Below are positions 1-62,491 of a stretch of 62,491 bases of DNA, piece by piece (position 1 is the first letter of the stretch; each line of letters begins with the position of its first letter). The notes beneath the pieces were generated by a model. That model made no database searches and was not told the DNA's origin. It worked only from the letters and a program-made list of their open reading frames with translations. The translations under genes were made by a program, and so were the position numbers. Origin of the DNA: Candidatus Omnitrophota bacterium. GTDB lineage: Bacteria > Omnitrophota > Gorgyraeia > Zapsychrales > Fredricksoniimonadaceae. The DNA lies in NCBI GenBank assembly GCA_030650275.1, contig JAUSEK010000026.1:1-62491 (forward strand). The letters are read 5' to 3'.

Positions 1-1
1 T

Positions 2-220
2 CCGCCGCGCGTCATTGCGTATACTGTTGGTGATCAAACCACCTATGTCATGCCTGACGATGATATCCGCACGCATCTTTCCCGCCGCGGCGACACTTCC
101 GATGAAATTGAAGGATTTATAGAACGCGTGAAACAGCATGAACGCCTGCACCGTGAGCGCAACGGCAGAGGTGATGCTCTTTCCGATCCCGCCCAGGAAG
201 AACGCGCGATTTTTGCCCTG
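2..220 (+). other. Repeated about 73 aa HExxH module, copy 1 (in giant ORF)
   Basis: PRVIAYTVGD..PDDDIR..IEGFI..QHERLHRERN.RGDALSDPAQEERAI; HERLH at 137-151; aligns with 3089-3304. Confidence 0.7.
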
Positions 221-3200
221 CAAGACACAGACGCATCGTGGTGGAAGGACCCTAAGCGGACCAACGTGGTCATGAGCGTACCGATCTTCTCTTTGCGGCG
301 TGAGGTCAATGATCCGGGCATCGGGAAGTTCACGGACATAGGGCCCTATTACAGGGACCATTTGGCGCCGCTGGGCATCGATGCCGTGTTGCTTCTACCG
401 CATTACGCAACGATCGATGGAAGCCCTTACGCGGTCGCAAGTCCGTATTCTTTGAATGAGGATTTCATTGACTGGATGGAGGTTGACGAGGTTAGGGAAG
501 AAGCGGCAATGTATCCGGATGTATTGCAGGAGTTGACTGCGCCGTCCTCAGAACAGCAGGCGGTCCATCACGGTTCACTCCACCACCGGGAACGAGCCAT
601 GGCCTTGAGGGCTGCCGAGCGGTTCTGGACGCGGGAGGTCCCTGCTGATTCAACGAGGGGCAAGATGTTTGACGACTTTGTGCAACGCAACAGGCCGTGG
701 CTGGATGATTACGCGGAGTTCATGGCGGTCCATGAGATCCTGGGTGGTGAATGTTTGACATGGTCTTCCCAGGCCTTGGAACAGGCGAAGCGGGAACAAA
801 CCTATTCGGCACTTGTGCGTTTGCACATGTATGCCCAATGGGTGGCTGACGAGCAGTTGCGCGCGGCCATTGCAATGGTGCATGAGCATGGCGGGAAGGT
901 CCTGTTCGATGTCCCGATGTTCCGCGGGAAAAACAGCGTCGATGTATGGAAGCATCGTGATCACTTTAAGAAAGCGGAAAATCCTGACCGGTATCCCGGC
1001 ATTGTCCGTGGAGAACTCAATGAACGCTGGGGTGATCTCGCGTTATGGAACTGGACTAGGGCCGGGCAGGAAGGGTACCGCTTTATGCTGGACCCCGTCG
1101 CCCATTGGCTTGATATGGGATTTGATGGGGCAAGGATAGACGCCCTTCATATGGCCTATAACAATGGATACGGACAGCTTGTCAGCGGCGATGAGCCGGG
1201 TAATGCCTATGTCAGCGCGCTGGCACGCGTTTTTCAGGAACGGGAGAAATTATCTGTTGCCGAGGCCTACGAAGGAAGGTCTGGGGACATAGCTCGGCGT
1301 GGATTTATCACGGTGCTTGGCGACTGGAAGCGGTTGAGTGATCATGATGGAACCGATGTGAATCCCCGTGACCCAAGGTATGACGATACCCGGGAGACCT
1401 TTATTCAAAATTTCAACGCGTATATGAATTCAGGCAATTTTTCCGGCAAGAATGCGCGGTTCATCGCTTTAGTCCTTGGGCATCAATGGGGCGATCCGAT
1501 GCCGATCAAGCGCATCACCGGTGATAATGGCACGCGCAGGAGCATATGGCATTACCGGATCCCCTTGCAGAGCGACGCCGACTATAAAAATCGGGCCCGT
1601 TTCGACGCGGGTGATTATCTTGCCGCGATCAAAGCGATCCGTCAGGGCAATATCTGGCAGGCAGGCGATGCCATCTCACGTACCTTGTCAGCCGCCGCTG
1701 ATACCTTTGTGAAACACGTCAACGGCACCGTTGAGATCTGGGCCTCCAGCCGCGACTGGTTCCAACAGCAATGGGGCAGGGATACCTTGATCGCCTTGCC
1801 GGGGCTATTGCTGGCCATGGGACGTTTTGATGAAGCCAGAGAAAATATCCGGAGTTTTGCCCGCCTGCAGCGCAATGGGTTGGTCCCCAACAGGATCCAG
1901 GACACACAGCATCCGGAGCGCACGGAATATAACACCGTGGACGGTTCAATGTGGTTTATTCAAGCCATTCAAAGTTATGTGGAGGCAACGGGTGACTGGA
2001 ATTTTGTCAATGAAATGCTTCCCACCATGCGCGCGATCGTTGAATCCTACCAGCACGGCACGGAGTATGAACGGTTCGAGTGGCCCCACCGTATTTACCG
2101 TATTTACATGGATCCTCAGGATGGCCTGATCGTCAGCCCTGCCCAAGCCACGTGGATGGACGCTGATCCGCATCATCGGGGGCCTGTGACCCCGCGCGAC
2201 GGCAAAGCCGTTGAGATCAACGCGTTGTGGTATGCCGATCTTAAATTTTTGGCCGAGGTCGAAGAGCAGGCCGGGGAACGTTCGAGGGCTGAGGCCCATC
2301 GGGATCTCGCGGGACGCGTCAAGATTTCCTTTAACGCAAAATTTTGGAACGCGCCGGAAGGCGCGCTGTTGGATGTTATTGAAGGAACGGACCCGTACCA
2401 GGGCGCGATACGGCCCAATATGCTGATAGCGGTTAGTCGGGGAGGGGACTTAATTTCGCCCGAGCGTCAAGCCGATGTCTTTGCGTCAGCCACCAAAGAT
2501 CTTTTGACCCCGTATGGATTGCGCACGCTTTCACCCAGGGATTCCCATTACCGTGGACGCTATGAAACCTGGAGACAGCCGTATCCGCATGAAGCAGATT
2601 TCCCTAATCATAAAGATTTTGCGTATCATCAGGGTACGGTGTGGCCGTGGTTGATCGGCCCGTATGTGGACACCTTGGCGCGCGTGCGGCAGCAGCAGGG
2701 TGTCGGCGAAGATGAGATCCAGGATGAGATCCGCCGGCTGTTGAGTCCGCTGATTGAATTCTTGATGACAAGCCCAGTCGGGAACATCCCCGAGGTGTTT
2801 GACGGAGATGCTCCGCATCGGGCAGGCGGCACCAGGGCACAAGCGTGGAGCGTCTCCGAGGTCCTTCGCGTACTTACAGAATATGGTGTGCTTGGTCCCC
2901 CGCGGGATGCGGGGCTTGCCGTGCCGGGGTTAATCGCGCTCATCTCCGCCGCCGCGGTCGGTTCTTTTGCGCAGGAGATCAGGGAAACGCATCCGGCCGA
3001 ACATCGGCAATTGGTGGAATACGGAAATTTGCTGGCCCGTTTTGAGGTCCAGCTGACAGACCAAGAGTCCACGGGCCCGCCCTGGCATCCCCGATATGTG
3101 AAATATACGCTGGGGAATGAAATTTATGGTATTCCCGATGATGAAATCCGCAGACAGATGAACGTTTGGCAGATTCCCACTGAAACCATTGAATCATTTA

Positions 3201-6200
3201 TCAAATTCATCAACGAACATGAAGAATGGCACCGTCTGCGCAATATCGGAGGTATTGCCCTGTCCGATCCCGATGCGGAAGAGCATGCGATCCTCACCAT
3301 TCAGGTTAACAGTATCGTACAGAAAAGCATTTCCTCATCCGCCGTATCACCGGTGAAGGATGCGACAGCGCTAATCACGCACGCCGCGGCTCTGATGGGG
3401 AAGGTCAGGGCATTACTGGATGAGATAGAAACTTTGAGGCAATTAAACCTTACCCTTAAAGAGTGGGCTTTGATAAGAAAGACGACGATCAATGCAGACG
3501 CGCGGATATTGCCGGAAGGTCATTTGCCTGATGATGGATTATTGATGGAGCATCGATGGATACAAGCGGCGAAGGCCAGAGAACTGCCGGAGCATATCCT
3601 TAATTTTGCGGACAATCATGAAGCAGAGTTGAATTTTACCGAAACGATGTTAGGGAATCCCATCGAGTTCTTAAAACGCGCCCAAATATTGATTGCCGAA
3701 AGCCCCGTTCTCTCTGAACAGACGGTCCTCAATATCACCGCCCTTGTTGAATCCGCGAATATACGGGTGGATGGCGTTAACCAAAGAGTGGGGCCTGTCA
3801 GAAGCCGTCTTAATACTTTCCAATCTAAAATGGCGAAAGAACTGCGCAAAGCCACCATGGCGTGGGGAAGGAACGACGGGCCGGGCCTGCAAGACCCGCA
3901 CGAGATCTTCAGCTATCTTTTGATTACATTAGTGACAGCCGCGGCTGTGGGGCTTTGGCTGGCCGCGAAGTGGTTCATCCGCAACCGCGGGACGGTGTTC
4001 AGGCAGCGATCGGCCGATTTTCTTGAACTTCTCGCGGCGCGTGTTGATCCAAAACGTATTTCCCGCAGCCGTCTGCAAGAGCAGGCATGGATCGACTCGC
4101 TGACCGGCCTGCACAACCAACGTTTTTTTGAAGCGATCATGGAAAAATACGTGGCCATCGCCAAGCGGTCTAAAACTAAATTATCCATGATCATCTTTGA
4201 TGTCGATGGCCTCAAGCAAGTCAATGACAGGTACGGTCATATCGCTGGCAATCGTGTTTTACGACACATTGCCGACAAGCTCCGCGATGTGGTGCGCGAT
4301 TCAGATGAAACCGCACGATGGGGCGGGGATGAGTTCACCGTGCTTTTGCTGAACGCGGATCTGAATGGCGCGGCCATTGTGGCGGAAAAGATCCGCGCGG
4401 CCGTAGAGACGCCTATAAGCGCCATTATCGGTGCCGAGATGTTGCCTGGCCAGGAGGATAGAAAAATTGCTGTGAGCCTGGGCGTTGCCGAATATGTTCA
4501 GGGGGATACGGGCCAGTCGTTTTTAAGAAAAGCCGACAGCGCGCTCTACCAGGCAAAGAGAGCGGGCCGCAACGGCGTGGTGGTTGCCGCGACGGAAATG
4601 GATCAGCCGCCCGTGCCATTTGTGCGCCACATCGTGCTGCAGGGAAGGGACTATACGATGATGTACGCGGTCGCCAACCCCCAGACGGCGGCAGCAGTGG
4701 CCAATCTTGTGCTGACCAGCGAAGCACGCATTGCCAAGGCGGGCGGGTTGAACGAATGGGAAGGGCATCTCATCGCCAGGGGTCGGCGCAACCCCGCGTG
4801 GTTCATCCGCTATGTCCAGCAGGTGTTGAAGGAAAACCCCTACTCCTTGGTGGCGAGAGATGCGCAGGAAAAAATTCAGGGCGTCGTCTTCGTTTCCCTG
4901 GTTGACGCAAAGAGCGCGGAGGAACTGCCGGCCCGGCACACCCTCATGCGTTATGCGCATCAGCGGCAGGGCGTGCGGTCTGCCATGGTGGACTTCTGGG
5001 TCACCGGCGCCGTCTCCGGGATGGCCGATGAGTTACTGCTTTCAACCAAGCACTTGGCACAGCATCTCAACCGGATGCAGCCGGAGACCTGCCGCATCGA
5101 ACGGCTCTTCGCGTACAGCACACCGCGTAGCTACAAGGAAGCGGATGATGTGTCGCGCGCGGTGATCGGCCCGCTGTCCATTGAGTTCTACCTTGCGTCT
5201 GGCAATGACCCGGTGTTGCATGGATACCACGTTCGCCTTGGCGGTACGATCGTTCGCATCATCTCCAAGGCATGGTCCTCCCGGCATAGCAATCTGGGCT
5301 ATGCCGTCGTTGTGCAGCACCCACTGATCGAGCCGTCCAAGCCGTTTGATCCAACCACCCTTAGCAGCTGGATATTTCCGACATTACTCGCGGCCGGCCT
5401 TTTGGCCAGAGTTCTGGGTTTGGACATGGACCATGCCGGGCAGCAGGCGGGATTGTTCTACGGGTGGCTGGTCAATTCTCTGGCGGGGGCAGTGATAGTT
5501 GTCTGGCAATGGCTGCGCACTCACGGTATCAGGCTTTTGCCGGATGGCCGTTATGTGTACATCGCCCGGCTTGTCCGCCGCCTAGCCAGGGAGGACAGCC
5601 CGTCGCTCGTCAGCATGGACCGCGTCATGGATGTTTTGGTCCAGGACCATGAACTGATGGCGCTCATCAGTGAAAACCGCCTGCTGGACCCGATGGCGCG
5701 ACTCATTGAAAGGTTCACCGAAGGCGCCCATATTTTCCGGTTCAATAAAAGCCAGCAGGAAGCGTTCGTCAAAATGTTTGAAGACAAGTATACACGCACA
5801 GTCAGCTTTGACCGCGACGGGTTATGGGTGGTGGAATTGTACACGCGTCCCGTTACGTGGAAGCAGAAATGGCAGGCATTTGATGAATCACCAGAGCCGA
5901 TAGGCACGTTCCGTTTTTATTATCACCAAAACGGAAAAGGGCCATCATTGCAGATCGGGTATCCTGAAATACACTCTGACTATCGCGGCCGGCATTTGTA
6001 CTCGGAAACCGTACGCGCCATCGTGGATGTGAACAATATTTCTTACGGTACGCGCGTCTGGCACGTGGTGGATGAGATACGCACGCTAGAAGCGCTTTAC
6101 GGGAAGATCGTTGGCGGGCAGGACGAGGAGGCGTATCCGGACAGACCGGAAGCGGACCGCAAGATCCTGTTGCGCGCAGACATCGTTCACGAATTAAACA

Positions 6201-9200
6201 GAAGGTTCGGGGGAGTATGGAGGGACGAGGAGTTCCTTAAGGCGACGGTTTTAGGAAGGCCCCTGGCAGGGCTGGACCGGTTGGCCTTAAAAGCCACGGA
6301 AGGCGGCCTTTGGATGACCGGGATCAATGGTGAACGCGCGCCCGCGTGGGAAGGGCCCCAGGCGCCATCCTGGCTGGAGGATTTCTGGCAAGACCATCCT
6401 GTGATCGCCAACCCCGCGGAACAGGAACGCCTCAAGCAGTGGGAAACAGGATTTGTTGAGCGTCTGCATGACCGGTTCCTGTTGCCGCTGGAAGACATCA
6501 GGACATTTCTTGAAGATGTCCGGCAGGCCATGACCGTTGGCCAGCCCGACACGCGTATGGATACGCGCGGCGTCGACATTTTTCTGGCGCAGCAGGGGCC
6601 GTCGGCGTTGACGCGCGTGGATGCCGCGTATCTCCGGAAACGCTTCGAAGAATTCGTCCCATTGTACAATAACATGGCGGCGGCGCTCAACGGGCACGCG
6701 CCGGTTTTCGGCAGGGCACGTTTATTGGAGGAGGTCTTTTTCACCCACCTTTTCTTGGGCCGGCGTTTTGACATGAGCGCGGCCCAGGCCCATTGGGCGG
6801 TCAATTTGTATCGCCAAAATAATATACCGCAGGGGATAATTCTTGGGTGGCTGGCGCGGCATTCCCTCAAAACGGCCATGAATGAAGAACAGGCCTGGCT
6901 GGCTTTTGAGCGCGATCCCAACCTGATGCTGCGCCTGGCAGGCCTGTTGACCGAAGACGCGCACAGCGGTCTGCATCTTGTGTTTTATCGCCTGATTAAA
7001 GCTAAAGCATTGAGCAATGTCCAGCATCTGGCTGTCCTGTCAGCCGACGATGAGGACGGCAGGCGGGAGGCATTCAGCCGCGGCCTTTATAAAGTTATCA
7101 GAGCGGCCATAGGTTATTCGTATCTGGCGGGTCATCGAATACAGAAACGGATGTTGTCGCCGAAGGAACGGGAATCATTAAGGCAGATATATGCCGCGTT
7201 GCTGAATTTTATCCCCTTGGCTGTCAAGGTTGTGCCGCTGCGCGTGTCACGTCCATCGAAACACCGGCGGAGCTTTCCTATTACCCCTGGATCAAAGGCG
7301 AATGATGAAAAGAAAAAGGCGCGCCGCGTGGATGAGCGGTTGCGGCAAACGCGTGGATTGAATTTTAATGACCTGCGTAATTTTACCCCACAAGACGTGG
7401 ACAAACACATCGACGGCGGGCGCAACGGTCCGCGCCTGGGAGACCCGCACGAGGCATTCAGTTTCATTTTGTACATATTAGTGACAGCCGCGGCCGCTGC
7501 GGTCATGTGGTTTGTCCGTTCCGTGCGCGCGGAATTGGCCGGAGACCTTAAACAATTGGAAAGATCCAAACGCGACAGCGGAAAGATCAGAATGACGTTT
7601 TGGGTGAGCACCCTTGCCGTCGGCGGAGCGGAAAAGGTTGTTTTGGACTTGATGAATAATATAGATACCCGCAGATTTGATATTATCACGGAGACCCGTG
7701 ACAGCAAAGAAAGATATGATGTCGAGATCACAGGTGCCCAGCGGCGGGGTATGTATTTCATCATCAAACCGCTTCTATATTCAAAATTCAGACAGTATTT
7801 ATCAAATAGATCGGGGATCTTAAGATTGTTAAGGCTTATGTTGCTTCTCGCCCGGTCCCTAAGGCAGGCGCCCATCGAATATTTTATCCACAAAAATACT
7901 CGCCCGCGTATTTATCATATTCACGAGTATGGTATACGGCAATCCGGCAAAAAGGCCATTGCTAAATTGGCGGGCGTTCCCGTGGTCATGACCACTTATC
8001 ATACTTTTCCAAAGTCAAATGGGCCGATCCGTTCTCTGGATGACATGATCACGTGGGCCAATCATTTTATAACCAGGATAAGTTTTCATTATATCGATGA
8101 TGTTATTGTGGCGCTGACGGAGGCTGAAAAACAGGAACATATACGCGTGAACCGTGTGCCGGCGGAAAAAATCGTTGTGATACCTAACGGTATTGATCAG
8201 CGGCTCTTTATGGAGCAGGCGGACGTTGAAAAGGTTTTGGATGTCAGAAGAAAACTTCATTTGCCGGAGGATGCTTTTGTGGTTGGCGCCGTGGGCCGGC
8301 TGTCTTTGGAAAAAGGTCATCGTCATCTGGTGGAAGCCGCACGTATTGTTTTGGAAGAAATTCCGCAGGCGTACTTCCTGATCATCGGCGAAGGCACAGA
8401 ACGCGGTAACTTGACCCGACAGATCGAGGCGGCTGGTTTGAGGGGAAGGGTCGTCATGCCCGGTGTACAGACCCATGATTCTTTACCCCTGTATCTGGCG
8501 GCCATGGATGTATTTACAATGCCGTCGCTGATCGAAGGTCAGCCATTGGCCAAGATCGAGGCCATGGCTTCCGGCAAAGCGGTGATTGCCAGCAAGGTAG
8601 GTGGAATGCCCGAAACATTAGATGGCGCAGGAATACTGGTCCCGCCCGCTGACCCGCAGACCCTGGCCCGTGAGATCATCCGTTTGGCCAAAGATCCGGA
8701 ATTGCGCGCGAGGTTGGGCCGGGCCGCGCGTGAACGCGCACAGTTGTTCTCCGTGGAGAAGATGGTGGAAGATTATGCCCGGCTTTATCAACGGCTGGCG
8801 GCAAACCGCGGGATAAGTCTTCAGCCTGCTTCCGCGTCGATCGACAGCGGGCGCAACGGCATGCCGAAACACGAGGAACGGCATATTCCTTACGGAATAC
8901 ATTCAAGGGGGTGGAGAAATAATAACGACGTGGGTCATAACTTATCGGGCGAGTGGTATCGTGCGCCGCATGGCCGGCGCGGTGTCGTTGAAATTTCAAT
9001 CCCCGTTATGGGTAAGTTCTGGACCAGCATGTGGGCAAGGGGAGATTGGACCGCCTTTGGCAGGGGTTATTTTGGAGAGATGCTCACCTTTTTGGAAAAC
9101 TTTATTGAGGATGTCCGCCGCCAAAATCCGGCCGCCCGACTTGTGGATTTCGGGACTGGAAATTTGGAGGTGCCACGCATTATACGGGACGCGCTTACCG

Positions 9201-12200
9201 ATTTCACCGTCTATGCATTCGATGTGGCGGACCCAAGTTGGTTGTATCGGCCGGACGCCGATCATTTCTTCAAGACGGATATCGAGGCCGTTGGTTTACT
9301 GGATGGTCAAGTTCATGCCGTAACAGCCGTGTATGTTCTGGAATATGCCCGACGGATGGACAATGTACTTCGGGAGATCCATAGAGTGCTCAAACCCGGC
9401 GGCCTGGCCGCGATCATCGCCATTCATCCGAGATCAAAACTTGTTGAATTTGCCGCGCAAAACGTCAATAAGGGGGAAACTTGGCTGAAAGAGATGAAGC
9501 CGGGACTGCGGGGACCGGATCATCTTGAAATACACAAAGCCGGCATTCTCGCAAGACTGAACATCATCAAATGGCGCCTCGAAAGAGCGGCAGAGATCCC
9601 GGATACAGAAGAAGGAATGAACGCATGGCTGCGGCGGCATGGGTTCGTTGATATTAAACTCGAACATCTCCATGATCAGGACAGCTTATTGGCATGGGGT
9701 GTGCGTGTGCGCAAGCCCGTTTCGAACCAGTCGCCCGCCGCGCCAAGCGCCTCTGCCAATCTCAGCGGGCTGGATCTGCACAGTCTGCATGATATCACCC
9801 ACGTCTTCTGGCTGGCGTTGGGGTTTGTCATTGCGATCGTGGCCGCAGCGGTAAAGAGGATCAGAAAAGGACGCCAAGTCCATTATTATCCCACCGTGGA
9901 TTCATGGCAGGAGCATGAACGCGCTGTGAACTTTCATTCCCATGCCGCCCATAAGACCACGCGGCGCGCGTTAAGGATCATGGACAGTGTCTTTGCGGCC
10001 TTTTTGGCCATTGGCATAATTGATGTGTTTCTCGGGGGTCTCGGAATAGCCCCTTTGCTGCGTTTGGTATTTTCGTATCTGTTTGCCAATATTCTGGTGG
10101 CGGTCCTTGTCTGGCTCCATGAATTTGTCCATGTGCTTTTCGTCCCGAAAGAGGATAGGACGCTCAAGAACTTCTGGGGGAATATGAGCGGCAGCAATTG
10201 GTTGCACCTGGCCTTCCGCAGGCCTTATACGGTCCCGGGTCGTTTACCCTATGTGCAGATCATGAGCGACCTTTCCGATGCGCGCCGGCGGTGGGTCAAT
10301 TATTCGGCGCTTATCTTTACGTTTTTGAGTTCATCGGCGATCGTTTTTGTCTCCTGGATTCTTTTTACCAGGGGAACATGGCCGATGCCTGCGGGCTTGG
10401 CCGCGATAGTGGCTTTTAGATCCGCGTGGGCCGGTGATTTCCGTAACCCCAGCAAGCATACGTTCCACTGGGGCGCGTCCGACCCCGGGCCGACCGGTCC
10501 CGCCGATGAAGATATTTTTGGAGATCTGGCACATACTCTGGAGAAATATTTTAACAGTATGGACTTTCCGGACAGCATGGCTGAAGATGCGCGCCATGAA
10601 TTTTTCGGACGGTTGTTGCAGAACATTGTGGAAGATCGTCGGCTGAAGCACGGCATACTGATGTCGTGGGTCTTGTGGTCGCTGCGTTCTTATGAACATG
10701 GCGTGAATCCTCTGGAACGTGTTTTTGACATCCTCGGGACTCCTATGCCGCCGCAAAAAATGATCAGATCGGCGATCCGGGAATTTGAACGGGTGTTGGA
10801 CAGGGCAACCCACGCGGTCTCTATGCCGGCGCGCGACTATCAAATGGTTGGTGATAGATCAGCCCGTTCGGCTGGCCGGGCGGTCGTCAAAAAGCAGACG
10901 CCAAAGCAGGCCCCTGGCCACAGAGGTCCGACGGAAGGCAATATGTCCGGGCTGCTGCCATTGGCAGCGGGAGTTGTTGGGGTAGGGATGACAGTGGTCA
11001 TCGCCGGATGGATCCTGGCCTCGATATACAAGCCCCAGGTATTGAAATTTGTCGCCGGACGTGCCCCGCCCGGACCTGTCCGCCGCATTGTCTTGTCCGT
11101 ATTGGGTCGTCTTCTGCCAGAACAATTTATTCCTATTCAGAATCATCTGCGTCGCCTCGTCAAAGGTGATTTTCTTCTTTTGAAATGGCTTCGCCGCAGT
11201 ACACCCATATTGCTTGATTTGAATACGACGCCGCAGACCGTTGGACCGTCGCCGGATCACGGCACAACAGATCCTGGCATAACGGTCATTCCAACAGATG
11301 CCGGCAATCCCAATGCCATGGGAAGTTATGAGGTTCTTTACGGTACACGATTCCTGGGGACGCATGAACATGTTGCGCTCCCGGACAAACGCATTGTTTT
11401 ATATCAATATGACGAATTACCCAAAGAATTAAGAAACGTTGCCATTGGTCACAGGCGCCAAGAGTTTGTTCGCTGGACAGAGAATAAAATGAGCCAAGCG
11501 GTAGGATACGCACATTTTACGACCCGTAGCGCTGGATTTGCTTTGGACAGTGTTGATTTGGCTGGCCGCAGGGTTTTGGATGTTGGGATGGGAGAAGGCA
11601 CGCTGGCCATTTTGGCCGCCAAGAAGGGGGCCAAGAGCGTCGTGGGAGTGGATGTGTATCCACGCATCATTGATGTTGCGCAAAAGAACGCCGAACTCAA
11701 CCGGGTTACGTCCCAAGTTCGCTTCTACATCCAGGATGCCAAACAATCAATTCCCGGGGAAGACGGGTCTTTTGATGTGATTATCATGAACGTGCCCCGG
11801 TATCAATTCTACGAGTTGGTGGGGGCCCTGATGTTGCGGTATCCCATGGTCCAGACGTTCATCCTGGGCGGCAGTGCGCAAAGCATGGACCGCAGCCGTG
11901 TCCTTGATATATCTGACAAAGTTGTCAGACTCTTTCGCCGGCGCGGGTTTGTTTTTACGGCGAAGTTCGTTGACACTATTAACCGTTATTATGACGGGAG
12001 GATGTGGAATACCTATATCATCCATTCTCCATCGGTTGAAGCGCCCAATGCCTTGCGGCAGTATATGGGCAGCATGAAGACCGAATTCACGACGGTAGTG
12101 ATAGTGCTGTCGATGTTCGCATCAGCGCCCGGTCTGCCCGCGGGTGTTGCGGCCGCTGCTGTGCTGGCGGGCCTCGGGTTGTTGGTGCTGGGCATGACCG

Positions 12201-15200
12201 TAGTCACGGGCCGCGGCAAAAAAGGTCCGAGGGGTCTTTCGTCCAAAAAAGTAAAACTCAAAGCCGTCGCAACGAAGCAACGATATTATCTGATGCGATT
12301 TATCCTGACAACGGTGGACAAGGGTGCCCTTGACCGGCTGATCACGCATTTCTCAGCCGTCCAAAAAAGACACGTGTCCGACGTTGGGACGGCCATTAGG
12401 CAGATCGTGGAGAAGACAAGAAGCCAATGGAAACCGGACGTCCCCGTCCCCCCAGAGTGGGGTGATATTGGGCGCAAATTTTTTGATTGGGCAAAGGACC
12501 AGGAATTCGTGACTGTCCGCACACAACAGATCCGAGAGCGAGCGCAGGAGCTGCTTTCGGGACGTATGCGTGAGTTGTTTGAGGTCCGTGCGGGCCTGGT
12601 TTCGTGGCGCAATTTGGGTAAAATGAACTATGACCCGAATTTTTTGACCAGAGCACTGGAGATCATCCGCACCAACCTACCGCTCTTGGATGACGGCCTC
12701 ATTCCGTCTCCGGGAATGGCCCATGACGACTTGCGCGGAACCAAAGCTATGATCATGGTGACCGGCCGGCGGGTCAGTTGGGAGGGTTCGTTGATCACGG
12801 CGGGAATTTTCGGGCTGATCGGTTTGGCGGCAATTGGGGGAAGTTTATCGATGCAAGGGATCGGGCTGGTCGCCATATCAGCGGCGGGCGTATATGTTAT
12901 TCAAGGGTTGGTCATTATGTTCCTGCCGTTGGCAGTGTCAAGGGCTGGCTCATTATGGGCAAGGACCAGATGGGGCGTCCCCGGTCCGCCTGATTATCCG
13001 CTCATCAAGCCACTGCGCGATATGAGATATAACTACTACACGCCCTTCCTTGAAGTAACAGACAGACATCAAATCATCAATGCCCGTCTCCAGGCCGGAT
13101 TCTTATTCTTACCCCCGTTGCTCCAATGGATCTTTTACCTGCCGATCGGGTTGCTGCGTGCTGTTCATGAACGTCCGGCCCATTGCACGCCGCTGGCACG
13201 CCTGCACGAAGCCCACAATGAACTCATCGCTTATCCGTTGGAAATACTGTTCGTCTTTACGGGCGCCATCGGCTATGCCTTTGCCGCGACGCCGGAGGCC
13301 CTGCTGGCGGGAATATTGATTGGGCTGTCGATACAAATCATTTTGAGTTGGTGGGGGCATGGCCGGGAACAGGCCTTCCGTGAGGCAGTGCCGGACATCA
13401 TCTTGAAAGCAGACAGACCCGGGCTTATTTCCCGCCGCGTTGTCTTGCGGACCTTGGTCGCGGGCATAGCAGGGACGGCTGTGATCTGGAAGATGGGAGA
13501 TCTGCAGGATCCATTAGAAGAACAAACGGCCAAGCAGAGGGGCTATGAAGATTGGTTTGCGGACAGGGACGAGTGGCTGGCCGAGGGGGACATGGTCAAC
13601 GCCGCGTTGGCCAACCGGCGCGGTGAATTGCTTCGGGCGGCACAGATGGTGCCTGTGATGGCCCAAATGTCTCCGCGGGTTTTTTATACGTGGATAGCGA
13701 GTGTCGAGTCACTGGAGTTTTTCCGGGGACGAGCAGAACCAGACGGCAAAATAGCGCGCGGCGAGCTTCAGGCGTGGATTGAGGGATACAGGAACTTAAG
13801 CCGGCAGCCCAACACGCCAGCGCCTGATATGAAAACCGTCGAGGAGGTCCAGCAACAACTCCGCTTGCTTGCCGCACAGGTTGCCATAAATCCGCGCGAC
13901 CGCCGCAACCCCATTCCTGACCGCCGGCCGGAAGCAAGGTCTGTGCTGGACAGGAGGACCATGTTTGCCGTTATGTTAGGTTTGCCCAAACTGCCGCCGG
14001 CGCCCGCCCGCTTGATCCTGGATGTGGGGGCTGGTGATGGCCGCACCACACAAGCCTTGGCACTAAGCAACCCGAATGCGCGGATCATCATGATAGACCC
14101 CAGCACCAACTCGTTTGAGGCCGCCAAACAGCGTTTGAAAAGTTTCCCGAATGTCGAATTCGTCGGCAGGCATGTTGAACAATGGGACTCATCAGGCCTT
14201 GCAGGTTCGGCAGACCACATTTATTTTCTCTTTCCATTTTTTCTGTACAGGCCATATAAGCATCCTATTTCAGCAGATACCGCCCGGCGTATCGCTGAAA
14301 AAATTTTTGGATTGTTAATGCCTGGATCAGGCGAGTTTGTTATGGTGACGGAATTTCCGGAAATCATAAGTGTGTTCATAAAAGCGTTCAGAGCCGCCCA
14401 ACTGCAAGTTGACAGCGAGAAAGTTCCGACGGGGGACTTGGTGCAACATGTTCCTGTTGCGATACATTCCGACATTTATGCCTACATCTCCAAAGCGACG
14501 GAGGCACGTTTCAAGACCGTGTTGATCATCCACGCTCGCAAACCGGTCGAGGGCATATCCTCGCCCGCCAAACGTGGCCTTTCGAAACTCACCGTCTTTC
14601 TGCTGGCCGCCGGCGCAGGGTTGACGCAGCTGTTTGTTGCCGCGCCGTGGATAGGGCGCGTTCATGCCGTTGGGTTTGCAATGGTCCTGCTGGGTTTTGG
14701 CGTGGCGATGCTGGGCGGCAATCTCGCTAAACTTACGCGGGTGCTGAAAAGATGGCGCGAGGTTTCACGTTTTACCGCGCAGGAACGACAGGACTTTACC
14801 TTTTTCACAAGAGAAACCATTGATACTTTAGCGGCAGGTCGGCCCCAGAAAGAGCGCGACCGGTTTTTCAAACGGATCGCGTTGAAGCCGTTAACAAAGA
14901 TCCATATTCTTTTGCGTTATGACAGTCATCTTTGGCGTGACCTATTTTTTGTGGCGATCATATCGGTGTTAGGGGCATTTGAAGGATGGATTTTGGGACG
15001 CGCACTATTACATTTTGGCAATACCGGCGTCGCGATCATAACCTGGTTGGGGGGTATCGTATTTGGTACGTTCGCGCTTGTGAGGTCCCGGTTACCGGCG
15101 AGATCGTCGGCCAACATCATTGCATGCATAATACCGGGTGGGACGACCATTTTTGTGAATCGCCGGCTCACAGCAGGACGGCGTGACCGATTTGTTGCAG

Positions 15201-18200
15201 CGGTGCCTCATGAGACGGCACATCTCCTTCATGAGTACGAGTTAGCGGCCAAGGATACGTCGTCTGTCATTCAAGGTGTTGTAGAATTGCTCTGGGGGGA
15301 GAAGACCGGCCGAGACACAGTTATTGGTGATCCCGGATGGTACGACGAAGGCCGGCGTCTTGCAACGATCCAGGACCCGGCACAAAGGGAGCGTGAGCTC
15401 CTTCAGTTCAGCCGCCGCGAAGCGCACGCAGACGATTGGGCTCAATCGGTGGTCAGCGGCCCGGGCCATCCAGAGCCGGAATCCATGCGTCCCTATGGCG
15501 TGGCGTTGGCATCGTATATTTATGAGACCATTGGGAGGCTTCGGCTTGAAGGGGCGCCTTTCCCCGAGCGGTTCGGCGACATCAATCTTTATCTGCGTGC
15601 TAACCTCAATTTAGAAACACGGGACATTGCCTCGGTGGAGCAAATTGCCGAGGCCATAGCCCGGACTTCAACGCTCTCTCCGGCAACGGTCGATACGGTC
15701 CTTGATAACTTTACGCTTTCTCCGGAAATCCGGCAAGGGGTGGCACAACTCGCGTTGAAGGGGGGGATCGTCTCACATCTGCGGCACTTCGAGGTGCGCC
15801 GTAGCAGATCAGCGCCGCCCGCCGTCGTGAGACGATCTCCCGAAGATCCAGGGCACGAGCGCCACAGGAGTTGGGGGAGACAACCCCGACCAAGATGGCT
15901 GGGTGGCGATGAGGATGTGGAGTCGGATCCGCTGAATGGTGACTGGGCCATCCCGGCTCTCTTGCGCCACCATCCCAAGAAACCGATTGTGCCGTCCGCG
16001 AGCGACGCGAGTCCCGAGCCAAGTCGAAGGGCCGCCGCGCCGTCTGTTTTACCTGCCTCTGATGTACTGGTCGGTCTAAGGACCGCCATGCTGCGACCCG
16101 GCGACCGGGTGCTGCATGTCGGATCCGGACGATCCAGACTGCCATTTCTCGACGCGTCATTAGGGGCCTCCGACGTCTTTGTCACCGATGCGCGGCCGGG
16201 CAGTCTGCAGGTTGTTGCGCACCCCGGCGTCACATTCATCAGCCGGCCGGTGGACGTAACTCGTCTTAACGAGGACTTGCGGCAGGAGCGGTTTGATCAG
16301 ATCACGATGTGGAACGTGTTATCCGAGGCGTATTTCCAAGGAGACCGGGCCCATGCGCTCATGGAACTCATCCGGGCATTGCGTCCACACGGGCGTATCT
16401 GGGTCACAGATGACCATGTCCGTCTAAGCAATGGGGAAGCGCGTTATGTTCACGACTTGCTGCCGGAGGTTGCTGATGCGATGGGTTATCGTATCAAAGT
16501 TCTGGCCGGTCCGAAAGATCTTCCCGGCGCCTACGCGGATGTGCTGGCGTATGAATTATGGCCTGATCATCGCATAGACAAGCTCAAAGGGCTTTCGAAA
16601 ACCAGCGTCTTTCTGCTGGCTGCCGGCGCTGGGTTGACGCAGCTGTTTGTTGCCGCGCCATGGATAGGGCGGGTCCATGACGCCGGGCTTGCGATGGTCC
16701 TGTTGGGTTTTGGCGCTGCGGCGCTGGGGGCCGGTCTGGCCGTGTCTATTAAAGAAAAATTGGCAATGGCCCGGGAACATCTGCCGTGGACCACCGGGGC
16801 AGTGGCCGGGGCGCTGGTCATCATACCTTTTCTGAGATGGAACTTTTCCGATCCCGATAATCTTTTGGTCGGGAATTTGATGGTTTGGGCGCAGGTCCTG
16901 TTGACCGGATTTTTGAGTGGATTTGGGGTGGAGGCGCGTGGGACGTTTGTTAATTTTATGACCATGATCTTTTTGCCTTTCGTAGAGCTGACCTTGGCGC
17001 GGTTGTGGTTAAGGGTGGCGGTCAATAATGTCAGGGCCACGTTCTTCGGCGGCCTTTTCTTTGGCCTGTCCGCTGCATTTTTTGGCTATGCGATCGGACA
17101 TCCGCTTTTGGACCTGGCGCGCATGGCGTTGGGATCTCCGCCCCAGGACAGCATTTCCAATATCATTACATTTTGGATACGAGGCGGCCAGTTCCTTAAG
17201 GTTGCGCCTACGGTGCCGCAATTTTTGGAGGTCGTTGCGGCAGTGTTTGGCGTGTGGTATTTGAGCGAACGGTCAGCCAGGTGGATCGATGGTAAGATTG
17301 AACCCCGTTTAAGACGGCGCGTTGAGCGTAGGCGTCTTGCTGTAGAGAAAGCGGTGAGAATCGCAGACCAGGCCGCGCGTCGCGCCGAGCGCCAGGCGGA
17401 ACGGGCCGTCGAGTCTATCCGAAAGGAAAAACCTAAAAAGAAAATAGTCGCGCCGGCGGTCACCAAAACGGCCGCACCGGCTTCACAGGAGATTATCAAA
17501 CCAGCCAAAGCGGCAGCGCCGACGATCGCAACACCTATTGAAACAGCCGAACCCGCCTCTGTCGAGGAACCATTTGTTCTTTCCGCACTTTCCATCAGCG
17601 ATCTTGAATCACCCGATACTGCGGAACCATTTATTCTTACCTCACTGGACATTATTGAGCCCGAATTTGATTTTGAATTCAATGTTGCGCTAGGATCGGC
17701 CGAAGAACCTTATACCGGTCAATCCAATCTTGATTTTGAAACGCCGATGCCGGAATCGGCACCGGCGCCGTCAGCCGCGGATGAATCTGTAGCGGAAGAC
17801 CTCGACTCCTGGTTGGGGGACGATGAGTTGGGACGTGAGATCGCCGCGCGTTTAGGTCAGATGCCCGTCGAAGAAGTTGAAAGCCTTCTTGATCTGGTTT
17901 GGTCCGATCCCTCTCTTTCATATGCCGAAAAACGGCAAATGCTGGCGGATCTTCTACCGAAAGAGAATATTTTGATAGAACAGACCTTAAGGTTTGATCT
18001 TGGTCGTGATCCCTTGGGCTTAAGTTTGATCGTATGGCTCGAAACCATGACGGTCCCGGAGATCCAACAACGTTTTAAGGATATCCATGGGCGCAAGGCC
18101 CTGATTAAAAAAGTACTTCAGAGATCAATGAATCCCCAGATGGCAGAACTGATCGCGGATGCTGCCAGACGTAGCGGCCAGCGGCCGCTGATTGTTATTG

Positions 18201-21200
18201 AGCGCGTCGCCGACATATTGGGAAAAGGGGCGGCCAAGCGCAGTGTTCAAGCCGTAGTGGAGCAGATACGCTCCCCATCTTCCGACGATGACCTCATTCG
18301 GTTCGCTTCGAAACTCAGCGCCCTCCTGCTGGCCGCCGGCGTGAGCCTGTTCGGCCTCGGCCTCAACATCCCTGTTCACGTCCAGGAATGGTTCCACACC
18401 GCCGGGCTTGCAATGGTCCTGCTGGGTTTTGGCGTGGCGGTGCTGGGCATGGCCGTCGCGCAGTCCCCATCTACGGTGATGCGCATCCGCGGCGAGCTGG
18501 CTAAGCGGCAAGCCCAACATCCGGAGGAACTGATCAACGTGACGGCCATTGCTAAAGTGCTCCATCTTAGTCGTCAGGCAATTTATGACGCCTTCGAACG
18601 TGATCCCGCACTGGAGAAAGAATTCCGGCGTGCCCACCACGCCTCTGCGCAAGCCCAGATACGCCGCCGTCCAACCCGGTCTCGGGTTGGCTCTTCGGAC
18701 GCGCGGTTGCGGGCGTCCAACCGAAACCTGCTGCAGGCGCAACGAGCGCACAGTCGGTCCATGGGCGCACGGCTGCGGCCTGCTGTCGGGAAAATTGTTG
18801 CGGCGTATCAGGAGCGGCTCCTGACCCTGGATTGCCGATTAGACGCCACCACGGCCGCACTCGAGCATGGCCCCCCCGCGCTCGCCGCCATCCAGTCGGA
18901 GGTCGTGGTGGACTGGACGTTCTCTCGCGATCGCCGGCGCGATGATGCCGTGCGGCAATTCCTGGCCTCCAAAGGCGTTGTCACAGGCGGCGATTTGCTC
19001 GCCGTATATGGAAAACTGCGTCGTTACTACGCTGCGGATAGGCGGTTTCGGCTGATCCGGGCGGCCCTGCGGGAACGGATCGGCCCCGCGTTTCTGGATG
19101 ATTGGACGTTTAAATCAAATTTACAGTTCGATGCGAGGATCAAGAAGGTGCTCTTTACCGCCCAACCGCCCATCTTCATCATGCAGCAGTTGCTGGCGTG
19201 TACGGAGGCTGATCTCCAGGATCTGTCTCTGGGTCCCACGATCATCCGGGCGATCCAAGCCGCGCTGCGCCGGCACGGGCGAACGTTGCACCAGAACGCC
19301 GCCGCACCGTCCGGCGGTACGGCCCTGCTTGCCGCGGCAGACAATTCTCAGCGGATAGTGTGCCGCATTGGGATCATCGGAGGCACCGGTTGGGTGGGAT
19401 CACAATTCACCCGGTGGCTGTTGCGAAAAAGCAACAGGACCATTGATGTGCTGGTGCGGCCCGGCAGCCCAAGGATCGCTTCGATCCCTAATTCACCAGC
19501 CGTCCATCTCAGGACAGCGGCTTTGCTGGACCTTGATGAGATGGGATCGTGGGTCAGAGACAATGACGTCCTTTTCGATTTTGCGGCTTGGTCCAATCTT
19601 CCGCCGGAACCGTCCGATCAGGAGAAATGGCAGCTAAACGTCCTTGCGCACGCCTATCGCGTCGCCTTAGCCGGGCGTCACGGCACGCACATCATCTTTC
19701 CTTCCTCATCCACGGTGTACCGTCTGCATGCCGGCGATGCGGATCCACCGCTCAAAGAGGACGATCTCCGGCCGGATCCCGTTGTTGATCAGTTCATTCA
19801 GGTTACCGTCGAGCAATTCAGCGCTTATGCCACGGGGGTTTTGGGTGGTGCGCCGCAGCGTGACGAGGAGTTCATCAAGGACTTTTTGTATGACCATCCG
19901 GTGCCTGCGAATGTCAGCTTTTATCCTTTAAGCAAACTGATCGCAGAGCGGCTGGTCTTGGGCCATGAGCATGCGTTGGTCTTGAGATTCCCCGAGGCCT
20001 ATGGACCGGGGGAAACCGCGCACAAAGCCATCCCCAATATGTTGCGGGCGATCGTGGAAGGCGCAATGCAACTGGGGGTGCGGGACGACCAGAAGCAGTT
20101 TATATTTATTGAAGATGTTTTCAGGGTGTTGGAAGTAACCATGGATGCGCGCGTGGACCCGGCCAGGCGCGTCATGAATGTGCCCGGTCCCCAAGTCCTG
20201 GATACGTTTGCGGATGTGATCCCGGAGATCCGGCGTATCACCGGATCCACGATCCAATTTAACAGGGTCACCGGTTTGCAGAATCCTGCCATGGACGGCT
20301 CGAGACTGCAAGAACAACTGGGTGTAGTGCCAGGTGTTTTGTTGGAGGAGGGTTTAAGCCACACCTATGCCTGGTGGCAGTCTCGATCATCCCATGCCGC
20401 GCCCACCGACGCCGCGCCAGCCGTCAGTAAGATGGGCCTTTCGAAACTCAGCGTCTTGCTGGCAGCTGTGGGCGTGGGCCTGTTCGGCCTGGGCCTCAAC
20501 ATCCCTGTTCACGTCCAGGCATGGTTCCACACCGCCGGGCTTGTAATGATCCTGCTGGGGGCGGGCGTGGCGGTGCTGGGCATGGCCGGTTATAAGGGCA
20601 AGTCGTTCAAACGGTGGAAGAGAGAAAAAGATTTAAGGTATAAACACGGCGGCGCGGCTTTCCGGGCGTTGGTACCGACGGGCATGGCATTGCACTTTAC
20701 GGGGCTGGTCAGCGGGATCCGGCATCTTCGGATGTCGGCGCTGCCGCATATGGGATGGTGGCCGGCGCTGGGAATGACGACTGGGATCCTGCTGGCTTCA
20801 TTAGGATGGTCCATAGCCGCTTCGTGGGTCGTCGAAGCAGACCAGCACAGACAACAGCAGAAGCAATCCAGGCTCAGATTTTTTGGAGGGGTAGAACATT
20901 TACCGTACATGACGCCAATTGCGATAGGCACACTGATGGTAGTTGTCTTTCAGTACATGGCCGTGTCAATTTTAGTAGAACGGGGCGTTTCGGTTGTTTT
21001 GAGTACTGCGGAGGTCATGGGCAGTATTGTTGGTTTGTGGGGTATTTACAAAACTGCGCGGACCAGATCCGTTCTGGCCATGTTCATATTAGCCGGCCTT
21101 TACGCGTGGTGGTTCGGTGTTCCGTTCTCGGGGTTATTGGCGAGGTTGGGATGGGTCGGTATCGTCGCGGTCTTGGCCGGCGCGGCAGTGCCGCCGGACC

Positions 21201-24200
21201 GGAAACTTATTGAAAGCCTGACCGGTCAGGGGAATACGCTTAGGCGCAGCGCCCTCAAGTTCAAGGCAGACCGTCGATTTAAGGATGTCAGGACGGCGTC
21301 GCAACAGGCCGAGGGGATGTTCCTGGAAGCTGTGCGTCTTGGCCAGGATGACCCCAGCACCCTTATGGCCCGTCATGCCCTCGGTCAGCTTTATTATGAC
21401 CGAGGGGCTTATTATCGGGGCATTGAAGTTTTGGAAGAAGCCCTGGACCTGATCGGCCGGTTTCGAGACGCGAATCCACAGGCAAGGCGATTGATGAAAT
21501 TTTTAGCCGGCCAGGAATCTCTTATGCTGGTGACTCTCGCCGGCATGTTGCTGAAAAACTGGCGCCTCCAGGAGGCTTTTAAGATCCTTACTGCCGGTGA
21601 TCCGGCCGTTCTCAAACCGCAGTTCATGGAAAGTCCGGGCGCCCATCGCATCCTTGCGGATGCCTTGATCCAGGCCATGCGTCCTGCCGAGGCCATCAAC
21701 GTCCTGACCACCAACGGCATTCACCTGAAACCTCTGCTGGCGCGGTACCCCGGATTCTCCCAGCGGCTTCTTGATACTGCCCTGTCCCGGATCAGAGACC
21801 AAGGGACGGTCAAGCCCGTTGACGGGGACATTCAATTCTGTCCTCTTGAGATCATAGACATGGCCAGAGCGCTTGCTCAAAAGAATAACCTTAACGTGGG
21901 CGATCTCATCCGGGAAGGGATCAAGGGTCTTCGTGAGGCGGACCGCACATACGATCCTAAAAAAGGAGATTCCTTTAAGACGTTTGCGTTAAAAAGGGTC
22001 CGGGGTGCCATGAAGGATTTCATCCGTCGCGATCGTGCCGCGCGTCAGTATGGCGGCGGATCCGTGCCGGATCGCGCCTCCGGCGGGAAATGGCCCGGAA
22101 AATGGCAGAGGTCCTATGACCGGATCCAGGAGCAGGTGACCCGCTGGACGGGCAATAAGGCATTGGGCTGGTGGGCGGGACAGGCGTTGGCGCCCGGGTT
22201 CACGGAGTCCGTTGTTTTTGTCGGCGGCACAAGCCTGTTATTGAGTTTGGGGGCAAATGCCCTGAAAAGTTGGGCTTTTGGTCTGCCGCTGGCCATGGCC
22301 CCGCCGGTGTTGCTCACCCTTGTCTTTACTCCGTTCCTTCTTTTTGCGTGGCGCCGTTTCCACGGACGGCAGAATCTCTTCGCGGCAGACCTTGCCCTCA
22401 TCAATCATCTTTCGTTATATAGAGCCGGCTTGACCGTTTTTATTTTGGTCCTTGCACATGCGGGCAGCATGCTTGTCATCGGTTCATATCTGACGGCCCT
22501 TTGGATCTCGCATACACCGGTTAATGCCAGGCATAATCCTTTCCGCGGTGACCACGGCCATGATTTACACAATTTTCCGGTTGCACGGTGGCTGCGCGAG
22601 AGGCGGGGGCGCATGACATTGCGGGACAATGAGGGCAGGGTATTTGAGTTTCGTTATTCGGGGCCGTTCCCTGTCTTTTTTGACCACCAGCATTTGCTGA
22701 CCATCTTCCATGACGGCCGCCAGATCGGTTACGCGCATTTTATGGTCAAAGGCGGTCAGGCGCGGATGTCCACTACGTTCGGGGGACGTCCGGCCATCAT
22801 GGTGGATAAAGCCCATCGCCACCGGGGCCTCGGCAGGTCTTTGATCATGTTGTTGTCGCAGTTGGCGGGGGCGTCCGGAGCGAAACGTGTTCTGGCAAAG
22901 GATGTGCTGCCTGAAGAGACGGGTTTTTATGAAGCCCTCGGTTTTCAGAGGGTTCCCAGCGGCCATGCGTGGCGTTTATCATATGAGCTGTTGTCGTTTG
23001 AAACTTTTTCCATGAGTAAAATTTTATCGCCCGTCGCTGCACCGCTTGTGGCGGACAAGAGCGATCCACAGGGAACAACTTTTTTTGCCCCTGTATCGGT
23101 TTTGGCCCTGACTGCGCGGTCCTGGGCGCCACTTTTAGGATTGTCACCGGAGGCCGCGCTTCTTATGCAAGCGATCGGATTGGCGATAGGGCTGGTAGCG
23201 ATGGCGATATGGTTTTATGTCCGGGGAAGATCAGTGCTTGGCCTTGGAGTCATGCCTGTTGCCGTTAATGGCAATGGCACCGATGACCAGAGCAAAGCAA
23301 ATCATAAAAAGATAGGACCATTCAAGACCGATCATAAGACACCCCTTTCATTATTCAAAAGCATTATAGCAGCGGCAAATAGGATTAAAAAGCAAAACCA
23401 TCCCATTATAAATATTTCCCAAAAGATCGTGCGGGCGACCACCTGGCCGAAAACAAGCGTCACGGCCGCCAAATTGCCAAGGTTGAAGAACGCTTTGCTT
23501 AATTCTTTGCGTTGGGTGGGATTGAATCTGATGCTGAACAACATGACAGGCCTCCTGCGGATTATTTTGGGGAGATGGATTGGTACAACAAGCGTGGGGA
23601 ACGCTTGGATGAAACGATTCAATGTAACATCCGGATATGGTTTTGTCAATATTGCGGCCTCGGCCGTTGTGATCACCTTTGGCCTGTTCGCCGCTGCGTC
23701 TGCCCTGACCCCGAGTGCCAGTGTGGTTCATGACATCGGCTGGGGCGGTGTTCTGGCGGCTGGGATCGCTGCGGTGACCATCGCAGCAACGGTCAATGGT
23801 TGGCTAAGGCGGTCACCCGACAGGATGGTCAAGGTCGCGGGACCTCCACAGATCGCCTGGTCGAGACATATGGATATCGGACAGATGCAGCGGACCGTTT
23901 TCCGTGGTCCATCCGGGTCCCTTGAGCGTTTGCTTGGCGAGGTCCTGGCTGTTCACAAGCCGGTCGTTGATGCCGGATCCGGCGAGAGCGGTGCGCTGGA
24001 GGGTGTTTCTCAAGCAAGCGCCGGGGCCGTCGTGTTTCACAACCCGTCCCCTGATGAGCCGACATTGAAGGATTTCGCAAGGGCATTGTACGTGCTTGAG
24101 CCGGGCGGATGGTTCGTTGTTCACCTCAGCGGTGGTTTTTTTGACCAAGAGAAGAGATTGGTCCAGATGTTGTATCAATTCAGCCGCGCGCGGGCGGGTT

Positions 24201-26041
24201 TCAGAGAACTTGTCGTTCTTGGGTCGCCGCGTCAGGAGGACAGGGAAGTATTCTTGCTGGCGCGTTATGGCGGCGGCAATGTACGGTCATTGTCCGCCGG
24301 GAAAGGCAGATCAGTGCTTGGTCTTGGAGTTCAGCCGATTACTGTTGATGGCGAGGAACAGCATCAAGGTAGCAAAACAAGCCAAGAAGATCATGTAGGG
24401 AAGGATTGGATTCATAGTGCTCTCCTTGTTTCAGACACATTACCTAACAGCATTATAGCCGATGCAAAGAACATCGCAAGGCAAAATACTCCTAATATAA
24501 AGATCGGAGCATCGAATGTTCCCAATACAACTTGGCCTATGATCAATCCGGAAAAACACAAATTACCGGAATTGAACAGAGCTTTTCCCATTTCCTTCGA
24601 CTGGACTTCGTTGAACTTGAGGTTAATACTGAACGGCGGCATGACAGGTCTCCTGCGGTTATTTGGGGAGAGAGTAGTTGGTACAACAAGCGCGGGGAGC
24701 GCTTCGATTGAATTTAATGTAGCATCGGCCGGTGGCTTTGTCAATATTGTTCTGGTGTTGAGCCTTGGGCTTGCGGCCGCGCTGGCTCCCCACATTGCGT
24801 ATTTGCTTGGTGTTTCTACGGGGCTTGTCCCGCTTGGCGCAACTATACTGATCGTACTGGCGGGGACCATATTTAGTATATGGATCATCGCCGGCCGGAG
24901 TGCGTTATCACGATTAGTCTTGTTTGTCAGATACGGCCTAAACCTGATTGGTTTTTTCCTCTTTGTCGGTACGCAAAATTTTCTTGTTTACAGCGTTTTA
25001 CTTCTACGCGCGACAGGATGGGCATATTTGCCTGCTTCAGTTGGAGATGTGGTGAAGGCGGCGATAATTTGGGTGGCGTCAACGGTGATTCTGTTGGTAG
25101 CGGGTCAGTGGATGACCCGTTTTATTGAGGATATGGGGGATCGTGTTGGAACGTTTATGACATGGTTTCGGTCGGACGAAATCAAACAAGCGAAGGCTGA
25201 GGAGGTTTTTCAAGAGTTCAAACGCGATGGGATTGTTCGTGTCCGTTGTGATCCACGTCTGGCCGCTGGTTTGCGTCTGGTTTCTGGCGTTGAGCCGACA
25301 CAATTCTACGAGCAAGTCCAAGAGGGAGGTCGGGATTGGACGACCGGAACGATTCTCTTTACGCCGGCGTTGACGGTCTCCAAACAGGTGATACGTTATC
25401 TCATCGTGCGCCGTGCCCTTTCGGCATATTACGATGCAACACAGGGATCTTTGCATCAAAACAATCTTCTTGAGTTTCCATTCTTGGGGGGAGACCTTTT
25501 TTGGCCGTTATGGGGAGACTGGGAGTCTTTGAAGCGGGGATACCGCTATCCGGTGATGATTCCGTACATTTTACTTCATCAGGTTTTCGTAAGCTCAGTT
25601 GCTCTTGTGGGCTTTGTCTTATTGTGGATAAATCCGTCAATGGAGATACTTTTGACTGCAGGATCCGGTAGAAGTGAAGTAACGCGAAGGATTTTTTGGC
25701 ACGTTAAGCAGTTTATTTTTCGATATCCGGTGGAGGACGGTCGCATCAGGTCCTGGTTAAGGGGCAGGCATCTTTTCAGTTTTGCCTTCCCTCTGGCTCT
25801 GACATTTCCGCTGTGGGCAACACCGCAGCACCTTGCCGTGCTCACAGCCATGGGGTTGTTGATCGTGAAGGCGGTTTTGTTGACGGGTATTGTGGCAGGA
25901 GCGGTGTGGCTTTTTCACCGCGCCGGGCAAAGAAGATCAGTGCTTGGCCTTGGAGTCGCGCCTGTTGCCGTTAATGGCAATGGCACCGATGACCAGAGCA
26001 AAGCAAATCAGAAAAAGATAGAGAAAAAGGGGACACCATAA
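2..26041 (+). CDS. Giant multidomain membrane-associated protein, 5'-partial (at least 8,663 aa)
   Basis: ORF track gives 50..26041. The frame is also stop-free from base 2 (PPRVIAYTVGDQTTYV before the ATG at 50), so the true start lies upstream of the window. Many recognisable domains share the frame; stop TAA at 26039-26041. Confidence 0.92.
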   Translation, partial: PPRVIAYTVGDQTTYVMPDDDIRTHLSRRGDTSDEIEGFIERVKQHERLHRERNGRGDALSDPAQEERAIFALQDTDASWWKDPKRTNVVMSVPIFSLRREVNDPGIGKFTDIGPYYRDHLAPLGIDAVLLLPHYATIDGSPYAVASPYSLNEDFIDWMEVDEVREEAAMYPDVLQELTAPSSEQQAVHHGSLHHRERAMALRAAERFWTREVPADSTRGKMFDDFVQRNRPWLDDYAEFMAVHEILGGECLTWSSQALEQAKREQTYSALVRLHMYAQWVADEQLRAAIAMVHEHGGKVLFDVPMFRGKNSVDVWKHRDHFKKAENPDRYPGIVRGELNERWGDLALWNWTRAGQEGYRFMLDPVAHWLDMGFDGARIDALHMAYNNGYGQLVSGDEPGNAYVSALARVFQEREKLSVAEAYEGRSGDIARRGFITVLGDWKRLSDHDGTDVNPRDPRYDDTRETFIQNFNAYMNSGNFSGKNARFIALVLGHQWGDPMPIKRITGDNGTRRSIWHYRIPLQSDADYKNRARFDAGDYLAAIKAIRQGNIWQAGDAISRTLSAAADTFVKHVNGTVEIWASSRDWFQQQWGRDTLIALPGLLLAMGRFDEARENIRSFARLQRNGLVPNRIQDTQHPERTEYNTVDGSMWFIQAIQSYVEATGDWNFVNEMLPTMRAIVESYQHGTEYERFEWPHRIYRIYMDPQDGLIVSPAQATWMDADPHHRGPVTPRDGKAVEINALWYADLKFLAEVEEQAGERSRAEAHRDLAGRVKISFNAKFWNAPEGALLDVIEGTDPYQGAIRPNMLIAVSRGGDLISPERQADVFASATKDLLTPYGLRTLSPRDSHYRGRYETWRQPYPHEADFPNHKDFAYHQGTVWPWLIGPYVDTLARVRQQQGVGEDEIQDEIRRLLSPLIEFLMTSPVGNIPEVFDGDAPHRAGGTRAQAWSVSEVLRVLTEYGVLGPPRDAGLAVPGLIALISAAAVGSFAQEIRETHPAEHRQLVEYGNLLARFEVQLTDQESTGPPWHPRYVKYTLGNEIYGIPDDEIRRQMNVWQIPTETIESFIKFINEHEEWHRLRNIGGIALSDPDAEEHAILTIQVNSIVQKSISSSAVSPVKDATALITHAAALMGKVRALLDEIETLRQLNLTLKEWALIRKTTINADARILPEGHLPDDGLLMEHRWIQAAKARELPEHILNFADNHEAELNFTETMLGNPIEFLKRAQILIAESPVLSEQTVLNITALVESANIRVDGVNQRVGPVRSRLNTFQSKMAKELRKATMAWGRNDGPGLQDPHEIFSYLLITLVTAAAVGLWLAAKWFIRNRGTVFRQRSADFLELLAARVDPKRISRSRLQEQAWIDSLTGLHNQRFFEAIMEKYVAIAKRSKTKLSMIIFDVDGLKQVNDRYGHIAGNRVLRHIADKLRDVVRDSDETARWGGDEFTVLLLNADLNGAAIVAEKIRAAVETPISAIIGAEMLPGQEDRKIAVSLGVAEYVQGDTGQSFLRKADSALYQAKRAGRNGVVVAATEMDQPPVPFVRHIVLQGRDYTMMYAVANPQTAAAVANLVLTSEARIAKAGGLNEWEGHLIARGRRNPAWFIRYVQQVLKENPYSLVARDAQEKIQGVVFVSLVDAKSAEELPARHTLMRYAHQRQGVRSAMVDFWVTGAVSGMADELLLSTKHLAQHLNRMQPETCRIERLFAYSTPRSYKEADDVSRAVIGPLSIEFYLASGNDPVLHGYHVRLGGTIVRIISKAWSSRHSNLGYAVVVQHPLIEPSKPFDPTTLSSWIFPTLLAAGLLARVLGLDMDHAGQQAGLFYGWLVNSLAGAVIVVWQWLRTHGIRLLPDGRYVYIARLVRRLAREDSPSLVSMDRVMDVLVQDHELMALISENRLLDPMARLIERFTEGAHIFRFNKSQQEAFVKMFEDKYTRTVSFDRDGLWVVELYTRPVTWKQKWQAFDESPEPIGTFRFYYHQNGKGPSLQIGYPEIHSDYRGRHLYSETVRAIVDVNNISYGTRVWHVVDEIRTLEALYGKIVGGQDEEAYPDRPEADRKILLRADIVHELNRRFGGVWRDEEFLKATVLGRPLAGLDRLALKATEGGLWMTGINGERAPAWEGPQAPSWLEDFWQDHPVIANPAEQERLKQWETGFVERLHDRFLLPLEDIRTFLEDVRQAMTVGQPDTRMDTRGVDIFLAQQGPSALTRVDAAYLRKRFEEFVPLYNNMAAALNGHAPVFGRARLLEEVFFTHLFLGRRFDMSAAQAHWAVNLYRQNNIPQGIILGWLARHSLKTAMNEEQAWLAFERDPNLMLRLAGLLTEDAHSGLHLVFYRLIKAKALSNVQHLAVLSADDEDGRREAFSRGLYKVIRAAIGYSYLAGHRIQKRMLSPKERESLRQIYAALLNFIPLAVKVVPLRVSRPSKHRRSFPITPGSKANDEKKKARRVDERLRQTRGLNFNDLRNFTPQDVDKHIDGGRNGPRLGDPHEAFSFILYILVTAAAAAVMWFVRSVRAELAGDLKQLERSKRDSGKIRMTFWVSTLAVGGAEKVVLDLMNNIDTRRFDIITETRDSKERYDVEITGAQRRGMYFIIKPLLYSKFRQYLSNRSGILRLLRLMLLLARSLRQAPIEYFIHKNTRPRIYHIHEYGIRQSGKKAIAKLAGVPVVMTTYHTFPKSNGPIRSLDDMITWANHFITRISFHYIDDVIVALTEAEKQEHIRVNRVPAEKIVVIPNGIDQRLFMEQADVEKVLDVRRKLHLPEDAFVVGAVGRLSLEKGHRHLVEAARIVLEEIPQAYFLIIGEGTERGNLTRQIEAAGLRGRVVMPGVQTHDSLPLYLAAMDVFTMPSLIEGQPLAKIEAMASGKAVIASKVGGMPETLDGAGILVPPADPQTLAREIIRLAKDPELRARLGRAARERAQLFSVEKMVEDYARLYQRLAANRGISLQPASASIDSGRNGMPKHEERHIPYGIHSRGWRNNNDVGHNLSGEWYRAPHGRRGVVEISIPVMGKFWTSMWARGDWTAFGRGYFGEMLTFLENFIEDVRRQNPAARLVDFGTGNLEVPRIIRDALTDFTVYAFDVADPSWLYRPDADHFFKTDIEAVGLLDGQVHAVTAVYVLEYARRMDNVLREIHRVLKPGGLAAIIAIHPRSKLVEFAAQNVNKGETWLKEMKPGLRGPDHLEIHKAGILARLNIIKWRLERAAEIPDTEEGMNAWLRRHGFVDIKLEHLHDQDSLLAWGVRVRKPVSNQSPAAPSASANLSGLDLHSLHDITHVFWLALGFVIAIVAAAVKRIRKGRQVHYYPTVDSWQEHERAVNFHSHAAHKTTRRALRIMDSVFAAFLAIGIIDVFLGGLGIAPLLRLVFSYLFANILVAVLVWLHEFVHVLFVPKEDRTLKNFWGNMSGSNWLHLAFRRPYTVPGRLPYVQIMSDLSDARRRWVNYSALIFTFLSSSAIVFVSWILFTRGTWPMPAGLAAIVAFRSAWAGDFRNPSKHTFHWGASDPGPTGPADEDIFGDLAHTLEKYFNSMDFPDSMAEDARHEFFGRLLQNIVEDRRLKHGILMSWVLWSLRSYEHGVNPLERVFDILGTPMPPQKMIRSAIREFERVLDRATHAVSMPARDYQMVGDRSARSAGRAVVKKQTPKQAPGHRGPTEGNMSGLLPLAAGVVGVGMTVVIAGWILASIYKPQVLKFVAGRAPPGPVRRIVLSVLGRLLPEQFIPIQNHLRRLVKGDFLLLKWLRRSTPILLDLNTTPQTVGPSPDHGTTDPGITVIPTDAGNPNAMGSYEVLYGTRFLGTHEHVALPDKRIVLYQYDELPKELRNVAIGHRRQEFVRWTENKMSQAVGYAHFTTRSAGFALDSVDLAGRRVLDVGMGEGTLAILAAKKGAKSVVGVDVYPRIIDVAQKNAELNRVTSQVRFYIQDAKQSIPGEDGSFDVIIMNVPRYQFYELVGALMLRYPMVQTFILGGSAQSMDRSRVLDISDKVVRLFRRRGFVFTAKFVDTINRYYDGRMWNTYIIHSPSVEAPNALRQYMGSMKTEFTTVVIVLSMFASAPGLPAGVAAAAVLAGLGLLVLGMTVVTGRGKKGPRGLSSKKVKLKAVATKQRYYLMRFILTTVDKGALDRLITHFSAVQKRHVSDVGTAIRQIVEKTRSQWKPDVPVPPEWGDIGRKFFDWAKDQEFVTVRTQQIRERAQELLSGRMRELFEVRAGLVSWRNLGKMNYDPNFLTRALEIIRTNLPLLDDGLIPSPGMAHDDLRGTKAMIMVTGRRVSWEGSLITAGIFGLIGLAAIGGSLSMQGIGLVAISAAGVYVIQGLVIMFLPLAVSRAGSLWARTRWGVPGPPDYPLIKPLRDMRYNYYTPFLEVTDRHQIINARLQAGFLFLPPLLQWIFYLPIGLLRAVHERPAHCTPLARLHEAHNELIAYPLEILFVFTGAIGYAFAATPEALLAGILIGLSIQIILSWWGHGREQAFREAVPDIILKADRPGLISRRVVLRTLVAGIAGTAVIWKMGDLQDPLEEQTAKQRGYEDWFADRDEWLAEGDMVNAALANRRGELLRAAQMVPVMAQMSPRVFYTWIASVESLEFFRGRAEPDGKIARGELQAWIEGYRNLSRQPNTPAPDMKTVEEVQQQLRLLAAQVAINPRDRRNPIPDRRPEARSVLDRRTMFAVMLGLPKLPPAPARLILDVGAGDGRTTQALALSNPNARIIMIDPSTNSFEAAKQRLKSFPNVEFVGRHVEQWDSSGLAGSADHIYFLFPFFLYRPYKHPISADTARRIAEKIFGLLMPGSGEFVMVTEFPEIISVFIKAFRAAQLQVDSEKVPTGDLVQHVPVAIHSDIYAYISKATEARFKTVLIIHARKPVEGISSPAKRGLSKLTVFLLAAGAGLTQLFVAAPWIGRVHAVGFAMVLLGFGVAMLGGNLAKLTRVLKRWREVSRFTAQERQDFTFFTRETIDTLAAGRPQKERDRFFKRIALKPLTKIHILLRYDSHLWRDLFFVAIISVLGAFEGWILGRALLHFGNTGVAIITWLGGIVFGTFALVRSRLPARSSANIIACIIPGGTTIFVNRRLTAGRRDRFVAAVPHETAHLLHEYELAAKDTSSVIQGVVELLWGEKTGRDTVIGDPGWYDEGRRLATIQDPAQRERELLQFSRREAHADDWAQSVVSGPGHPEPESMRPYGVALASYIYETIGRLRLEGAPFPERFGDINLYLRANLNLETRDIASVEQIAEAIARTSTLSPATVDTVLDNFTLSPEIRQGVAQLALKGGIVSHLRHFEVRRSRSAPPAVVRRSPEDPGHERHRSWGRQPRPRWLGGDEDVESDPLNGDWAIPALLRHHPKKPIVPSASDASPEPSRRAAAPSVLPASDVLVGLRTAMLRPGDRVLHVGSGRSRLPFLDASLGASDVFVTDARPGSLQVVAHPGVTFISRPVDVTRLNEDLRQERFDQITMWNVLSEAYFQGDRAHALMELIRALRPHGRIWVTDDHVRLSNGEARYVHDLLPEVADAMGYRIKVLAGPKDLPGAYADVLAYELWPDHRIDKLKGLSKTSVFLLAAGAGLTQLFVAAPWIGRVHDAGLAMVLLGFGAAALGAGLAVSIKEKLAMAREHLPWTTGAVAGALVIIPFLRWNFSDPDNLLVGNLMVWAQVLLTGFLSGFGVEARGTFVNFMTMIFLPFVELTLARLWLRVAVNNVRATFFGGLFFGLSAAFFGYAIGHPLLDLARMALGSPPQDSISNIITFWIRGGQFLKVAPTVPQFLEVVAAVFGVWYLSERSARWIDGKIEPRLRRRVERRRLAVEKAVRIADQAARRAERQAERAVESIRKEKPKKKIVAPAVTKTAAPASQEIIKPAKAAAPTIATPIETAEPASVEEPFVLSALSISDLESPDTAEPFILTSLDIIEPEFDFEFNVALGSAEEPYTGQSNLDFETPMPESAPAPSAADESVAEDLDSWLGDDELGREIAARLGQMPVEEVESLLDLVWSDPSLSYAEKRQMLADLLPKENILIEQTLRFDLGRDPLGLSLIVWLETMTVPEIQQRFKDIHGRKALIKKVLQRSMNPQMAELIADAARRSGQRPLIVIERVADILGKGAAKRSVQAVVEQIRSPSSDDDLIRFASKLSALLLAAGVSLFGLGLNIPVHVQEWFHTAGLAMVLLGFGVAVLGMAVAQSPSTVMRIRGELAKRQAQHPEELINVTAIAKVLHLSRQAIYDAFERDPALEKEFRRAHHASAQAQIRRRPTRSRVGSSDARLRASNRNLLQAQRAHSRSMGARLRPAVGKIVAAYQERLLTLDCRLDATTAALEHGPPALAAIQSEVVVDWTFSRDRRRDDAVRQFLASKGVVTGGDLLAVYGKLRRYYAADRRFRLIRAALRERIGPAFLDDWTFKSNLQFDARIKKVLFTAQPPIFIMQQLLACTEADLQDLSLGPTIIRAIQAALRRHGRTLHQNAAAPSGGTALLAAADNSQRIVCRIGIIGGTGWVGSQFTRWLLRKSNRTIDVLVRPGSPRIASIPNSPAVHLRTAALLDLDEMGSWVRDNDVLFDFAAWSNLPPEPSDQEKWQLNVLAHAYRVALAGRHGTHIIFPSSSTVYRLHAGDADPPLKEDDLRPDPVVDQFIQVTVEQFSAYATGVLGGAPQRDEEFIKDFLYDHPVPANVSFYPLSKLIAERLVLGHEHALVLRFPEAYGPGETAHKAIPNMLRAIVEGAMQLGVRDDQKQFIFIEDVFRVLEVTMDARVDPARRVMNVPGPQVLDTFADVIPEIRRITGSTIQFNRVTGLQNPAMDGSRLQEQLGVVPGVLLEEGLSHTYAWWQSRSSHAAPTDAAPAVSKMGLSKLSVLLAAVGVGLFGLGLNIPVHVQAWFHTAGLVMILLGAGVAVLGMAGYKGKSFKRWKREKDLRYKHGGAAFRALVPTGMALHFTGLVSGIRHLRMSALPHMGWWPALGMTTGILLASLGWSIAASWVVEADQHRQQQKQSRLRFFGGVEHLPYMTPIAIGTLMVVVFQYMAVSILVERGVSVVLSTAEVMGSIVGLWGIYKTARTRSVLAMFILAGLYAWWFGVPFSGLLARLGWVGIVAVLAGAAVPPDRKLIESLTGQGNTLRRSALKFKADRRFKDVRTASQQAEGMFLEAVRLGQDDPSTLMARHALGQLYYDRGAYYRGIEVLEEALDLIGRFRDANPQARRLMKFLAGQESLMLVTLAGMLLKNWRLQEAFKILTAGDPAVLKPQFMESPGAHRILADALIQAMRPAEAINVLTTNGIHLKPLLARYPGFSQRLLDTALSRIRDQGTVKPVDGDIQFCPLEIIDMARALAQKNNLNVGDLIREGIKGLREADRTYDPKKGDSFKTFALKRVRGAMKDFIRRDRAARQYGGGSVPDRASGGKWPGKWQRSYDRIQEQVTRWTGNKALGWWAGQALAPGFTESVVFVGGTSLLLSLGANALKSWAFGLPLAMAPPVLLTLVFTPFLLFAWRRFHGRQNLFAADLALINHLSLYRAGLTVFILVLAHAGSMLVIGSYLTALWISHTPVNARHNPFRGDHGHDLHNFPVARWLRERRGRMTLRDNEGRVFEFRYSGPFPVFFDHQHLLTIFHDGRQIGYAHFMVKGGQARMSTTFGGRPAIMVDKAHRHRGLGRSLIMLLSQLAGASGAKRVLAKDVLPEETGFYEALGFQRVPSGHAWRLSYELLSFETFSMSKILSPVAAPLVADKSDPQGTTFFAPVSVLALTARSWAPLLGLSPEAALLMQAIGLAIGLVAMAIWFYVRGRSVLGLGVMPVAVNGNGTDDQSKANHKKIGPFKTDHKTPLSLFKSIIAAANRIKKQNHPIINISQKIVRATTWPKTSVTAAKLPRLKNALLNSLRWVGLNLMLNNMTGLLRIILGRWIGTTSVGNAWMKRFNVTSGYGFVNIAASAVVITFGLFAAASALTPSASVVHDIGWGGVLAAGIAAVTIAATVNGWLRRSPDRMVKVAGPPQIAWSRHMDIGQMQRTVFRGPSGSLERLLGEVLAVHKPVVDAGSGESGALEGVSQASAGAVVFHNPSPDEPTLKDFARALYVLEPGGWFVVHLSGGFFDQEKRLVQMLYQFSRARAGFRELVVLGSPRQEDREVFLLARYGGGNVRSLSAGKGRSVLGLGVQPITVDGEEQHQGSKTSQEDHVGKDWIHSALLVSDTLPNSIIADAKNIARQNTPNIKIGASNVPNTTWPMINPEKHKLPELNRAFPISFDWTSLNLRLILNGGMTGLLRLFGERVVGTTSAGSASIEFNVASAGGFVNIVLVLSLGLAAALAPHIAYLLGVSTGLVPLGATILIVLAGTIFSIWIIAGRSALSRLVLFVRYGLNLIGFFLFVGTQNFLVYSVLLLRATGWAYLPASVGDVVKAAIIWVASTVILLVAGQWMTRFIEDMGDRVGTFMTWFRSDEIKQAKAEEVFQEFKRDGIVRVRCDPRLAAGLRLVSGVEPTQFYEQVQEGGRDWTTGTILFTPALTVSKQVIRYLIVRRALSAYYDATQGSLHQNNLLEFPFLGGDLFWPLWGDWESLKRGYRYPVMIPYILLHQVFVSSVALVGFVLLWINPSMEILLTAGSGRSEVTRRIFWHVKQFIFRYPVEDGRIRSWLRGRHLFSFAFPLALTFPLWATPQHLAVLTAMGLLIVKAVLLTGIVAGAVWLFHRAGQRRSVLGLGVAPVAVNGNGTDDQSKANQKKIEKKGTP
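260..1570 (+). other. 4-alpha-glucanotransferase (GH77/MalQ-like) domain in giant ORF
   Basis: VPIFSLR..GIGKFTD, SPYAVASPYSLN, YAQWVADEQL, LFDVPMF, WGDLALWNW; RID, AE and HD catalytic-type motifs present. Confidence 0.8.
1736..2880 (+). other. Amylo-alpha-1,6-glucosidase (glycogen debranching enzyme C-terminal) domain in giant ORF
   Basis: WGRDTLIALPGL, YNTVDGSMWF, TWMDA, TPRDGKAVEINALWY, IRPN, LLTPYGLRTLSP, YHQGTVWPWLIG, IPEVFDGD..AQAWSV. Confidence 0.88.
3089..3304 (+). other. Repeated HExxH module, copy 2 (in giant ORF)
   Basis: PRYVKYTLGN..PDDEIR..IESFI..EHEEWHRLRN.GGIALSDPDAEEHAI; HEEWH at 3218-3232. Confidence 0.7.
3866..3960 (+). repeat. GRN(D/G)..DPHE.FS..LVTAAA transmembrane linker, copy a
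   Basis: Shares AGACCCGCACGAG and ATTAGTGACAGCCGCGGC with 7409-7512. Confidence 0.75.
4085..4585 (+). other. GGDEF diguanylate cyclase domain in giant ORF
   Basis: DSLTGLHN, FDVDGLKQVNDRYGHIAGN, RDSD-ETARW-GGDEF (4322-4336), ADSALYQAKRAGRN. Confidence 0.92.
4640..5330 (+). other. Possible GNAT-like domain in giant ORF
   Basis: Alpha/beta pattern ending DPVLHGYHVRLGGTIVRII..SNLGYAVVVQH; weak family recall. Confidence 0.35.
5880..6080 (+). other. GNAT-like acetyltransferase motif in giant ORF
   Basis: IGYPEIHSDYRGRHLYSETV resembles the acetyl-CoA-binding motif A. Confidence 0.45.
7409..7512 (+). repeat. GRNG..DPHE.FS..LVTAAA transmembrane linker, copy b
   Basis: Homologous to 3866-3960; its first 20 nt match 8840-8859 at 19/20. 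Confidence 0.75.
7586..8800 (+). other. GT-B family 4 glycosyltransferase domain in giant ORF
   Basis: GGAEKVV, VIPNGID, VGAVGRLSLEKG, DVFTMPSLIEGQPLAKIEAMASG (E-X7-E), VGGMPE. Confidence 0.92.
9137..9720 (+). other. Class I SAM methyltransferase fold #1 in giant ORF
   Basis: LVDFGTGNLE, AFDVA, YVLEY..VLREIHRVLKPGG. Confidence 0.8.
9960..10440 (+). other. Intramembrane HExxH (site-2/M50-like) segment in giant ORF
   Basis: Hydrophobic helices with LVWLHEFVHVLF (HEFVH at 10118-10132). Confidence 0.5.
11555..11990 (+). other. Class I SAM methyltransferase fold #2 (PrmA-like) in giant ORF
   Basis: GRRVLDVGMGEGTLAILAAKKGAKSVVGVDV..AQKNAELN; FDVIIMNVP. Confidence 0.85.
14012..14545 (+). other. 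Class I SAM methyltransferase fold #3 (TrmB-like) in giant ORF
   Basis: ILDVGAGDG, IIMIDP, DHIYFLFP, GEFVMVTE. Confidence 0.75.
14576..14716 (+). repeat. TM-hairpin cassette copy 1 (GLSKLTVFLLAAGAG...AMVLLGFGVAMLG)
   Basis: High nucleotide similarity to 16589-16730, 18306-18452 and 20434-20586. Confidence 0.9.
14960..15700 (+). other. TM-anchored zincin-like segment in giant ORF
   Basis: Two TM helices, then FVAAVPHETAHLLHE (HETAH at 15209-15223). Confidence 0.5.
16088..16560 (+). other. Class I SAM methyltransferase fold #4 in giant ORF
   Basis: PGDRVLHVGSG, FVTD, FDQITMWNVL, LIRALRPHGRIWVTD. Confidence 0.75.
16589..16730 (+). repeat. TM-hairpin cassette copy 2
   Basis: GLSKTSVFLLAAGAGLTQLFVAAPWIGRVHDAGLAMVLLGFG; middle nearly identical to copy 1. 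Confidence 0.9.
18306..18452 (+). repeat. TM-hairpin cassette copy 3
   Basis: SKLSALLLAAGVSLFGLGLNIPVHVQEWFHTAGLAMVLLGFGVAVLGM. Confidence 0.9.
18533..18601 (+). other. Helix-turn-helix motif in giant ORF
   Basis: INVTAIAKVLHLSRQAIYDAF. Confidence 0.65.
18911..19292 (+). other. Tandem RNA polymerase alpha-CTD-like repeats in giant ORF
   Basis: Two DWTF-starting units. The second (ARIKKVL..IFIMQQLLACTEADLQDLSLGPTIIRAIQAALRRHGRTL) follows the alpha-CTD pattern [47 protein letters not shown]. Confidence 0.6.
19363..20390 (+). other. NAD-dependent epimerase/dehydratase (extended SDR) domain in giant ORF
   Basis: IGIIGGTGWVG, FPSSSTVY, YPLSK (YxxxK), LRFPEAYGPG, FIFIEDV. Confidence 0.88.
20434..20586 (+). 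repeat. TM-hairpin cassette copy 4
   Basis: GLSKLSVLLAAVGVGLFGLGLNIPVHVQAWFHTAGLVMILLGAGVAVLGM; middle matches copy 3 at 68/71 nt. Confidence 0.9.
21300..21800 (+). other. TPR-like helical repeats in giant ORF
   Basis: AEGMFLEAVRL..ARHALGQLYYDRGAYYRGIEVLEEALDL. Confidence 0.6.
21848..22033 (+). other. Sigma-70 region 2-like domain (FliA-type pattern) in giant ORF
   Basis: DLIREGIKGLREADRTYDPKKGDSFKTFALKRVRGAMKDFIR. Confidence 0.8.
22600..22990 (+). other. GNAT acetyltransferase domain in giant ORF
   Basis: IMVDKAHRHRGLGRSL..FYEALGF. Confidence 0.8.
23231..23335 (-). CDS. Nested antisense small membrane protein B1, 34 aa (MIGLEWSYLFMICFALVIGAIAINGNRHDSKAKH)
   Basis: SD-like AAGGGGTG upstream; ATG overlaps the TGA of ORF A1 (ATGA); one TM helix plus basic tail; homologue at 24311-24415. 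Confidence 0.7.
   Translation of the reverse strand: MIGLEWSYLFMICFALVIGAIAINGNRHDSKAKH
23332..23544 (-). CDS. Nested antisense 2-TM small protein A1, 70 aa (MLFSIRFNPTQRKELSKAFFNLGNL...)
   Basis: AGGAGG 6 nt before the ATG at 23544; conservative substitutions relative to homologue 24412-24642. Confidence 0.75.
   Translation of the reverse strand: MLFSIRFNPTQRKELSKAFFNLGNLAAVTLVFGQVVARTIFWEIFIMGWFCFLILFAAAIMLLNNERGVL
23621..23649 (-). promoter_or_regulatory. Sigma-70 promoter of nested antisense unit 1
   Basis: TTGACA (23649-23644), 17 nt spacer, TGn-TACATT (23626-23621). Confidence 0.75.
23948..24290 (+). other. Degenerate SAM methyltransferase fold #5 in giant ORF
   Basis: PVVDAGSGE..FARALYVLEPGGWFVV. 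Confidence 0.55.
24311..24415 (-). CDS. Nested antisense small membrane protein B2, 34 aa (MNPILPYMIFLACFATLMLFLAINSNRLNSKTKH)
   Basis: AAGGAG 6 nt before ATG; ATGA overlap with the A2 stop; same length as B1. Confidence 0.7.
   Translation of the reverse strand: MNPILPYMIFLACFATLMLFLAINSNRLNSKTKH
24412..24642 (-). CDS. Nested antisense 2-TM small protein A2, 76 aa (MPPFSINLKFNEVQSKEMGKALFNSGNL...)
   Basis: AGGAG SD before the ATG at 24642; homologous to A1. Confidence 0.75.
   Translation of the reverse strand: MPPFSINLKFNEVQSKEMGKALFNSGNLCFSGLIIGQVVLGTFDAPIFILGVFCLAMFFASAIMLLGNVSETRRAL
24716..24744 (-). promoter_or_regulatory. Sigma-70 promoter of nested antisense unit 2
   Basis: TTGACA (24744-24739), 17 nt spacer, TGn-TACATT (24721-24716). 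Confidence 0.75.
25937..26024 (-). pseudogene. Truncated third copy of small ORF B (LYLFLICFALVIGAIAINGNRRDSKAKH), no in-frame start
   Basis: 25932-26021 matches 23226-23315 at 87/90 nt; upstream part replaced by a palindrome. Confidence 0.7.
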
Positions 26042-26054
26042 AGTGTCCCCTTTT
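26025..26054. terminator. 12-bp perfect hairpin AAAAGGGGACAC-cataaa-GTGTCCCCTTTT; likely bidirectional terminator or REP-like element
   Basis: Perfect inverted repeat with A/T tails; the giant ORF stop codon lies in its loop. Confidence 0.7.
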
Positions 26055-26104
26055 GCCCGGAATAGGACATTTCTACTTTGCCTTTACAGTGAAGCCTCTG
26101 TACC

Positions 26105-26133
26105 TTGACACTCGCCCGTCGGGGTGTTATACT
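26105..26133 (+). promoter_or_regulatory. Sigma-70 promoter
   Basis: TTGACA-17-TGn-TATACT, 12 nt before ATG 26146. Confidence 0.8.
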
Positions 26134-26145
26134 TTGGCCACAACT

Positions 26146-27555
26146 ATGATTAAATCCATTTCTTTCATCGCGTTATTGTTCTTTCCTGTTTTGGGCATTG
26201 CCCAGGAGATCACAGCTCCGCCCATGGTCGTCGTGCCGCGCCTCATGAATTTTTCCAAAGACGTTGGGGCCGCCAACACCGTCATCACCGGCAAAGAACA
26301 CCAGAACCGCGCCATCGCATTTTCCATCCAGCGGTTGATCGATGAGAACGCCGATCTTCTTCAAACCGTCCAGGAACAGACGCGCACCATTGAAACATTG
26401 CGCGGCCAGGTGGCCGATTTCAACGAGCGCGTCTACAATGCCAGAGAGCTTTTCGTTGATCTTGAGAAGTATAGCCAGTTAAGAGAAACCCTGTTGGGTT
26501 ATCAGGCCCAGATCGTCCAACGCGACCGTTTGCTGGCCGAGCGTGACGCCCAGATCAGCGCTTTGCGCGGCCATGTCCAAAAGACCGGTGAAATTTTCGA
26601 CCAGGCCGTGGACGCGGCGTACGAGGCAAAAAACGCGCTTTTGGACCGGCAATCCCGTCAACTCATAGACCTGAAAACGGAATTGGTCCGGACAAAGGAA
26701 CAGTTGCAGCGGGCCCAGGCCGGCCAGCAGGGGTCCATCGACGCTTTCGCCGGGGATGTGGCGCGGCTTAAGAAAAAAGTCGCTTCGGGGGTCGTATCCG
26801 GTGAGGAAATGGTCAAGATGAAAGGCGACATGGCGGCGTTGAACTATCAACTGGAAATGGCCCGCCAGGACCTTGAAGAGAGCATCTCTCTTTATGAGCA
26901 ATTGGCTGTCCAACACAAGAAAGACATCGCGCTGTTGGAAGAAAAAGCCGTTTTGACCGACCAGAAAATCCAAAAGGCCGTAACGGATGCCCGGAATGCC
27001 GAGAAAGATGAGACAGCCGAACGTTTGGTGCAATTCCAGGGACGGTTAAAAGAGTCCCTCGATATCAATGAAGACCAGCAGCATAAGATCGCCGTTTATA
27101 AAACGCGGGTGAAAGCGTTTGAAAAAGACACCAATGCCAAAGAGTTGAGCGCTTCCATGATGCAGGCGATCATTGACCAGAAGAACGCCGATTACACCAA
27201 TACGACGGCGGTATTCACGGCGAAGATAGACGGCCTGCAGGAACGTCTGGCTGTGGCGGAAGCAAAACTGAAGACGAGCGTGCCCCAGGAGGATTTGAAC
27301 AGGATCCAGGCCATGCTCAAGTCCTCGCGCGAGGAAATAGCGTCGCTGGCCAATACGCTCAAGGACAAAGATGCCGGCATCGCGAAAATGCGCTCGCAAT
27401 TGGACTCCAACGCCAAAGAATTTTCAGCCCAATTGGCCCAACTGGAACGCTTTAAAGCCCAGATCGATGACAGCCGTAAAAAGATTGAGACCATGGGCAA
27501 ACAGATCGCCCGTTTGAAAATGCAGCTGGATGAATCCCGGAAAAAAGGCCGCTAG
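26146..27555 (+). CDS. Secreted long coiled-coil protein, 469 aa
   Basis: Signal peptide MIKSISFIALLFFPVLGIA-QE, then continuous heptad-like helices; start moved from 26053 to follow the promoter. Confidence 0.8.
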   Translation: MIKSISFIALLFFPVLGIAQEITAPPMVVVPRLMNFSKDVGAANTVITGKEHQNRAIAFSIQRLIDENADLLQTVQEQTRTIETLRGQVADFNERVYNARELFVDLEKYSQLRETLLGYQAQIVQRDRLLAERDAQISALRGHVQKTGEIFDQAVDAAYEAKNALLDRQSRQLIDLKTELVRTKEQLQRAQAGQQGSIDAFAGDVARLKKKVASGVVSGEEMVKMKGDMAALNYQLEMARQDLEESISLYEQLAVQHKKDIALLEEKAVLTDQKIQKAVTDARNAEKDETAERLVQFQGRLKESLDINEDQQHKIAVYKTRVKAFEKDTNAKELSASMMQAIIDQKNADYTNTTAVFTAKIDGLQERLAVAEAKLKTSVPQEDLNRIQAMLKSSREEIASLANTLKDKDAGIAKMRSQLDSNAKEFSAQLAQLERFKAQIDDSRKKIETMGKQIARLKMQLDESRKKGR

Positions 27556-27821
27556 CGGCTTTCCCGCGTAAGCCGCTCCGCGATCCACATGCGGATCAAT
27601 GTCAAATACCCCAGACCTTTCTTGGCCGCGGATTCTTTCAGGGAGGCGATCATGTGGTCATCAACCCGGAGGGAGATGAGTCGTTTGCGGGGCTTGCGAA
27701 AATGCACATCTTTGACTTCCACAAGATCATCTTCAAACTCGGTTATGGAATGGGTCTTCCAAAACTGGACCTCCTCATATTCTGACTTGAATCTTGGAAT
27801 AGTTTTTCGTTTGGTTTTCAT
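27552..27821 (-). CDS. brnA: BrnA/CopG-type antitoxin
   Basis: IPRFKSEYEEVQFWKTH..ISLRVD..LKESAAKKGLGYLTLIRMWI; directly downstream of a BrnT-like gene. Confidence 0.8.
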   Translation of the reverse strand: MKTKRKTIPRFKSEYEEVQFWKTHSITEFEDDLVEVKDVHFRKPRKRLISLRVDDHMIASLKESAAKKGLGYLTLIRMWIAERLTRESR

Positions 27822-27827
27822 ATTATA

Positions 27828-28091
27828 TTATCTCCTGTAGAACCGCTTACGTTCAGCTTGAGACATGTCCCAGGCTGTGATCACCCGCACGGTTTCCTTT
27901 TTCATAAGATCGGCAATAATGGTCAAGTAACGGCCGCCATCTGTTCGACCTAATAAGCAATATCTTCCTAAGCCGGTTTTAAAAATAAGAGGGTTGTTAT
28001 AACAGGCCTCTTCTGCTTCATCAGGCGCTACGTGGTGCTCAGTAATATGGCTGATGTTGTTAAGGTCCCATTTAAAGAACTGAAAGAACAT
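27828..28091 (-). CDS. brnT: BrnT family ribonuclease toxin
   Basis: FKWDLNNISHI..EAEE..LLGRTDGGRYL..RVITAWDMSQAERKRF. Confidence 0.85.
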   Translation of the reverse strand: MFFQFFKWDLNNISHITEHHVAPDEAEEACYNNPLIFKTGLGRYCLLGRTDGGRYLTIIADLMKKETVRVITAWDMSQAERKRFYRR

Positions 28092-28104
28092 TTGTATCTC
28101 CTAA

Positions 28105-28133
28105 AGTATATATGTATATACAAAAGATGTCAA
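28105..28133 (-). promoter_or_regulatory. brnTA promoter with palindromic GTATATAC operator-like site in the spacer
   Basis: TTGACA-17-TATACT on the minus strand. Confidence 0.75.
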
Positions 28134-28135
28134 CA

Positions 28136-29659
28136 TTATTTCATCCTGTCTAATGTTCTATAGCCAATCGCCTCGGCCAAATGCGCGGGATTTATCTCGT
28201 CGCTGGCGTCCAGGTCGGCCACAGTGCGGGCCACTTTCAGCACGCGGTCATGCGCCCGGGCCGAGAGCCCCAGGCGCTCGGTCGCTGCTTTCAGTAAATC
28301 TTTGCTTTGCTCGTCTAAAACGCAATATTTTTTAATGTCTTTACCTGTCATCCCCGCGTTGTGACCCACACCGCTGTCCTTAAAGCGTTCGTGCTGGACC
28401 ATTCTCGCCCGGCTGGTGCGTTTCTTGACGCGCGCCGAGGGCTCGGGTTCGGCGGTGCCCCACAGATCTTCGTTTTTCAGCGCCGGCACTTCCAGATGGA
28501 TATCAATGCGGTCCAGCAAAGGCCCGGAGATCTTGTTGAAATACTGCTCGATCTGTGTCGGCGCGCACACGCATGTTTTGCGGTGGCTCATGCGCCATCC
28601 GCACGGGCAGGGGTTCATGGCCGCCACCAGCATGAACCGGGCGGGAAAACACACACTGCCTTTGGCGCGCGCGACCGTGACACATCCGTCCTCCAGCGGC
28701 TGGCGCAGGGCTTCCAGCGCATGCCGGCTGAATTCCGGCAATTCGTCCAGAAAAAGCACCCCGTTGTGCGCGAGGGTTGTTTCGCCGGGCCGGGGGATGG
28801 ACCCGCCGCCGACGAGGGCGATGTCCGAGGCCGTGTGATGGGGATTTCTAAGCGGCCGCTGGCGCATGATCACCAGAGGATGTTTTAAAAGTCCCATCAC
28901 CGAGTGGATCTTGGTGGTTTCCAGGGTTTCCTGGCGCGACATGTCCGGCAAAATGGTCGGCATGCGTTTGGCCAGCATGGTTTTGCCGCTTCCCGGCGGC
29001 CCTACCAAAAGAACATTGTGCCCGCCTGCCGCGGCGATCTCCAGACCCCGTTTGGCATGGGCCTGGCCTTTGACGTCGCAAAAGTCCATGTCCCAGACCC
29101 AGGGGGTTTCGGCACTTTTGTCGTCGGGATCAAAAGGCGGGATGCTTTCCATACAGGTCAGAAAATGCACGACTTCTTTCAGGCAGGCGGCGGGGTAGAC
29201 CGCGACACTCCGGGGCAGGGCGGCTTCACGGGCATTGGCCGCGGGCACGACCAGTCCCTTGAGGTTTTGACCCTTGGCCTTTAAGGAAGCGGCCAGGGTG
29301 CCGTGCACGGCATGGATATTTCCGTCGAGCGAAAGTTCTCCCAAAAACGCGAAGCGGTTTAAGGGCTCAAGAGGGACCTGTCCGCTGGAGGCCAAAATGC
29401 TCAAAGCAATGGCCACCTCGAAATTCGGGCCTTCTTTTTTGGTGTCCGCGGGCGCCAGGTTCACTGTGATGCGGCCGGAGGGAAAATCAAAACCGCTGTT
29501 CTTGATGGCCGAACGCACCCGTTCGCGGCTTTCGCGCACGGAGCTGTCCGGAAGCCCCACCACCGTGAACAAAGGAAGGCCGGGGCCGCAATCCGCTTCA
29601 ACGGTGACCAAATACCCGTCCAAGCCGGCAATGCCGAAGCTGAGAGTTTTTGATAACAT
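28136..29659 (-). CDS. comM: ComM/YifB Mg-chelatase-like AAA+ ATPase
   Basis: VGLPDSSVRESRERVRSA, GPPGSGKT, LFLDELPEF, MNPCPCG, ISGPLLDRID; start placed at MLSKTLSF. Confidence 0.93.
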   Translation of the reverse strand: MLSKTLSFGIAGLDGYLVTVEADCGPGLPLFTVVGLPDSSVRESRERVRSAIKNSGFDFPSGRITVNLAPADTKKEGPNFEVAIALSILASSGQVPLEPLNRFAFLGELSLDGNIHAVHGTLAASLKAKGQNLKGLVVPAANAREAALPRSVAVYPAACLKEVVHFLTCMESIPPFDPDDKSAETPWVWDMDFCDVKGQAHAKRGLEIAAAGGHNVLLVGPPGSGKTMLAKRMPTILPDMSRQETLETTKIHSVMGLLKHPLVIMRQRPLRNPHHTASDIALVGGGSIPRPGETTLAHNGVLFLDELPEFSRHALEALRQPLEDGCVTVARAKGSVCFPARFMLVAAMNPCPCGWRMSHRKTCVCAPTQIEQYFNKISGPLLDRIDIHLEVPALKNEDLWGTAEPEPSARVKKRTSRARMVQHERFKDSGVGHNAGMTGKDIKKYCVLDEQSKDLLKAATERLGLSARAHDRVLKVARTVADLDASDEINPAHLAEAIGYRTLDRMK

Positions 29660-29759
29660 CAATAGGACCAATGATTTGGGGAGATTTGAAGAACTACGCG
29701 CCCACGGGGAATGGGCGCCAAAGCATTTCTTGCTTTTTAAGGAAGCAAGATTATAATAC

Positions 29760-29788
29760 AACCTAACAAAATTATCTTTTTCCGTCAA
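29760..29788 (-). promoter_or_regulatory. Putative comM promoter
   Basis: TTGACG-17-TGn-TAGGTT on the minus strand. Confidence 0.5.
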
Positions 29789-29796
29789 TACTTTTT

Positions 29797-30258
29797 ATGC
29801 CACCCCACATCCAACACGATTTTTGGTCGGAGGTTTTTCATAACCATATCCTGATGAGCACGCTGACGGTTTGGGTGTTGGCCCAGGTCGCCAAGGTCAT
29901 TGTCGGGTTCTTTCAGGAGAAGAGGTTTAATTTCCGGTGGTTCATCGGCACCGGAGGCATGCCGTCCAGCCATGCCGCCGGGGTTTCAGCTTTGGCCACT
30001 TCCGTGGGCTTGCAGCAGGGGTTTGACAACGTGATGTTCGCCCTGGCAGCTTCTTTCGCCATGATCACCATGTTCGACGCCCAGGGGGTGCGCCGTTCAA
30101 CGGGACAGCAGGCGTGGATCCTCAACAAGATGATGGACGACATCTATTGGAAGGGCCAGATCGAGACCAAACGCCTCAAAGAGTTCGTCGGACATACACC
30201 CGTCCAGGTCCTGGCCGGGTTTGTTTTTGGGATCGTCTGGGCGATCATTTTGTATTAA
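29797..30258 (+). CDS. Divergent PAP2 family protein (DUF212)
   Basis: GGMPSSHAA, FDAQGVRR, EFVGHTP. Confidence 0.9.
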   Translation: MPPHIQHDFWSEVFHNHILMSTLTVWVLAQVAKVIVGFFQEKRFNFRWFIGTGGMPSSHAAGVSALATSVGLQQGFDNVMFALAASFAMITMFDAQGVRRSTGQQAWILNKMMDDIYWKGQIETKRLKEFVGHTPVQVLAGFVFGIVWAIILY

Positions 30259-30269
30259 GGAGATCTTTT

Positions 30270-31094
30270 ATGAATCAGCGTTGGATCATTGCCATTGTTG
30301 CGGTCGTTTTTCTGGCCGGCATAGGCCTTGTCGTCGTCGGCAAATACAAACCGGGCGGGGAAAACAGATCATCCGGGGCTTCAACGGCTTCCGTCGGCCA
30401 GATGCTGGGCCAGGCTGCTCAATACGAGGCCGAGGGAGATCCACTGAAAGCCAAAGACCTGTACGCCCAGGTGGTCAGCGACCATCCTGACTATGACAAG
30501 ATCGAGGAGGTCCAGGACCGGCTGGGCGCCTTGTCCATCGTCCTCATCACATCCAACACGCCGACACCCCAGACGGTCCTGCACGAGATCGTGCCCGGGG
30601 ATTCTTTAGGCAAACTCGCCAGGCAATACAACACGACGATGGAATTGATCAAAAAAAGCAATAACCTCAAAAGCGACGTCATCCGCGTCGGGCAGAAACT
30701 GCGCGTCTGGACGGCGCCGTTCACCGTTTTGGTGGACAAGTCCCGGAATATCCTCATCCTTAAGACCGCGGAAGAGGTGGTCAAGGTGTACCATGTTTCG
30801 ACCGGGGCCGGCAATTCCACGCCCATCGGTCATTTCAAGATCGCCGCCAAACTCGTCGATCCCGTGTGGTTCAAGGCGGGCAGCAAACCCATCCCTCCGG
30901 AAAGCCCGGAAAATGAACTGGGCAGCCGGTGGATGGGATTTGCCGAGAACCCGCAGTACGGCATTCACGGCACCATCAAACCCAATCTGATCGGCCAGCA
31001 GGCGACCGCCGGGTGTGTGCGTCTGGTCAACCACGACGTTGAGGAACTTTTTGACCTGTTGCCGCCCGGCACGCAGGTGACCATCCAGGACTAA
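30270..31094 (+). CDS. LysM-domain L,D-transpeptidase
   Basis: AAGGAG SD; N-terminal TM; LysM (HEIVPGDSLGKLA); YGIHGT..ATAGCVRL. Confidence 0.9.
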   Translation: MNQRWIIAIVAVVFLAGIGLVVVGKYKPGGENRSSGASTASVGQMLGQAAQYEAEGDPLKAKDLYAQVVSDHPDYDKIEEVQDRLGALSIVLITSNTPTPQTVLHEIVPGDSLGKLARQYNTTMELIKKSNNLKSDVIRVGQKLRVWTAPFTVLVDKSRNILILKTAEEVVKVYHVSTGAGNSTPIGHFKIAAKLVDPVWFKAGSKPIPPESPENELGSRWMGFAENPQYGIHGTIKPNLIGQQATAGCVRLVNHDVEELFDLLPPGTQVTIQD

Positions 31095-31097
31095 GAC

Positions 31098-32048
31098 ATG
31101 GCCGCGTTGGATTTTGAAAAACCGATCGTCGAGTTGGAATCCAGGATCGAGGACCTGCGCAAGATGAGTTCCCGGCGCGTCACCCTGGAGCCTGAGATCA
31201 AGCGTCTGGAAAGTAAACTCGCGACACTCAAAGATGATGTCTATGCCCATTTGGACCCCTGGCAAAGGGTGCAGATCGCCCGCCATCCCAAACGGCCTTA
31301 CACGTTTGATTATATCCGTCTGATGACCGAGGATTTTCTGGAACTGCACGGGGACCGTTTATTTTCCGACGACGCGGCCCTGGTGGGCGGTTTCGCGAAG
31401 ATCGACGGCATCAAGATCATGGTCATGGGGCACCAGAAAGGCCGCGACGTCAAAGAGAATGTCATGCGCAATTTCGGCTGCGCCCACCCGGAAGGGTACC
31501 GCAAGGCCATGCGCCTGATGAGATTGGCAGAAAAATTCCACGTCCCCGTCGTGTGTTTGATCGATACCCCGGGCGCCTATCCCGGGATCGGCGCTGAACA
31601 GCGCGGCCAGGCCCAGGCCATTGCCGAAAATTTGAGGGACATGGCCGGCCTCAAGACCCCCATCGTGGCGGCGATCATCGGCGAGGGGGGAAGCGGCGGG
31701 GCCTTAGGCATCGGTGTGGCCGACCGCGTCATCATTTTGGAACACGCGTATTATTCCGTTATTTCTCCCGAGGGCTGTGCCTCCATTTTGTGGCGCTCTT
31801 CGCTCAAAGCGCCCCTGGCGGCTGAAGCATTGAAAATGCACGGCGAGCACTTGATCAAGTTCGGCATCGTTGATGAAATTATCCCCGAGCCCCTGGGCGG
31901 CGCCCACCGCAACCCGGCCGAGATCGCCGCCGCTCTTAAAACCGTCCTGGTCAAACACCTCAAGAAATTGTCTTCCCTATCCCAAGAAGCCCTGCTGGAG
32001 GCCCGGTATAAAAAATACCGCGCCATCGGCGAATTCACGGAAAAATAA
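31098..32048 (+). CDS. accA: Acetyl-CoA carboxylase carboxyltransferase alpha subunit
   Basis: LDFEKPI, ARHPKRP, IDTPGAYPG, GEGGSGGAL. Confidence 0.97.
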   Translation: MAALDFEKPIVELESRIEDLRKMSSRRVTLEPEIKRLESKLATLKDDVYAHLDPWQRVQIARHPKRPYTFDYIRLMTEDFLELHGDRLFSDDAALVGGFAKIDGIKIMVMGHQKGRDVKENVMRNFGCAHPEGYRKAMRLMRLAEKFHVPVVCLIDTPGAYPGIGAEQRGQAQAIAENLRDMAGLKTPIVAAIIGEGGSGGALGIGVADRVIILEHAYYSVISPEGCASILWRSSLKAPLAAEALKMHGEHLIKFGIVDEIIPEPLGGAHRNPAEIAAALKTVLVKHLKKLSSLSQEALLEARYKKYRAIGEFTEK

Positions 32049-33136
32049 TGGTTCGACTCGCTGCGCTCGCTCACCACAAGTTGCAGGACATTCGCGATTT
32101 TTCCTTTGAGGAATTCTCTGCCTATCTGGTTTCCATTGGAGAAAAACCGTTTCGGGCAGGGCAGGTGTTTGAGTGGATTTACAAGAAAGACGCATCCGCT
32201 TTTGAGGACATGACCACCTTGTCCCAGCCGCTGCGCGCGCGTCTGGCCGCTGATCTTAAGTTTACGCCCGCCGTCATTGCCGATCAACAAAAGTCCGAGG
32301 ACGGCACCGCCAAATTCCTTTTTGAATTATCCGACGGCCAGCATGTGGAGGCGGTCTTGATCCCCACGGCCGCGCGCACGACCGCGTGCATCTCCACCCA
32401 GGTCGGCTGCAAGTTCGGCTGCCGTTTTTGCGCCAGCGGTGTTGCCGGCTGGAAACGCAATTTGTCCACGGCCGAGATCATGACCCAGGTGCTTTACGTC
32501 AAGCATGCCGCGGGTAAAAAAAGGCCGTTGACCCACATTGTCTTCATGGGCATCGGCGAGCCCATGGACAATTATGATGTTTTGCTCAAAAGCATCCATT
32601 TGATCAATTCCGACAAGGCCGTTAACATCGCGGCCCGCCGCATCACGGTGTCCACCAGCGGTGTCGTTCCCAAGATCTTAAAGTTGGCCGAACAGGATCT
32701 GCAGATCGAACTGGCCATTTCCCTGCACGGGTATGACAATCCCTCACGCGACGTGCTGATGCCGGTCAATAAGAAATATCCCATTGAAGAATTGATCGCG
32801 GTCTGCCGCGCTTATGGCGCCAGTAAGAGAAGGCAGATCACGTTTGAGTATATTTTGATCAAAGGCGTGACCGTCACGCCGCAGGCGCCGGCCGCGCTTA
32901 AGAAATTGTTCAAAGGCCTTTTGTGCAAGATGAACCTCATTCCCTACAATCCCGTCGCAGAATTTCCCCACCAGTGCCCCAGCCATGCGGAAATGCTGGC
33001 GTTCCGTTTGGAATTGGAAAAAGCGGGCATCCACGCCACCATCCGCACGCCCAGGGGCAAGGATGTCAACGCCGCCTGCGGCCAACTGCGCCACGCGCAT
33101 CAAGGCGGGCAGACGAATTTTGACAAAAATGGATGA
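32048..33136 (+). CDS. rlmN: 23S rRNA/tRNA m2A methyltransferase (start may be TTG 32081)
   Basis: CISTQVGCKFGCRFC, VFMGIGEP, NAACGQL. Confidence 0.95.
   Translation: MVRLAALAHHKLQDIRDFSFEEFSAYLVSIGEKPFRAGQVFEWIYKKDASAFEDMTTLSQPLRARLAADLKFTPAVIADQQKSEDGTAKFLFELSDGQHVEAVLIPTAARTTACISTQVGCKFGCRFCASGVAGWKRNLSTAEIMTQVLYVKHAAGKKRPLTHIVFMGIGEPMDNYDVLLKSIHLINSDKAVNIAARRITVSTSGVVPKILKLAEQDLQIELAISLHGYDNPSRDVLMPVNKKYPIEELIAVCRAYGASKRRQITFEYILIKGVTVTPQAPAALKKLFKGLLCKMNLIPYNPVAEFPHQCPSHAEMLAFRLELEKAGIHATIRTPRGKDVNAACGQLRHAHQGGQTNFDKNG
32049..32081. repeat. REP-like element (TTCGAC...GCTCA core) at the rlmN 5' end
   Basis: TGGTTCGACTCGCTGCGCTCGCTCACCA; same core as 53004-53027. Confidence 0.6.
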
Positions 33137-33148
33137 GGATGATATAGT
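33120..33148 (+). promoter_or_regulatory. tRNA promoter overlapping the rlmN end
   Basis: TTGACA-17-TATAGT. Confidence 0.7.
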
Positions 33149-33161
33149 GACCTTCTTTTGC

Positions 33162-33238
<77 letters not shown>

Positions 33239-33246
33239 AAATTTTT

Positions 33247-33330
33247 GCCGAGGTGGCGGAACTGGTATACGCGCTGGTCTCAAAAACCAGTAGCCTCACG
33301 GCTGTAAGGGTTCAACTCCCTTCCTCGGCA
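33247..33330 (+). tRNA. tRNA-Leu(CAA)
   Basis: GCCGAGG acceptor, arm CTGGT-CTCAAAA-ACCAG, long variable arm, CCA not encoded. Confidence 0.95.
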
Positions 33331-33374
33331 CTTTTTACGGCATTTTATTTGTAAACCTTCCTCACCCAATCCGG

Positions 33375-33403
33375 TTGACAATCCAGCCATAATCTTTTAG
33401 CAT
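33375..33403 (+). promoter_or_regulatory. iscS promoter (leaderless geometry)
   Basis: TTGACA-17-TAGCAT, ending 7 nt before ATG 33411. Confidence 0.55.
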
Positions 33404-33410
33404 AATCGGT

Positions 33411-34550
33411 ATGGACCCCGTTTATCTTGACCATGCCGCGACAACACCCTGCGACCCGCGGGTCGTGGAGGCCCTGCGTCCTTATTTTTATGAGGCCTTC
33501 GGCAATACGTTAAGTCCGCACGCCTTTGGCCGGCGTAGCCGCAAGGCCGTTGAGGATGCCCGTGAAATATTGGCCTCTTTTTTGGGCGCCCAGCCGACGG
33601 AGATCGTTTTTACGTCATCCGCCACAGAATCCAATAATCACGTCATTTTAGGCGTTGCCCGTGCTTTGAAGTCCGAAGGCAGGCATCTCGTTGTTTCCGC
33701 CATTGAGCATCATTGTGTCCTGGAACCGGCCCGCCGTCTGATGCAGGAGGGATGCGAGGCCACGTTCGTGTCCCCGGACAAGGACGGTATCATTTCTCCC
33801 ACGGCCATTGAGCAAGCCCTGCGTCCGGACACCATTTTGATCGCCGTGGCCCACGCCAATAATGAGATCGGCACCATCCAACCCATCGCGGATATCGGAC
33901 GCATCGCCCGTAAAAGAGGTATTTATTTCTTAGTGGACGCGGCGCAGACCATCGGACATATCCCCGTATCTGTTACCGGCATTCCTTGCGATCTTCTTTC
34001 TTTTTCCGCCCACAAATTCTATGGTCCCCAGGGCGTCGGCGCTTTGTATATGCGCAAAGGCATTGACTGTCCGCCTTTGCTGTTAGGCGGGGACCATGAA
34101 CGCGGCAGCCGCGCGGGAACGCTGAATGTCCCGGGCATCGTCGGGTTAGGGGAAGCGGTCCGTTTGTGTGGCCCGCTTATGTCCGATGAAATGGCCGCGC
34201 AAACCGCTTTGCGCGACCGGATCATCAACGCTGTCCTTAAAGAGGTCCCCGGCACAACCCTTAACGGTCATCGCACCTTGCGCCTGCCCAACAATGCCCA
34301 TTTCTCCTTTGAAGGCGTCCTTGGCGAGGACCTGGTCGCGGCCCTGGACATGGCAGGCATTGCCGTTTCCGTGGGTTCGGCGTGCACGTCAGGCCAATTG
34401 ACCCCGTCGCACGTGCTCAAAGCCATCGGCCTTTCCGATGCCCAGGCCCTCGGGGCATTGCGCATCAGCGTCGGCCGCTGGACCACAGCGAAGGAAGTTG
34501 ACTATTTTTTGGAACAATTAAAATTAAAAATAAAACAATTGAGGGGTTGA
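33411..34550 (+). CDS. iscS: Cysteine desulfurase
   Basis: YLDHAATTP, SFSAHKFYGPQG, GSACTSG. Confidence 0.95.
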   Translation: MDPVYLDHAATTPCDPRVVEALRPYFYEAFGNTLSPHAFGRRSRKAVEDAREILASFLGAQPTEIVFTSSATESNNHVILGVARALKSEGRHLVVSAIEHHCVLEPARRLMQEGCEATFVSPDKDGIISPTAIEQALRPDTILIAVAHANNEIGTIQPIADIGRIARKRGIYFLVDAAQTIGHIPVSVTGIPCDLLSFSAHKFYGPQGVGALYMRKGIDCPPLLLGGDHERGSRAGTLNVPGIVGLGEAVRLCGPLMSDEMAAQTALRDRIINAVLKEVPGTTLNGHRTLRLPNNAHFSFEGVLGEDLVAALDMAGIAVSVGSACTSGQLTPSHVLKAIGLSDAQALGALRISVGRWTTAKEVDYFLEQLKLKIKQLRG

Positions 34551-34620
34551 ATTATAGGGACACAATACTTAATTCAACCATGAATAAACACAGGAATTAA
34601 GTTTTGTGTCCCCATAATTC
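34549..34620. repeat. 27-bp inverted repeat pair (REPIN-like, GGGACAC core)
   Basis: Arms 34549-34575 and 34594-34620 match at 25/27. Confidence 0.8.
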
Positions 34621-34624
34621 TAAT

Positions 34625-35584
34625 ATGACCGCACACGACCACATCATACAATTCTTGAAGGAAGCCGACGGCTACGTTTCCGGCGAGGACATGAGCGAGA
34701 CGCTCAAGATCAGCCGCGCCGCGGTATGGAAATACATTGACCATCTGCGCAAGGATGGCTATGACATCACGGCCGTGCCGCATCTGGGATACCGATTGGT
34801 GTCTGTCCCTGATAAATTATTGCCCCATGAGATTCAATCCGGTTTAAATACCAGGACATTCGGGAAAAACGTCGTCACTTTTAATACCGTCGGCTCCACC
34901 ATGGATGAGGCGTTCCGTTTAGGCATGGAGGGAGCGCCGGAAGGAACGGTGGTTTGCGCCGAGACGCAAACACAAGGCCGCGGCCGTCTGGGCCGCGTGT
35001 GGTCTTCGCCTAAGGCCAAAGGCATTTATTGTTCTTTGATCTTAAGGCCGCGGCTTCCGCCGGGGCAATTGTCCCAGTTGACGCTGACCGCGGCCGTGGC
35101 CCTGGCCGAGGCCTTGCGCGATGCCGCGGGAATAGAGCCCGCCATCAAATGGCCCAATGACATTCTCATTGGCGGCAAAAAGCTCGCCGGCATATTGACG
35201 GAATTGCGCGCCGAGACCGATCAGGTCAAATTTATCGTCGTGGGTATGGGGATCAATGTCAACACATCGGCGTCCCAGCTCGTTGACGGGGCGTCGTCGT
35301 TAAGGACTGAAACCGGCCGCGTTCTTAACCGGGTCGTTGTGCTGCAGCATATCTTAAGGTCTTTTGAGGCCTGGTACGCGGTCTTAGGTCGCGGCCGTTT
35401 TGATCTGGTCATTAAGGCGTGGAAGGCGCGTTCAGCCACTCTCAAAAAGCGTGTGCGTGTCACCGGTCCCGGCGGCATGGTGGAAGGCCTGGCCGTGGAC
35501 CTGGATACCGACGGGGCGCTTTTGGTGCGTCAGGATTCGGGGGTCATTGTCAAGCTAACCGCAGGTGATCTGGTCCATGGATAA
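34625..35584 (+). CDS. birA: Bifunctional biotin ligase/repressor
   Basis: N-terminal HTH (VSGEDMSETLKISRAAVWK), GRGRLGR, KWPND, KLAGIL; start moved out of the repeat. Confidence 0.95.
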   Translation: MTAHDHIIQFLKEADGYVSGEDMSETLKISRAAVWKYIDHLRKDGYDITAVPHLGYRLVSVPDKLLPHEIQSGLNTRTFGKNVVTFNTVGSTMDEAFRLGMEGAPEGTVVCAETQTQGRGRLGRVWSSPKAKGIYCSLILRPRLPPGQLSQLTLTAAVALAEALRDAAGIEPAIKWPNDILIGGKKLAGILTELRAETDQVKFIVVGMGINVNTSASQLVDGASSLRTETGRVLNRVVVLQHILRSFEAWYAVLGRGRFDLVIKAWKARSATLKKRVRVTGPGGMVEGLAVDLDTDGALLVRQDSGVIVKLTAGDLVHG

Positions 35585-36734
35585 TGTCCTTCAGAAAGAT
35601 CTGGATGGATTGCAGGTCTTGGGATTGCGCCGTGGTTTGCGCCAAACGCAAAGCCCGCAGGGCCGGACGATCATCGTTGATGGACGAAGGGTCCTGAATT
35701 TTTGTTCCAATGATTATCTGGGGCTGGCCGATGATGAGAAGGTCAAGGCCGCGGCCATAGCATCCATCGGTCAAGACGGTTTCGGTTCCGGCGCTTCGCG
35801 GTTGGTGGGTGGTAATATGTCCGCCCACACCGCGTTGGAAGAGCGTTTGGCCGCGCTCAAAAAGACCGAGGCCTGTCTTTTATTCTCCAGCGGGTATATG
35901 GCCAATACCGGCATTATCCCGGCGCTGGTCGGCCGCGGGGACATTGTATTTTGCGACCGTCTGAACCATGCCTCCATCATTGACGGCATTCTCCTAAGCC
36001 GCGCCCAAATGAAACGTTATCCCCACGTGGACATGGCCGCCCTTGAAGACGGTCTTAAGAAGGCGTCGGGGCATCAACGCAAACTGATCGTGACCGACAC
36101 TATTTTCAGCATGGACGGGGACAGAGCGCCTTTGAAGGACATCGTGGAGTTGGCCCGGCGCTGGGGCGCGTGGGTGATGGTGGATGAAGCGCATGCCTTC
36201 GGGGTTTTAGGGCCGACAGGCATGGGACTTGTTGAGGAACTCAGGTTAAGCGATCAGGTGCAGGTCCAGATGGGCACTTTATCCAAAGCCGCCGGGTGTT
36301 TCGGCGCCTATGTTTGCGGTTCCGCCGTTCTTAAAGAAACCCTCATCAATCACGCCCGCAGTTTCATTTACACGACGGGGATGCCGCCTTCTGTCGCGGC
36401 CGCGGCGCATGCGGGGGTCAACATCATCGTCATAGAGCCCGGGCGCCGCCGTCAATTGCTTGATAACGCCGACCATTTACGCCAAGGGTTTAAGGCCCTT
36501 GGCCTTGATACGATGCGCTCAACAACACCCATCATTCCCATTTTAGCCGGCGAAGCCGACAGGGCTGTGATGATGTCACAAAAACTTTTTGAGCAGGGAT
36601 TTTTTGTGCAGGCCATACGCCCGCCGACGGTGCCAGTCAACACCGCGCGTTTGCGCGTGACCGTCACGGCCGCCCATACCAGAGAAGATTGCGAGGCCTT
36701 TCTGGAAGCCGTTAAAACCATATGCCTTTTCTAA
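35577..36734 (+). CDS. bioF: 8-amino-7-oxononanoate synthase
   Basis: NFCSNDYLGL, NHASIIDG, VDEAHA, GTLSKA. Confidence 0.95.
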   Translation: MDNVLQKDLDGLQVLGLRRGLRQTQSPQGRTIIVDGRRVLNFCSNDYLGLADDEKVKAAAIASIGQDGFGSGASRLVGGNMSAHTALEERLAALKKTEACLLFSSGYMANTGIIPALVGRGDIVFCDRLNHASIIDGILLSRAQMKRYPHVDMAALEDGLKKASGHQRKLIVTDTIFSMDGDRAPLKDIVELARRWGAWVMVDEAHAFGVLGPTGMGLVEELRLSDQVQVQMGTLSKAAGCFGAYVCGSAVLKETLINHARSFIYTTGMPPSVAAAAHAGVNIIVIEPGRRRQLLDNADHLRQGFKALGLDTMRSTTPIIPILAGEADRAVMMSQKLFEQGFFVQAIRPPTVPVNTARLRVTVTAAHTREDCEAFLEAVKTICLF

Positions 36735-37522
36735 CGACTGACAGAGGCCTGCGCTGGCATTATGAGACGGCGGGCAGCGGCGATCCCATCCTGTTCATTC
36801 ATGGATTCGGCGGCAGCGGCCGCTGGTGGGAGGGCCAAGAAGAATTCTTGCGCAGCGGTCATCAAGTCATCACCGTTGATCTGCCCGGCCATGGTCAAAG
36901 CGCGTGGATGCCCGTGACGCTGGGCGGCCTGGCGGTGGATCTGCGTCAGATCATCAGCGGTCTTGGCATTTCCCAGTTCAACATGGTTTCCAGTTCTTTC
37001 GGCGGGCTCATTGCCTTTGAGCTGTGCCGGATGATGCCCGAAGCGGTCATGCGCATGTCTTTTGTCGGCGTCCTCCCGAAATTCGCGCGCGCGTCCGGTT
37101 ACCCGGCGGGACTGGACATTGACAAGATCCGCACATTGAGCGGCCAGTTTGACGGGGATTACGGCGCCATCCTTGACATTTTTTTCCGTTCGCTTTTTAC
37201 CATGCAAGAGCGCGACAGTGTCCGTTTTCAATGGGTCAAGGAAATGCGGGGTTCAGAACCCCTGCCGCAAAGGGAAGCGCTGAAATGTTTCCTGGATATT
37301 CTGGAAAAGGTGGATTTGCGCGGCCGCCTGGCCAGCGTCATTTGTCCGGTGCAATTCGTGACCGGCAGCGACGATTATATCTGTCCCCAGCTGGCCATGG
37401 CATGGGTTGCCCAACATTGTGTGAACGCCCGTTTTGATGTGATGCAGGGCCGTGGCCATCTGCCGTTTCTCACCGGACCCGATGAATATAACGATTTGTT
37501 GGAGGATTTTTTGATCAAATGA
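36722..37522 (+). CDS. bioH: Pimeloyl-ACP methyl ester esterase (alpha/beta hydrolase)
   Basis: IHGFGGS, DLPGHG, SSFGG, GHLPF; position in bio cluster. Confidence 0.8.
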   Translation: MPFLTTDRGLRWHYETAGSGDPILFIHGFGGSGRWWEGQEEFLRSGHQVITVDLPGHGQSAWMPVTLGGLAVDLRQIISGLGISQFNMVSSSFGGLIAFELCRMMPEAVMRMSFVGVLPKFARASGYPAGLDIDKIRTLSGQFDGDYGAILDIFFRSLFTMQERDSVRFQWVKEMRGSEPLPQREALKCFLDILEKVDLRGRLASVICPVQFVTGSDDYICPQLAMAWVAQHCVNARFDVMQGRGHLPFLTGPDEYNDLLEDFLIK

Positions 37523-38295
37523 CCATGTGGAATACATTCACCAACAGCGTGCGCAAGGCATTCACCGACGCGGCGGACCAGTATGATATTTTGGCCGGAT
37601 TGCACCGCGAGATCGGCCGCGAACTGGTCAAAAAGAACGCGCAGCGTTCGGCAGCGCGCATTTTAGATGTCGGCACCGGCACCGGGTATGTGGCCAATAA
37701 AACCAAATTCTTTTTTCCCGACGCGATGGTGGTGGGTCTGGACATCGCGGAAGGGATGATCAGCAAGGCCGCCCAAACCCATGAGGGCATCCGCTGGCTA
37801 CAGGCCGACGGACAGCGCCTGCCTTTTAAGGACGGGACTTTTGATATTATTTTTTCCAATCTCGCCTACCAGTGGATGCCTGATCTGCCCCTGGCTTTTA
37901 CCCAGGCCCGGCGCGTCCTGTCCAACGGAGGGACTTTTACCGGCACGCTGTTTGGCGTCCGGACCTGTGAAGAACTTTTTTCTTCGCTAACCGCGACAAA
38001 CCCGGAGGTGTCGGTGCGCCGTCTGCCGGCGCTCGAAGATGTTGGGCAGACATTGCATGCCGTTGGTTTTCAAGATATCCGCGTGGATTATGAATTGATC
38101 AAGGTGCAGTTCGCGGACATTTGGGAATTGTTGGGCTGGCTTAAAGATATCGGCGCCAATTATCTGCCGCGGGAGGGCTTTATCGGTAAGGAAGGATTGA
38201 CCCAGGCAGCCGCTCATTACCGGAAGCATTTTCCCTATAACAACGGGATTTGCGCTTCTTTTGAGGTCATATGGTTCGACGCGCGCTCTTCATAA
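37519..38295 (+). CDS. bioC: Malonyl-ACP O-methyltransferase
   Basis: ILDVGTGTG, FSNLAYQW; position in bio cluster. Confidence 0.88.
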   Translation: MTMWNTFTNSVRKAFTDAADQYDILAGLHREIGRELVKKNAQRSAARILDVGTGTGYVANKTKFFFPDAMVVGLDIAEGMISKAAQTHEGIRWLQADGQRLPFKDGTFDIIFSNLAYQWMPDLPLAFTQARRVLSNGGTFTGTLFGVRTCEELFSSLTATNPEVSVRRLPALEDVGQTLHAVGFQDIRVDYELIKVQFADIWELLGWLKDIGANYLPREGFIGKEGLTQAAAHYRKHFPYNNGICASFEVIWFDARSS

Positions 38296-38960
38296 CCGCC
38301 ACAGATACCGGCGTCGGCAAAACCATGGCAACGTTCGTTTTAGGGACATTGCTGAAGAGTAAGGGGATTGATGTCGGGGTGATGAAGCCGGTGCAATGCG
38401 GAGGGAATGACGCCGCGTTTTTGAAAAAAGCGTTGGAACTCGATGATGATATTGATGTGATCAACCCGTGTTACGCTCCCGAACCCCTGTCCCCGCATCT
38501 GGCTTTTCGCCGGGCCGGTCAGAAAGTGGATGTGGCAAAGATCCGCCGGGCCTATACGCTGTTGCGTCGCCGTCACGATGTTGTGCTCATCGAGGGCGCG
38601 GGGGGATTGATGGTGCCGCTCAAAAATAATTACTATAACGCGGATCTCATCCGGGACCTGAACGCCGAGGTCATCATCGTTTCCCGTCTGGGACTTGGGA
38701 CCATCAATCACACGCTGCTGACCATTGACCAGGCGAAGAGCCGGGGTTTGAAGATCAAAGGTGTGCTTTTTAGCGACACCGGCCCTGGACCTAAAGGCAT
38801 TGCCGAACAAACCAACCCCGCCGAGATCAAACGTCTGTCGGGCGTCCGGATGTTAGGCACCATTCCGTATTTATCCGCCGGAGGCGGATCTGCCTTTGGC
38901 AGAAAACAGATAAGCGTTAAGGAAGTATTAAAGAAATGCCGCAACATAGCCGTCGATTAA
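38271..38960 (+). CDS. bioD: Dethiobiotin synthetase
   Basis: ITATDTGVGKT, KPVQCG, IEGAGG, LGTINH. Confidence 0.95.
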   Translation: MVRRALFITATDTGVGKTMATFVLGTLLKSKGIDVGVMKPVQCGGNDAAFLKKALELDDDIDVINPCYAPEPLSPHLAFRRAGQKVDVAKIRRAYTLLRRRHDVVLIEGAGGLMVPLKNNYYNADLIRDLNAEVIIVSRLGLGTINHTLLTIDQAKSRGLKIKGVLFSDTGPGPKGIAEQTNPAEIKRLSGVRMLGTIPYLSAGGGSAFGRKQISVKEVLKKCRNIAVD

Positions 38961-40213
38961 AACAAATGGACAAGCAATACATCTGGCATCCGTTCACCCA
39001 AATGAAGGATTGGGAGAAGGAAGAGCCGCTCATCATTGATTCCGCTGACGGGGTTTATCTTAAGGACATTGACGGCAACCGTTATATCGACGGGGTATCG
39101 TCATTGTGGGTCAATGTGCATGGCCACCGCAAAAAAGCCATTGATGCGGCGATCAAGAAGCAAATGGAGAAGGTCAGCCACTCGACCCTGCTTGGATTGT
39201 CCAATACACCGGCTGTTGAATTGGCAGGGCAGTTGATCGGGCTCGCGCCGCGCGGTTTAACAAAAGTGTTCTATTCAGACAATGGCTCGACCGCGGTGGA
39301 GATCGCCGTCAAGATGGCCTATCAGTTTTGGCAAAACATCGGCCGCAAACAAAAAACACAGATCGTGCATTTGAGCAATTCCTATCACGGCGACACCTTG
39401 GGTAGTGTCAGCATCGGCGGCATAGACCTTTTTCATAAAGTGTATCAAGGGCTGATCTTTAAAACCATTGCCTTGACCATGGGCCCGCGGGTCGTTGAAG
39501 ACCTGGGGCGATTGCTGAAAACAAAAGGCGATCGCATTGCGGCCCTGGTCGTTGAACCGCTCGTACAGGGCGCGGCAGGCATGCTGATATGGCCCAACGG
39601 CGTTCTTAAAAAAATGCGCGCCTTGACCAAACACCATGATGTATTTCTGATCGCGGATGAAGTGGCCACGGGTTTCGGCCGCACAGGCAAAATGTTCGCC
39701 TGCGAACATGAGGGGGTGACGCCGGATTTCCTCTGCCTGGCCAAGGGCATCACCGCTGGATATTTGCCGCTGGCCGCCACACTCACGACGCAAAAAGTGT
39801 ATGACGGGTTCAAATTCGACTATAAAGAACAGAAAACATTTTTTCACGGCCATACCTATACCGGCAATCCTTTGGCTTGCGCCGCGGCGCTGGCAAACCT
39901 GGAAATTTTTCGCAAAGAGCGGGTTTTGGCGAAACTGCTTCCTAAGATAAAATTCTTGGCCAAACGCCTTAAAGTGTTTTATAATCTGCCTTCTGTCGTC
40001 GATGTCCGCCAGCTTGGGTTTATGGTGGGCATTGAACTCAAGGGCAAATGGGAAGAGCGTCTGGGAGCAAAGGTATGTCAGGCCGCGCGCCGTTATGGTG
40101 TCATTTTGCGGCCGCTGGGCAATGTGATCGTTCTTATGCCGCCCTTGTCCATCACGCGCAAGGAACTGGATCATTTGCTGACAGCGACGTATCAGGCGAT
40201 CGAGCAAATATGA
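38936..40213 (+). CDS. bioA: Adenosylmethionine-8-amino-7-oxononanoate aminotransferase
   Basis: IWHPFTQM, SYHGDT, DEVATGFGR, GHTYTGNP. Confidence 0.96.
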   Translation: MPQHSRRLKQMDKQYIWHPFTQMKDWEKEEPLIIDSADGVYLKDIDGNRYIDGVSSLWVNVHGHRKKAIDAAIKKQMEKVSHSTLLGLSNTPAVELAGQLIGLAPRGLTKVFYSDNGSTAVEIAVKMAYQFWQNIGRKQKTQIVHLSNSYHGDTLGSVSIGGIDLFHKVYQGLIFKTIALTMGPRVVEDLGRLLKTKGDRIAALVVEPLVQGAAGMLIWPNGVLKKMRALTKHHDVFLIADEVATGFGRTGKMFACEHEGVTPDFLCLAKGITAGYLPLAATLTTQKVYDGFKFDYKEQKTFFHGHTYTGNPLACAAALANLEIFRKERVLAKLLPKIKFLAKRLKVFYNLPSVVDVRQLGFMVGIELKGKWEERLGAKVCQAARRYGVILRPLGNVIVLMPPLSITRKELDHLLTATYQAIEQI

Positions 40214-41292
40214 AACCAAACAACGAAACCACAGTTTTCGTGGCCATGAGCGGGGGGGTGGACTCGTCGGTGGTGGCGGGCCTGATCAAGGAGGCCGGCT
40301 ACAAGACCGTCGGGGTGACCATGTGCTTTAACATCACACACCCTGACAGCGACCGGCCGTCGTGCTGCGGCATTGACGGCATCGCGGACGCCAAGCGCGC
40401 GGCCGAGATCCTCGGCATCCCGCACTATGTCTTTAACTTCGCGCAGGACATCAACGAGTACATCATTGACGATTTCACCAATGAATATTTGAGCGGCCGC
40501 ACGCCCAACCCCTGCGTGCGCTGTAACCAGCATTTGAAATTCGGCACTCTCTACGACAAGGTCAAGACGCTCGGCGCGGATTATCTGGCCACGGGCCATT
40601 ACGGAAAGATCGAGTTTAGCGCTGCCAAAAACCGTTTTGAATTAAAAAAAGCCGCGGACCCCAAAAAAGACCAATCCTATTTTCTCTACAGCATGAAAAA
40701 AGAAACCTTGCCGTCGGTGCTTTTTCCGCTGGGGGACCTTACCAAAATAGAAGTGCGCGCCCTGGCCCGCAAGTATGGGCTCAACACCGCTGATAAACCG
40801 GAAAGCCAGGACATTTGTTTTGTTCCTTCCACCGGGTATAAAAAGTTCATTGAGGACCGCGTGGGCAAACAGGTCATGGTGCCCGGTCCCTTTGTGGATG
40901 AGGCGGGCAAGGTGGTGGGCGAACACAAGGGCCTGGCCTATTACACCATCGGCCAGCGCGACAAATTGGGCCTAGCCCTGGGCTATCCCGTGTATGTTTA
41001 CAAGATCGACCGCGCTTCCAATACCGTGCATATCGGCGATCTGGCGAAACTGTATTCCACAGGGCTGGTCGCGGCCCAGGCCAACTGGGTGAGCATGGAA
41101 ATTCCCCAAGAAACCGTAGAAGTGACCGCCCGCATCCGATATAATTCTCCTGAGGTCAGGGCCTATTTGACGGCAATGGATGACGCAAACGTGCGTTTGG
41201 AGTTCGCCGAACCGCAAAAGTCCGTTACCCCGGGGCAGTCCGTGGTCTTTTACGACAAAGATGTTGTCCTGGGAGGGGCCATTATCAATTGA
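40210..41292 (+). CDS. mnmA: tRNA 2-thiouridylase
   Basis: AMSGGVDSS, PNPCVRCN, KDQSY, ESQDICF. Confidence 0.96.
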   Translation: MKPNNETTVFVAMSGGVDSSVVAGLIKEAGYKTVGVTMCFNITHPDSDRPSCCGIDGIADAKRAAEILGIPHYVFNFAQDINEYIIDDFTNEYLSGRTPNPCVRCNQHLKFGTLYDKVKTLGADYLATGHYGKIEFSAAKNRFELKKAADPKKDQSYFLYSMKKETLPSVLFPLGDLTKIEVRALARKYGLNTADKPESQDICFVPSTGYKKFIEDRVGKQVMVPGPFVDEAGKVVGEHKGLAYYTIGQRDKLGLALGYPVYVYKIDRASNTVHIGDLAKLYSTGLVAAQANWVSMEIPQETVEVTARIRYNSPEVRAYLTAMDDANVRLEFAEPQKSVTPGQSVVFYDKDVVLGGAIIN

Positions 41293-42563
41293 TGGGGATC
41301 GTTCTCAACACAGGCCATTTGAAGGGTTTTGTTCAAAACAGCGACCTGGACGCCCTGCAGCCGCAGGTCCAAAAGGCGCATGATGCCCTGCATCAAAAGA
41401 CCGGCGCCGGCGCCCAATTCACCGGCTGGGTGGACCTGCCTTCGCGCGTCCCCGACGCTTTGATCGCCGAACTGGACCGTCTTGCCGCCGAGGTGCAGAA
41501 AAATTCTGACGTTCTGGTGTCCATCGGCATCGGAGGGTCTTATTTAGGCATTCGCGCCACGCTGGAATTTTTAGGCGGCGCGCCCAAACTGCCCGTCTAT
41601 TATACCGGCCACAACATGTCCGGAGATTCCCTGCATACGCTTTTGGAGACCATCAAGGACAAGAGGGTGACGGTCATCGTCATTTCCAAATCCGGCACCA
41701 CCACCGAACCGGCCATCGCTTTTCGCGTCATCAAGAAATTTCTGGAAAGCAAATATTCCCCGGAAGAGTTAAAGAAACGCATCATCTGCGTTACCGACGA
41801 AAAGAAAGGCGCTTTGCGCGCCATTGCCCAAGCCCGCGGCTACCGGACATTTGTCATTCCCGACGACGTGGGAGGCCGTTATTCCGTTCTGACGCCGGTG
41901 GGGCTTGTGCCTCTGGCTTTGGCCGGCGTGGACATCAAGGCCCTGATCGCAGGCGCCGCCCAAGCCCAGGAGGAATATAAAGATCCCGACCTGTCCAAAA
42001 ATATTTGCTACCGTTACGCGGCCCTGCGCAATATTTTGTACCGCAAGGGTAAAAAGATCGAAGTGCTGGCCTCTTTTTATCCCAATGTTTCTTACGTGGC
42101 CGAGTGGTGGAAGCAATTGTTCGGGGAAAGCGAAGGCAAGGACAAGAAAGGGCTCTTTCCGGCGTCCTTGATCATGTCCACGGACCTGCATTCCATGGGC
42201 CAGTGGATGCAGGACGGGGAAAGGACGGCCTTTGAGACCTTTCTGATGGTGGACAAGCCGCGCCACGAGGTCGTCATCCCGCGGGACAAAGACGATACGG
42301 ACGGGTTCAATTACGTTGCCGGCAAGGAGCTTGATCTGGTCAACAAAAAGGCCTATGAAGCCACGGCCGCGGCCCATGATGAGGGCGGCGTGCCCAACAT
42401 GACCCTGACCATGGACAGGGCGGACGCGCGGCACATCGGACAGCTGTATTATTTCTTTGAGAAAGCGTGCGGGATATCGGGGTATTTGCTGGGCGTCAAC
42501 CCTTTTGACCAGCCTGGGGTGGAAGCGTATAAGACAAAGATGGCCGCGCTGCTGAAAGGATAG
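41292..42563 (+). CDS. pgi: Glucose-6-phosphate isomerase
   Basis: GIGGSYLG, SKSGTTTEP, VGGRYS, QLFGESEGK, NPFDQPGVE. Confidence 0.96.
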   Translation: MGIVLNTGHLKGFVQNSDLDALQPQVQKAHDALHQKTGAGAQFTGWVDLPSRVPDALIAELDRLAAEVQKNSDVLVSIGIGGSYLGIRATLEFLGGAPKLPVYYTGHNMSGDSLHTLLETIKDKRVTVIVISKSGTTTEPAIAFRVIKKFLESKYSPEELKKRIICVTDEKKGALRAIAQARGYRTFVIPDDVGGRYSVLTPVGLVPLALAGVDIKALIAGAAQAQEEYKDPDLSKNICYRYAALRNILYRKGKKIEVLASFYPNVSYVAEWWKQLFGESEGKDKKGLFPASLIMSTDLHSMGQWMQDGERTAFETFLMVDKPRHEVVIPRDKDDTDGFNYVAGKELDLVNKKAYEATAAAHDEGGVPNMTLTMDRADARHIGQLYYFFEKACGISGYLLGVNPFDQPGVEAYKTKMAALLKG

Positions 42564-42573
42564 ACCCCTCGCT

Positions 42574-42662
42574 AAACAAAAACCACGGATGTGTTATCCG
42601 TGGTTTGTGTAAGGGGATAGGCCTTGGGTTGCTTACGCTATCCCTGACCCTCCTTGTTCCTA
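42574..42662 (-). ncRNA. Candidate small RNA (about 90 nt)
   Basis: Minus-strand TTGCAT-17-TGn-CATACT promoter (42696-42668), internal GGGATAG/CTATCCC stem, 11-bp terminator hairpin plus U tract; no start codon after AGGAGG. Confidence 0.5.
42580..42606. terminator. Intrinsic terminator hairpin (bidirectional)
   Basis: AAACCACGGAT-gtgtt-ATCCGTGGTTT. Confidence 0.8.
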
Positions 42663-42747
42663 CGTGTAGTATGCCATATCCTTTTACGAAATGCAAGTTT
42701 TGTGTTATATAAAGGCGTGATCTTGATCATCAACAGGAGATAAACCC

Positions 42748-42906
42748 ATGGGACGTATCGGAATGCCGGAATTGATCCTTATCGTTGCCGTTTTCGTGCT
42801 TTTGTTCGGGGCCCAGAAATTGCCGGAGATCGGCAGCGCCATCGGCAAGGCCATCCGCGGGTTCAAGAAAAGCATGCACGACGTTGAGGATGACGTCAAG
42901 AAGTGA
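42748..42906 (+). CDS. tatA: Twin-arginine translocase subunit TatA/E, 52 aa
   Basis: MGRIGMPELILIVAVFVLLFGAQKLPEIGSAIGKAIRGFKK; AGGAG SD; not in the ORF track. Confidence 0.93.
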   Translation: MGRIGMPELILIVAVFVLLFGAQKLPEIGSAIGKAIRGFKKSMHDVEDDVKK

Positions 42907-43598
42907 AGGGTCCGTTTTTCGCCCACTTAGATGAACTGCGCCGCCGCATTTTAACGTCCCTGGCGGTTTTCTTCCTGGCGGTCCTTGTCTGTTTTAACTT
43001 CACCGGCCGGCTTTTGTCCTGGCTTATCCAGCCTGCCGGGCAGCTGGTCTTTACCTCGCCTGGCGAGGCCTTCGGCGCCCACATCACGGTGGCGGTCACC
43101 GCGGGTTTCGTCCTTTCCTTCCCGTTCATTTTATATCAACTGTGGATGTTCGCCGCCGCGGCCCTTAAACCCGATGAACGCCGGTTCATTGTGTTTTTCG
43201 GCCCTTTGTCCTTGCTTTTTTTCTTGTCCGGCGTGGCGTTCGCTTTTTTCGTGGCCGTGCCCATGGCCTACAGGTTCCTGATGGGGTTTGCGTCGTCTGA
43301 TCTGGTGCCCATGGTCAGTGTCGGGAATTACATGGGATTTTTGGGCAATCTGGTGGTGGCGTTCGGCGTTGCCTTTGAATTGCCGCTGGTGATGGCGTTT
43401 CTGGCGAAGATCGGCATCGCGACACCGGAATTCCTGCGCCAAAAACGGCGGCACGCAGTCATCATCATCCTAATCGTTGCCGCGGTCCTGACGCCGCCGG
43501 ATGTGGTGTCGCAGGTCTTATTGGCCGTGCCGATGCTGGCATTGTATGAGTTGGGGATTATTTTTACGCGGATCGGGTATAAACATAAAACCCCCTGA
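42903..43598 (+). CDS. tatC: Twin-arginine translocase subunit TatC
   Basis: HLDELRRR, SPGEAF, FGVAFELP, LTPPDVVSQ. Confidence 0.95.
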   Translation: MKGPFFAHLDELRRRILTSLAVFFLAVLVCFNFTGRLLSWLIQPAGQLVFTSPGEAFGAHITVAVTAGFVLSFPFILYQLWMFAAAALKPDERRFIVFFGPLSLLFFLSGVAFAFFVAVPMAYRFLMGFASSDLVPMVSVGNYMGFLGNLVVAFGVAFELPLVMAFLAKIGIATPEFLRQKRRHAVIIILIVAAVLTPPDVVSQVLLAVPMLALYELGIIFTRIGYKHKTP

Positions 43599-43614
43599 AA
43601 CATCAGAGGGTTTT

Positions 43615-43704
43615 ATGAAAAAAACAATGCGTGGTACTTATTTTCTTTTAGCTGTTTTCTTCTTTTTCTTGGTGGCCATGGTGTTCTCCTTTCTTAAGGA
43701 TTGA
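43615..43704 (+). CDS. Putative 29 aa single-TM peptide
   Basis: MKKTMRGTYFLLAVFFFFLVAMVFSFLKD; GAGGG upstream; fills the tatC-hemW gap. Confidence 0.45.
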   Translation: MKKTMRGTYFLLAVFFFFLVAMVFSFLKD

Positions 43705-43738
43705 TTTGTTAATTCAATAGTAGCACAGCCGTACTGAT

Positions 43739-44860
43739 ATGCAAAAATTTTTTAATAAAAATTCTTTATATGTTCACGTCCCGTTCTGCCTGAACAAGTG
43801 TTTGTTCTGTTCTTTTGCCGTCAGCGTCGGACAAGGCCATCGCGCGGACGATTATATCGGAGCGCTTGAGCGCGAAGCACAGGCCCATCGCGGCGCGCGG
43901 CTGAATACTGTTTATCTGGGCGGCGGCACACCGACATTTTTATCCGCCGTTCAATTGAAACGTCTGATGAAATTTCTGCGCGGCCATTTCGTTTTTGAGC
44001 CCGGCTGTGAGATCACCATTGAGGCGAATCCCGATGATATTAATGCTGAAAAATCCCAATGCCTGTTGGACCTTGGATTCAACCGCGTGAGCATGGGCGC
44101 GCAAACATTTGATGACCGCTATTTGAAATTCTTGGGGCGCACGCACGATGCCGCAAGGGCCCGGGCGGCCTTTGAATGTTTGCGTTCGGCGGGATTCGGC
44201 AACATCAACGTGGATCTGATGTATGGTTTTCCCGGGCAAAGCGAAGAGGAGTTGGACAATGACGCGCGCCGGCTCGCGGATCTGGGCAGCGAGCACGTGT
44301 CCGTCTATACGTTGACCATTGAGCCCAACAGCCGTTTTTATGCCCGGCAAATGAAATTGGATGATGAAGAAAAATTGGCCCGCCATTATGCACTTGTGAC
44401 GCGGGTGTTGGAAACAGCCGGATTGTGCCAGTATGAGATCAGCAATTTCGCCCGCCACGGGTATGAAAGCCGGCACAACAGCCATTATTGGACGGGCGGG
44501 GATTATATCGGCTTAGGCATGGGCGCGCACAGTCATGCGGCCGGACGCAGGTTTTGGAATGAGGACAAACTAGTCCCTTATTTAGAGAAGGTGAACGCGG
44601 CCGGAAGCGCCGTTGCCGGTGAGGAAAATTTATCGCCTCGCCAGCGTTTGGGCGAACGTTTTGTTCTGGGACTGCGCACGAACAAGGGCGTTGATCACGC
44701 GGTCCTTGAAGATGAGATCGGATGTCCTCTGGAAAAGGATGTTTTGCGGCAGGTCACGGAACTTGTGGAGGAGGGGTTTTTGGAAAAAGAAGGGACCACG
44801 GTGCGCGCGACCATGAAAGGCCGTTTGGTCCTGGACGAGATCGCCAGCCGGTTGGTTTAA
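43739..44860 (+). CDS. hemW: Radical SAM heme chaperone (HemN-like)
   Basis: YVHVPFCLNKCLFC, GGGTPT, YEISNF..SRHN. Confidence 0.9.
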   Translation: MQKFFNKNSLYVHVPFCLNKCLFCSFAVSVGQGHRADDYIGALEREAQAHRGARLNTVYLGGGTPTFLSAVQLKRLMKFLRGHFVFEPGCEITIEANPDDINAEKSQCLLDLGFNRVSMGAQTFDDRYLKFLGRTHDAARARAAFECLRSAGFGNINVDLMYGFPGQSEEELDNDARRLADLGSEHVSVYTLTIEPNSRFYARQMKLDDEEKLARHYALVTRVLETAGLCQYEISNFARHGYESRHNSHYWTGGDYIGLGMGAHSHAAGRRFWNEDKLVPYLEKVNAAGSAVAGEENLSPRQRLGERFVLGLRTNKGVDHAVLEDEIGCPLEKDVLRQVTELVEEGFLEKEGTTVRATMKGRLVLDEIASRLV

Positions 44861-44862
44861 TT

Positions 44863-44904
44863 AAGGTAGCACCTGCCTTCTTGAAAGAAGGCAGGTGCTA
44901 CCTT
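44863..44904. repeat. Long perfect palindrome between convergent genes (terminator or REP-like)
   Basis: AAGGTAGCACCTGCCTTCTT-ga-AAGAAGGCAGGTGCTACCTT. Confidence 0.8.
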
Positions 44905-45978
44905 CTAAAAATGCGCGGCGATCCGTTGGCTATGGCTGAAGAGTTTCAGCAAGGACGCGCGGATCAGATCGCGGTATTCGGCGTGCATTTTCAAGTTTTC
45001 TAAAATATTTTGCGCCTGTTTCAAACGTGTTTCGATCGCCGCGAACGCGTAATTCAAGCTCCCGCCCTCAACGAAAATACGCCTCACCTGCCGTAGATCA
45101 CCCATCGTTTTGACCGGCTTGTTGAATATTTTCAGGAATTCCGCTTTTTGTTTGCCGCGCAGAGTCCGGTTGGCATGGCAGACCAGCAGTGTTTTTTTGG
45201 ATTCGGCCAGATCGCTCAAGATGCTTTTGCCGATGTTTTTTTCCGTCTCGTAAATGCCGATGATATCGTCCTGGATCTGGAAGGCCTGGCCGATGAGGAT
45301 GCCGAAGCGGGACAATTTTTTGATCTCGTTGTTGTTGGCGCCGGCGAGGATGGCGCCGGTGACCATGGGGCAGTCAAAGGTGTAACGGGCGGTCTTGAGC
45401 GTATAATTCAGGAAGACGTCTTTTTCCGTCACCCGGTCCAAACGCTCAACGCCGTGCACCGTGTCAATGAATTCCCCCATGGCGGTGAATGCCGCGGTCT
45501 GGATGAAATATTTGAGCGCGCGCTCTTTGCGCTCCGGCGGTTCTTTGACCGCCAAAAACGCGTCAATGGCCAAGGCATAGACGATATCGCCGGTGATGAT
45601 GCCAAGGTCAATGCCCAGCTTATCCGGGTTTGTCGTCGGGACTGTTTTGGCCAGGACCTTGTGGAGCGTTGGTCTGCCGCGGCGCAGGTTGGAGCGGTCA
45701 ATGATGTCGTCGTGGATGAGCATGAAATTGTGCAGGAATTCCATGCACGTTGAGGCATTGTATAATGTTTTCGCGATGGCCCTGTCTTTGGGCGCGTAGC
45801 CCTTGTAGGTCAGGATCAAGAGCAAAGGGCGGATGCGTTTGCCTTCGCGCAAGGTGAATTCGCGGATGCTTTCGAACAGGAGTGGGCTGACGAGGTGGAG
45901 CTTGTAGTCCTTTTTGACGGTGTTGAGGAAGGAAGCTAAACTCGCGTCAATATTTTTGCGGATGCGTTCAATGATCAC
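44905..45978 (-). CDS. Polyprenyl diphosphate synthase
   Basis: GKRIRP, LIHDDIID..RRG, FQIQDD. Confidence 0.92.
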   Translation of the reverse strand: MIIERIRKNIDASLASFLNTVKKDYKLHLVSPLLFESIREFTLREGKRIRPLLLILTYKGYAPKDRAIAKTLYNASTCMEFLHNFMLIHDDIIDRSNLRRGRPTLHKVLAKTVPTTNPDKLGIDLGIITGDIVYALAIDAFLAVKEPPERKERALKYFIQTAAFTAMGEFIDTVHGVERLDRVTEKDVFLNYTLKTARYTFDCPMVTGAILAGANNNEIKKLSRFGILIGQAFQIQDDIIGIYETEKNIGKSILSDLAESKKTLLVCHANRTLRGKQKAEFLKIFNKPVKTMGDLRQVRRIFVEGGSLNYAFAAIETRLKQAQNILENLKMHAEYRDLIRASLLKLFSHSQRIAAHF

Positions 45979-46056
45979 GGGGGTTATCCTAACATATCCG
46001 TTTATTTATCTCAAATATTCCTTTCATCAAGCGCACGGTTGATCTACAATAAAATC

Positions 46057-46581
46057 ATGAAAATAATTCTTTGTGTTCCTGTTTTGATCTTAATGATTTG
46101 TGCGCCGGTCCATGCCCAGGAGGAGACGCAACCTGCAACGACTGCTGCGGATGCGGCCGCGCAACCCGCGGCCGTTGCGCCGGCTCCGGCCGCCGCACCC
46201 GCCGAGCCAGCACCCGCGGTCATGGGCGAAAAGCGGGAACTCATCCTCAAATTCATCGACACCTTCGGCACCAAGTCCGCCATGGAACAAAACCTGAACA
46301 CCATGTTTGAGGACATGGGGTCCGATGACCCGCAAACACAGAAGTTCAAAGACAATGTCCGCGTGGACGAGATCATTGAACAACTCATCCCTTTGTATGA
46401 CAAACACTTCAGCGCGGATGAACTCAAGGCCTATATCACTTTTTATTCCTCTCCTGAAGGGCAGAGGCTCCTGCAAACCATCCCGGTCTTGATGGAGGAA
46501 AGCGTTGACATCAGCGCCAAGTATTTTGAAGAGAAATTTCCCGTTGCTCCCGAAGATACTGACAAGAACGTAACCCAATAA
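46057..46581 (+). CDS. Secreted DUF2059-like protein
   Basis: Signal peptide, Ala/Pro linker, YDKHFSADELKAYITFYSSPEGQ. Confidence 0.75.
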   Translation: MKIILCVPVLILMICAPVHAQEETQPATTAADAAAQPAAVAPAPAAAPAEPAPAVMGEKRELILKFIDTFGTKSAMEQNLNTMFEDMGSDDPQTQKFKDNVRVDEIIEQLIPLYDKHFSADELKAYITFYSSPEGQRLLQTIPVLMEESVDISAKYFEEKFPVAPEDTDKNVTQ

Positions 46582-46709
46582 GAATCAATAAGTTATAGAA
46601 TTTTCATAGTCCGGACGCGCTTTTTAGGTTGACCGTCCGGATTTTCTCTGCTATATTATCCCCGCTTTCCGCCTCACAAGATCTTCATAAACCCTTTGAG
46701 GAGAACATC

Positions 46710-48005
46710 ATGATCGATCGTTACAGTTTGTCCAAAATGAGCCGTATTTGGTCGGATGAGCATAAGATGGAGATCATGCTCAAGATCGAGGTCCTGGCCT
46801 GCGAGGCCATGTCCAAGATAGGGCTTATTCCCAAGGCGGCCATGGAGAAGATCCGCAAGAACGCCAAATTTGACATTGATGAAGTCCGCCGCATTGAAGA
46901 GCGCACCAAACACGATGTGGTCGCCTTCATCCAGAACGTGGGGCAGAACCTCGGTTCCGACGCCCAATACCTGCATATGGGCCTGACCTCCTCGGACCTT
47001 CTGGACACGTCGCTGTCCGTGCAATGCGTGGAAGCCAGCGACATCCTCATCGCCGACATCAAGAAATTCGCGGGGGTCATTAAAGAAAAGGCCAAGAAAT
47101 ACAAGGACACGGTCTGTGTCGCCCGCACCCACGGCGTGCATGCCGAGCCGACCACCTTCGGTTTGAAACTGGCCATCTGGTACGACGAGATGAACCGCAA
47201 TCTGGAACGCATGCAGCAGGCCCGCGAGAGCATGCGCATCGGCAAACTCTCCGGCGCGGTCGGCACGTACGCCAGTGTGGAGCCATCCGTCGAGGAATAT
47301 GTCTGCGCCCAACTGGGGCTGAAGGCCGCCAATGTGGCCACCCAGATCATCCAGCGCGACCACCATTGCCATTTTGTCACGACGCTGGCCCTGATCGGCT
47401 GTTCGCTGGAGAAATTTGCCACCGAGATCCGCGCTTTGCAAAAGACGGAATTGCTGGAAGTTGAAGAGCCGTTCTTCAAGGGCCAGATCGGTTCGTCGGC
47501 CATGCCGCACAAGAGAAACCCCGTGACCTGCGAGCGCATCTGCGGGTTGTCCCGCATTTTGCGCGCCAACGCCATGGTGGCTTTTGAGAACATCAATCTC
47601 TGGCACGAGCGCGACATCAGCCATTCTTCCGCCGAGCGCGTCATTTTGCCGGATTCAACGATCGCTTTGAATTACATGCTCAACAAGTTCATCCCCATCG
47701 TTGAGGGACTGCTGGTGTACCCCAAGAATATGATCGCGTCGCTGTCCAAGACGCGCGGGCTCATTTATTCCCAGCGTATTCTTTTGGAGCTCATGAAAAA
47801 AGGCCTGCCCCGCGACACGGCGTACGAGATCATCCAATCCTGCGCCATGCAGGTCTGGCAGGAAAGCACGGAGTTCAAGGACGTGCTGTACCGCGACCGG
47901 CGCGTGCGCAAATATCTTTCCAAGAACGAGATCGACGGGTGCTTTGACATCAAGTTTTACATCCGTCATCGCGACAAGGTCTTTAAACGCGCGGGGATCA
48001 AATGA
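46710..48005 (+). CDS. purB: Adenylosuccinate lyase
   Basis: MIDRYS, RTHGVHAEP, GSSAMPHKRNP. Confidence 0.97.
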   Translation: MIDRYSLSKMSRIWSDEHKMEIMLKIEVLACEAMSKIGLIPKAAMEKIRKNAKFDIDEVRRIEERTKHDVVAFIQNVGQNLGSDAQYLHMGLTSSDLLDTSLSVQCVEASDILIADIKKFAGVIKEKAKKYKDTVCVARTHGVHAEPTTFGLKLAIWYDEMNRNLERMQQARESMRIGKLSGAVGTYASVEPSVEEYVCAQLGLKAANVATQIIQRDHHCHFVTTLALIGCSLEKFATEIRALQKTELLEVEEPFFKGQIGSSAMPHKRNPVTCERICGLSRILRANAMVAFENINLWHERDISHSSAERVILPDSTIALNYMLNKFIPIVEGLLVYPKNMIASLSKTRGLIYSQRILLELMKKGLPRDTAYEIIQSCAMQVWQESTEFKDVLYRDRRVRKYLSKNEIDGCFDIKFYIRHRDKVFKRAGIK

Positions 48006-48709
48006 TGCAGAAAGTCCAGCCGATCTACGAAGGCAAGGCCAAGATCCTTTACACGACCCAGGACCCGGACCTGCTCATCCAATATTTCAAGGATGATGCC
48101 ACGGCGTTTAACGCCGCCAAGAAAGGGACCATCCGTGAAAAGGGGATCATGAACAACCGCATCGCGGCCAAGATCTTTGAGTATCTGGCCGGCTGCGGCA
48201 TCCCGACGCATTTTGAACGCCTGTTGAGCGACCGGGAAATGCTGGTCAAAAAGGTGAGCATCGTCCCTTTGGAGGTCATCGTGCGCAACCGCGCCGCCGG
48301 GACCTTGTGCCGTTTGCTGGGCCTGGCCGAAGGCACGACCCTGGCCTGTCCGACGCTGGAATTCTGCTACAAGAATGACGCTTTGGGCGATCCTCTGGTC
48401 AATGAGTATCACATCCGGGCCCTGGGGCTTGCCACCGACGAGGAAATGACAAAGATCTCCGCGATGGCCCTGTCCATCAACGGGCATTTGCAGGCGTTTT
48501 TCAAAAAACTGAACATTGAACTGATCGACTTTAAACTGGAATTCGGACGCTGCAAAGGCGATATCATCCTGGCGGATGAGATCTCTCCTGATACCTGCCG
48601 TTTATGGGAATTGGGTACGGGCGAAAAGCTCGATAAGGACCGTTTCCGCAGGGACTTGGGCAATATCGAAGAGGCCTATCAGGAAGTTCTGCGCCGCGTC
48701 AGCGCTTAA
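48002..48709 (+). CDS. purC: SAICAR synthetase
   Basis: YEGKAK, FKDDATAFN, DFKLEFG, DEISPD. Confidence 0.97.
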   Translation: MMQKVQPIYEGKAKILYTTQDPDLLIQYFKDDATAFNAAKKGTIREKGIMNNRIAAKIFEYLAGCGIPTHFERLLSDREMLVKKVSIVPLEVIVRNRAAGTLCRLLGLAEGTTLACPTLEFCYKNDALGDPLVNEYHIRALGLATDEEMTKISAMALSINGHLQAFFKKLNIELIDFKLEFGRCKGDIILADEISPDTCRLWELGTGEKLDKDRFRRDLGNIEEAYQEVLRRVSA

Positions 48710-48720
48710 ATTCTCACCTT

Positions 48721-51627
48721 ATGGTTTGGCGTGTAGAGATCCGTGAAAAAGAAGGGGTCAATGACTGTCTTGGGCAAAGCATTGCCCAGGAGATCGTTGA
48801 TCTGGGACTGACGTCGGTCAAACGCGTGCGGACCGCAGCGGTGTATCTTTTGCACGGCCCATTGAACGGCACGGACGCAGACAGGATCTGCCGCGAACTT
48901 CTGTGTGACCCCGTTGTCCAGGAATACCGTTATGCCGCCAAGCCCATGGGTGTTTGGGGCAAGGGCGGTAAGCCCAACCACACCGTCGAGATCGCTTATA
49001 ATCCCGGCGTCATGGACCCGGTCGAGGCATCCACGGTCAAGGCCATCCGTGATCTGGGCCTCGCCGGCATCCGCGCGGTGCGCACAGCCAAACAGTATCT
49101 TTTCTGGGGCAAGCTCTCCAAAGCACAAGCCGCTTCCATCACCAGCCGTGTGCTGATGAACAAACTCATCCAGCACGCCGTTGTTAAACCCGCCGACCCT
49201 TTCAAAAACATTTCCTCCACAGCTTCCAGCAACGCGTTTAACATGGTCACGGTGGATCTGCTGGGCTCCTCGGACAAAGGGCTTCGGGATTTGAGCCGCC
49301 AGGGGCAGTTGTATCTTAACCTTGACGAGATGAAGGCTATTCGGGATTATTTCCGTAAGGAAAAGCGCAACCCCACCGACGTAGAGCTGGAAACCATTGC
49401 CCAGACCTGGAGCGAGCATTGCTGCCACAAGACCTTCCGCGGCAATATCCGTTATACGGCTTACGACGGGAAAAAGTCCAAAACCATTGTCATCCGCAGT
49501 TTGTTCAAATCCTTCATTGCCAAAGTCACGCATGAACTTAACAAGCCCTGGTGCGTGTCCGTGTTCCATGACAATGCCGGGGTCATCACTTTTGACGACG
49601 ATTATCACGTGTGTTTCAAGGTGGAAACGCACAATCATCCCTCCGCCCTGGAACCATTCGGCGGGGCCAATACCGGTGTGGGCGGGGTCATCCGCGACAC
49701 GCTGGGCACGGGGCTGGCCGCCAAACCATTGTGCAATACCGATATTTTTTGTTTTGCCCCGCCGGACACGCCTGCCAGCCAATTGCCCGCCGGAACCCTG
49801 CATCCTCAACGCGTGATGAAAGGGGTGGTCAGCGGCGTGCGCGATTACGGCAACAAGATGGGCATCCCCACGGTCAACGGTGCCATTGTTTTTGACCGTG
49901 GTTTCGCGGGCAACCCGCTGGTTTTTTGCGGTAACGTGGGGCTTATTCCCAAGGGCAAGGAAAATAAGAAGGTCAACGCCGGGGACCTCATTGTGACCAT
50001 GGGAGGGCGCACCGGCCGCGATGGCATCCACGGCGCCACGTTCTCGTCGGGAGAATTGACCAATGAATCAGAAACGATCTCTTCGGGCGCTGTGCAGATC
50101 GGCAATCCCATTGAAGAAAAGAAGGTCCTGGACGCGCTCTTAAAGGCGCGCGGCAAAGGGCTGTATTCGGCCATCACCGATTGCGGGGCCGGTGGTTTTT
50201 CCAGCGCTGTCGGGGAAATGGGCCAGGAGGCCGGGGCCCGGGTGGACCTGGACAAAGCGCCGCTCAAATATGAAGGCCTGCGTTATGACGAGATATGGAT
50301 CTCCGAATCGCAGGAGCGCATGGTCCTGGCCGTGCCGCCCGCGAAGATCAATGAGTTCTTGAAATTGTGCGCGGATGAGAATGTCGAGGCCGCGGTCATC
50401 GGCGAGTTTGGCGGCAAGCGCCTGCGGCTTTTTTATTGCGGCCGACAGGTGGCGGATCTGGACATGGTTTTTGTCCACGATGGTTTGCCTCAGATCACCA
50501 AGGAAGCCGTGTATCGTGCCCCGGCTGTTAAAAAAGAAAAATTGCCGGCAGTCAAGAAAAACCTGACCGCTGATCTGCGCGCGGCTTTAGCTCATAACAA
50601 TGTCGCTTCCAAAGAAAGCGTCATCCGGGTCTATGACCATGAGGTGCAGGGGACCAGTGTCATCAAGCCCCTGGTCGGTGTTTTCAGCGACGGGCCTTCG
50701 GATGCGGCGGTATTGCGGCCCCGATTGCAGAGCAATCGGGGCATTGCGGTGTCCAATGGCATCAACGTCCGTTACGGCATGATCGACCCGTTCTGGATGG
50801 CCGCCTCCTGCATTGACGAGGCCATACGACAGATCGTCGCTGTCGGCGGTGATGTCCAACGTATCGCGTTATTGGATAATTTTTGCTGGGGCAATCCGGA
50901 CAAGAGCGACCGTCTGGGGACCCTGGTGCGCTGCGCGCAAGGGTGTTATGAATTCGCCAAGGCATTCGGCACCCCGTTCATTTCCGGCAAGGACAGTTTG
51001 TATAATGAATATACCCGCAAAGGCAAGTCACTGGCCATTCCGGGCACGGTCCTTATTTCGGCCTTAGGCATCATGGACGACGTGCGGCGCTGCGTCACCA
51101 TGGACTTCAAGCGTTCCGGCAACGCGATCTATATGGTGGGCAGAACACTGGATGAGATGGGCGGATCCGTTTATTTAGACAATCACGGTCAGTTGGGGTC
51201 CGGTGTCCCTAAAGTTGATGCCCGTCGGGCCCTGCAAATATACAAAGCCCTTCATACGGCTGTACAGTCGGGGTTGGCGCAGGCCATGCATGATTGTTCC
51301 GAGGGCGGTCTGGCCGTGGCCTTGGCCGAAATGGCTTTCGCGGGCGGTTTGGGTGCGACGGTCTTGTTAAAAAATGTCCCGTATCAGGGCGCGTCAAAGC
51401 GCGACGACATTATTTTATTTTCCGAATCCAATTCCCGGATGCTCGTCGAGGTCGCGCCCGCGCATGAGGCATTTTTCGTGCGTCTGCTCAAAGACACGGC
51501 GCACGCGAAGATCGGCATGGTCGGGCAGTCCCCGGAATTTTTGGTCTACGGCCTTAAGGACGTGCCGGTCATTCACGCGGGGATCAATGATCTCAAAGAT
51601 GTTTGGCAAATGGCATTGTCTATTTAA
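48721..51627 (+). CDS. purL: FGAM synthase large subunit with N-terminal PurS-like extension
   Basis: WSEHCCHK, VETHNHPS, GGRTGRDG, ISGKDS. Confidence 0.95.
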   Translation: MVWRVEIREKEGVNDCLGQSIAQEIVDLGLTSVKRVRTAAVYLLHGPLNGTDADRICRELLCDPVVQEYRYAAKPMGVWGKGGKPNHTVEIAYNPGVMDPVEASTVKAIRDLGLAGIRAVRTAKQYLFWGKLSKAQAASITSRVLMNKLIQHAVVKPADPFKNISSTASSNAFNMVTVDLLGSSDKGLRDLSRQGQLYLNLDEMKAIRDYFRKEKRNPTDVELETIAQTWSEHCCHKTFRGNIRYTAYDGKKSKTIVIRSLFKSFIAKVTHELNKPWCVSVFHDNAGVITFDDDYHVCFKVETHNHPSALEPFGGANTGVGGVIRDTLGTGLAAKPLCNTDIFCFAPPDTPASQLPAGTLHPQRVMKGVVSGVRDYGNKMGIPTVNGAIVFDRGFAGNPLVFCGNVGLIPKGKENKKVNAGDLIVTMGGRTGRDGIHGATFSSGELTNESETISSGAVQIGNPIEEKKVLDALLKARGKGLYSAITDCGAGGFSSAVGEMGQEAGARVDLDKAPLKYEGLRYDEIWISESQERMVLAVPPAKINEFLKLCADENVEAAVIGEFGGKRLRLFYCGRQVADLDMVFVHDGLPQITKEAVYRAPAVKKEKLPAVKKNLTADLRAALAHNNVASKESVIRVYDHEVQGTSVIKPLVGVFSDGPSDAAVLRPRLQSNRGIAVSNGINVRYGMIDPFWMAASCIDEAIRQIVAVGGDVQRIALLDNFCWGNPDKSDRLGTLVRCAQGCYEFAKAFGTPFISGKDSLYNEYTRKGKSLAIPGTVLISALGIMDDVRRCVTMDFKRSGNAIYMVGRTLDEMGGSVYLDNHGQLGSGVPKVDARRALQIYKALHTAVQSGLAQAMHDCSEGGLAVALAEMAFAGGLGATVLLKNVPYQGASKRDDIILFSESNSRMLVEVAPAHEAFFVRLLKDTAHAKIGMVGQSPEFLVYGLKDVPVIHAGINDLKDVWQMALSI

Positions 51628-51632
51628 CCGGC

Positions 51633-51698
51633 TGTCACCCCCGAATGTTTTTATCGGGGGTCCAGTGCACTAGATTCCCGCTTTCGCGGGAATGACAA
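51633..51698. repeat. REP doublet (GTCA-hairpin-TCCA type)
   Basis: TGTCACCCCCGA..TCGGGGGTCCA followed by inverted ATTCCCGCTTTCGCGGGAATGACA. Confidence 0.85.
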
Positions 51699-51706
51699 GG
51701 AGTTTT

Positions 51707-52381
51707 ATGGCAAAGAAAATCAAACATCCGCACGTGCCTGACCTGGACCTGATGGAAGACCCGTGGCGGGTCTTTCGCATCATGGCGGAATTTGTTGACG
51801 GGTTTGACCAGATGTCCAAGATCGGGCCGGCGGTGAGCATTTTCGGTTCCGCGCGCATCAAGTCCGGAAGTCCTTATTACAGGGCCGCGGAGAGGACATC
51901 ACACCTTTTAGTCAAGGCCGGATATGCCATCATCACCGGTGGGGGTCCCAGCATCATGGAGGCGGCCAATAAAGGGGCGGAGTCGGCCGCCGGCAAGTCC
52001 ATCGGGCTTAACATTGACCTGCCCTTTGAACAAAAACCCAACCCGCACATCAATCATTTGATCAATTTCCATTATTTTTTCTGCCGCAAGGTGTGTTTTG
52101 TCAAATACGCCAAGGCCTTTGTGATCTTCCCAGGCGGCTACGGCACGCTTGATGAACTTTCGGAGAGCATCACGCTCATCCAGACCCAGCGCATGGAACC
52201 GTTTCCCGTCATCCTTTTCGGGAGCAAATATTGGAAAGGGCTTCTGAACTGGTTCAGGACCTCCATGCTTGAGGAAGATTGCATTGAAGCCAAGGACTTG
52301 AATATTATGCAGGTCGTGGACCGGCCGGAAGATGTTGTCAGGATCATCAAGAAATTTTATAGTAAGAAACATGGCCAATAA
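51707..52381 (+). CDS. LOG family protein (TIGR00730-like nucleotide phosphoribohydrolase)
   Basis: TGGGPSIMEA, PFEQKPN, PGGYGTLDE. Confidence 0.9.
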   Translation: MAKKIKHPHVPDLDLMEDPWRVFRIMAEFVDGFDQMSKIGPAVSIFGSARIKSGSPYYRAAERTSHLLVKAGYAIITGGGPSIMEAANKGAESAAGKSIGLNIDLPFEQKPNPHINHLINFHYFFCRKVCFVKYAKAFVIFPGGYGTLDELSESITLIQTQRMEPFPVILFGSKYWKGLLNWFRTSMLEEDCIEAKDLNIMQVVDRPEDVVRIIKKFYSKKHGQ

Positions 52382-52387
52382 TAACCA

Positions 52388-52421
52388 TTGTCACCCCCGA
52401 ATGTTTTAATCGGGGGTCCAG
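52388..52421. repeat. REP single copy (GTCA-hairpin-TCCA type)
   Basis: TTGTCACCCCCGAATGTTTTAATCGGGGGTCCAG. Confidence 0.85.
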
Positions 52422-52427
52422 AACATT

Positions 52428-53243
52428 ATGTCCAAACCAGTGAAAGTGGTCGTCCTGCGCACGGCAGGCACCAATTGCAACGAGGAAACGGCCTTCGCCT
52501 TTGCCCGTTTTGGTGCCGACGTTGAGCAGGTGCATGTCAATGCCCTGGTCAGCCGGACAAGAAAATTGTCGGACTACCATATCCTGGCCCTGCCCGGTGG
52601 TTTCAGTTACGGGGATGACATCGCCTCCGGCCGCATTTTGGCCAATGAGTTGCGCTTGAAATTGGGCGATGACCTCAAACGGTTCATTGCCGATGGAAAA
52701 TTGGTCATCGGTATCTGCAACGGGTTCCAGGTCCTGGTCAAAGCAGGGATCCTGCCTGGTTTAGATGCCCGGTCCGGGCAGGAGGCCACGCTTTTTAACA
52801 ATGATTCGGCGAAGTTCGAGGCCCGATGGACGCATTTGACCGTGGGCGGCAAATCCGTGTGGACCAAAGGGCTGCCCGGACGCATTGACCTGCCCGTGGC
52901 GCACGGGGAAGGGAAATTTATCCCTGTCAGCGGCAATGTGCTACAATTATTAAAGAAAAATAGCCAGATCGTGTTCCGTTATTGCGCCGCGGATGGGGGA
53001 AAACCCTTCGACAAAGCTCAGGGCAAGCCGGGTTACCCTGACAACCCTAATGGTTCGGTGGAAGACATCGCCGGCATCTGCGATACGACCGGCCGCGTGC
53101 TGGGCCTGATGCCGCATCCGGAACGGCATTTTTTCGCGATCCAGCATCCATCCTGGACGAGGCGTCCGCAAACAAGTGAATTCGGCGACGGCGCAAAAAT
53201 TTTTGAGAATGGCGTGAACTATGTCCGTTCGCGTTTATTGTGA
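52428..53243 (+). CDS. purQ: FGAM synthase glutaminase subunit
   Basis: AGTNC, PGGFSYGD, GICNGFQ, MPHPER. Confidence 0.96.
   Translation: MSKPVKVVVLRTAGTNCNEETAFAFARFGADVEQVHVNALVSRTRKLSDYHILALPGGFSYGDDIASGRILANELRLKLGDDLKRFIADGKLVIGICNGFQVLVKAGILPGLDARSGQEATLFNNDSAKFEARWTHLTVGGKSVWTKGLPGRIDLPVAHGEGKFIPVSGNVLQLLKKNSQIVFRYCAADGGKPFDKAQGKPGYPDNPNGSVEDIAGICDTTGRVLGLMPHPERHFFAIQHPSWTRRPQTSEFGDGAKIFENGVNYVRSRLL
53004..53027. repeat. In-frame REP-like insertion in purQ (encodes PFDKAQGK)
   Basis: CCCTTCGACAAAGCTCAGGGCAAG. Confidence 0.6.
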
Positions 53244-53246
53244 GAT

Positions 53247-54251
53247 ATGGCACAACGATTGACCTATAAGACCGCCGGGGTGGACATTGACGCGGCCAAC
53301 CGCTTCGTGGACGGCATCAGGACCATGGCTAAAAGTACGGCGAGACCCGGTGTGATGTCGCGCCCTGGTTCTTTCGGTGCGCTGTTCGCCCCACCGCTCA
53401 AAGGATATCAGAAACCGGTCTTGGTCTCGTCCACCGACGGGGTTGGGACAAAATTGCTGGTGGCCAATGGGGTTGGCCAACACGGCACCGTGGGCATTGA
53501 CCTCGTGGCCATGAACGTCAACGATATCCTGTGCACGGGCGCCAGGCCGCTGTTTTTTCTGGATTATATCGCCTGCGGGAAATTAGACCGCAGGGTGCTC
53601 AATGATGTCATGAAAGGGATCGTGGCCGGCTGCCGGCTTGCCGGATGCGCGCTCATCGGCGGAGAAACCGCCGAGATGCCTGGCATGTACAGGCCCAAGG
53701 ATTATGATCTGGCTGGTTTTACCGTTGGCATTGTTGATAGGGACAAGATCATTGACGGTTCCACGATCAAAGCAGGGGACGTGCTCATAGGCCTTCCGTC
53801 GTCGGGTCTGCATTCCAACGGTTACTCGCTGGCGCGCAAGGCCCTGTCATTGCGCGAGCAGAAAATGTACGCCGGGATCCTGCTTAAAGCCACGTGCATT
53901 TATGTCAAGCCGGTGCTGGACCTGATCGCCCGCGTGAATGTCAAAGGCATGGCGCACATGACCGGCGGGGCATGGGTTGAAAAGTTGACAAAAATCTTGC
54001 CTAAGGGTTTATGTTTTTCCGTCGATAAGAATAGTTGGCCCAAGCCGCGTATTTTTCAATTGATCCAAGACAAGGGCAGGGTGTCTGAACATGAAATGTA
54101 CCGCACCTTTAACATGGGCATCGGATTCGCGCTCGTGGTCAGCCCCCAAAAGGCCGCTTTAGCGCAAGCAGTTCTGCGCCGGCATAAGGTGGAGCCGTTT
54201 GTGATCGGTCAAGTGATCCGGGATTCAAAACGCAAAGTAGTGTTTAGATAA
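53247..54251 (+). CDS. purM: AIR synthetase
   Basis: YKTAGVDI, DGVGTK, GGETAEMPG, GLHSNG. Confidence 0.97.
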   Translation: MAQRLTYKTAGVDIDAANRFVDGIRTMAKSTARPGVMSRPGSFGALFAPPLKGYQKPVLVSSTDGVGTKLLVANGVGQHGTVGIDLVAMNVNDILCTGARPLFFLDYIACGKLDRRVLNDVMKGIVAGCRLAGCALIGGETAEMPGMYRPKDYDLAGFTVGIVDRDKIIDGSTIKAGDVLIGLPSSGLHSNGYSLARKALSLREQKMYAGILLKATCIYVKPVLDLIARVNVKGMAHMTGGAWVEKLTKILPKGLCFSVDKNSWPKPRIFQLIQDKGRVSEHEMYRTFNMGIGFALVVSPQKAALAQAVLRRHKVEPFVIGQVIRDSKRKVVFR

Positions 54252-54252
54252 A

Positions 54253-54280
54253 TGGATTCCCGCTTTCGCGGGAATGACAA
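54253..54280. repeat. REP single copy
   Basis: TGGATTCCCGCTTTCGCGGGAATGACAA. Confidence 0.85.
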
Positions 54281-54285
54281 TCCAT

Positions 54286-55569
54286 ATGAATATTCTGGTC
54301 ATTGGCTCCGGCGGACGCGAACACGCGCTGTGCTGGAAGATCAAACAAAGCCCTAAGGTCAAAAAACTTTTTTGCGTGCCGGGCAATGGCGGTATCAGCC
54401 GCATTGCCGAATGCGTCAACATCGGCGTTGAGGACATTGACGGTCTGTTGAAATTCGCTTTTGAAAAAAAGATCGACCTGACCGTGGTCGGGCCTGAGGC
54501 CTCCCTGGTCAAAGGCATTGTGGATGTTTTTACGCAGAAGGGCATGAAGATCTTCGGCCCCAGCGCTCTGGCCGCGCAATTGGAGGGCAGCAAGGCCTTT
54601 GCCAAAGAATTCATGCACCGGCGCAATATTCCGACGGCGGTCTACAAGGTCTTTGATGATGCCGCAAAGGCCAACGCTTTTTTGGCGCAGGCCCAGTTCC
54701 CCCTCGTGGTCAAGGCCGACGGCATTGCCGCGGGCAAAGGCGTTTATGTGTGCGGCCATTTGAAGGAAGCGCAAACGGCCATTGATGAGATCATGGTCCA
54801 GAAGATTTTTGGCAACGCCGGGGACCGTGTCGTCATCGAGGAATGTCTGCAGGGGGCAGAGGCGTCGATATTGGCCATCAGCGATGGCAAACATTTTTTG
54901 GTCCTGCCCGCGGCCCAGGACCATAAGCGTATCTTTGATGACGACCTGGGACCCAACACCGGCGGCATGGGTTCTTATTGTCCGGCCCCGGTGGTCACGG
55001 CGGATGTTCTTAAAACGGTCATTGCCCGCGTGATCGAGCCGGCGATCCGCGGCATGTATCAGGAAAACGTGCCTTTTAAGGGCGTTTTGTACGCCGGGCT
55101 CATGCTCACGGCGTCGGGGCCCATGGTGCTGGAATTCAATGTGCGTTTCGGCGATCCAGAGACCCAAAGCATTTTGCCGCGTTTAAAGACGGACTTGGTG
55201 GAAATTATGCTCGCGGCCTGCGACGGGCATCTGCATGAACTGTCCGTGCAATGGGACCCGCGTTCCTGCGTGTGTGTCGTCGTCAGCGCCGGCGGGTATC
55301 CGGGCCCGTACCAGAGCGGATTTCCCATTACGGGACTGGATGAGGTCGCCGATGAGGACACGGTCGTATTTCACGCGGGGACAAAAAATGACGGCGGCAC
55401 CCTGGTCACCGGCGGCGGGCGTGTTTTAGGCGTCACCGCTTTGGGCCATGGTTTGGAAGAGGCCATCGCCCATGCTTATAGCGCTCTCGAAAAGATCCAT
55501 TTTGACCATTGCTTTTTCCGGCGCGACATCGGTCAAAAGGCCTTGAAAGCCGTCGGAGGGAAAAAATGA
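54286..55569 (+). CDS. purD: Phosphoribosylamine-glycine ligase
   Basis: MNILVIGSGGREHAL, KADGIAAGKGV, GPNTGGMG; start moved out of the REP. Confidence 0.97.
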   Translation: MNILVIGSGGREHALCWKIKQSPKVKKLFCVPGNGGISRIAECVNIGVEDIDGLLKFAFEKKIDLTVVGPEASLVKGIVDVFTQKGMKIFGPSALAAQLEGSKAFAKEFMHRRNIPTAVYKVFDDAAKANAFLAQAQFPLVVKADGIAAGKGVYVCGHLKEAQTAIDEIMVQKIFGNAGDRVVIEECLQGAEASILAISDGKHFLVLPAAQDHKRIFDDDLGPNTGGMGSYCPAPVVTADVLKTVIARVIEPAIRGMYQENVPFKGVLYAGLMLTASGPMVLEFNVRFGDPETQSILPRLKTDLVEIMLAACDGHLHELSVQWDPRSCVCVVVSAGGYPGPYQSGFPITGLDEVADEDTVVFHAGTKNDGGTLVTGGGRVLGVTALGHGLEEAIAHAYSALEKIHFDHCFFRRDIGQKALKAVGGKK

Positions 55570-56630
55570 AAACCAGGGTGCTCACCATCAACAGCGCGCT
55601 CCCCGAGCCCGACAAGATCGCCGAGGCGGCGCGCGTCATCCGCCGGGGCGGGCTGGTCGTTTTTCCGACGGAAACCGTCTACGGCATCGCGGCGGATTCC
55701 AATAACCCCAAGGCCATGGAACGTTTAAAGAAGGTCAAACGCCGCGCGGAAGACAAGCCATTCTCCATTTTGGTCGCCCAGCGCGGCATCATTGACAATT
55801 ATTCGTCTTATACCGAACCGAATTTGTATAAACTGATCGACAAATACTGGCCCGGACCTTTGACGGTCATTGTTCCGGCCAGGGAGGAAGGGGCGACCAT
55901 CGGGGTGCGCATGCCCGACCACACCATTGCTTTGCGCCTGGTGGAAGAATCCGGATGCACCATTGCCGCGCCTTCGGCCAATATTGAAGGGAAAAAACCG
56001 CCGACCAACCTGCGTGAGGCGATGGTGGACCTTGAGGGCCAGGTGGACCTAGCCATTGACGGGGGAGGCGTTGAGTTCGGCGTTTCCTCGACCATCGTGG
56101 ATTTCACGAAGGAGAAACCGACGGTCATCCGCGACGGGGGCATCACCCAGCCGGACGTGGACCGCACCATCAACAAAAAGTGCGTTCTGTTCGTATGCAC
56201 CGGCAACAGCTGCCGGTCGGTGATGGCCGAGTATCTGCTGAAAGCAAAACTCAAAGGTCGTCCGGACGTGGAAGTCCTTTCCGCCGGCACGAACGTTTTT
56301 TTCAAGACCCCGGCCAGCCAGGAGACCATCGCGGTCTTAAAGCAGAGGGGCATTGATGCCGGCGGCCACCAGTCCACACCGCTGGGGCGCATCATGCTAC
56401 GCAAGAGCGACCTCATCTTCGCCATGACCCGCGGCCACCGCGCCCAGATCCTTGACCGCGTGCCGCCCGTCGAGAAAAGGGTGTATCTGCTCAAGGAATT
56501 TGCCTCTGATCCCCGCAGTGTTGAGACCGACATGGACGTGCCGGATCCCATCGGCCAGCCGCGCGCGGCTTATGAGGAATGCCTGTTAACCATTGATGAG
56601 GCGGTCGGAAAGATCGTGGACCTTTTATGA
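55566..56630 (+). CDS. tsaC: TsaC/Sua5 threonylcarbamoyl-AMP synthase fused to a low-molecular-weight PTP (YwlE-like)
   Basis: FPTETVYG, WPGPLT, APSAN; then FVCTGNSCRS (CX5R) and DVPDPIG. Confidence 0.9.
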   Translation: MKTRVLTINSALPEPDKIAEAARVIRRGGLVVFPTETVYGIAADSNNPKAMERLKKVKRRAEDKPFSILVAQRGIIDNYSSYTEPNLYKLIDKYWPGPLTVIVPAREEGATIGVRMPDHTIALRLVEESGCTIAAPSANIEGKKPPTNLREAMVDLEGQVDLAIDGGGVEFGVSSTIVDFTKEKPTVIRDGGITQPDVDRTINKKCVLFVCTGNSCRSVMAEYLLKAKLKGRPDVEVLSAGTNVFFKTPASQETIAVLKQRGIDAGGHQSTPLGRIMLRKSDLIFAMTRGHRAQILDRVPPVEKRVYLLKEFASDPRSVETDMDVPDPIGQPRAAYEECLLTIDEAVGKIVDLL

Positions 56631-57079
56631 AAATTTTTATCGGCGCGGACCACCGCGGTTTCCCATTGAAAAAGAAAGTCACCGCTCACTTGGCCGCCCT
56701 GGGCCACCAGGTCACGGATGTGGGCACCAGCGTTGAGGGTGTGGATTGCGATTATCCGCCCATTTCCAAAGACGTGGCCCTGCGCGTGGTCAAAACAGCG
56801 GAAAGCCGGGGCATCCTTTTGTGCATGACCGGCATCGGACATTCCATCGCCGCCAACAAGGTGCCCGGGGCCTACGCGGCTTTGTGTTACAACACCCAGG
56901 CGGCCCGTTTTGCGCGCCAGCACAATAACGCCAATATCCTGGTCATCGGTGCCAAATTCGTCGGCGAGGCCCAGATCCTGGCCATCATTGACGCCTGGCT
57001 GACGTCGGAATTTGAGGGCGGCCGGCATTTGCGCCGCACCGATCAGATCAAGGCGATCGAACGGGAATTCTTAAAATAA
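56627..57079 (+). CDS. rpiB: Ribose-5-phosphate isomerase B
   Basis: GADHRG, CMTGIG, HNNAN, FEGGRH. Confidence 0.95.
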
Positions 57080-57101
57080 AATTATCTTGAAAGGGACTAT
57101 G

Positions 57102-58343
57102 ATGGACCATTTGCGCCGCACCGATCCGGAAATTTCCGGGGCCATTCAACATGAACTCAAGCGCCAGAAGAACAATCTGGAACTCATCGCCTCCGAGAAT
57201 ATTGTCTCTGCCGCGGTTCTGGAGGCGGCAGGGTCGGTCTTGACCAATAAATACGCGGAAGGGTATCCGGCGGCGCGCTGGTATAACGGATGCGAGCACG
57301 TGGACACGGTGGAACGCCTGGCTATTGAACGGGCCAAGGCCCTGTTCGGCGCCGAGCATGTCAATGTCCAGCCGCATTCCGGTTCCCAGGCCAACACGGC
57401 CGTGTATCTGTCCGTGTTAAGCCCCGGCGATACGGTCATGGGTTTGGACCTGGCCTGCGGAGGGCATTTGACCCACGGCTTGAAGATCAATATTTCCGGA
57501 CGCCTGTATCATTTTGTTTCGTATAAGGTGGATCAAAAGACCGAGCTCATTGATATGAATGAGGTTGAGCGTTTGGCGGTGGAACATAAGCCCAAAATGA
57601 TCGTGGCCGGTTATTCCGCGTATTCAAGACCTTTGGATTTCAAACGTTTCCGTCAGATCGCGGACAAGGTTGGCGCGTATTTATTTGTGGATATGGCCCA
57701 CTTTGCGGGATTGGTCGCGGCGGGGTTACATCCGAGTCCCGTGCCATACGCCGAATTTGTCACCACCACGACGCACAAGACCCTGCGCGGCCCCCGCGGA
57801 GGCATGATCCTTTGCCGTCAGGAATTTGCTAAAAAGATCGACAGCGCCATTTTCCCCGGCATCCAGGGCGGGCCTTTGATGCACATCATCGCGGCCAAGG
57901 CCGTATCGTTCAAAGAGGCCTTGTCCCCGGAATTCAAGCAATACCAGAAGCAGGTCGTTTCCAACGCCGTCGCGTTCGCCAAGGCCCTTGCCGCGCGGGG
58001 CTACCGGATCGTGTCCGGCGGAACGGACAACCATTTATTGATGGTGGACCTGCGATCCAAAAATATTTCCGGCAAGGACGCGGCCGGACTGCTGGACAAA
58101 GTGCAGATCACGGTCAACAAGAACCTTGTGCCGTTCGATCCCCAGCCCGCGACGGTCACCAGCGGCGTGCGCATCGGCACCCCGGCGGTGACGTCCCGCG
58201 GGATGAAGGAAAAAGAAATGGACAGGATCGCCCAATTGATCGAGAGCGCCATTGCCGGCCGGGCCGACGCCGCTGCTCTGGAAAAGGTGCGCGCCGACGT
58301 GCAGAAATTAACGGACGAATTTCCCATTTATCAGGACCTATAG
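57102..58343 (+). CDS. glyA: Serine hydroxymethyltransferase
   Basis: [25 protein letters not shown]. Confidence 0.97.
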
Positions 58344-58346
58344 ACC

Positions 58347-58850
58347 ATGCGTTGCCCCTCGTGCGGATATAAAGACACCGGTGTTGTGGATTCGCGTTTG
58401 AACAGCGATGGGACATCCATCCGCCGCCGGCGCAAATGCCCCAAGTGCGAGGAGCGCTTCACCACCTACGAACATATTGAGCAATTGCCTTTGATGGTGG
58501 TCAAGCGCGACGGCCGGCGCCAGCCCTTTGACCGCGCGCGCATCCTCAATGGTGTGGTCAAGGCCTGTGAGAAGCGGCCGGTGAGCGTGGACCAGGTCGA
58601 GGCCATGGTGGACAGCATTGAGCACGCCGTGCGTAAGAAATACGACCAGGAAATCAACGCCAAGGACATCGGCGAGATGGTCATGGACCGCCTCGCGGTC
58701 CTGGACGAGGTCGCTTACGTGCGTTTCGCCTCGGTCTACCGGCAATTCAGGGATGTCAACCAGTTCATGGACGAGTTGCAGACCATTTTGGGCAAGAACA
58801 AGGCCAAGAACAAGAAACTGAAAGCACGCAAGGCCAAAAGGAAAGGCTGA
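58347..58850 (+). CDS. nrdR: Transcriptional repressor NrdR
   Basis: MRCPSC..RRRRKCPKC..RFTTYE, ATP cone, AYVRFASVY. Confidence 0.97.
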   Translation: MRCPSCGYKDTGVVDSRLNSDGTSIRRRRKCPKCEERFTTYEHIEQLPLMVVKRDGRRQPFDRARILNGVVKACEKRPVSVDQVEAMVDSIEHAVRKKYDQEINAKDIGEMVMDRLAVLDEVAYVRFASVYRQFRDVNQFMDELQTILGKNKAKNKKLKARKAKRKG

Positions 58851-58851
58851 T

Positions 58852-59259
58852 ATGGTCAGGGTTGAATTGGTCAAGATCATCATTGACGAGAAACGCCAGG
58901 ACCAGATCATCGTCCTTAAGGAAAAGGACGGCGAACGCCAGATCCCGGTCGTCATCGGGTTCATGGAGGCCTCCAGCATCCGGCTGAAGATCTCCGGCGT
59001 GGACATGCCCCGTCCCATGACCCATGATCTTTTAGTCAATGTCATTGAGGTCCTGGGCGGCCGTTTGGAGCGCGCACTCATCGACAAACTCGTTGACAAT
59101 ACTTTTCATGCCAAACTAGAAATAAGGTCCAAAGAGGGGGAGATCAAGCTCATTGATGCCCGGCCTTCGGACAGCATCGCCATGGCCGTGCGTCTTAAAT
59201 CCCCCATTTTTGTCGCCGATGATATTTTTGACAAGTCGGCCATGCCGCAACCGGAATGA
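58852..59259 (+). CDS. Bifunctional nuclease family protein (DUF151)
   Basis: IPVVIG..EA, RPMTHDL, DARPSDSIA. Confidence 0.9.
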   Translation: MVRVELVKIIIDEKRQDQIIVLKEKDGERQIPVVIGFMEASSIRLKISGVDMPRPMTHDLLVNVIEVLGGRLERALIDKLVDNTFHAKLEIRSKEGEIKLIDARPSDSIAMAVRLKSPIFVADDIFDKSAMPQPE

Positions 59260-60677
59260 TCCTCCTCAACCTTCCCCATTTAAAAATTGTCCGGGACCTC
59301 GCCCGGAGGAAAAAGATCAATGTCCATTTGGTCGGCGGTTTTTTGCGCGACCATCTTCTGGGAAAAAAAAGCACGGACCTTGATTTTGCCGTCGGTGAAA
59401 ACGCTGTCGCTTTCGCCCGCGCCTTTGTCCGCAAGGTCAAGGGTACTTTCGTGCTTTTGGACAAAGAACACGGCTGTGCCCGCGTTGTGTGCAAAGAGGG
59501 TCAGGCGATCTGGACTTTTGATTTTTCAGACCTTCGCGCCCCCACCATCAAGGCCGATCTGCACTCCAGGGACTTTACCATCAATACGTTATGCGTGGAT
59601 GTCACGAACCTCAAAGATACTGACGATCTGCAAGAAAATATCGTGGACCATTGGGGCGCCGCGCGCGACTTGAAGACCAAAACAGCGCGCATGGTGTCCG
59701 TTGATGCTTTTAAGGACGACCCCTTACGACTTTTGCGCGCCTACGCGTTAAAAGCTGTTTTTGGTTTGAAGATCGAATCTAAAACTGTTGCCCGCATTAA
59801 AAAAGACGCGGACCTTATCCTGAACGCGGCCATGGAACGGGTGCGCGAAGAAGTGTTCAAGGTCCTTTCTTCGCCGAGGGCTTATGAAACGACCGTTCTT
59901 TTGGACAAGGACGGGTTGTTGGCCAGGGTCCTGCCGCAATTGAGCGTCATGCAGGGCGTTCATCAGGGCGGGTATCATCATCTGGACGTGTGGCGCCATT
60001 CGCTGGAGGTCCTGCATCAGTTTGAACTTCTTTGCGCGCAGGAAAAAGACCCGCGAATACAGGCTTATCTTGGCGAGGAGATCGCTGGAAACCATTCGCG
60101 CGCGGCGCTTTTGAAATTAGCCGCCTTGCTGCATGATGTCGGCAAGCCGGACACACGAAAGCCGGAAGGCGAACGCATCACCTTTCATGGCCATGAACAC
60201 GTGGGCGAGCGCATCACGCGGTTGGCGGCCAAGCGTTTGAAATTGTCTGTCAAGGAACGCCATTTTCTGGAAGACGCGGTGCGTATGCATTTGCGGCCCG
60301 GATACCTGTCCAATTTCCAACGTCCGACGGAAAAAGCAATATTCCGTTATTTTCGCGACACCGGAAAAGAGGGCGCGGCCATTGCGCTTTTGGCCATGGC
60401 CGACCAGCGCGCGACCCGCGGGCCTTTGACCACGCTGGAAAAAGCCGAACACCATGAGAAAATTTGCCGCATGGTCCTGGCGCGTTTCTTTGAGGAAAAA
60501 AATAAGGCCCCGCTCAAACGCCTGCTCACCGGCCGTGACCTTATCAAAACATTGAAATTAGAGCCCGGTCCCATTTTTGCCAAGATCCTGACTGCCGTTG
60601 AAGAGTCGCAATCATTAGGGAAGATAGCAACCAAGGCCGAAGCGTTGGCCTTGGCTAAAAAAATAGCAAAAGTATGA
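59256..60677 (+). CDS. tRNA nucleotidyltransferase/CCA-adding-type enzyme with HD domain
   Basis: VGGFLRD..DLDF, RDFTIN, DDPLRLLR, LLHDVGKP. Confidence 0.9.
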   Translation: MILLNLPHLKIVRDLARRKKINVHLVGGFLRDHLLGKKSTDLDFAVGENAVAFARAFVRKVKGTFVLLDKEHGCARVVCKEGQAIWTFDFSDLRAPTIKADLHSRDFTINTLCVDVTNLKDTDDLQENIVDHWGAARDLKTKTARMVSVDAFKDDPLRLLRAYALKAVFGLKIESKTVARIKKDADLILNAAMERVREEVFKVLSSPRAYETTVLLDKDGLLARVLPQLSVMQGVHQGGYHHLDVWRHSLEVLHQFELLCAQEKDPRIQAYLGEEIAGNHSRAALLKLAALLHDVGKPDTRKPEGERITFHGHEHVGERITRLAAKRLKLSVKERHFLEDAVRMHLRPGYLSNFQRPTEKAIFRYFRDTGKEGAAIALLAMADQRATRGPLTTLEKAEHHEKICRMVLARFFEEKNKAPLKRLLTGRDLIKTLKLEPGPIFAKILTAVEESQSLGKIATKAEALALAKKIAKV

Positions 60678-61360
60678 TCTATAAGTTAGACAAAACTGTT
60701 GTGAGTGTCCGGGGGAGCGCGGAGAAGTTCTTGAGCGGGCTGACGTCCAACACGCTGGATAGGCCGCGCAACGCATTCCTGAACATGCATGGCCGCATCG
60801 TGGCCACCTTTGATCAGGTCCGCGCCGGTGATGACATATTCCTGTTGGTCATTGCCTCGTCGGCGTGGGAAGCACTCAAGGCGCATACGGATAGATACGC
60901 GCGCCTGAATAACACCACGATCGAGCCCGTGGCCTTGAACGCGTATTTTGATCTCTCGGGTGATTGTCCGCTGTCCGGGGGGGAATACGCCATTCCTCAA
61001 AATTCCGGACGCATCATTCTGACGGCCCGCGCAATACCTTTGGATGTTGCCGCGGACGCGTTCACCGTATTCCGTCTTCAAAATAATATCCCTCTGCACG
61101 GCGTGGATTATCACGATGATTTTATCCTCAACGTCCACGAGAATGATTTTGTGTCTTACACCAAGGGGTGTTTTTTGGGACAGGAACCGGTGTCCAAGGT
61201 GCATAACCGTTCCAAACCGACCTGGCAATTGGCCGTTCGCTGTGAAGACGGGTTAAGCGAAGAGGAGAAGGCCAAAATGACCTCCAAAGCCCGCGACCCC
61301 AAAACCGGCCGCACACTTGGATTTGTCTTTGTCAAAAACGCGCCCGCTGTGGTAGAATGA
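60674..61360 (+). CDS. Short YgfZ/GcvT-like folate-binding protein
   Basis: FLSGLTSN, KGCFLGQE. Confidence 0.8.
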   Translation: MIYKLDKTVVSVRGSAEKFLSGLTSNTLDRPRNAFLNMHGRIVATFDQVRAGDDIFLLVIASSAWEALKAHTDRYARLNNTTIEPVALNAYFDLSGDCPLSGGEYAIPQNSGRIILTARAIPLDVAADAFTVFRLQNNIPLHGVDYHDDFILNVHENDFVSYTKGCFLGQEPVSKVHNRSKPTWQLAVRCEDGLSEEEKAKMTSKARDPKTGRTLGFVFVKNAPAVVE

Positions 61361-61385
61361 CATCCTAAAAATTAAAGGAGTTCCC

Positions 61386-62491
61386 ATGAACATCCGTACA
61401 AAGTCCGTTCACACGGGCGTTAACATTGACACGACGTTCAATTCCGTCATCACCCCGATCTATCCGACGTCCACGTTCTTTTTTGACGCCATCGGAAAGC
61501 ACAAGGGCTATGATTACACCCGCAGCGGCAACCCCACGCGCGCGGCGCTGGAGGCCAATATCGCGGCCCTGGAAGGCGGGGTCAATTGTTCGGCGACCGC
61601 CACCGGCATGGCCGCCATCACCGCGGTCCTGTTTTTCCTCAAGCCCGGCGACCATATCATCACCGGCGACGACATTTACGGCGGCACCTACCGTTTGTTC
61701 AACGCGGTCTTAAAGCCCATGGGCTTTGATTTTTCCTTCATCAATATGCGCGACCTCAAGAAGGTCAAGGCCAGCGTCACGTCCAAAACAAAAATGATCT
61801 GGATCGAAACGCCGTCCAACCCGCTGTTGAATATCGTGGACATTGAAGGGGTCGTTGCCATCGCCCGCAAGAAAAAGATACTGACCGTCGCGGACAATAC
61901 CTTTTTGTCCCCGTATTTCCAGAAGCCGCTGGAGCTCGGTGTAGATATGGTGGTCCATTCGACGACGAAATACCTCAACGGCCACAGCGATGTGGTCGGT
62001 GGGGCCATTGTTTATGCCAACAATGATCTGAAGGAACGCGGCCGGTATCTGGTCAATGCGTTGGGCGTATCGCAATCGCCGTATGACGCGTGGTTAGTCC
62101 TGCGCGGGATCAAGACGCTCGGCCCCCGCATGGAAGCGCACCAGAACAATGCCATGGCCGTGGCCCGTTTCCTCGAGGGGCACAAGAACGTCAGGAAGGT
62201 CTATTATCCGGGGCTTAAAAGCCATCCCCAGCCGGAGCTGGTCCGCAAACAGATGACAGGTTTCGGCGGCATGCTGGCCTTTGAGCTGAACACCGGCAAG
62301 GTCCTATTAAATACGTTTTTCAAGAAATTGAAATATTTCGCCCTGGCCGAATCATTGGGCGGGGTGGAATCATTGATCGAGACCCCGTGGTATATGAGCC
62401 ACTCGTCCATGGGGCCGACGGCCTTAAAGGTCTCCGGCATCACCAGGGAAACCGTGCGCGTTTCGCTGGGCATTGAAGGCGCCGAAGATCT
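61386..62491 (+). CDS. Cys/Met PLP transsulfuration enzyme (cystathionine gamma-synthase/lyase), 3'-partial
   Basis: AGGAG SD; YTRSGNPTR, ETPSNP, HSTTKYLNGHSD, AESLGGVES; runs off the window. Confidence 0.92.
   Translation, partial: MNIRTKSVHTGVNIDTTFNSVITPIYPTSTFFFDAIGKHKGYDYTRSGNPTRAALEANIAALEGGVNCSATATGMAAITAVLFFLKPGDHIITGDDIYGGTYRLFNAVLKPMGFDFSFINMRDLKKVKASVTSKTKMIWIETPSNPLLNIVDIEGVVAIARKKKILTVADNTFLSPYFQKPLELGVDMVVHSTTKYLNGHSDVVGGAIVYANNDLKERGRYLVNALGVSQSPYDAWLVLRGIKTLGPRMEAHQNNAMAVARFLEGHKNVRKVYYPGLKSHPQPELVRKQMTGFGGMLAFELNTGKVLLNTFFKKLKYFALAESLGGVESLIETPWYMSHSSMGPTALKVSGITRETVRVSLGIEGAED

Follow-up and report, generated by a model that had tools for sequence, protein, structure and literature searches.

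The open reading frame at the beginning of the window (the whole stretch of DNA analysed, 62,491 bp, an entire contig) is a genuine single gene whose 5' part is missing. We consider it rather probable that it encodes one chain of the cell's own inner membrane, threaded with transmembrane (TM) helices and carrying its many enzymes on the cytoplasmic side, and that it falls within the published class of Omnitrophota giants. The chain would most likely enter the membrane co-translationally, and a set of reused connector cassettes would staple at least 12 intact catalytic or regulatory domains on the cytoplasmic face, with a few Pfam-dark loops facing outside. The connectors are of three kinds: tight hairpins of helices flanked by K/R-rich sequence, single anchors of the 'DPHE-TM-K/R' type and, in a few places, polytopic blocks. 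The domain set may point to a membrane hub that runs and regulates the metabolism of glucans and surface sugars, in which GH77 and GDE_C (alpha-glucan debranching), an NDP-sugar SDR and a GT4 would be joined by a c-di-GMP synthase with an I-site, four methyltransferases, a GNAT and a sigma region 2 fragment. Giant genes fill a large share of the small genomes of Omnitrophota. This one is unusually readable, since a dozen of its enzymes have known chemistry and are intact, and the TM connectors between them are few in kind and used repeatedly. It supplies concrete constructs for studying topology, possible self-cleavage and the way in which such genes are assembled. The features are listed in Table 1.

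Table 1. Features of the giant gene and its ends, in window positions (nt) and residues of the visible chain (aa).
Feature	Position (nt)	Residues (aa)	Strand	Remarks
Contig start	1..141		+	on 283-nt unitig, 2x depth, reaching 142 nt farther upstream
Giant ORF	2..26041		+	8,679 codons + TAA; 5'-truncated at contig end
HExxH mini-module, copy 1	5..223	2-74	+	HERLH; conserved EE 16-17 residues past second His
GH77 4-alpha-glucanotransferase	278..1645	93-548	+	RID / AE / HD motifs present
GDE_C amylo-alpha-1,6-glucosidase	1745..2869	582-956	+	E = 2e-107
Single TM helix behind glycogen block	2909..2974	970-991	+	hydropathy
HExxH mini-module, copy 2	3089..3304	1030-1101	+	44% identical to copy 1
'DPHE-[TM]-K/R' single anchor, copy 1	3866..4060	1289-1353	+	
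GGDEF diguanylate cyclase	4085..4573	1362-1524	+	GGDEF + RxxD I-site intact
'DPHE-[TM]-K/R' single anchor, copy 2	7418..7588	2473-2529	+	DNA 79% identical to copy 1
GT4 glycosyltransferase	7619..8737	2540-2912	+	EX7E intact
Class I SAM methyltransferase a	9119..9481	3040-3160	+	domain scan
Polytopic block, 4 helices	9794..10369	3265-3456	+	HEFVH within a helix
PrmA-like SAM methyltransferase b	11513..11797	3838-3932	+	GxGxG intact
SAM methyltransferase c	14009..14251	4670-4750	+	GxGxG intact
TM-hairpin cassette 1 ('GLSK'-TM-TM-K/R)	14543..14809	4848-4936	+	
Unrecognised domain with HETAHLLH	15119..15751	5040-5250	+	motif kept in sole homologue P0122
SAM methyltransferase d, weak	16109..16411	5370-5470	+	53% identity to P0123
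TM-hairpin cassette 2	16562..16750	5521-5583	+	DNA 84% identical to cassette 1
TM-hairpin cassette 3	18257..18544	6086-6181	+	
SDR NAD-dependent epimerase/dehydratase	19373..20182	6458-6727	+	GxxGxxG + YxxxK intact
TM-hairpin cassette 4	20402..20620	6801-6873	+	DNA 88% identical to cassette 3
TPR		about 7115-7150	+	domain scan
Sigma-70 region 2 fragment, lone, FliA/WhiG-like	21866..22036	7289-7345	+	Sigma70_r2
GNAT acetyltransferase	22685..22951	7562-7650	+	RxxGxG intact
C-terminal repeat, copy 1	23222..23653	7741-7884	+	starts RSVLGLGV; 0 TGY in giant's frame
C-terminal repeat, copy 2	24302..24748	8101-8249	+	
C-terminal repeat, truncated copy 3	25760..26020	8587-8673	+	
Terminator-like hairpin, bidirectional	26025..26054		.	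AAAAGGGGACAC...GTGTCCCCTTTT; giant's TAA inside its loop

The reading frame is 26,040 nt long, has a single stop and is open at its 5' end, residue 1 corresponding to window position 2. The earlier note had described a gene of more than 8,660 aa open upstream, and the 8,679-codon frame, favoured by codon usage and by TGY counts, agrees with this. Because the contig starts on a unitig of 2x depth with 142 nt of further upstream sequence, the break can be put down to a repeat, and the gene extends beyond the contig end. In a codon model, frame 0 was ahead of the other five frames in each 1.5-kb segment, and TGY codons occurred 9 times in this frame as opposed to 214–392 times in each of the other five. 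Codon usage, intact catalytic motifs and a cysteine depletion confined to this frame are three independent signals that it is translated along its whole length. The terminator-like hairpin at the stop codon also speaks for a genuine gene. The 36 kb of the contig downstream consist of housekeeping genes. For SHMT, all named matches among the best 120 (80–95% identity) were Candidatus Omnitrophica or Omnitrophota; judged from these sequences, the host is an uncultivated Omnitrophota bacterium from groundwater, and the earlier link to the literature on giant genes of Omnitrophota was correct. Inside the giant there are 14 in-frame Shine-Dalgarno and start sites, whose positions are unrelated to module boundaries; since a Shine-Dalgarno sequence is absent from most real genes of the contig, this count is uninformative. 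The RNA runs searched contained no match to the giant's sequence. An antisense reading of the C-terminal cassettes (ORF A) was also considered. Substitution counts by codon position in two C-terminal cassettes did not separate the strands, because the proposed ORF A has the same wobble position as the giant's frame, and the matter was settled for the giant's frame by the TGY counts.

It is extremely unlikely that the gene is an artefact, whether an assembly chimera across internal repeats or several genes merged through sequencing errors. The assembly was built on short reads, reads matching the contig were found in one run only (probably the sample behind its assembly), and the unitigs are interrupted where internal repeats lie, near 7.2, 14.7, 18.4, 23.3 and 26.0 kb. 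These are, however, the sole breaks, the two copies of each repeat close a simple loop through which a single path is consistent, and the read depth is even along the giant (15–16.6x; 12.4x over 23.3–26.0 kb). A single frame is open over all 8,679 codons, and codon usage and cysteine exclusion are equal in all segments, which would not be expected of a chimera of unrelated genes.

Profile scans of the translation with Pfam and NCBIfam recovered the domains that the first reading had listed, and their catalytic motifs were intact. At least 10 distinct families are present in the chain and none is dominant, the highest copy number being four for the class I methyltransferases. Pfam domains cover 28% of the chain and 59% is dark. 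No sigma-70 region 4 was found alongside the region 2 fragment. Judged by their motifs, the enzymes look active and would need cytoplasmic cofactors. The joining of a 4-alpha-glucanotransferase upstream of a GDE_C glucosidase resembles the eukaryote-type glycogen debranching enzyme, although the transferase here is of GH77 (MalQ) type, a different family from that of the eukaryotic enzyme, and both enzymes form part of a giant membrane protein. The same pair is also fused in the Omnitrophota giant P0001, the sole match when aa 1–5000 were compared with giant-length proteins in a word-index search; P0001 shares GH77 and GDE_C only and has neither TM helices nor HExxH motifs. Scans of genome and metagenome contigs with aa 1–1100 returned ordinary GDE enzymes only (33–49% identity), an exhaustive HMMER search of 1.84 billion representatives with a dark stretch of 1,200 aa (aa 4840–6039) gave 7 weak or short matches, and a homologue search with aa 992–1301 gave none. 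The giant appears to be an orphan in sequence, in libraries where long proteins may be under-represented and where the giant itself is missing from both protein sets.

Between the domains lie about 48 hydrophobic helices. They make up 8 or more tight hairpins, in which the loop measures 1–4 aa, as well as 5–6 single anchors and 3 polytopic blocks. The uncharged hairpin stretches are 42–52 aa long, and the outer flanks of the tight hairpins are rich in K/R, as expected if both flanks remain cytoplasmic. The earlier description of the helices as mostly paired holds for aa 4000–7500 and is less true of the N-terminal third. Topology was modelled with a home-made hydropathy and charge score, not a trained predictor. 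The idea that all domains lie on one side of the membrane is backed by the charge bias of the hairpins, but the best strictly alternating models placed only 9–10 of the 12 enzyme domains inside. When all strong helices span, GT4 and methyltransferase a, and perhaps GNAT, end up outside in the charge-bias model; an all-cytoplasmic topology requires helices 3265–3284 and 7718–7740 to be non-spanning (score 84 against 91). Pfam-dark loops modelled outward comprise about aa 992–1301, 1839–2484 and 3457–3645. Two predictions speak against the cytoplasmic hub: no model in which all strongly hydrophobic helices span would keep every cofactor-dependent domain inside, and the two homologous HExxH modules would occupy opposite sides.

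The soluble domains could instead lie mainly outside the cell, as an enzyme coat attacking the walls of prey cells. A surface coat was proposed by Kizina et al., TMHMM-based maps of 'Archaeovorins' predicted mostly extracellular domains (West-Roberts et al. 2023), and the exclusion of cysteine described below would be compatible with such a location. For the present protein it seems very unlikely, given that the domains depend on GTP, SAM, acetyl-CoA, NAD and NDP-sugars with cofactor motifs intact, and that most of them are inside by charge bias. Pfam and NCBIfam detected neither adhesin nor dockerin domains, nor a lytic transglycosylase or any other domain that degrades walls, and West-Roberts et al. 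themselves deem some such localisations unlikely.

A cytoplasmic location does not explain the near-total exclusion of cysteine. Only 9 of the 8,679 residues are Cys (0.10%), a 16-fold depletion against the 1.62% of the housekeeping proteins encoded on this contig. It reaches into enzyme domains whose stand-alone relatives have normal Cys levels; the GDE region has 0 Cys in 417 residues, its stand-alone homologue 7 in 405. Such exclusion characterises exported proteins; in cytoplasmic domains it is unexpected. Its presence even within the enzyme domains counts against the cytoplasmic hub, and it is the sole observation that leans toward export or delivery. The searchable papers on giant genes make no mention of it. 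Cys frequency is a simple survey statistic, which could help to tell cytoplasmic scaffolds from exported or delivered proteins across the published catalogues.

Delivery would mean that the protein or its pieces leave the cell, that the hairpins enter the membrane of a prey or host, and that the enzymes act in the prey cytoplasm, which would supply GTP, SAM, acetyl-CoA, NAD, NDP-sugars, glycogen and RNA polymerase. The hairpins would then behave like the bilobed hydrophobic domain of the chlamydial Inc proteins, which are small T3SS substrates. Both have two hydrophobic helices with a very short loop and both flanks on the same side; the likeness is an analogy, sequence similarity is not claimed, and no T3SS was seen on the contig. 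We regard delivery as unlikely. The cysteine exclusion and the hairpins uncharged over 42–52 aa would fit it, as would the effector-like set of a sigma region 2 fragment, GGDEF, PrmA-like methyltransferase, GNAT and glycogen-mobilising enzymes, and the literature ties Omnitrophota giants to predation. Nevertheless, the 36 kb downstream carry no secretion-system, pilus or chaperone genes (the giant's N-terminus lies beyond the contig), export of a protein with about 48 hydrophobic helices has no known precedent, K/R-rich hairpin flanks normally mark proteins that a cell inserts into the inner membrane of its own, and Cys avoidance may have other causes. In its complete form, a Cys-free effector string exported with Inc-like hairpins for the prey membrane and with cofactor enzymes working in the prey cytoplasm, the idea is distinctly improbable. 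If true, GH77 and GDE_C would mobilise glycogen, c-di-GMP signalling would be perturbed, prey proteins would be modified by the PrmA-like methyltransferase and GNAT, and RNA polymerase would be titrated by the lone sigma region 2; the HExxH modules might cut the chain beforehand. The earlier note suggested that the chain is possibly processed or delivered into a host. Neither the scans of the chain nor the flanking genes revealed a recognisable protease or cleavage motif, a secretion system or any feature for targeting a host, and the suggestion is still conjectural.

Processing by the chain itself was considered separately. Five HExxH motifs are present where 0.33 are expected (P about 4e-4, treating four as independent). 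The chain might be a polyprotein that its own HExxH modules cleave, at the connectors or close to them, to give individual enzymes anchored in the membrane, the candidate cutters being the mini-modules (aa 2–74 and 1030–1101), HEFVH in a helix at aa 3373 and the HETAH domain at aa 5070. We think this unlikely; it would be compatible with, and not exclusive of, the membrane-bound multi-enzyme chain. The mini-modules flank the glycogen block on both sides and H, E, H and EE are invariant in them, but their predicted fold (pLDDT 59) gave no significant Foldseek match and no zincin. Copy 2 sits in a segment predicted outside the cytoplasm, and copy 1 would be on the opposite side. HETAHLLH is conserved in P0122, yet the predicted fold of its domain is unusable (pLDDT 41). 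No peptidase family of Pfam or NCBIfam was matched in the visible 8,679 aa, and the dark segments had no match among PDB sequences. The single anchors resemble stop-transfer sequences, which need translocated segments or new N-termini before them, and cleavage of giants by embedded peptidases was raised by West-Roberts et al. (2023); the boundary motifs of other giant families are absent here (RSELR-type, SAGLEE-type and DxAM peptides, 0 occurrences each).

Several unrelated enzymes in one chain are also found in MARTX toxins and in viral polyproteins (flavivirus), the viral ones with TM start- and stop-transfer segments between them. These are analogies and not memberships: scans and flanking genes revealed neither RTX repeats nor an autoprocessing cysteine protease domain, T1SS genes were likewise absent, and no protease or cleavage site was recognised.

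TM-threaded multi-enzyme giants of Omnitrophota are already published and the architecture is not new; with the precedents of Seymour et al. 2023, West-Roberts et al. 2023 and Nielsen and Lui 2026, the gene joins a known class. Particular to it are the lack of a detectable orthologue, the reused TM cassettes, the unrecognised HExxH modules and the exclusion of cysteine. The type example, in Velamenicoccus archaeovorus, has 39,678 aa and 42 TM helices (Seymour et al. 2023, PMC10066038). Like the giants of that study, our gene is an ORF above 20 kb from an Omnitrophota genome, encodes many TM helices but few annotated domains, and is poorly conserved. It differs in being truncated, with its full length not visible, in having no adhesin-type domains, and in that its recognisable content is enzymes dependent on cytoplasmic cofactors.

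'Archaeovorins' are defined by a cut-off of more than 30k aa, and their domains were inferred to be mostly extracellular; GGDEF ranks among the 20 domains that occur most often in them, and a divergent SecA DEAD helicase domain is present in 'most' (West-Roberts et al. 2023, bioRxiv 10.1101/2023.11.21.568195). Like them, the present chain combines a glycosyltransferase, a glycoside hydrolase, SAM methyltransferases, TPR, GGDEF and numerous TM helices. In contrast to them, its visible 8,679 aa contain no SecA_DEAD, NUDIX, HEAT, C39/S8 peptidase or GT5, although the missing N-terminal part could carry NUDIX or SecA; the 36 kb downstream lack T2SS/T4P genes, the visible length is 8.7k aa, and the charge bias indicates mostly cytoplasmic domains. 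Archaeovorins also have peptidase domains, for which the only candidates here would be the HExxH motifs in unrecognised modules. A third published class is the 'multi-enzyme metabolic cluster' of TM-only, membrane-anchored, cytoplasmic giants, which have TM helices but no signal peptide, with a cut-off of 10-kAA (Nielsen and Lui 2026, bioRxiv 10.64898/2026.06.07.730766). As in that class, many Pfams tile the chain with none dominant, and a 'regulatory' module (methyltransferase, GNAT) is mixed with a 'sugar' module (GT group 1); the charge-bias model, with 9–10 of 12 domains inside, may point to a similar membrane-anchored cytoplasmic architecture. GH77/GDE_C, GGDEF, sigma domains, hairpin connectors and cleavage go unmentioned in their text, and the part visible here, 8,679 aa with the N-terminus missing, is under 10,000 aa.

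Finally, the connector copies are 79–97% identical in DNA and are set around unrelated cargo, which offers an entry point to the way in which giant genes are built. The highest value was seen in the C-terminal repeats, where positions 25932–26021 and 23226–23315 are 97% identical.

The giant gene is a single reading frame of 8,679 codons that is already open at window position 2 and closes with the TAA at 26039-26041. The ORF listing contained no upstream stop, and the terminal stop is the only one in the translation. The window makes up the complete contig (62,491 bp, as recorded for its SHMT gene), so the frame runs off the contig's 5' end. When codon usage was modelled on 13 housekeeping genes from this contig, the frame outscored the other five in 17 of 17 windows of 1.5 kb; at 450-nt resolution, two C-terminal repeat cassettes were the only places where its margin shrank to about zero. 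Cysteine (TGY) codons were found 9 times in the 8,679 codons, whereas each of the five other frames contained 214-392. None occurred among the 293 codons of the two ambiguous cassettes, where the off-frame rate would predict 12.7 (P about 3e-6). Only one was present in the final 1,000 codons, compared with 24-57 in the other frames. Selection therefore acts on the giant's frame as far as its stop. The enzyme motifs were also kept: GGDEF with the RxxD I-site, EX7E in GT4, GxGxG in two methyltransferases (MTases), GxxGxxG and YxxxK in the SDR, RxxGxG in GNAT, and RID, AE and HD in GH77. It is clear from three independent lines, codon usage, intact motifs and TGY depletion, that the frame is truly coding, confirming the earlier note's observation of one giant ORF with enzymes between transmembrane (TM) helices. 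About 28% of the chain belongs to recognised domains, 13% to hydrophobic helix and 59% is dark.

Order of features along the giant protein (aa 1 = window position 2)
Feature	Position (aa)	Strand	Basis
HExxH mini-module 1	2-74	+	
GH77	93-548	+	domain scan
GDE_C	582-956	+	domain scan
TM helix	970-991	+	
HExxH mini-module 2	1030-1101	+	
DPHE-TM anchor	TM 1302-1322	+	
GGDEF	1362-1524	+	domain scan
DPHE-TM anchor	TM 2485-2505	+	
GT4	2540-2912	+	domain scan
MTase a	about 3040-3160	+	domain scan
Polytopic block, HEFVH within helix	3265-3456	+	
TM helix	3646-3676	+	
PrmA-like MTase b	3838-3932	+	domain scan
Hairpins	4029-4070, 4262-4313	+	
MTase c	4670-4750	+	domain scan
Hairpin cassette 1	4848-4936	+	
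Hairpin	4981-5027	+	
HETAH domain	about 5040-5250	+	
MTase d	5370-5470	+	domain scan
Hairpin cassette 2	5521-5583	+	
Hairpin cassette 3	6086-6181	+	
SDR	6458-6727	+	domain scan
Hairpin cassette 4	6801-6873	+	
TPR	about 7115-7150	+	domain scan
Sigma70 region 2	7289-7345	+	domain scan
Hairpin	7403-7450	+	
GNAT	7562-7650	+	domain scan
Pfam-dark TM-rich tail, 3 copies of RSVLGLGV-headed repeat	7680-8679	+	

The sequence was held by only one public run, a groundwater metagenome (X1) that is probably the source sample and so does not confirm it independently. Its Logan contigs tiled the ORF at a uniform 15-16.6x (12.4x across 23.3-26.0 kb) and broke within the gene only at its self-repeats, each repeat pair forming a simple loop that can be traversed in one consistent way. 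Window 1-141 lay on a 283-nt unitig of twofold depth (31 vs 16), so a near-identical copy of this TM and HExxH boundary must exist at a second place, whether further upstream in this gene or in a different giant gene. The upstream portion of the unitig was similar to window 2941-2998, which together with its depth explains why the contig ended here, at a repeat. The unitig reaches 142 nt upstream of window position 1, and the giant gene continues there with another TM and HExxH unit.

The charges around the TM helices bear on the idea, central to the earlier note, that TM pairs hold the domains in the cytoplasm. In tight hairpins, whose loops measure 1-4 aa, the 15-residue C-terminal flanks had 3-8 K/R and the N-terminal ones 0-4, as would be expected with both flanks cytoplasmic. 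Single anchors are acidic on their N-terminal side and rich in K/R on their C-terminal side, pointing to an N-out, C-in orientation. A TopPred-style enumeration was run over the 16 weaker helices with the positive-inside rule as the score; its best models placed 9-10 of 12 cofactor-dependent domains inside, and GT4 and MTase a, sometimes also GNAT, outside. No enumerated model had all domains inside with all strong helices spanning; when helices 3265-3284 and 7718-7740 were taken as non-spanning, an all-inside model was obtained with a score of 84 against the optimum of 91. The predicted outside loops (aa 992-1301, about 1839-2484 and 3457-3645) contain no recognised domain. Taken together, the hairpin charges and the enumeration support cytoplasmic retention well for aa 3700-7400, while elsewhere the models are only compatible with it, and the note's interpretation as a whole was supported in part. 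The sigma-70 region 2 inside this membrane giant (window 21866-22036, ~57 aa, FliA/WhiG-like) stands alone without region 4 and might bind core RNA polymerase.

The connectors between the domains are reused. GLSK occurred three times (0.16 expected), at all but one of the four hairpin cassettes, DPHE twice, each time immediately N-terminal to a single TM anchor, and RSVLGLGV three times in the C-terminal tail. The connectors were 79-97% identical in DNA and the cargo between them was unrelated, which suggests connector duplication or conversion with exchange of cargo. On the minus strand, both C-terminal cassette copies (window 23222-23653 and 24302-24748) keep a TTGACA-17-TACATT promoter-like site, and putative small hydrophobic antisense ORFs of 70/59 aa and 34/34 aa were seen. 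There the antisense frame and the giant's frame have a common wobble position and equal codon-usage scores; the TGY counts at both cassettes place the giant's frame under selection.

HExxH motifs were also in excess (5 vs 0.33 expected), but family-profile scans found no peptidase family along the visible 8,679 aa. Both mini-modules have invariant H46, E47, H50, E66 and E67, with a predicted order of beta-hairpin, helix, long HExxH helix and EE helix; this weak model (pLDDT 59) matched no solved structure, and the prediction for the HETAH domain was too poor to use (pLDDT 41). Self-processing is therefore a hypothesis at motif level. Recurrent boundary peptides of the RSELR, SAGLEE and DxAM types did not occur in the chain.

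Among giant-length proteins the only match was P0001, a partial Omnitrophota protein of 5,136 aa, confined to the fused GH77 and GDE_C at 24-33% identity; no TM helices or HExxH were found in P0001. This fusion (window 278-2869; P0001 aa 767-1785) combines a transferase and an amylo-1,6-glucosidase, the pair of activities that make up indirect debranching of glycogen, and P0001 is otherwise unrelated, with an SNF2-type helicase. Nothing beyond ordinary GDE enzymes (33-49% identity) came out of scans covering GTDB genomes and JGI metagenomes. The dark stretch aa 4840-6039 was compared exhaustively by HMMER with 1.84 billion representatives, which yielded seven matches, the longest <=1,207 aa; the best, P0122, conserves HE(T/I)AH(L/I)LH. 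No orthologue was thus found in the searched libraries, a soft result since very long proteins are perhaps under-represented there and the window's own giant is also missing. ORFs >20 kb in which TM helices are numerous and domains few and poorly conserved occur in most Omnitrophota classes (Seymour et al. 2023, PMC10066038). 'Archaeovorins' are defined by glycosyltransferases, methyltransferases, glycoside hydrolases, peptidases, NUDIX and many TM helices, with GGDEF among their commonest domains (West-Roberts et al. 2023, 10.1101/2023.11.21.568195), and a class called 'multi-enzyme metabolic cluster' has been described together with a TM-only topology that was interpreted as cytoplasmic domains anchored to the membrane (Nielsen and Lui 2026, 10.64898/2026.06.07.730766). 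Our giant agrees with the general definitions of published Omnitrophota giants, although its visible part has no NUDIX, SecA_DEAD or recognised peptidases. It belongs to this already described class, as an ordinary example of an extraordinary class; its particulars are the reused TM connectors, the unrecognised HExxH modules, the orphan sequence and the extreme exclusion of cysteine.

Cysteine made up 0.10% of the giant (9/8,679) and 1.62% of the 13 housekeeping proteins (93/5,750; p = 5e-48). The exclusion reaches enzyme domains that contain cysteine at ordinary levels in their stand-alone relatives: the recognised domains (about 2,400 aa) contain one, and the GDE region 0/417, compared with 7/405 in its stand-alone homologue L001. 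P0001 had 16/5,136 (0.31%), and P0122 and P0123, homologues of the HETAH domain and MTase d, 0/493 and 0/537. Omnitrophota giant-gene papers reached by full-text search do not mention this exclusion. It is typical of proteins exported by bacteria that lack disulfide machinery, and of substrates secreted in an unfolded state. The exclusion is the sole result that a cytoplasmic scaffold does not explain, and it keeps alive the reading of export or delivery.

The Omnitrophota host was borne out by SHMT, as all named matches among the best 120, from 95% identity down, were Candidatus Omnitrophica or Omnitrophota. The 36 kb downstream of the giant encode ordinary chromosomal functions (a secreted coiled-coil protein, ComM, a LysM-YkuD transpeptidase, AccA, RlmN, BirA, two tRNAs, purine synthesis, SHMT and the CCA-adding enzyme), and no secretion or pilus genes were found among them. 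A bidirectional terminator-like hairpin (window 26025-26054, AAAA-GGGGACAC...GTGTCCCC-TTTT) encloses the giant's stop codon in its loop, and a sigma-70-like promoter site (11/12 match with TG extension, window 26105-26133) precedes the next gene. The ORF directly downstream (window 26053-27555, +) matched no family; read from an internal Met (MIKSISFIALLFFPVLGIAQE) it seems to encode a signal peptide followed by ~440 aa of coiled coil, and its product is probably an envelope protein. Two housekeeping genes are fused, Sua5/YrdC with a low-molecular-weight phosphotyrosine phosphatase and PurS with PurL (968 aa), the fusions lying at window 55509-56630 and 48721-51627.

Follow-up and report, generated by a model that had tools for sequence, protein, structure and literature searches.

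An undescribed HExxH-containing domain between the enzyme blocks of giant Omnitrophota genes, a candidate metal-dependent hydrolase

Two similar stretches, each carrying an HExxH motif, flank the glycogen enzymes encoded within a giant gene in an Omnitrophota genome, and they raise the question of what kind of module recurs at such boundaries and whether it might cut the very long chain of which it is a part. We approached this question through the gene itself, the relatives of the module, its predicted fold, and the functions that its conserved residues would allow.

The module and its host gene

The window (the whole stretch of DNA that was analyzed, 62,491 nt) begins within a reading frame (frame 2, + strand) that remains open over nt 2-26041, encodes 8,679 aa, and has an open 5' end. 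Using 141-nt k-mer overlaps between contig ends, we assembled this frame into a three-contig gene of ~27,650 codons in total (path C13(-), C20, C24; pieces of 17,411, 1,561, and 8,679 aa): nt 1-141 of the window are identical to nt 1-141 of C20, and the tail of C20 is identical to that of C13(-). An exact-pattern search of metagenome contigs did not find the contig junction. The gene product has 58 hydrophobic segments and fits the Archaeovorin-type membrane multi-enzyme proteins of Omnitrophota, which combine GT, GH, and methyltransferase domains with numerous TM segments in a single frame of tens of thousands of codons. Copies of the module probably sit in cytoplasmic segments of this protein. 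The features of the window that bear on the module are collected in Table 1.

Table 1. Module copies, their conserved residues, and the enzyme domains between them (window coordinates)
Feature	Position (nt)	Strand	Basis
Module copy c2, C-terminal 74 aa (beta-hairpin to conserved Gln)	2..223	+	Translation; HMM match, profile positions 48-122
HERLH of c2 (H46, E47, H50)	137..151	+	Translation, alignments
Conserved Glu of c2 (E67)	200..202	+	Alignments
Conserved Gln of c2 (Q74)	221..223	+	Alignments
GH77 4-alpha-glucanotransferase domain, first half of block	278..1141	+	Pfam PF02446 Glyco_hydro_77, aa 93-380, E 5.7e-31
Amylo-alpha-1,6-glucosidase domain GDE_C, second half of block	1745..2869	+	Pfam PF06202, aa 582-956, E 2.4e-106
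Complete module copy c3, aa 981-1114	2942..3343	+	HMM domain E 2.7e-66; AlphaFold2 model
E1015, helix 2 of c3	3044..3046	+	Alignment column E46, kept in at least 90% of copies
HEEWH of c3 (H1073, E1074, H1077), helix 4	3218..3232	+	Translation, AlphaFold2 model
Start of helix 5 of c3, E1094 to Q1101	3281..3304	+	Columns E124 (at least 90% of copies) and Q131 (invariant)

The earlier note on this sequence had described two homologous HExxH stretches bracketing a glycogen block, and both their positions and their homology were borne out: c2 and the part of c3 that aligns with it (aa 1030-1101, nt 3089-3304) share 44% identity over 73 aa (E 5e-15, tblastn search of the genome with one copy), with the GH77 and GDE_C domains between them. 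This similarity is far beyond chance, and HExxH occurs five times in the 8,679-aa frame against 0.34 expected from composition. The size and number given in that note had to be revised, however. The module is ~125-135 aa long rather than ~73 aa, starting ~50 aa upstream of the stretch first noticed, at P-I-S-A-A-A-V, and c2 is only the fragment left by the contig start, with its N-terminal 47 aa lying at the 3' end of C20. Rather than two copies, the genome carries four, all in this one gene and each exactly at a block seam, so that the module occupies four of the many block boundaries present.

The bracketed block (aa 80 to ~965) is 49% identical as a whole to a free-standing 1,384-aa gene in a genome of the same family, and this homology begins 6 aa past the final Gln of c2 and stops just before c3. 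Across copies, the domains neighboring the module include LOG, ACT, HD/RelA-SpoT, CHAP, sigma region 4, and DUF5715 as well as glycogen enzymes; a recurrent partner domain adjoining the module was looked for and none was found. The neighboring enzymes are unrelated and diverse, and the idea that the module is specific to glycogen enzymes was rejected. The same giant gene contains a second linker family, also HE-containing and in four copies, which was considered as a relative of the module and likewise rejected (hhalign probability 0.1%).

Distribution, conservation, and predicted fold

Among 1.84 billion representative proteins, we found 8 true matches to the module, seven of them in proteins of 851-5,767 aa and one in a 195-aa piece. 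Carriers made up 20 of the 401 sampled genomes of the phylum, with 1-5 matches in each of the other 19, and the open frames bearing the module in phylum genomes ranged from 1,311 to 81,822 aa; contig ends truncate, or may truncate, the shortest of them. In the proteins and genomes searched, the module is thus confined to large proteins and to long or giant open frames; within a giant gene few of the many seams bear it, and in some genes copies are clustered ~400 aa apart.

The module had been called unrecognized, and it proved to be so in every collection searched. Three copies matched 0 Pfam families at E≤10, NCBIfam and PHROGs yielded scattered single-member matches only (E>0.03), and a sequence profile search of the PDB returned nothing relevant, its sole match being a de novo designed protein (E 0.49). 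No profile-HMM match was obtained to curated peptidase families (SprT-like, WLM, M48, M78, MPTase-PolyVal, eCIS_core/DUF4157, and others), and neither 121 genomes of the class nor the controls contained members of DUF4157/eCIS_core.

The full HExxH motif is present in 32 of 47 copies. Loss of the motif among homologues, which had been named in advance as evidence against a self-processing protease, was not seen in the main subtype: type-I copies, from about 20 genomes, retain HExxH in 32 of 34 cases. A second subtype, type-II (12 copies), keeps the HE, the Glu, and the Gln while having lost the second His; it occurs in the same giant proteins as type-I and is itself conserved. A single copy carries an insertion, and another is degenerate. 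Retention of both histidines in all homologues, as expected of a zincin, is therefore not found, given the 12 type-II copies without the second. Overall identity among copies is ~25-30%, and in 38 aligned copies the only columns that are invariant or at least 90% conserved are E, H, E, E, and Q, all of them polar. Such a pattern is more in keeping with a catalytic or binding site than with a simple linker.

The third ligand of gluzincins usually lies ~18 or more residues beyond the motif. In the module, the conserved Glu is found 8-17 residues past the second His, a shorter spacing; this Glu, kept in at least 90% of copies, falls within the opening turns of helix 5. The suggestion that a conserved acidic residue follows HExxH held, in the form of a Glu on the next helix; as a third zinc ligand this Glu is a putative one, and no zincin matched by sequence or, for the two models, by fold.

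The AlphaFold2 model of c3 (pLDDT 83.3, pTM 0.77) and a second model, of a different member and from a different alignment (pLDDT 89.6, pTM 0.84), have the same topology: helix 1, helix 2, a loop, a beta-hairpin, helix 3, helix 4, and helix 5. In both, helix 4 carries HExxH, and helix 5 carries the conserved Glu and Gln. The near-invariant polar residues share helix faces with core hydrophobic residues. Foldseek searches against the PDB gave nothing below E 1.5 for either model; zincins were absent among the matches listed, which were unrelated, mostly helical proteins, and the viral library BFVD gave no match. A zincin fold sets a mixed sheet of three or more strands against the active-site helix and can be superposed on solved zincins, and the module, with only two predicted strands that form the hairpin, does not show it. 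With searches of Pfam, NCBIfam, PHROGs, PDB sequences, and Foldseek all negative, zincin membership is not supported. That the module is a conserved unit at block boundaries was upheld, and the confident models predict that it folds independently. We conclude that it is an autonomously folding domain of ~130 residues, not described before, that recurs as a standard unit where enzyme blocks meet in giant Omnitrophota open reading frames.

Possible functions of the module

As to what this domain does, we tentatively favor, at somewhat short of an even chance, a minimal hydrolase of a new kind that depends on metal and is most likely a peptidase, cutting the giant chain close to its own position. 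E1015, H1073-E1074 (together with H1077 in the main subtype), E1094, and Q1101 would form one buried metal site, in which two His and a Glu are the putative ligands, the Glu beside the first His would act as general base, and the Gln may be a polar helper. The metal binding, the catalysis, and the choice of the giant protein as its own substrate are what we infer from this arrangement, and the predicted hydrolase would probably be a cis-acting peptidase whose cuts fall close to the module. As a cutter of giant proteins into pieces, the module is a plausible candidate. We are more doubtful of a stricter version, in which each copy is a cis-acting minimal metalloprotease of new fold that cuts at the conserved N-terminal boundary of the module itself, [H/R/K]-[N/P]-I-[T/S]-[S/A], and in which the gene is a true cellular polyprotein with its blocks released separately. 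On the polyprotein reading, the gene would amount to an operon in one reading frame, and the GH77+debranching block would be among the released proteins.

The main rival to a hydrolase is a non-catalytic connector or docking domain, i.e., a small helical bundle with a buried polar or metal-stabilized network that spaces, orients, or oligomerizes the blocks of a membrane-tethered protein, with HExxH providing structural ligands or persisting as a relic. We regard this as possible but on the unlikely side. It would agree with fold searches that return only unrelated, mostly helical proteins, with the weak likeness of the helix 3-helix 4 region to short two-helix repeats of unrelated proteins (P0009, P0013), with the conservation of type-II copies despite their missing His, and with neighbors as diverse as those of a generic connector, and the same gene does employ another repeated linker family. 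A connector accounts less well for five best-conserved columns that are all polar, and the invariant Glu beside the first His, taken with the invariant Glu and Gln, is a catalytic-site signature. Structural zinc sites mostly have Cys and His ligands. Moreover, with the module confined to large or giant proteins, a docking role would need to be specific to them.

The conserved polar cluster would also serve a small metal-dependent hydrolase that acts in trans, with other proteins, peptides, or a non-peptide compound as its substrate, and the few copies per gene, with the ~400-aa clustering in some genes, are a poor fit to one cutter per released block. Such a hydrolase nevertheless seems improbable to us, as the module is never free-standing, is always at block seams, and gave no Foldseek likeness to known hydrolase folds. 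We consider it very improbable that the module lacks a function at the protein level and is simply a recombination seam, kept alike by gene conversion while blocks are duplicated or exchanged. At the DNA level, c2 and another copy, c1, do look like such a seam: for at least 282 nt, starting precisely at the first module codon, they are identical, ~75% similarity then continues to the last one, and the flanks are unrelated; the GH77+GDE block is also present in other carriers among related genomes. However, different families of the class, which offer no DNA identity on which recombination could act, still conserve the protein, at only 25-30% identity. Its fold is confidently predicted, some of its polar residues are invariant, and between c1 and c2 the conserved H-R-x-R-N stretch shows only synonymous codon changes.

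Relation to known systems

Minimal zincins and the module are alike in their very small size (105-130 aa), in a helical HExxH, and in having one helix ahead of the sheet and another behind the motif; in minigluzincins, a Glu on this latter helix is the third ligand. Structures have been solved for the minigluzincins proabylysin and projannalysin (provisional family M95) and for the mini-zincin family of Acel_2062, an Asp-zincin with the motif HEXXHXXGXXD (PMC3890501). Even these minimal zincins have three strands, and the M95 scaffold had no detectable peptidase activity (PMC3890501). In contrast, the module has no sequence, profile, or Foldseek similarity to them, two predicted strands, a further helix that separates the hairpin from the HExxH helix, two additional N-terminal helices, and its own Glu spacing, and it always lies within giant proteins.

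Iyer et al., in J Bacteriol in 2017, reportedly described zincin-like MPTase domains in polyvalent proteins of phages and conjugative elements and proposed that they act in autoproteolytic release. The likeness lies in an HExxH module placed among unrelated enzyme domains of one very long chain; unlike those domains, the module has no Pfam peptidase match at E≤10 and no recognizably zincin fold, and it resides in a chromosomal gene of cellular bacteria whose phylum is free-living or predatory. MARTX-type toxins carry a built-in cysteine protease that is activated by a host cofactor and acts, as a single copy, at several linkers. The common concept is a protease built in to cut between the modules of one long chain, whereas the module here has several copies and a motif of metal type.

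In Omnitrophota, C39 and S8 peptidase domains, mostly near the N-terminus, have been proposed to process giant proteins, and whether these proteins are cleaved has been left as an open question (West-Roberts et al. 2023, bioRxiv 10.1101/2023.11.21.568195). HExxH, metallo-, zincin, and linker wording is absent from that preprint and from a 2026 Omnitrophota survey. Our gene product belongs with the same class of giant multi-enzyme, multi-TM proteins, but C39 and S8 are recognized cysteine and serine peptidase families, whereas the module is of an unrecognized HExxH type and is repeated at internal seams. Because it sits exactly at block seams, the question of cleaved or intact can be tested directly, with a small expressible domain and a short list of invariant residues for mutation. 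An active module would establish a new family and fold of minimal metallopeptidases and would reveal a cellular organism that relies on a polyprotein; an inactive one would nonetheless add a new family of standard connectors, of help in delimiting the functional blocks of giant genes. The module also leaves its mark on assemblies: the gene studied here is broken across contigs at the exact repeat of at least 282 nt within the HExxH module, and giant genes of this kind break in short-read assemblies because that repeat is longer than the k-mer.

Two HExxH copies and the extent of the module

On the + strand of the window, frame 2 is open from nt 2 to a stop at 26041 (8,679 aa), its 5′ end lying beyond the window. 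Residues 1-74 (nt 2-223) and 1030-1101 (nt 3089-3304) of this frame align end to end with 44% identity over 73 aa, and one copy matched the other by tblastn with E 5e-15 in a search space of the whole genome. The earlier note, which described two homologous HExxH copies flanking a glycogen block, was correct in this. The stretches of ~73 aa that it took for the module do align, but the true length is ~130 aa with a start ~50 aa further upstream, as shown by a DNA repeat that is exact from the L-P-I-S codons to Q-H-E and less similar from there to the final Gln; the first window copy lacks its N-terminal 47 aa because the contig begins there. An HMM built from the module copies found four matches in the genome (c1 to c4), all in one giant gene. 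HExxH occurs five times in the 8,679-aa frame, against 0.34 expected from composition. Two further sites are LHEFVHV, within a segment that is hydrophobic and TM-like, and PHETAHLLHE, preceded by ..GGTTIFVNRRL..; Pfam at E≤1 gave no match for either.

Positions of the HExxH module copies and associated features
Feature	Position	Strand or placement	Motif or source
HERLH (first window copy)	window nt 137-151	+	
HEEWH (c3)	window nt 3218-3232	+	
Further HExxH sites	window nt 10118-10132 and 15209-15223	same frame	
Glyco_hydro_77	window aa 93-380	between both copies	Pfam, E 5.7e-31
GDE_C	window aa 582-956	between both copies	Pfam, E 2.4e-106
Shared 141-nt k-mers	window 1-141; C20 1-141 and 4545-4685; C13 1-141 (minus strand)	all inside HExxH module	
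c1	across C13/C20 join		HEGSH, HMM
c2	across C20/window join		HERLH, HMM
c3	window aa 981-1114		HEEWH, HMM
c4	aa 16136-16257 of C13 part		HEDEH, HMM
GH77 + debranching 1,384-aa gene	L039 (genome G167, contig C11) 1264-5418	minus	

The genome comprises 1.63 Mb in 26 contigs, the window being contig C24. Contig C20 (4,685 nt) is a single frame open at both ends; its first 141 nt are identical to the first 141 nt of the window and its last 141 nt to the reverse-strand end of contig C13, the minus strand of which carries a 17,411-codon frame running off the contig end. A de Bruijn assembler run at k=141 produces overlaps of exactly this length on either side of a repeat node, and the giant gene appears to be spread over three contigs. 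The simplest path, C13 (minus strand) to repeat to C20 to repeat to C24, would give one gene of ~27,650 codons. The node was evidently dropped from the bin, the copy number of the C20 segment is not fixable from the assembly, and an exact-pattern search of metagenome contigs found none spanning the junction. Between c1 and c2, exact identity starts at the L-P-I-S codons and extends to Q-H-E over two stretches of 141 nt, which are separated by a short gap in the assembly, probably of 1 nt; beyond this, DNA identity is ~75% until the final Gln codon, and there is none on either flank. The repeat, exact over at least 282 nt, is the module itself, and the c1 and c2 codons of the conserved H-R-x-R-N differ only synonymously.

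The enzyme block flanked by c2 and c3 is 49% identical (query residues 5-890 of 906) to a free-standing 1,384-aa gene of a same-family genome, and it also matches two adjacent ORFs in another genome. Homology to the free-standing gene starts at W-W-K, six residues past the module's last Gln, and stops at E-Y-G-(I/V)-L, just ahead of the next module; as judged from these alignments, the seams mark real gene-equivalent boundaries. The head and tail domains of the free-standing gene are quite different from those around the block in the giant gene, and the same enzyme cassette therefore sits on different scaffolds in related genomes. The free-standing gene has a signal/TM start, a ~400-aa head domain and a short tail domain, and a neighboring ORF carries the same head domain.

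Conservation and occurrence

Overall identity among module copies is 25-30%. HExxH is intact in 32 of 47 collected copies; single copies carry an insertion (HEDLEQALH) or a degenerate motif (EDNRKFH), and 12 are of another subtype, type II, with the consensus IDQIxIHExxPTExEAIxAQ, in which the loop and second His are deleted while HE and the downstream Glu and Gln are kept. Type II shares giant frames with type I, the subtype with HExxH. Across 38 aligned sequences, the sole invariant column is a Gln (window Q1101), and the only others at ≥90% are E1015, H1073, E1074 and E1094. The N-terminal boundary is [H/R/K]-[N/P]-I-[T/S]-[S/A], with nothing conserved before it.

Among 1.84 billion representative proteins, a profile search returned 12 matches, eight of them true: seven sit in proteins of 851-5,767 aa, and the eighth is a 195-aa piece ending before HExxH. 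In a sample across the phylum, 20 of 401 genomes, including the present one, carry the module, with one to five matches in each of the other 19, and a deeper profile added two more genomes, with one and four copies. Carrier frames are long or giant (1,311-81,822 aa); contig ends truncate, or may truncate, the shortest of them. The copies at loci L008 and L028 come from a frame of 81,822 codons in another genome. The flanks are glycogen enzymes, GT2 and GGDEF in this gene and LOG-like, ACT, HD_4 + RelA_SpoT, CHAP, sigma-70 region 4 and DUF5715 domains elsewhere, and an all-against-all comparison of module flanks found no recurrent partner domain. The module is thus a self-contained unit that is not specific to glycogen blocks.

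Predicted fold and possible functions

AlphaFold2 models of c3 (14 sequences; pLDDT 83.3, pTM 0.77) and of a more typical member (38 sequences; pLDDT 89.6, pTM 0.84) share one topology: helix 1, long helix 2, a loop, a two-stranded hairpin, short helix 3, long helix 4, a loop and long helix 5. HExxH occupies the last third of helix 4 and the Glu the first turns of helix 5. By helical periodicity F-I-H-H (helix 4) and E-(I/L)-Q (helix 5) each form one stripe, and we infer that these would face each other in an antiparallel hairpin, bringing the Glu to the height of the second His. Foldseek of the two models against the PDB reached no E value lower than 1.5 and 2.5, respectively, and the matches listed include no zincin; in BFVD, no match had an E value lower than 0.3. 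The module had no counterpart among PDB sequences or in Pfam (E≤10), NCBIfam or PHROGs; the family is absent from all four, and the predicted fold is apparently new. The profile also weakly matches tandem ~40-aa two-helix repeats in two unrelated proteins, P0009 and P0013 (..Y.KM.KMHLPDGAIRQKM..EGF...EIE.FF..), so that helices 3 and 4 of the module resemble a helix-extended-helix motif.

From the alignment, the five best-conserved positions (a His, three Glu and one Gln), kept at an overall identity of 25-30%, suggest a site for catalysis or binding more than a mere spacer. Gluzincins are marked by HExxH on one helix and a Glu on the helix after it. The element order is loosely similar to that of minimal zincins of 105-110 aa (PMC3890501). 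We therefore tentatively rank first a minimal hydrolase that depends on a metal and is probably a peptidase acting in cis; the full polyprotein reading, in which the whole giant gene would encode separately released proteins, seems unlikely. By analogy with polyvalent or autoprocessing proteins, an HExxH module within a multi-enzyme giant protein would be of a known kind. The literature leaves open whether Omnitrophota giant proteins are processed at all, and C39 and S8 domains have been proposed for this role (West-Roberts et al. 2023, bioRxiv 10.1101/2023.11.21.568195), and by keyword neither this preprint nor a 2026 Omnitrophota survey mentions an HExxH or zincin-type module.

The case against the first-ranked reading is substantial: neither fold nor profile searches connect the module to zincins, the models show just two strands, the His-to-Glu spacing is unusually short (8-17 residues), one conserved subtype lacks the second His, and copies per gene are few. 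With fold similarity lacking and both His not universally conserved, zincin membership was not established. The main rival, a connector or docking domain that lacks catalysis and has a buried core, polar or stabilized by metal, is possible but somewhat doubtful. A trans-acting or non-peptide hydrolase is unlikely. A pure recombination seam is highly improbable, being contradicted by protein-level conservation across families without DNA identity.

Other motifs in the C13 part

A second repeated linker family, with four copies of ~150-170 aa, lies at aa ~13847-17069 of the giant protein (C13 minus strand); HE/H motifs, among them LVHESNNGTHDQN and FIHELNGGTHHQN, come after its consensus ..DP.+.LP...EAIG...VRAG...NG..Y.LI... 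A relationship to the HExxH module was rejected (hhalign probability 0.1%). An additional HExxH site at aa ~6171 on the same strand (..HPILTGMDPKVVHAFIAHELAHG..) has a weak, sub-threshold SprT-like Pfam match (E 0.005, 17 bits) and may mark a candidate protease of a more conventional, zincin-like type within the giant protein. The final 3,033 residues of the C13 part (C13 1-9100) had no Pfam match at E≤1; HIT-like motifs (GGHWHTHS and GGHYHTQS, hence twice) and a cytidylyltransferase-like ..ISSTRIRR.. motif were seen there by eye.

Follow-up and report, generated by a model that had tools for sequence, protein, structure and literature searches.

How bacterial giant genes are put together and take up new domains is an open question (10.1101/2023.11.21.568195). 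The locus described here, from an uncultivated Omnitrophota bacterium, offers a concrete handle on giant-gene assembly, in that it combines sharply bounded connectors between unrelated modules, four connector families, and a close relative whose giant gene differs. A preliminary description of the window (the whole stretch of DNA analysed, 62,491 nt) had proposed that four transmembrane (TM) hairpin cassettes join unrelated domains and that the gene grows and shuffles by recombination at them. Here, we ask what these cassettes are, how they came to resemble one another, and whether modules move at them.

A giant multi-enzyme gene

The window carries the C-terminal part of a giant open reading frame (ORF):

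2..26041, + strand: giant ORF, C-terminal part, 8,679 codons; the contig start is an open end

Upstream, the ORF probably continues through contigs C20 and C13 to a total of 27,653 codons (~27,650), contigs C13, C20, and C24 being linked in frame by a 283-nt unitig at double depth. Pfam searches of the 8,679-residue part identified GH77, GDE_C, GGDEF, GT4, several methyltransferases, an epimerase, Sigma70_r2, and GNAT, and those of C13 and C20 identified an N-terminal Peptidase_C39, GT48, and GT2; the enzyme domains are many and different, with no single one dominant in copy number. A hydropathy scan alone marks 47 windows (19 residues, Kyte-Doolittle mean at least 1.6) in the 8,679 residues.

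In phylum, ORF length, domain diversity, and TM helices (the last by hydropathy scan), the gene agrees with the Omnitrophota giant multi-enzyme membrane proteins (West-Roberts et al.). Like them, it has a reading frame tens of thousands of codons long, Peptidase_C39 at the N-terminus, a wide set of unrelated enzyme domains, and TM helices by the dozen. It departs from the Archaeovorin subtype (West-Roberts et al. 2023), which is recognized by HEAT and SecA_DEAD (preprotein-binding) domains; both are absent from Pfam scans of the entire composite ORF, and only the N-terminal Peptidase_C39 is in common. A word search of two papers on these giant proteins found no description of repeated TM connectors conserved at the DNA level.

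Four paralogous cassettes between unrelated modules

The cassettes (c1 to c4) and the modules that flank them are as follows:

14015..14242, + strand: class-I methyltransferase domain before c1 (Methyltransf_25, E 1.5e-13)
14576..14728, + strand: cassette c1, type I middle; aa 4859-4909, GLSKLTVFLLAAGAGLTQLFVAAPWIGRVHAVGFAMVLLGFGVAMLG; HMM E 6e-23
14676..14707, + strand: 32-nt word, identical to 18408-18439, in helix 2 of c1 and c3
14729..16588, + strand: c1-c2 module; 2-TM hairpin, orphan region, weak methyltransferase-like end (E 2e-3)
16589..16741, + strand: cassette c2, type I middle; aa 5530-5580; HMM E 1e-22
16742..18301, + strand: c2-c3 module; multi-TM region, basic coiled stretch, acidic repeat; no Pfam match
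18302..18460, + strand: cassette c3, type II middle LFGLGLNIPVHVQEWFH; aa 6101-6153; HMM E 2e-30
18461..20434, + strand: c3-c4 module; no TM segment, weak HTH_23-like region (E 0.039, below the Pfam threshold), epimerase
19373-20182, + strand: NAD-dependent epimerase/dehydratase in the c3-c4 module (E 3.5e-13)
20435..20593, + strand: cassette c4, type II middle; aa 6812-6864; HMM E 4e-29
20594..23056, + strand: module(s) after c4; multi-TM, TPR-like (weak, sub-threshold in Pfam), Sigma70_r2, further TM, GNAT

The copies are uniform in length (153-159 nt, 51-53 codons), direct, and in frame, with start-to-start spacings of 2013, 1713, and 2133 nt, each a multiple of 3. Cassette c1 starts 12 residues past the end of the methyltransferase module, c2 is placed after the weak class-I methyltransferase-like domain, and c4, the sole copy with a preceding Met (KMGLSKL), comes after the NAD-epimerase domain. 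As had been described, the copies separate unrelated domains: mutual similarity among the modules around them is undetectable, and no duplicated module was found between cassettes. A search of 5.8 billion proteins found no homologue of the c1-c2 module.

The four copies are true paralogues at the DNA level and not products of convergence. Specifically, pairwise blastp among them gives E values of 4e-6 to 3e-23, and the same codon is used at 18-35 of the 25-40 identical residues, where the codon usage of the gene itself would predict 8-14 (P <= 7e-5 for each of the six pairs). The longest exact match of all pairs is the 32 nt shared by c1 and c3, with 29 nt in c1/c2 and 28 nt in c3/c4, while outside the cassettes, the first 30 nt on each side are 10-50% identical, mostly 20-33%. 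The GC content of the cassettes is 63-67%, vs 55% in the gene. The differences among copies are hardly enriched at third positions: those between c3 and c4 fall 7, 8, and 7 at the three codon positions, with 4 synonymous vs 10 non-synonymous codon changes. This indicates that purifying selection on the peptide is weak or that the copies are very young.

A diverged fifth copy had been suspected near 12070-12200, and a TM hairpin does lie there:

about 12086-12202, + strand: proposed fifth copy; 2-TM hairpin in an analogous position, 73% over 41 nt

Scored against the cassettes over about 12092-12202, it reaches 46, close to the values of unrelated TM segments (44, 43, and 40) and below those of the true copies (at least 272), and the cassette HMM gives no match to it at E <= 10. 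On statistical grounds, it cannot be told apart from other TM segments.

Block mosaic and proposed gene conversion

Block identities confirm that the four in-frame copies have common ends and two alternative middles. The 5' block (39 nt) is 67-87% identical and the 3' block (48 nt) 73-90% identical across all pairs, and the middle block matches at 47/51 in c1/c2 and 54/57 in c3/c4 but at only 38-43% between types. Sites that split c1 and c2 from c3 and c4 number 27, all in the middle or tail, and 90/159 aligned columns hold none (P ~1.6e-10). Further, copies of one type match at 92-95% in their middles but at 78-83% in their ends (pooled Fisher p = 0.003), and the end identity within types (83% and 78%) is not above that between types (75-85%). 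The counts first reported also hold (68/71 for c3/c4; at the 3' end, 38/39 for c1/c3 vs 32/39 for c1/c2), and over the whole 3' block, c1/c3 match at 43/48 and c1/c2 at 38/48. The recombinant origin that had been read into the likeness of c1 to c3 is not supported: parsimony-informative sites in the 3' block are zero, and the 3' end of c1 seems nearer to c3 than to c2 because c2 has private changes.

Our main reading, to which we assign a probability of about 0.6, is that the cassettes are membrane-staple hairpins that were copied within the gene and partly homogenized by gene conversion. The copies would have been made by DNA copying inside the giant gene and later homogenized in part through short-tract conversion, which would be limited to the cassette interior because the flanks share no homology. 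Copying with conversion so confined would yield the knife-sharp edges, the ends common to 4/4 copies, and the middles common to neighbors only. We infer from these four short sequences, compared among themselves, that the homogenizing process may have been gene conversion; two-step duplication together with uneven constraint could be a partial source of the mosaic. The slight third-position excess among the copies and the part of the gene that has no repeated TM connector (see below) also count against this reading. In the modular mega-genes of assembly-line PKS, conversion limited to brief tracts of homology is documented (PMC8256042).

A predicted membrane hairpin

Each copy has two hydrophobic segments of 18-19 residues, in the order helix 1, an invariant Pro, a short loop with an invariant Trp and His, and a Gly/Ala-rich helix 2, in which the Gly of LLG.G.A.LG is likewise invariant. 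AlphaFold2 places helices at 16-34 and 36-76, interrupted at the Pro, at low confidence (pLDDT 64) and with no turn resolved. Net charge, counted from the sequence, lies between -1 and +2 on the upstream side, between +1 and +7 on the downstream side, and between -1 and +1 in the loop. The cassette is probably a two-helix membrane hairpin, its topology being predicted from hydropathy and charge, and since both flanks are basic, its ends are predicted to face the cytoplasm.

Each copy comes after a soluble module, at a distance of 8-20 residues by our reading of the sequence for c1, c2, and c4, and ahead of the next module. The cofactors of the adjoining modules (SAM, NAD, and acetyl-CoA) are cytoplasmic, so the hairpin would suit the role of a topology-neutral staple that lets the chain enter the inner membrane and return to the same side. 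Successive enzyme modules of one giant polypeptide would in this way be anchored next to one another on the membrane, and such tethering of enzymes to the cell membrane is the most likely function of the hairpins.

In flavivirus-type polyproteins, TM hairpins stand between proteins, together with signal-peptidase or viral-protease sites, and the units lie on alternating sides. The cassettes likewise are helical hairpins that punctuate one long chain and would tether its units to the membrane. Unlike the flavivirus hairpins, they have no small-x-small site ahead of the loop, and both flanks are apparently on the same side. Specifically, inspection of the alignment by eye for an AXA-like site found V-A-A-P-W in type I, with Pro at +1, and N-I-P-V-H-V-Q in type II, neither of which fits.

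Other connector families

The giant gene has four connector families (J, B, C, and D, of which C denotes the cassettes), with one zone each:

2..225, + strand: family J, 3' half; soluble, ~120 aa in full, HExxH motif; another copy at 2867-3316
3866..3987, + strand: family B; single TM, GP.LGDPHE.F motif; second copy at 7418-7524, third at aa 826-867 of C20
23057..26022, + strand: family D zone; three units at 23057-23655, 24296-24750, and 25748-26022

An exact repeat of 283 nt, present at double depth, takes in the first 141 nt of the J copy at 2..225, and a perfectly identical 283-nt J pair brackets a 4.4-kb module block. Copies of family B have 67-79% nucleotide identity and a common 20-nt word. 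The giant gene's other part, of 17,411 codons, contains no repeated TM connector, so TM connectors are not a universal building rule. An 85,816-codon ORF of another family has its own sharp-edged TM connector families, and in one of these, with 4 copies, a 30-nt core is 97-100% identical in the three copies compared as DNA, the flanks being mostly 23-40% identical.

Distribution and comparison with a same-genus relative

A six-frame search of the bacterium's own genome (1.63 Mb) with the cassette HMM at E <= 10 returned 4 matches only, with no opposite-strand copy. No cassette was found in 400 genomes of the phylum, in 40 relatives (the congener included), in 1.84 billion (1.84e9) representative proteins, in long proteins, or in two contig collections (metagenome and genome). 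The cassette is lineage-private.

The DNA of the congener is 86-90% identical (about 88%) starting 60 nt past the stop codon of the giant gene; in the closest named record, 'Candidatus Omnitrophota bacterium NC_groundwater_838', one neighboring protein shows 92% identity, and the flanking DNA is 86-90% identical over 14 kb. The congener's syntenic giant gene has different modules, and similarity to it is confined to the D units (31-35% at the amino acid level). Since the two giant genes differ despite this flank, module content turns over. The first module on the contig, GH77 + GDE_C, is a free-standing gene of 1,374-1,384 aa in relatives.

Alternative origins and module exchange

The more far-reaching interpretation put forward at the outset is that the cassettes are recombination handles, that is, portable in-frame homology where modules are gained, lost, duplicated, or swapped and where the gene grows. 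We regard it as rather doubtful, although several observations favor it. The copies all point the same way and keep frame at spacings divisible by 3, so a crossover between any two of them would give an in-frame product with its topology preserved, and the 28-32 nt over which they match exactly come close to the shortest length that RecA-type exchange requires. The gene is hypervariable, with only the D units recognizably shared beside so similar a flank, the identical J pair surrounds a block of modules in the same gene, and similar connectors recur both here and in the 85,816-codon ORF. However, unequal crossing-over would yield duplicates, and no inter-cassette module is duplicated. The contigs of the single run, in which minority variants are invisible, contain no recombinant, deletion, or swap junction, and depth is even. 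Further, acquisition of new modules via the cassettes has no visible source, since no cassette donor occurs in the genome or the searched databases, and no homology breakpoint falls at a C cassette, since the congener lacks the entire region. Nothing yet demonstrates a swap of modules at the cassettes, and the initial interpretation is partly supported: the block mosaic of true paralogues, their unrelated neighbors, the recurrence of similar connectors, and the turnover of modules agree with it.

Other origins for the cassettes were also weighed. That they are gene-fusion relics, namely the N-terminal anchors of once separate paralogous genes between which stop codons were lost, would agree with the Met before c4 and with the stand-alone GH77 + GDE_C genes of relatives, but a Met precedes 1/4 copies only, and no stand-alone gene with the hairpin was found in the genome or the databases searched. 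With cassette DNA 75-95% identical beside modules that cannot be aligned, any common origin of the modules must be far older than the cassettes, and we consider fusion improbable. Rickettsia palindromic elements are in-frame mobile insertions of about 100-150 nt whose added peptide is tolerated by the host protein, and a miniature mobile element of this type, with a tolerated, topology-neutral hairpin as its product, could account for the similar and uniform size of the cassettes, their sharp edges, their identity at the DNA level, and their elevated GC content. It is nonetheless quite improbable: the cassettes are non-palindromic, with terminal inverted repeats, target duplications, and a consistent palindrome all absent, they fold no better than shuffled sequence (z -0.5 to +0.3), and all of them share a single gene, orientation, and frame, no further copy having been found in the rest of the 1.63 Mb or in the collections searched. 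Chance likeness of hydrophobic segments, or an artefact of chimeric or collapsed repeats in the assembly, is highly improbable. TM segments are similar in composition, but composition cannot yield the excess of identical codons, and the scores of the true copies (at least 272) stand well above that of any other TM segment (at most 46). Unitigs (k=31) do break at the 32-nt word common to c1 and c3, and solely there; yet the Logan unitigs of the sole run that contains the sequence reproduce it with 0 mismatches at even depth across three unitigs (15, 15.9, and 16.6), with c2 and c4 intact in independent unitigs and c1 and c3 intact up to that word. The contig overlaps are 141 nt, which implies an assembly k-mer of ~141, far exceeding the shared word.

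Implications for giant-gene evolution

A broader, tentative view, to which we give rather low odds, is that Omnitrophota giant genes are in-frame cassette arrays whose connectors, their DNA held near-identical within a gene by conversion, would supply homology for the in-frame excision, insertion, and exchange of modules. A small, lineage-private set of connectors (TM hairpins, single TM anchors, and small soluble pieces) would join unrelated enzyme modules. If true, this would explain why the giant genes of two congeners differ in content beside a flank about 88% identical, and it would provide a mechanism for building and remodelling genes of 10^4-10^5 codons with frame and membrane topology kept. 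If the connectors are exchange points, they would amount to a grammar by which giant genes evolve; should they be no more than conversion-maintained membrane staples, they still define module boundaries, which are needed to cut giant proteins into units for structure prediction, expression, and the search for processing sites.

Comparison with other modular DNA

Assembly-line PKS genes with GRINS (PMC8256042) likewise have short, near-identical DNA stretches in a long modular gene, with diverged neighbors and mosaic blocks. The PKS modules are mutually homologous, whereas the modules flanking the cassettes are unrelated and only the connector is common. GRINS are marked by intense skew in both GC and AT, and the cassettes are without the strong GC skew that defines GRINS, their GC skew of -0.03 to 0.20 falling at the 16th-82nd percentile of the gene. 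Shufflon sites need inverted repeats around invertible segments, whereas the cassettes are all direct. The AT skew of the cassettes is extreme (-0.36 to -0.49), an excess of T over A that we would expect from the codons of hydrophobic residues.

A predicted membrane hairpin repeated in a giant multi-enzyme gene

The giant gene of the window is a single open reading frame (2-26041, + strand; 8,679 codons, open at the contig start) in which Pfam recognizes GH77, GDE_C, GGDEF, GT4, at least three class-I methyltransferases, an NAD-epimerase, a lone sigma-70 region 2 and a GNAT domain, and in which a hydropathy scan places 47 TM-like segments interspersed among the enzyme domains. Omnitrophota are known for giant, membrane-anchored multi-enzyme proteins (10.1101/2023.11.21.568195; 10.64898/2026.06.07.730766), and this string of unrelated enzymes and TM-like segments, in a member of that phylum, places the gene among them. 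As the preliminary description had proposed, it contains four copies of a cassette with common ends and two alternative middles; all four are in frame, and all start-to-start distances are divisible by three:

14576-14728, + strand, cassette c1 (type I middle), in frame in the giant ORF
16589-16741, + strand, cassette c2 (type I middle), in frame in the giant ORF
18302-18460, + strand, cassette c3 (type II middle), in frame in the giant ORF
20435-20593, + strand, cassette c4 (type II middle), in frame in the giant ORF

The block identities agree with that description. Specifically, every pair is 67-87% identical over the 5' 39 nt, and identity over the 3' 48 nt is 73-90%; the middle block matches at 47/51 positions between c1 and c2 and at 54/57 between c3 and c4, and at only 38-43% between types. 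Within the 30 nt adjoining the cassette, identity drops to the random level on either side in every pair. In a protein self-comparison using overlapping 200-aa chunks, the copies matched one another at E-values of 4e-6 to 3e-23, and the intervening modules showed no similarity to each other, so the copies do lie between unrelated domains, as had been claimed. The likeness among copies is more than hydrophobic composition: the same codon is used at 18-35 of 25-40 shared residues, versus 8-14 expected from the codon usage of the gene (P <= 7e-5 for each pair), and other TM segments of the protein score at most 46 against the cassettes, versus at least 272 for true copies. A diverged fifth copy, suggested at 12070-12200, proved to be only the top of this background, inseparable from TM similarity, with the candidate (about 12090-12200) scoring 46 against 44, 43 and 40 for other background TM segments and being missed by the cassette HMM at E <= 10.

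The mosaic is real, but as block heterogeneity, a different sense from the one first argued. The resemblance of the c1 3' end to c3 rather than c2 had been read as a recombinant pattern, a weak argument given that the 3' block holds zero parsimony-informative sites and that private changes, more numerous in c2, explain the resemblance. Across the whole alignment, c1 goes with c3 at only two informative sites and with c4 at one, and 27 sites separate c1 and c2 from c3 and c4. All 27 of these type-splitting sites sit in the middle or tail, and 90 of the 159 aligned columns are free of them (P about 1.6e-10). Within types, identity is 92-95% in the middles and 78-83% in the ends (pooled Fisher p = 0.003), and end identity is no higher within types than across types.

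An additional small mosaic element ties the outermost copies, c1 and c4, which begin with exactly the same 16 nt and are followed by basic tails (KLTRVLKRWRE, 14729-14760, and KGKSFKRWKRE, 20594-20630) with a common K-R-W-[RK]-R-E motif.

The region is present in one public run only, as Logan unitigs, which match it with 0 mismatches and at even depth (15, 15.9 and 16.6); such contigs cannot show minority recombinants. The sole unitig break in the region is a 32-nt word common to c1 and c3. Contigs of the genome overlap one another by 141 nt, which implies an assembly k-mer of about 141, beyond being misled by a 32-nt repeat.

Topology and proposed function of the cassettes

Each copy encodes two hydrophobic stretches of 18-19 residues (hydropathy scan), between which lie an invariant Pro and a short loop whose Trp and His are likewise invariant; helix 2 carries the invariant Gly/Ala pattern LLG.G.A.LG. 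AlphaFold2, given the four-sequence alignment, returned two helices broken at the Pro, with a pLDDT of 64, a low confidence at which helix packing is not readable. Counted from the sequence, both flanks are basic (downstream net charge +1 to +7) and the loop carries almost no net charge, and by the positive-inside rule this would put both cassette ends in the cytoplasm. The adjoining domains require the cytoplasmic cofactors SAM, NAD and acetyl-CoA, and the c3-c4 module contains no TM segment at all. To our knowledge, a two-helix hairpin is the sole type of membrane segment that can be inserted between two cytoplasmic domains with topology unchanged. Together, the predicted hairpin with its predicted cytoplasmic ends, the cofactor needs of its neighbors and the unchanged topology suggest that the cassettes serve as membrane staples tethering successive modules; to this reading, combined with the history of gene conversion proposed below, we assign a probability of roughly 0.6.

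Origin of the copies

The methyltransferase domains preceding c1 and c2 share superfamily motif I only (29% over 91 aa, E 0.012), versus 84% nucleotide identity between the two cassettes, and on this basis a tandem duplication of methyltransferase plus hairpin giving c1 and c2 was rejected. Further, the regions downstream of c1 and c4 have nothing in common, and the c1-c2 module has no homologue among 5.8 billion proteins. The cassettes, being alike where their flanking modules are unrelated, are thus far younger than any shared origin of those modules, which excludes simple tandem duplication of connector and module. A mobile or palindromic element was likewise rejected, as the cassettes show no terminal inverted repeats, target duplications or stable fold. 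The cassette HMM found exactly four copies in its own genome (1.63 Mb, 26 contigs) and nothing in 400 genomes from the phylum, in 40 close relatives (the congener included), in 1.84 billion (1.84e9) representative proteins, in long proteins, or in two contig collections (metagenome and genome), and a search of proteins of single-module size likewise gave no carrier; these searches may leave out records of the window's own genome. A mobile element or widespread "standard" connector is therefore unlikely. Other coding frames were also dismissed: sense +1/+2 and two antisense frames contain stops, and the one antisense frame free of stops reads as an unremarkable hydrophilic sequence.

The simplest account would be that the copies were made by intragenic copying and later subjected to short-tract gene conversion. 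Conversion would be confined to the cassette, the sole homologous DNA present, and its edges would for that reason remain sharp; conversion across types would be blocked by the dissimilar middle, leaving ends common to all copies and middles common to neighbors alone. Assembly-line PKS genes provide a well-documented case of gene conversion restricted to portions of modules (PMC8256042). The cassettes lack the skew by which the GRINS of PKS genes are recognized.

Other connector families and the extent of the gene

In kind, the cassettes are intragenic repeats, probably under concerted evolution, in a giant gene of an already known class. More specifically, they form a private connector family, one of several with zones of their own, in which a predicted two-helix membrane segment recurs between unrelated modules; we did not find such a connector described in the giant-gene papers searched (10.1101/2023.11.21.568195; 10.64898/2026.06.07.730766). 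Self-comparison revealed three more connector families, J, B and D, each restricted to its own zone, some copies of which lie on C13 and C20, two other contigs of the genome:

window 2-225 and 2867-3316, both ends of C20, C13 ORF aa 16104-16241: J family
window 3866-3987 and 7418-7524, C20 aa 826-867: B family

J, a soluble segment of about 120 aa, has four copies at module boundaries and a conserved HExxH motif (variants HERLH, HEEWH and HEGSH) followed by ...SDP..EE.AI; it may be either a mini-metallopeptidase or a site of processing. B consists of a single TM in three copies, with the motif G-P-x-L-G-D-P-H-E-x-F (GP.LGDPHE.F), the TM and then W-F-V/I-R; its copies are 67-79% identical in nucleotides, and all three contain the exact 20-nt word ACATTAGTGACAGCCGCGGC. 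D comprises three units at the C-terminus.

The assembly broke at the contig ends because the two youngest J copies form a 283-nt exact repeat, whose Logan unitig has a depth of 31.3 versus 16-17.7 locally (~2x). This unitig consists of the last 141 nt of C20, a G, and the 141 nt with which C20 and the window both begin; C13, read as its reverse complement, ends in the same 141 nt. The sole path that uses every contig once runs C13 (reverse complement), J, C20, J, window contig (C24), and it is in frame. The "giant genes" of 17,411 and 8,679 codons and the 1,561 codons of C20 are thus probably one ORF of 27,653 codons (17,411 + 1 + 1,561 + 1 + 8,679); alternatively, C20 may be a circle of its own, 4,686 nt long, or a variable tandem unit. 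Features of this linkage and of the composite gene are as follows:

window 1-141; C20 (L027) 1-141 and 4545-4685; C13 1-141, reverse complement: 141-nt repeat ends
C13, L134 aa 210-287: Peptidase_C39 (E 6e-7), start of the composite gene
C13, L136 aa 3011-3497: GT48 1,3-beta-glucan synthase domain (E 5e-44)
C20, L027 aa 1142-1342: GT2 domain (E 3e-24)

At E <= 1e-5, Pfam matches nothing over more than 10,000 codons of C13, and the 17,411-codon C13 part of the gene yielded repeated soluble domains and no repeated TM connectors.

Module turnover among relatives

An alternative to the staple role, put forward in the preliminary description, is that the cassettes are recombination handles at which modules are remodeled, and comparison with relatives bears on it. 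From 60 nt past the giant-gene stop, a same-genus relative is colinear with window 26101-40035 (14 kb) at 86-90% nucleotide identity (boundary comparison: window 26041-26101 versus G423:C34, L132/L133, 12227-13424). Its syntenic giant ORF, of at least 4,075 codons and cut by a contig end, resembles that of the window only in the three D-type units (31-35% aa identity), carries PEP-utilizers_C and HEAT where the window gene has methyltransferase, epimerase, sigma and GNAT modules, and contains no C cassette. The giant gene is thus hypervariable and sharply bounded on its 3' side. In more distant relatives, the GH77 and GDE_C module is an ordinary stand-alone gene of 1,374-1,384 aa (L025 9394-13518 and L026 8948-13102, genomes G413 and G167). 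The first 350-400 residues or so of the stand-alone protein are homologous to many loci of the window genome (on C15, C23, C21 and C8) and represent the "head" of a large family of passenger-carrying proteins. From these comparisons, module content is far from invariant, and a connector family (D) is what the congeners retain.

Changed modules around a persistent connector family are the pattern that recombination handles predict. This falls short of proof: no breakpoint could be placed at a C cassette, no inter-cassette module is duplicated, and no donor carrying a cassette occurs among the genomes, proteins and contig collections searched. We therefore consider remodeling at the cassettes themselves unlikely and favor membrane staples maintained by gene conversion. 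The initial observation of the cassettes holds, while its interpretation is only partly supported.

Short TM connectors also occur in a genome of another family in the same order, which encodes an ORF of 85,816 codons:

G420:C1:160040-417487, - strand, 85,816-codon ORF (loci L029-L048)

This ORF has its own connector families, at least two. One, with the motif LAPLEILTTFLLPSTFLTGL, has four copies (aa 68747, 71297, 73284 and 76427); the three compared at the DNA level agree at 97-100% over a 30-nt core and mostly at 23-40% in the flanks. The other, with the motif LLSV.P...W..AILGAGA, has three copies (aa 80891, 81516 and 81742).

Follow-up and report, generated by a model that had tools for sequence, protein, structure and literature searches.

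The window, 62,491 nucleotides of DNA from a Candidatus Omnitrophota bacterium, opens with a giant open reading frame (ORF) that carries GH77, GDE, GGDEF, GT4, several SAM methyltransferase, epimerase, sigma-2 and GNAT domains (Table 1). It contains dozens of hydrophobic segments (about 40 or more transmembrane segments). The contig-borne part of the gene showed no SecA_DEAD domain. The RpoA of the same genome has its nearest relatives in Candidatus Omnitrophota MAGs (71-89% identity). Archaeovorin-type giants of the Omnitrophota combine GT, MT and GH domains with many transmembrane helices (10.1101/2023.11.21.568195; 10.64898/2026.06.07.730766). In these two papers the words "sigma" and "transcription" have no occurrences and RNAP-type or HTH domains are not mentioned; sigma and alpha-CTD modules are absent from the published accounts of such giants. 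The ORF described here shares with the giants of West-Roberts et al. (2023) the phylum, the length and a transmembrane-only architecture with bulk cytoplasmic domains. Given its Omnitrophota origin, very long reading frame, many transmembrane helices and GT, MT and GH domains, it belongs to the mosaic membrane proteins of the Archaeovorin type, here from an uncultured member of the phylum.

Table 1. Features of the giant ORF in and around the two cassettes (positions in the window).
Feature	Amino acids	Position	Strand	Remark
Giant ORF	at least 8,679 aa	2..26041	+	Contig starts inside the ORF; 5' end missing
Transmembrane-hairpin connector, copy 1	6098-6157	18293..18472	+	Left boundary of Block A
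Candidate helix-turn-helix INVTAIAKVLHLSRQAIYDAFER	6178-6200	18533..18601	+	Unproven, sub-threshold profile match
Arg-rich helical linker	6201-6300	18602..18901	+	Low-confidence model; without relatives
Alpha-CTD-type unit 1	6301-6365	18902..19096	+	Degenerate copy
Alpha-CTD-type HhH unit 2	6366-6432 (profile core 6373-6426)	19097..19297	+	P0002 profile, fold
NAD-dependent epimerase/dehydratase	~6458-6727	19373..20182	+	PF01370, E 9.8e-15; enzyme cargo of Block A
Transmembrane-hairpin connector, copy 2	6807-6866	20420..20599	+	Right boundary of Block A
Six predicted transmembrane helices	6890-7063	20669..21190	+	Hydropathy only; between second hairpin and Block B
TPR-like helical repeats	7064-7280	21191..21841	+	Upstream of sigma-2; weak TPR_10/ANAPC3
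FliA-type sigma-70 region 2	7281-7349	21842..22048	+	Without region 3 or 4
'GKWP...LAP..ES..FVGG.SLLLS' membrane cassette	7356-7460	22067..22381	+	In place of sigma regions 3 and 4
GNAT acetyltransferase domain	~7560-7649	22679..22948	+	Next enzyme module

An earlier note on this DNA had described three pieces of transcription machinery, an HTH (18533-18601), an alpha-CTD-like tandem (18911-19292) and a lone sigma region 2 (21848-22033). All three ranges proved exact and are read in the same frame as the giant ORF. A single unit made up of all three was ruled out: they sit within two separate cassettes, with the Block A features kept apart from the sigma-2 block by eight transmembrane helices according to hydropathy. 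Block A is bracketed by two transmembrane-hairpin copies with 88% DNA identity over 152 bp (18307-18455 versus 20440-20588), and its N-terminal part is strongly basic. In Block B, the sigma module follows a TPR-like stretch whose model finds KLC and CTPR TPR structures as its Foldseek matches. The topology, taken from hydropathy only, places both blocks most probably on the cytoplasmic side, because the number of transmembrane helices is even, the loop ahead of the six-helix stretch has a net charge of +7, and the neighbouring enzymes use cytoplasmic cofactors.

The claim of a FliA-type sigma region 2 without region 4 (aa 7283-7344) was borne out by Pfam, PDB and fold comparisons alike. Sigma70_r2 (PF04542) matches at E 4.1e-10 with 39.7 bits, against a curated cut-off of 24, and the nearest solved structures are FliA (9wsm_F, E 9e-7) and WhiG (E 6e-4). 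The placement in the FliA subgroup follows from this proximity and from the matches in the phylum, which are FliA-like ORFs of ~257-283 aa reaching from region 2 to region 4. The AF2 model, for which sigma sequences were the alignment input, reaches a pLDDT of 84-93 over three helices, and Foldseek pairs it with the N-terminal domain of SigE (8b3z_E, probability 1.00, TM-score 0.75 by target, RMSD 1.3 Å). Region 2 (2.1-2.4), the invariant residues, the predicted three-helix fold and the characteristic F.T(Y/F)A..R(I/V)RGA..D motif are all held in common with FliA/WhiG (sigma-28, group 3). FliA and WhiG have regions 3 and 4, however, whereas the domain of the giant is internal (aa ~7281-7349), lacks both and carries a charged helix 2.2. 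More specifically, the FliA-type alignment stops after FIRRDRA at aa ~7348, after which the membrane cassette starts, and neither Sigma70_r3 nor Sigma70_r4 gave a Pfam match downstream at E ≤ 10. The genomic context differs from that of FliA as well: the 96%-complete genome yielded no flagellar export gene (FHIPEP/FlhA) and no free FliA, its other sigma factors being only RpoD and a 300-aa RpoD/RpoS-like protein.

At only 43-49% identity to its FliA-type relatives, the domain keeps 15 of 15 invariant positions (hypergeometric p about 1e-6 to 5e-8). In helix 2.2, D7301, L7302, E7305 and G7306 are retained, the first three aligning with sigma-70 D403, L404 and E407. At K7308, R7311 and D7314 the helix is charged, whereas each of the 9 relatives has a hydrophobic residue there; the counterpart of R7311 in sigma-70 is M413. 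Helix 2.2 contacts the beta-prime coiled-coil, and substitution of M413 weakens sigma-core contacts (PMC5389655). The hydrophobic-to-charged changes are not scattered and group on one helix face. Complete retention of the invariants together with three charged residues in helix 2.2 fits a domain that is held folded while one interface is lost or changed. Judged by its residues, such a domain could equally well have retained a specific partner, be it the RNAP core or an anti-sigma-like protein. Partial or split sigma factors that consist mainly of region 2 and lack a covalently attached region 4 are known from phage T4 (gp55) and B. subtilis (SigO-RsoA); those work as free, soluble proteins together with the RNAP core and a partner, whereas the sigma-2 described here sits inside the chain of a membrane giant and has an altered helix 2.2 surface.

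The alpha-CTD-like tandem (aa 6304-6431), described in the earlier note as two DWTF-initiated repeats, stood in part: the second unit is backed by the P0002 profile and by fold, but PF03118 is silent and the first unit is marginal. The giant has the tetrapeptide DWTF at just two places, separated by 63 aa, with 0.02 occurrences expected. PF03118 gave no match to the tandem at E ≤ 10 (searched in pieces), a six-frame scan of the genome with this profile returned nothing beyond the true RpoA on contig C21, and BLASTP aligned the units neither to each other nor to the CTD of that RpoA. Among 1.84 billion representative proteins, the only relative of the tandem is P0002 (E 7.7e-13), a free-standing protein of 13 tandem PF03118 repeats (E 2e-81). 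P0002 adjoins a 4-repeat paralogue and, having a signal-peptide-like N-terminus, is probably exported. Against the repeat profile of P0002, unit 2 reaches 20.1 bits, while all of 5000 shuffles stay below 8.0; the P-value from hhalign is 3.7e-5. The 2.8 bits of unit 1 are marginal, being matched by 32 of 5000 shuffles (p about 0.006), but the unit lines up in register with the preceding repeat of P0002. Still present in it are DWTF at the boundary, hydrophobic residues at the conserved positions and the final helix, FRLIRAALRER.

In the AF2 model of the tandem, pLDDT is 61-78 for unit 1 and 78-91 for unit 2. Foldseek pairs it almost exclusively with structures of RNAP alpha or the alpha-CTD (TM-score 0.65-0.79), led by 1z3e_B (probability 0.99, TM-score 0.79, RMSD 2.0 Å), a result that depends on the sequence link because the alignment behind the model consists of alpha-CTD repeats. 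The structure prediction proposed as a check in the earlier note gave matching folds for both alpha-CTD and sigma-2. Unit 2 shares the HhH pattern, the 63-aa period, the VDFT/DWTF-type boundary and the predicted fold with PF03118 and P0002-type repeats. Unlike the CTD of the genome's RpoA, however, the units go undetected by the PF03118 profile and are not joined to an alpha N-terminal domain; they are flanked by the Arg-rich linker and the epimerase. An Arg and a Gly of unit 2 align with E. coli alpha R265 and G296, and only two of the six residues of the DNA-binding "265 determinant" appear to be kept. On profile and predicted fold, unit 2 is a genuine alpha-CTD-type domain and unit 1 appears to be a degenerate copy; the giant thus would hold one or two such domains.

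The proposed HTH, by contrast, was not confirmed. Its best Pfam match is HTH_23 with E 0.013 and 15.8 bits, below the cut-off of 24.6, followed by a sub-threshold HTH_29 match (E 0.063). No relatives were found in the PDB at E ≤ 10 or in any database searched, and a sigma-4 profile gave 1.1 bits, equalled by 208 of 5000 shuffles. AF2 models long helices over this stretch without alignment depth, and the Arg-rich linker that follows is of low complexity.

To place the two blocks in a wider context, we consider their recurrence in the phylum. No orthologue of Block A or Block B was found in 300 phylum genomes or among 5.8 billion proteins. Individual modules do recur. The membrane cassette that replaces the sigma C-terminal regions is shared with giant ORFs of three other genomes (G251, with 34,487 aa, G279 and G053), and a giant ORF of 7,637 aa in genome G028 combines HEAT repeats with a complete FliA-type sigma (regions 2 and 4) and HTH_3. 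Furthermore, nine sampled Omnitrophota genomes have extra PF03118 units, often in tandem, in ORFs whose length ranges from 536 to 8,713 aa, including a unit between PFK and PGI in the recurring order UDPGP-PFK-[alpha-CTD]-PGI.

Taken together, we favour, at roughly 55%, a reading in which the HTH-like, alpha-CTD-type and sigma-2 elements are small helical modules captured in two cassettes and kept as folded adaptors or spacers. The cassettes would have been captured and shuffled into the mosaic, membrane-anchored giant. One would have brought the HTH-like helices, the Arg-rich linker, the two alpha-CTD-type HhH units and the NAD epimerase between the hairpins; the other would have carried the TPR-like repeats and sigma region 2, and may descend from a sigma module of the FliA/WhiG type, of which another Omnitrophota giant still has a full-length example, its own regions 3 and 4 having been replaced by the membrane cassette. 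Because neither block has an orthologue, we only infer the order, capture and then truncation. At present the modules would serve as soluble adaptors or spacers that make protein-protein or non-specific nucleic-acid contacts beside the enzyme modules, and would act neither as a sigma factor, nor as part of an RNAP subunit, nor as an RNAP decoy. The adaptor or spacer role is a weak functional claim.

It is unlikely, though next in probability, that the modules are functionless, decaying fragments swept into the ORF and kept only for their open frame. The lineage-specific blocks without orthologues, the degenerate unit 1, the sub-threshold HTH, the truncated sigma and the low-complexity, low-confidence linker would all be expected of such debris. 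Against this stand the full set of sigma-2 invariants at such low identity (p about 1e-6), the high pLDDT of sigma-2 and unit 2, the confinement of the charged changes to one helix face, and a normal codon-position GC, which follows a coding-like pattern across the whole giant ORF.

The earlier note had further suggested a decoy. On this reading, tethered or proteolytically released sigma-2 would occupy the beta-prime clamp helices and the alpha-CTDs would bind activators or UP-like DNA, sequestering the machinery of the cell itself or of a host or prey. The predicted folds, the retention of all invariant sigma-2 residues including D7301, L7302 and E7305, the Arg and Gly of unit 2 and the predicted cytoplasmic location of both blocks agree with this proposal, and the giant has five HExxH motifs where 0.34 would be expected, so that it might process itself. 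However, the three charged residues lie on the core-binding helix, one of them at the M413 equivalent, the alpha-CTD units are generic modules of metabolic multi-enzyme proteins and of a probably exported repeat protein, the elements occupy different cassettes and are conserved in no relative, and a single tethered copy per giant could hardly titrate RNAP. On these sequence grounds the decoy appears somewhat disfavoured, and we regard it as improbable.

Docking, in which the sigma-2, alpha-CTD and basic HTH-like modules would hold RNAP or the chromosome at the membrane giant, is likewise doubtful. Sigma and alpha-CTD modules are present in several Omnitrophota giants, among them the full sigma with HTH_3 in G028; the predicted orientation of both blocks is cytoplasmic, and Block A has a strongly basic N-terminal part. 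ECF sigma factors with transmembrane extensions are known membrane-tethered sigma factors in other groups. Loss of the hydrophobic stripe of helix 2.2 and the lack of conservation in relatives count against docking, which is further weakened in that this sigma-2 copy cannot direct promoter recognition, because regions 3 and 4 are absent. In its broader form, which we also rate as a long shot, sigma- and alpha-CTD-derived modules would be a recurrent functional feature that docks RNAP or the nucleoid to Omnitrophota giants, and the copy described here would be a trimmed, sigma-2-only version with a re-specified surface that binds the RNAP core or a partner. If this were true, docking would couple the expression of extremely long genes to membrane insertion, so that transcription, translation and insertion could be linked, or would provide a tethered sigma factor that, in the giants with a full sigma, could be released by a signal.

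The HTH-like stretch, the two DWTF units and the sigma region 2 all lie in the frame of one giant ORF and translate as the earlier note has it. This ORF spans bases 2-26041 of the plus strand (8,679 codons); its 5' end is missing, and the full gene must therefore extend beyond the contig. The window comprises all of contig C24, part of a 1.63-Mb assembly that is 96% complete. The RpoA of this genome shares 71-89% identity with RpoA of Candidatus Omnitrophota MAGs, which upholds the phylum assignment. Between 18 and 22 kb, GC content is high at the first and third codon positions and low at the second, the pattern of the window's ordinary genes. Antisense and other-frame ORFs in 18000-22600 were considered as real genes and rejected, their translations being Arg/Pro/Gly-rich junk. 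Both observations identify the giant frame as the coding frame.

The Pfam content of the ORF comprises GH77, amylo-1,6-glucosidase, GGDEF, GT4, NAD epimerase, Sigma70_r2 and GNAT, together with at least four SAM-methyltransferase domains, and a hydropathy scan places dozens of transmembrane (TM) segments between the domains. The protein is of a known kind, the Omnitrophota mosaic giants. Its domains and TM helices match the Archaeovorin-type class, which is defined by glycosyl transferase, methyltransferase and glycosyl hydrolase domains and by its many TM helices (bioRxiv 10.1101/2023.11.21.568195). They agree as well with the 'TM-only, bulk cytoplasmic' architecture of a 2026 preprint (10.64898/2026.06.07.730766). 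The ORF contains five HExxH motifs where its composition predicts 0.34, and the motif at aa 3373 (HEFVH) is located within a hydrophobic segment. These sites are possible metalloprotease-like modules, and self-processing of the giant is conceivable; R-S-E-x-R junction motifs are absent from it.

The three features form two blocks rather than one unit. Block A is bracketed by two copies of a TM-hairpin cassette with 84% protein identity and 88% DNA identity over 152 bp, and a third, weaker copy is found at giant aa 4861-4910. Recombination acting on these connectors might insert or delete entire cassettes. Between the second hairpin and Block B lie a +7 loop and then six more predicted TM helices. 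Even, hydropathy-based TM counts, positive loops and the cofactors needed by the enzymes neighbouring the blocks (NAD, SAM, acetyl-CoA, GTP) suggest that both blocks face the cytoplasm. Our preferred reading, to which we give a probability of roughly 55%, is that the blocks are captured modules of a cassette-built mosaic and most likely act today as adaptors or spacers, folded and soluble, beside enzyme modules at the cytoplasmic side of the membrane. Cassette A would be a captured module set bounded by near-identical TM-hairpin connectors, and Cassette B the remnant of an embedded FliA-type sigma factor in which a membrane cassette may have replaced regions 3 and 4.

Coordinates of the modules in the giant ORF and of related loci in other genomes
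Feature	Location	Strand	Remarks
HTH-like stretch	window 18533-18601
DWTF units 1 and 2	window 18911-19292		range aa 6304-6431; units aa 6301-6365 and 6366-6432
Sigma region 2	window 21848-22033
Block A	aa 6153-6815		HTH-like stretch, 100-aa Arg-rich linker, two alpha-CTD-type units, NAD epimerase
Block B	aa 7064-7424		TPR-like repeats, then sigma region 2
TM-hairpin cassette copies bracketing Block A	window 18307-18455 and 20440-20588
GKWP membrane cassette	window 22067-22381		'GKWP...LAP..ES..FVGG.SLLLS'; directly after sigma region 2; single-copy in window
GKWP cassette elsewhere	L015 (G251:C2), L016 (G279:C39), L017 (G053:C23)
Sigma factor in giant of G028	L014 (G028:C24:45000-54000)		aa ~1220-1740 of locus frame
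UDPGP-PFK-(alpha-CTD)-PGI fusion	L022 (G219:C83) 3439-9519	minus	alpha-CTD unit aa ~1306-1345
13- and 4-repeat PF03118 genes, adjacent	L024 6001-8703 and 8744-9640		65-kb metagenome scaffold
Tandem alpha-CTD ORF and FliA-like sigma gene of G150	L020 (G150:C157) 698-8167 and 16001-16813	both minus
HExxH motifs	giant ORF aa 46, 1073, 2957, 3373, 5070		sequence pattern

The earlier note had described the DWTF units as tandem alpha-CTD-like repeats, which holds in full for the second unit and only in degenerate form for the first. Short pieces around the units gave no PF03118 match at E<=10, a six-frame scan of the genome for PF03118 returned the true RpoA only, and BLASTP aligned neither unit with the other nor either with the CTD of the genome's RpoA. 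These nulls alone would have meant rejecting the claim, but an exhaustive search reversed that outcome. Using HMMER, aa 6153-6450 matched a single protein (P0002, E 7.7e-13) among 1.84 billion representatives, in eight stretches that all cover the DWTF region. P0002 is made up of PF03118 repeats, 13 in tandem (E 2e-81), and the solved structures related to it are RpoA CTDs. Because its repeats resemble each other, the summed score is inflated, and the match was therefore calibrated with shuffled sequences. The 13-repeat profile finds a single site in the giant, aa 6373-6426. Unit 2 alone scores 20.1 bits (hhalign P 3.7e-5), and no shuffle out of 5,000 exceeds 8.0, while unit 1 reaches 2.8 bits, a value equalled by 32 of 5,000 shuffles. 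Unit 1 nonetheless lies in register with the preceding P0002 repeat, and the two have in common the boundary motif (VDFT in P0002, DWTF in the giant), the final helix and the hydrophobic residues at conserved positions. The giant has just two copies of DWTF (0.02 expected), placed 63 aa apart, and the period of P0002 is 63-66 aa. AF2 modelled unit 2 with pLDDT 78-91 and unit 1 with 61-78, and the Foldseek top 50 were nearly all RNAP alpha or alpha-CTD (1z3e_B: prob 0.99, TM 0.79, RMSD 2.0 Å). Since the AF2 input alignment was made up of alpha-CTD repeats, this fold match is consistent with the sequence link and not independent of it. Unit 2 is accordingly judged a genuine HhH domain of alpha-CTD type, and unit 1 a degenerate tandem copy.

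The same scrutiny did not confirm the HTH. The stretch INVTAIAKVLHLSRQAIYDAFER looks HTH-like, yet its best Pfam match, HTH_23 at E 0.013, falls below the cut-off. No relatives were found in the PDB, where Block A had no sequence match at E<=10, in the 300 phylum genomes or in the 1.84-billion representative library, and AF2, with no alignment depth in this region, predicted long continuous helices. A diverged sigma region 4 was tried as an alternative identity and rejected: the sigma-4 profile gives 1.1 bits, equalled by 208 of 5,000 shuffles, and hhalign places the core in the right register without significance (P 0.06). The 298-aa neighbour of P0002 contains no HTH.

For the sigma region 2, the assignment is confirmed by Pfam Sigma70_r2 at aa 7288-7345 (E 4.1e-10, 39.7 bits against a cut-off of 24), and the best solved relatives, FliA (E 9e-7) and WhiG, bear out its FliA type. 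Among the 300 phylum genomes, the stretch matches FliA-like ORFs of 257-283 aa that have regions 2 to 4, at 36-49% identity. The alignment-backed AF2 model shows three helices with pLDDT 84-93, and Foldseek matches it to many sigma-70 chains and to the SigE N-terminal domain (prob 1.00, TM 0.75, RMSD 1.3 Å). Region 4 is indeed missing, as had been claimed: neither it nor a downstream region 3 is detected at E<=10, and the FliA-type alignment stops after FIRRDRA at aa ~7348. The GKWP cassette follows directly, and the sigma homology thus ends at the start of a portable membrane element, which also occurs in three further genomes of the class, in large ORFs of 2,718, 5,339 and 34,487 codons. Its consensus over four genomes is 'G(K/R/M)WP...Y..L...GQ.LAP...ES..FV.G.SLLLSWAFGIPL..PP'.

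The whole genome holds only three Sigma70_r2 matches. One of these is the giant's copy; the other two are the genome's sole free genes of the sigma-70 family, which encode RpoD (559 aa, C8) and an RpoD/RpoS-like protein of 300 aa (C15). Neither a free FliA nor FlhA is present in the 96%-complete genome, which leaves the FliA-type module without an obvious regulon there. Other classes of the phylum commonly have FliA-like sigmas; the sampled genomes of this genome's own family and order lack them.

That the blocks are pure debris is improbable, although some observations point that way. Unit 1 is degenerate, and the blocks are lineage-specific: the N-terminal part of Block A matched only itself in the 300 phylum genomes and aa 6153-7424 had no giant-sized relatives among 5.8 billion proteins at E<=1e-5. 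No orthologue of either block was found in the 300 phylum genomes or among the giant-sized proteins of the 5.8-billion collection. Against debris stands the residue pattern of the sigma domain, which shares 43-49% identity with free FliA-type sigmas over 51 aligned positions and retains all 15 positions invariant among them, with a chance of ~1e-6 to 5e-8 if retained positions were spread at random. On helix 2.2, K7308, R7311 and D7314 line up as an i/i+3/i+6 stripe, with K7338 further along, and the equivalents of all four are hydrophobic in 9/9 relatives, including the sigma of the G028 giant. Helix 2.2 of sigma contacts the beta-prime coiled-coil, and substitution of M413 in sigma-70 impairs the interaction with core (PMC5389655); R7311 aligns with M413. 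The domain therefore seems to have been kept folded, with one surface turned hydrophilic.

Comparable modules recur in the phylum. In genome G028, HEAT repeats in an ORF of 7,637 codons precede a FliA-type sigma that is complete (Sigma70_r2 plus Sigma70_r4) and an HTH_3 (XRE) domain, making the protein a candidate membrane-tethered full sigma factor. This recurrence and the full sigma of G028 would favour a device that tethers sigma or docks RNAP or the nucleoid at the membrane. We nevertheless consider it quite unlikely for the giant studied here, as its copy has no promoter-recognition parts. Across nine sampled multi-copy genomes (the phylum-wide listing being dominated by canonical RpoA), extra PF03118 domains occur in ORFs of 536 to 8,713 codons, often as adjacent pairs. 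A 2,027-aa fusion of UDP-glucose pyrophosphorylase, phosphofructokinase and phosphoglucose isomerase (UDPGP-PFK-PGI) in G219, a genome of the same order, contains an alpha-CTD-type unit between PFK and PGI, resembling the giant's units just before the epimerase. P0002 is encoded by a free-standing gene adjoining a 4-repeat paralogue, and both genes begin with a hydrophobic, signal-peptide-like N-terminus (MFLL.QF..LIF...IYLF.P.SAFG). The repeat proteins may thus be exported, and alpha-CTD repeats are not confined to RNAP-associated or even cytoplasmic settings. On one contig of genome G150, an ORF of 2,490 aa encodes two alpha-CTD domains in tandem, and a FliA-like sigma gene of 271 aa lies ~8 kb away. 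The earlier proposal that the sigma-2 and alpha-CTD pieces act as decoys is not refuted by their fold, but it is unsupported. We consider it quite unlikely, given the changed surface of helix 2.2, the use of alpha-CTD units as generic modules, the lack of a conserved unit and the stoichiometry.

In the literature, Omnitrophota giant mosaics are portrayed as chains of enzymes, carbohydrate-active ones among them, with SecA-like domains and peptidases. Neither of the two descriptions checked (10.1101/2023.11.21.568195; 10.64898/2026.06.07.730766) mentions sigma, transcription or HTH domains, or others derived from the transcription machinery. For the present, the case serves chiefly as a well-documented instance of domain capture and shows how modules are acquired and trimmed by giant genes. 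Giants can take in a sigma factor, which is whole in G028 and cut down to region 2 in the window, where the truncation falls at the start of a portable membrane cassette. Large proteins of the phylum commonly use alpha-CTD-type units as small building blocks, and near-identical TM-hairpin repeats at cassette boundaries give a concrete picture of how giant genes grow. If the modules do contact RNA polymerase, giant membrane proteins would be linked to transcription.
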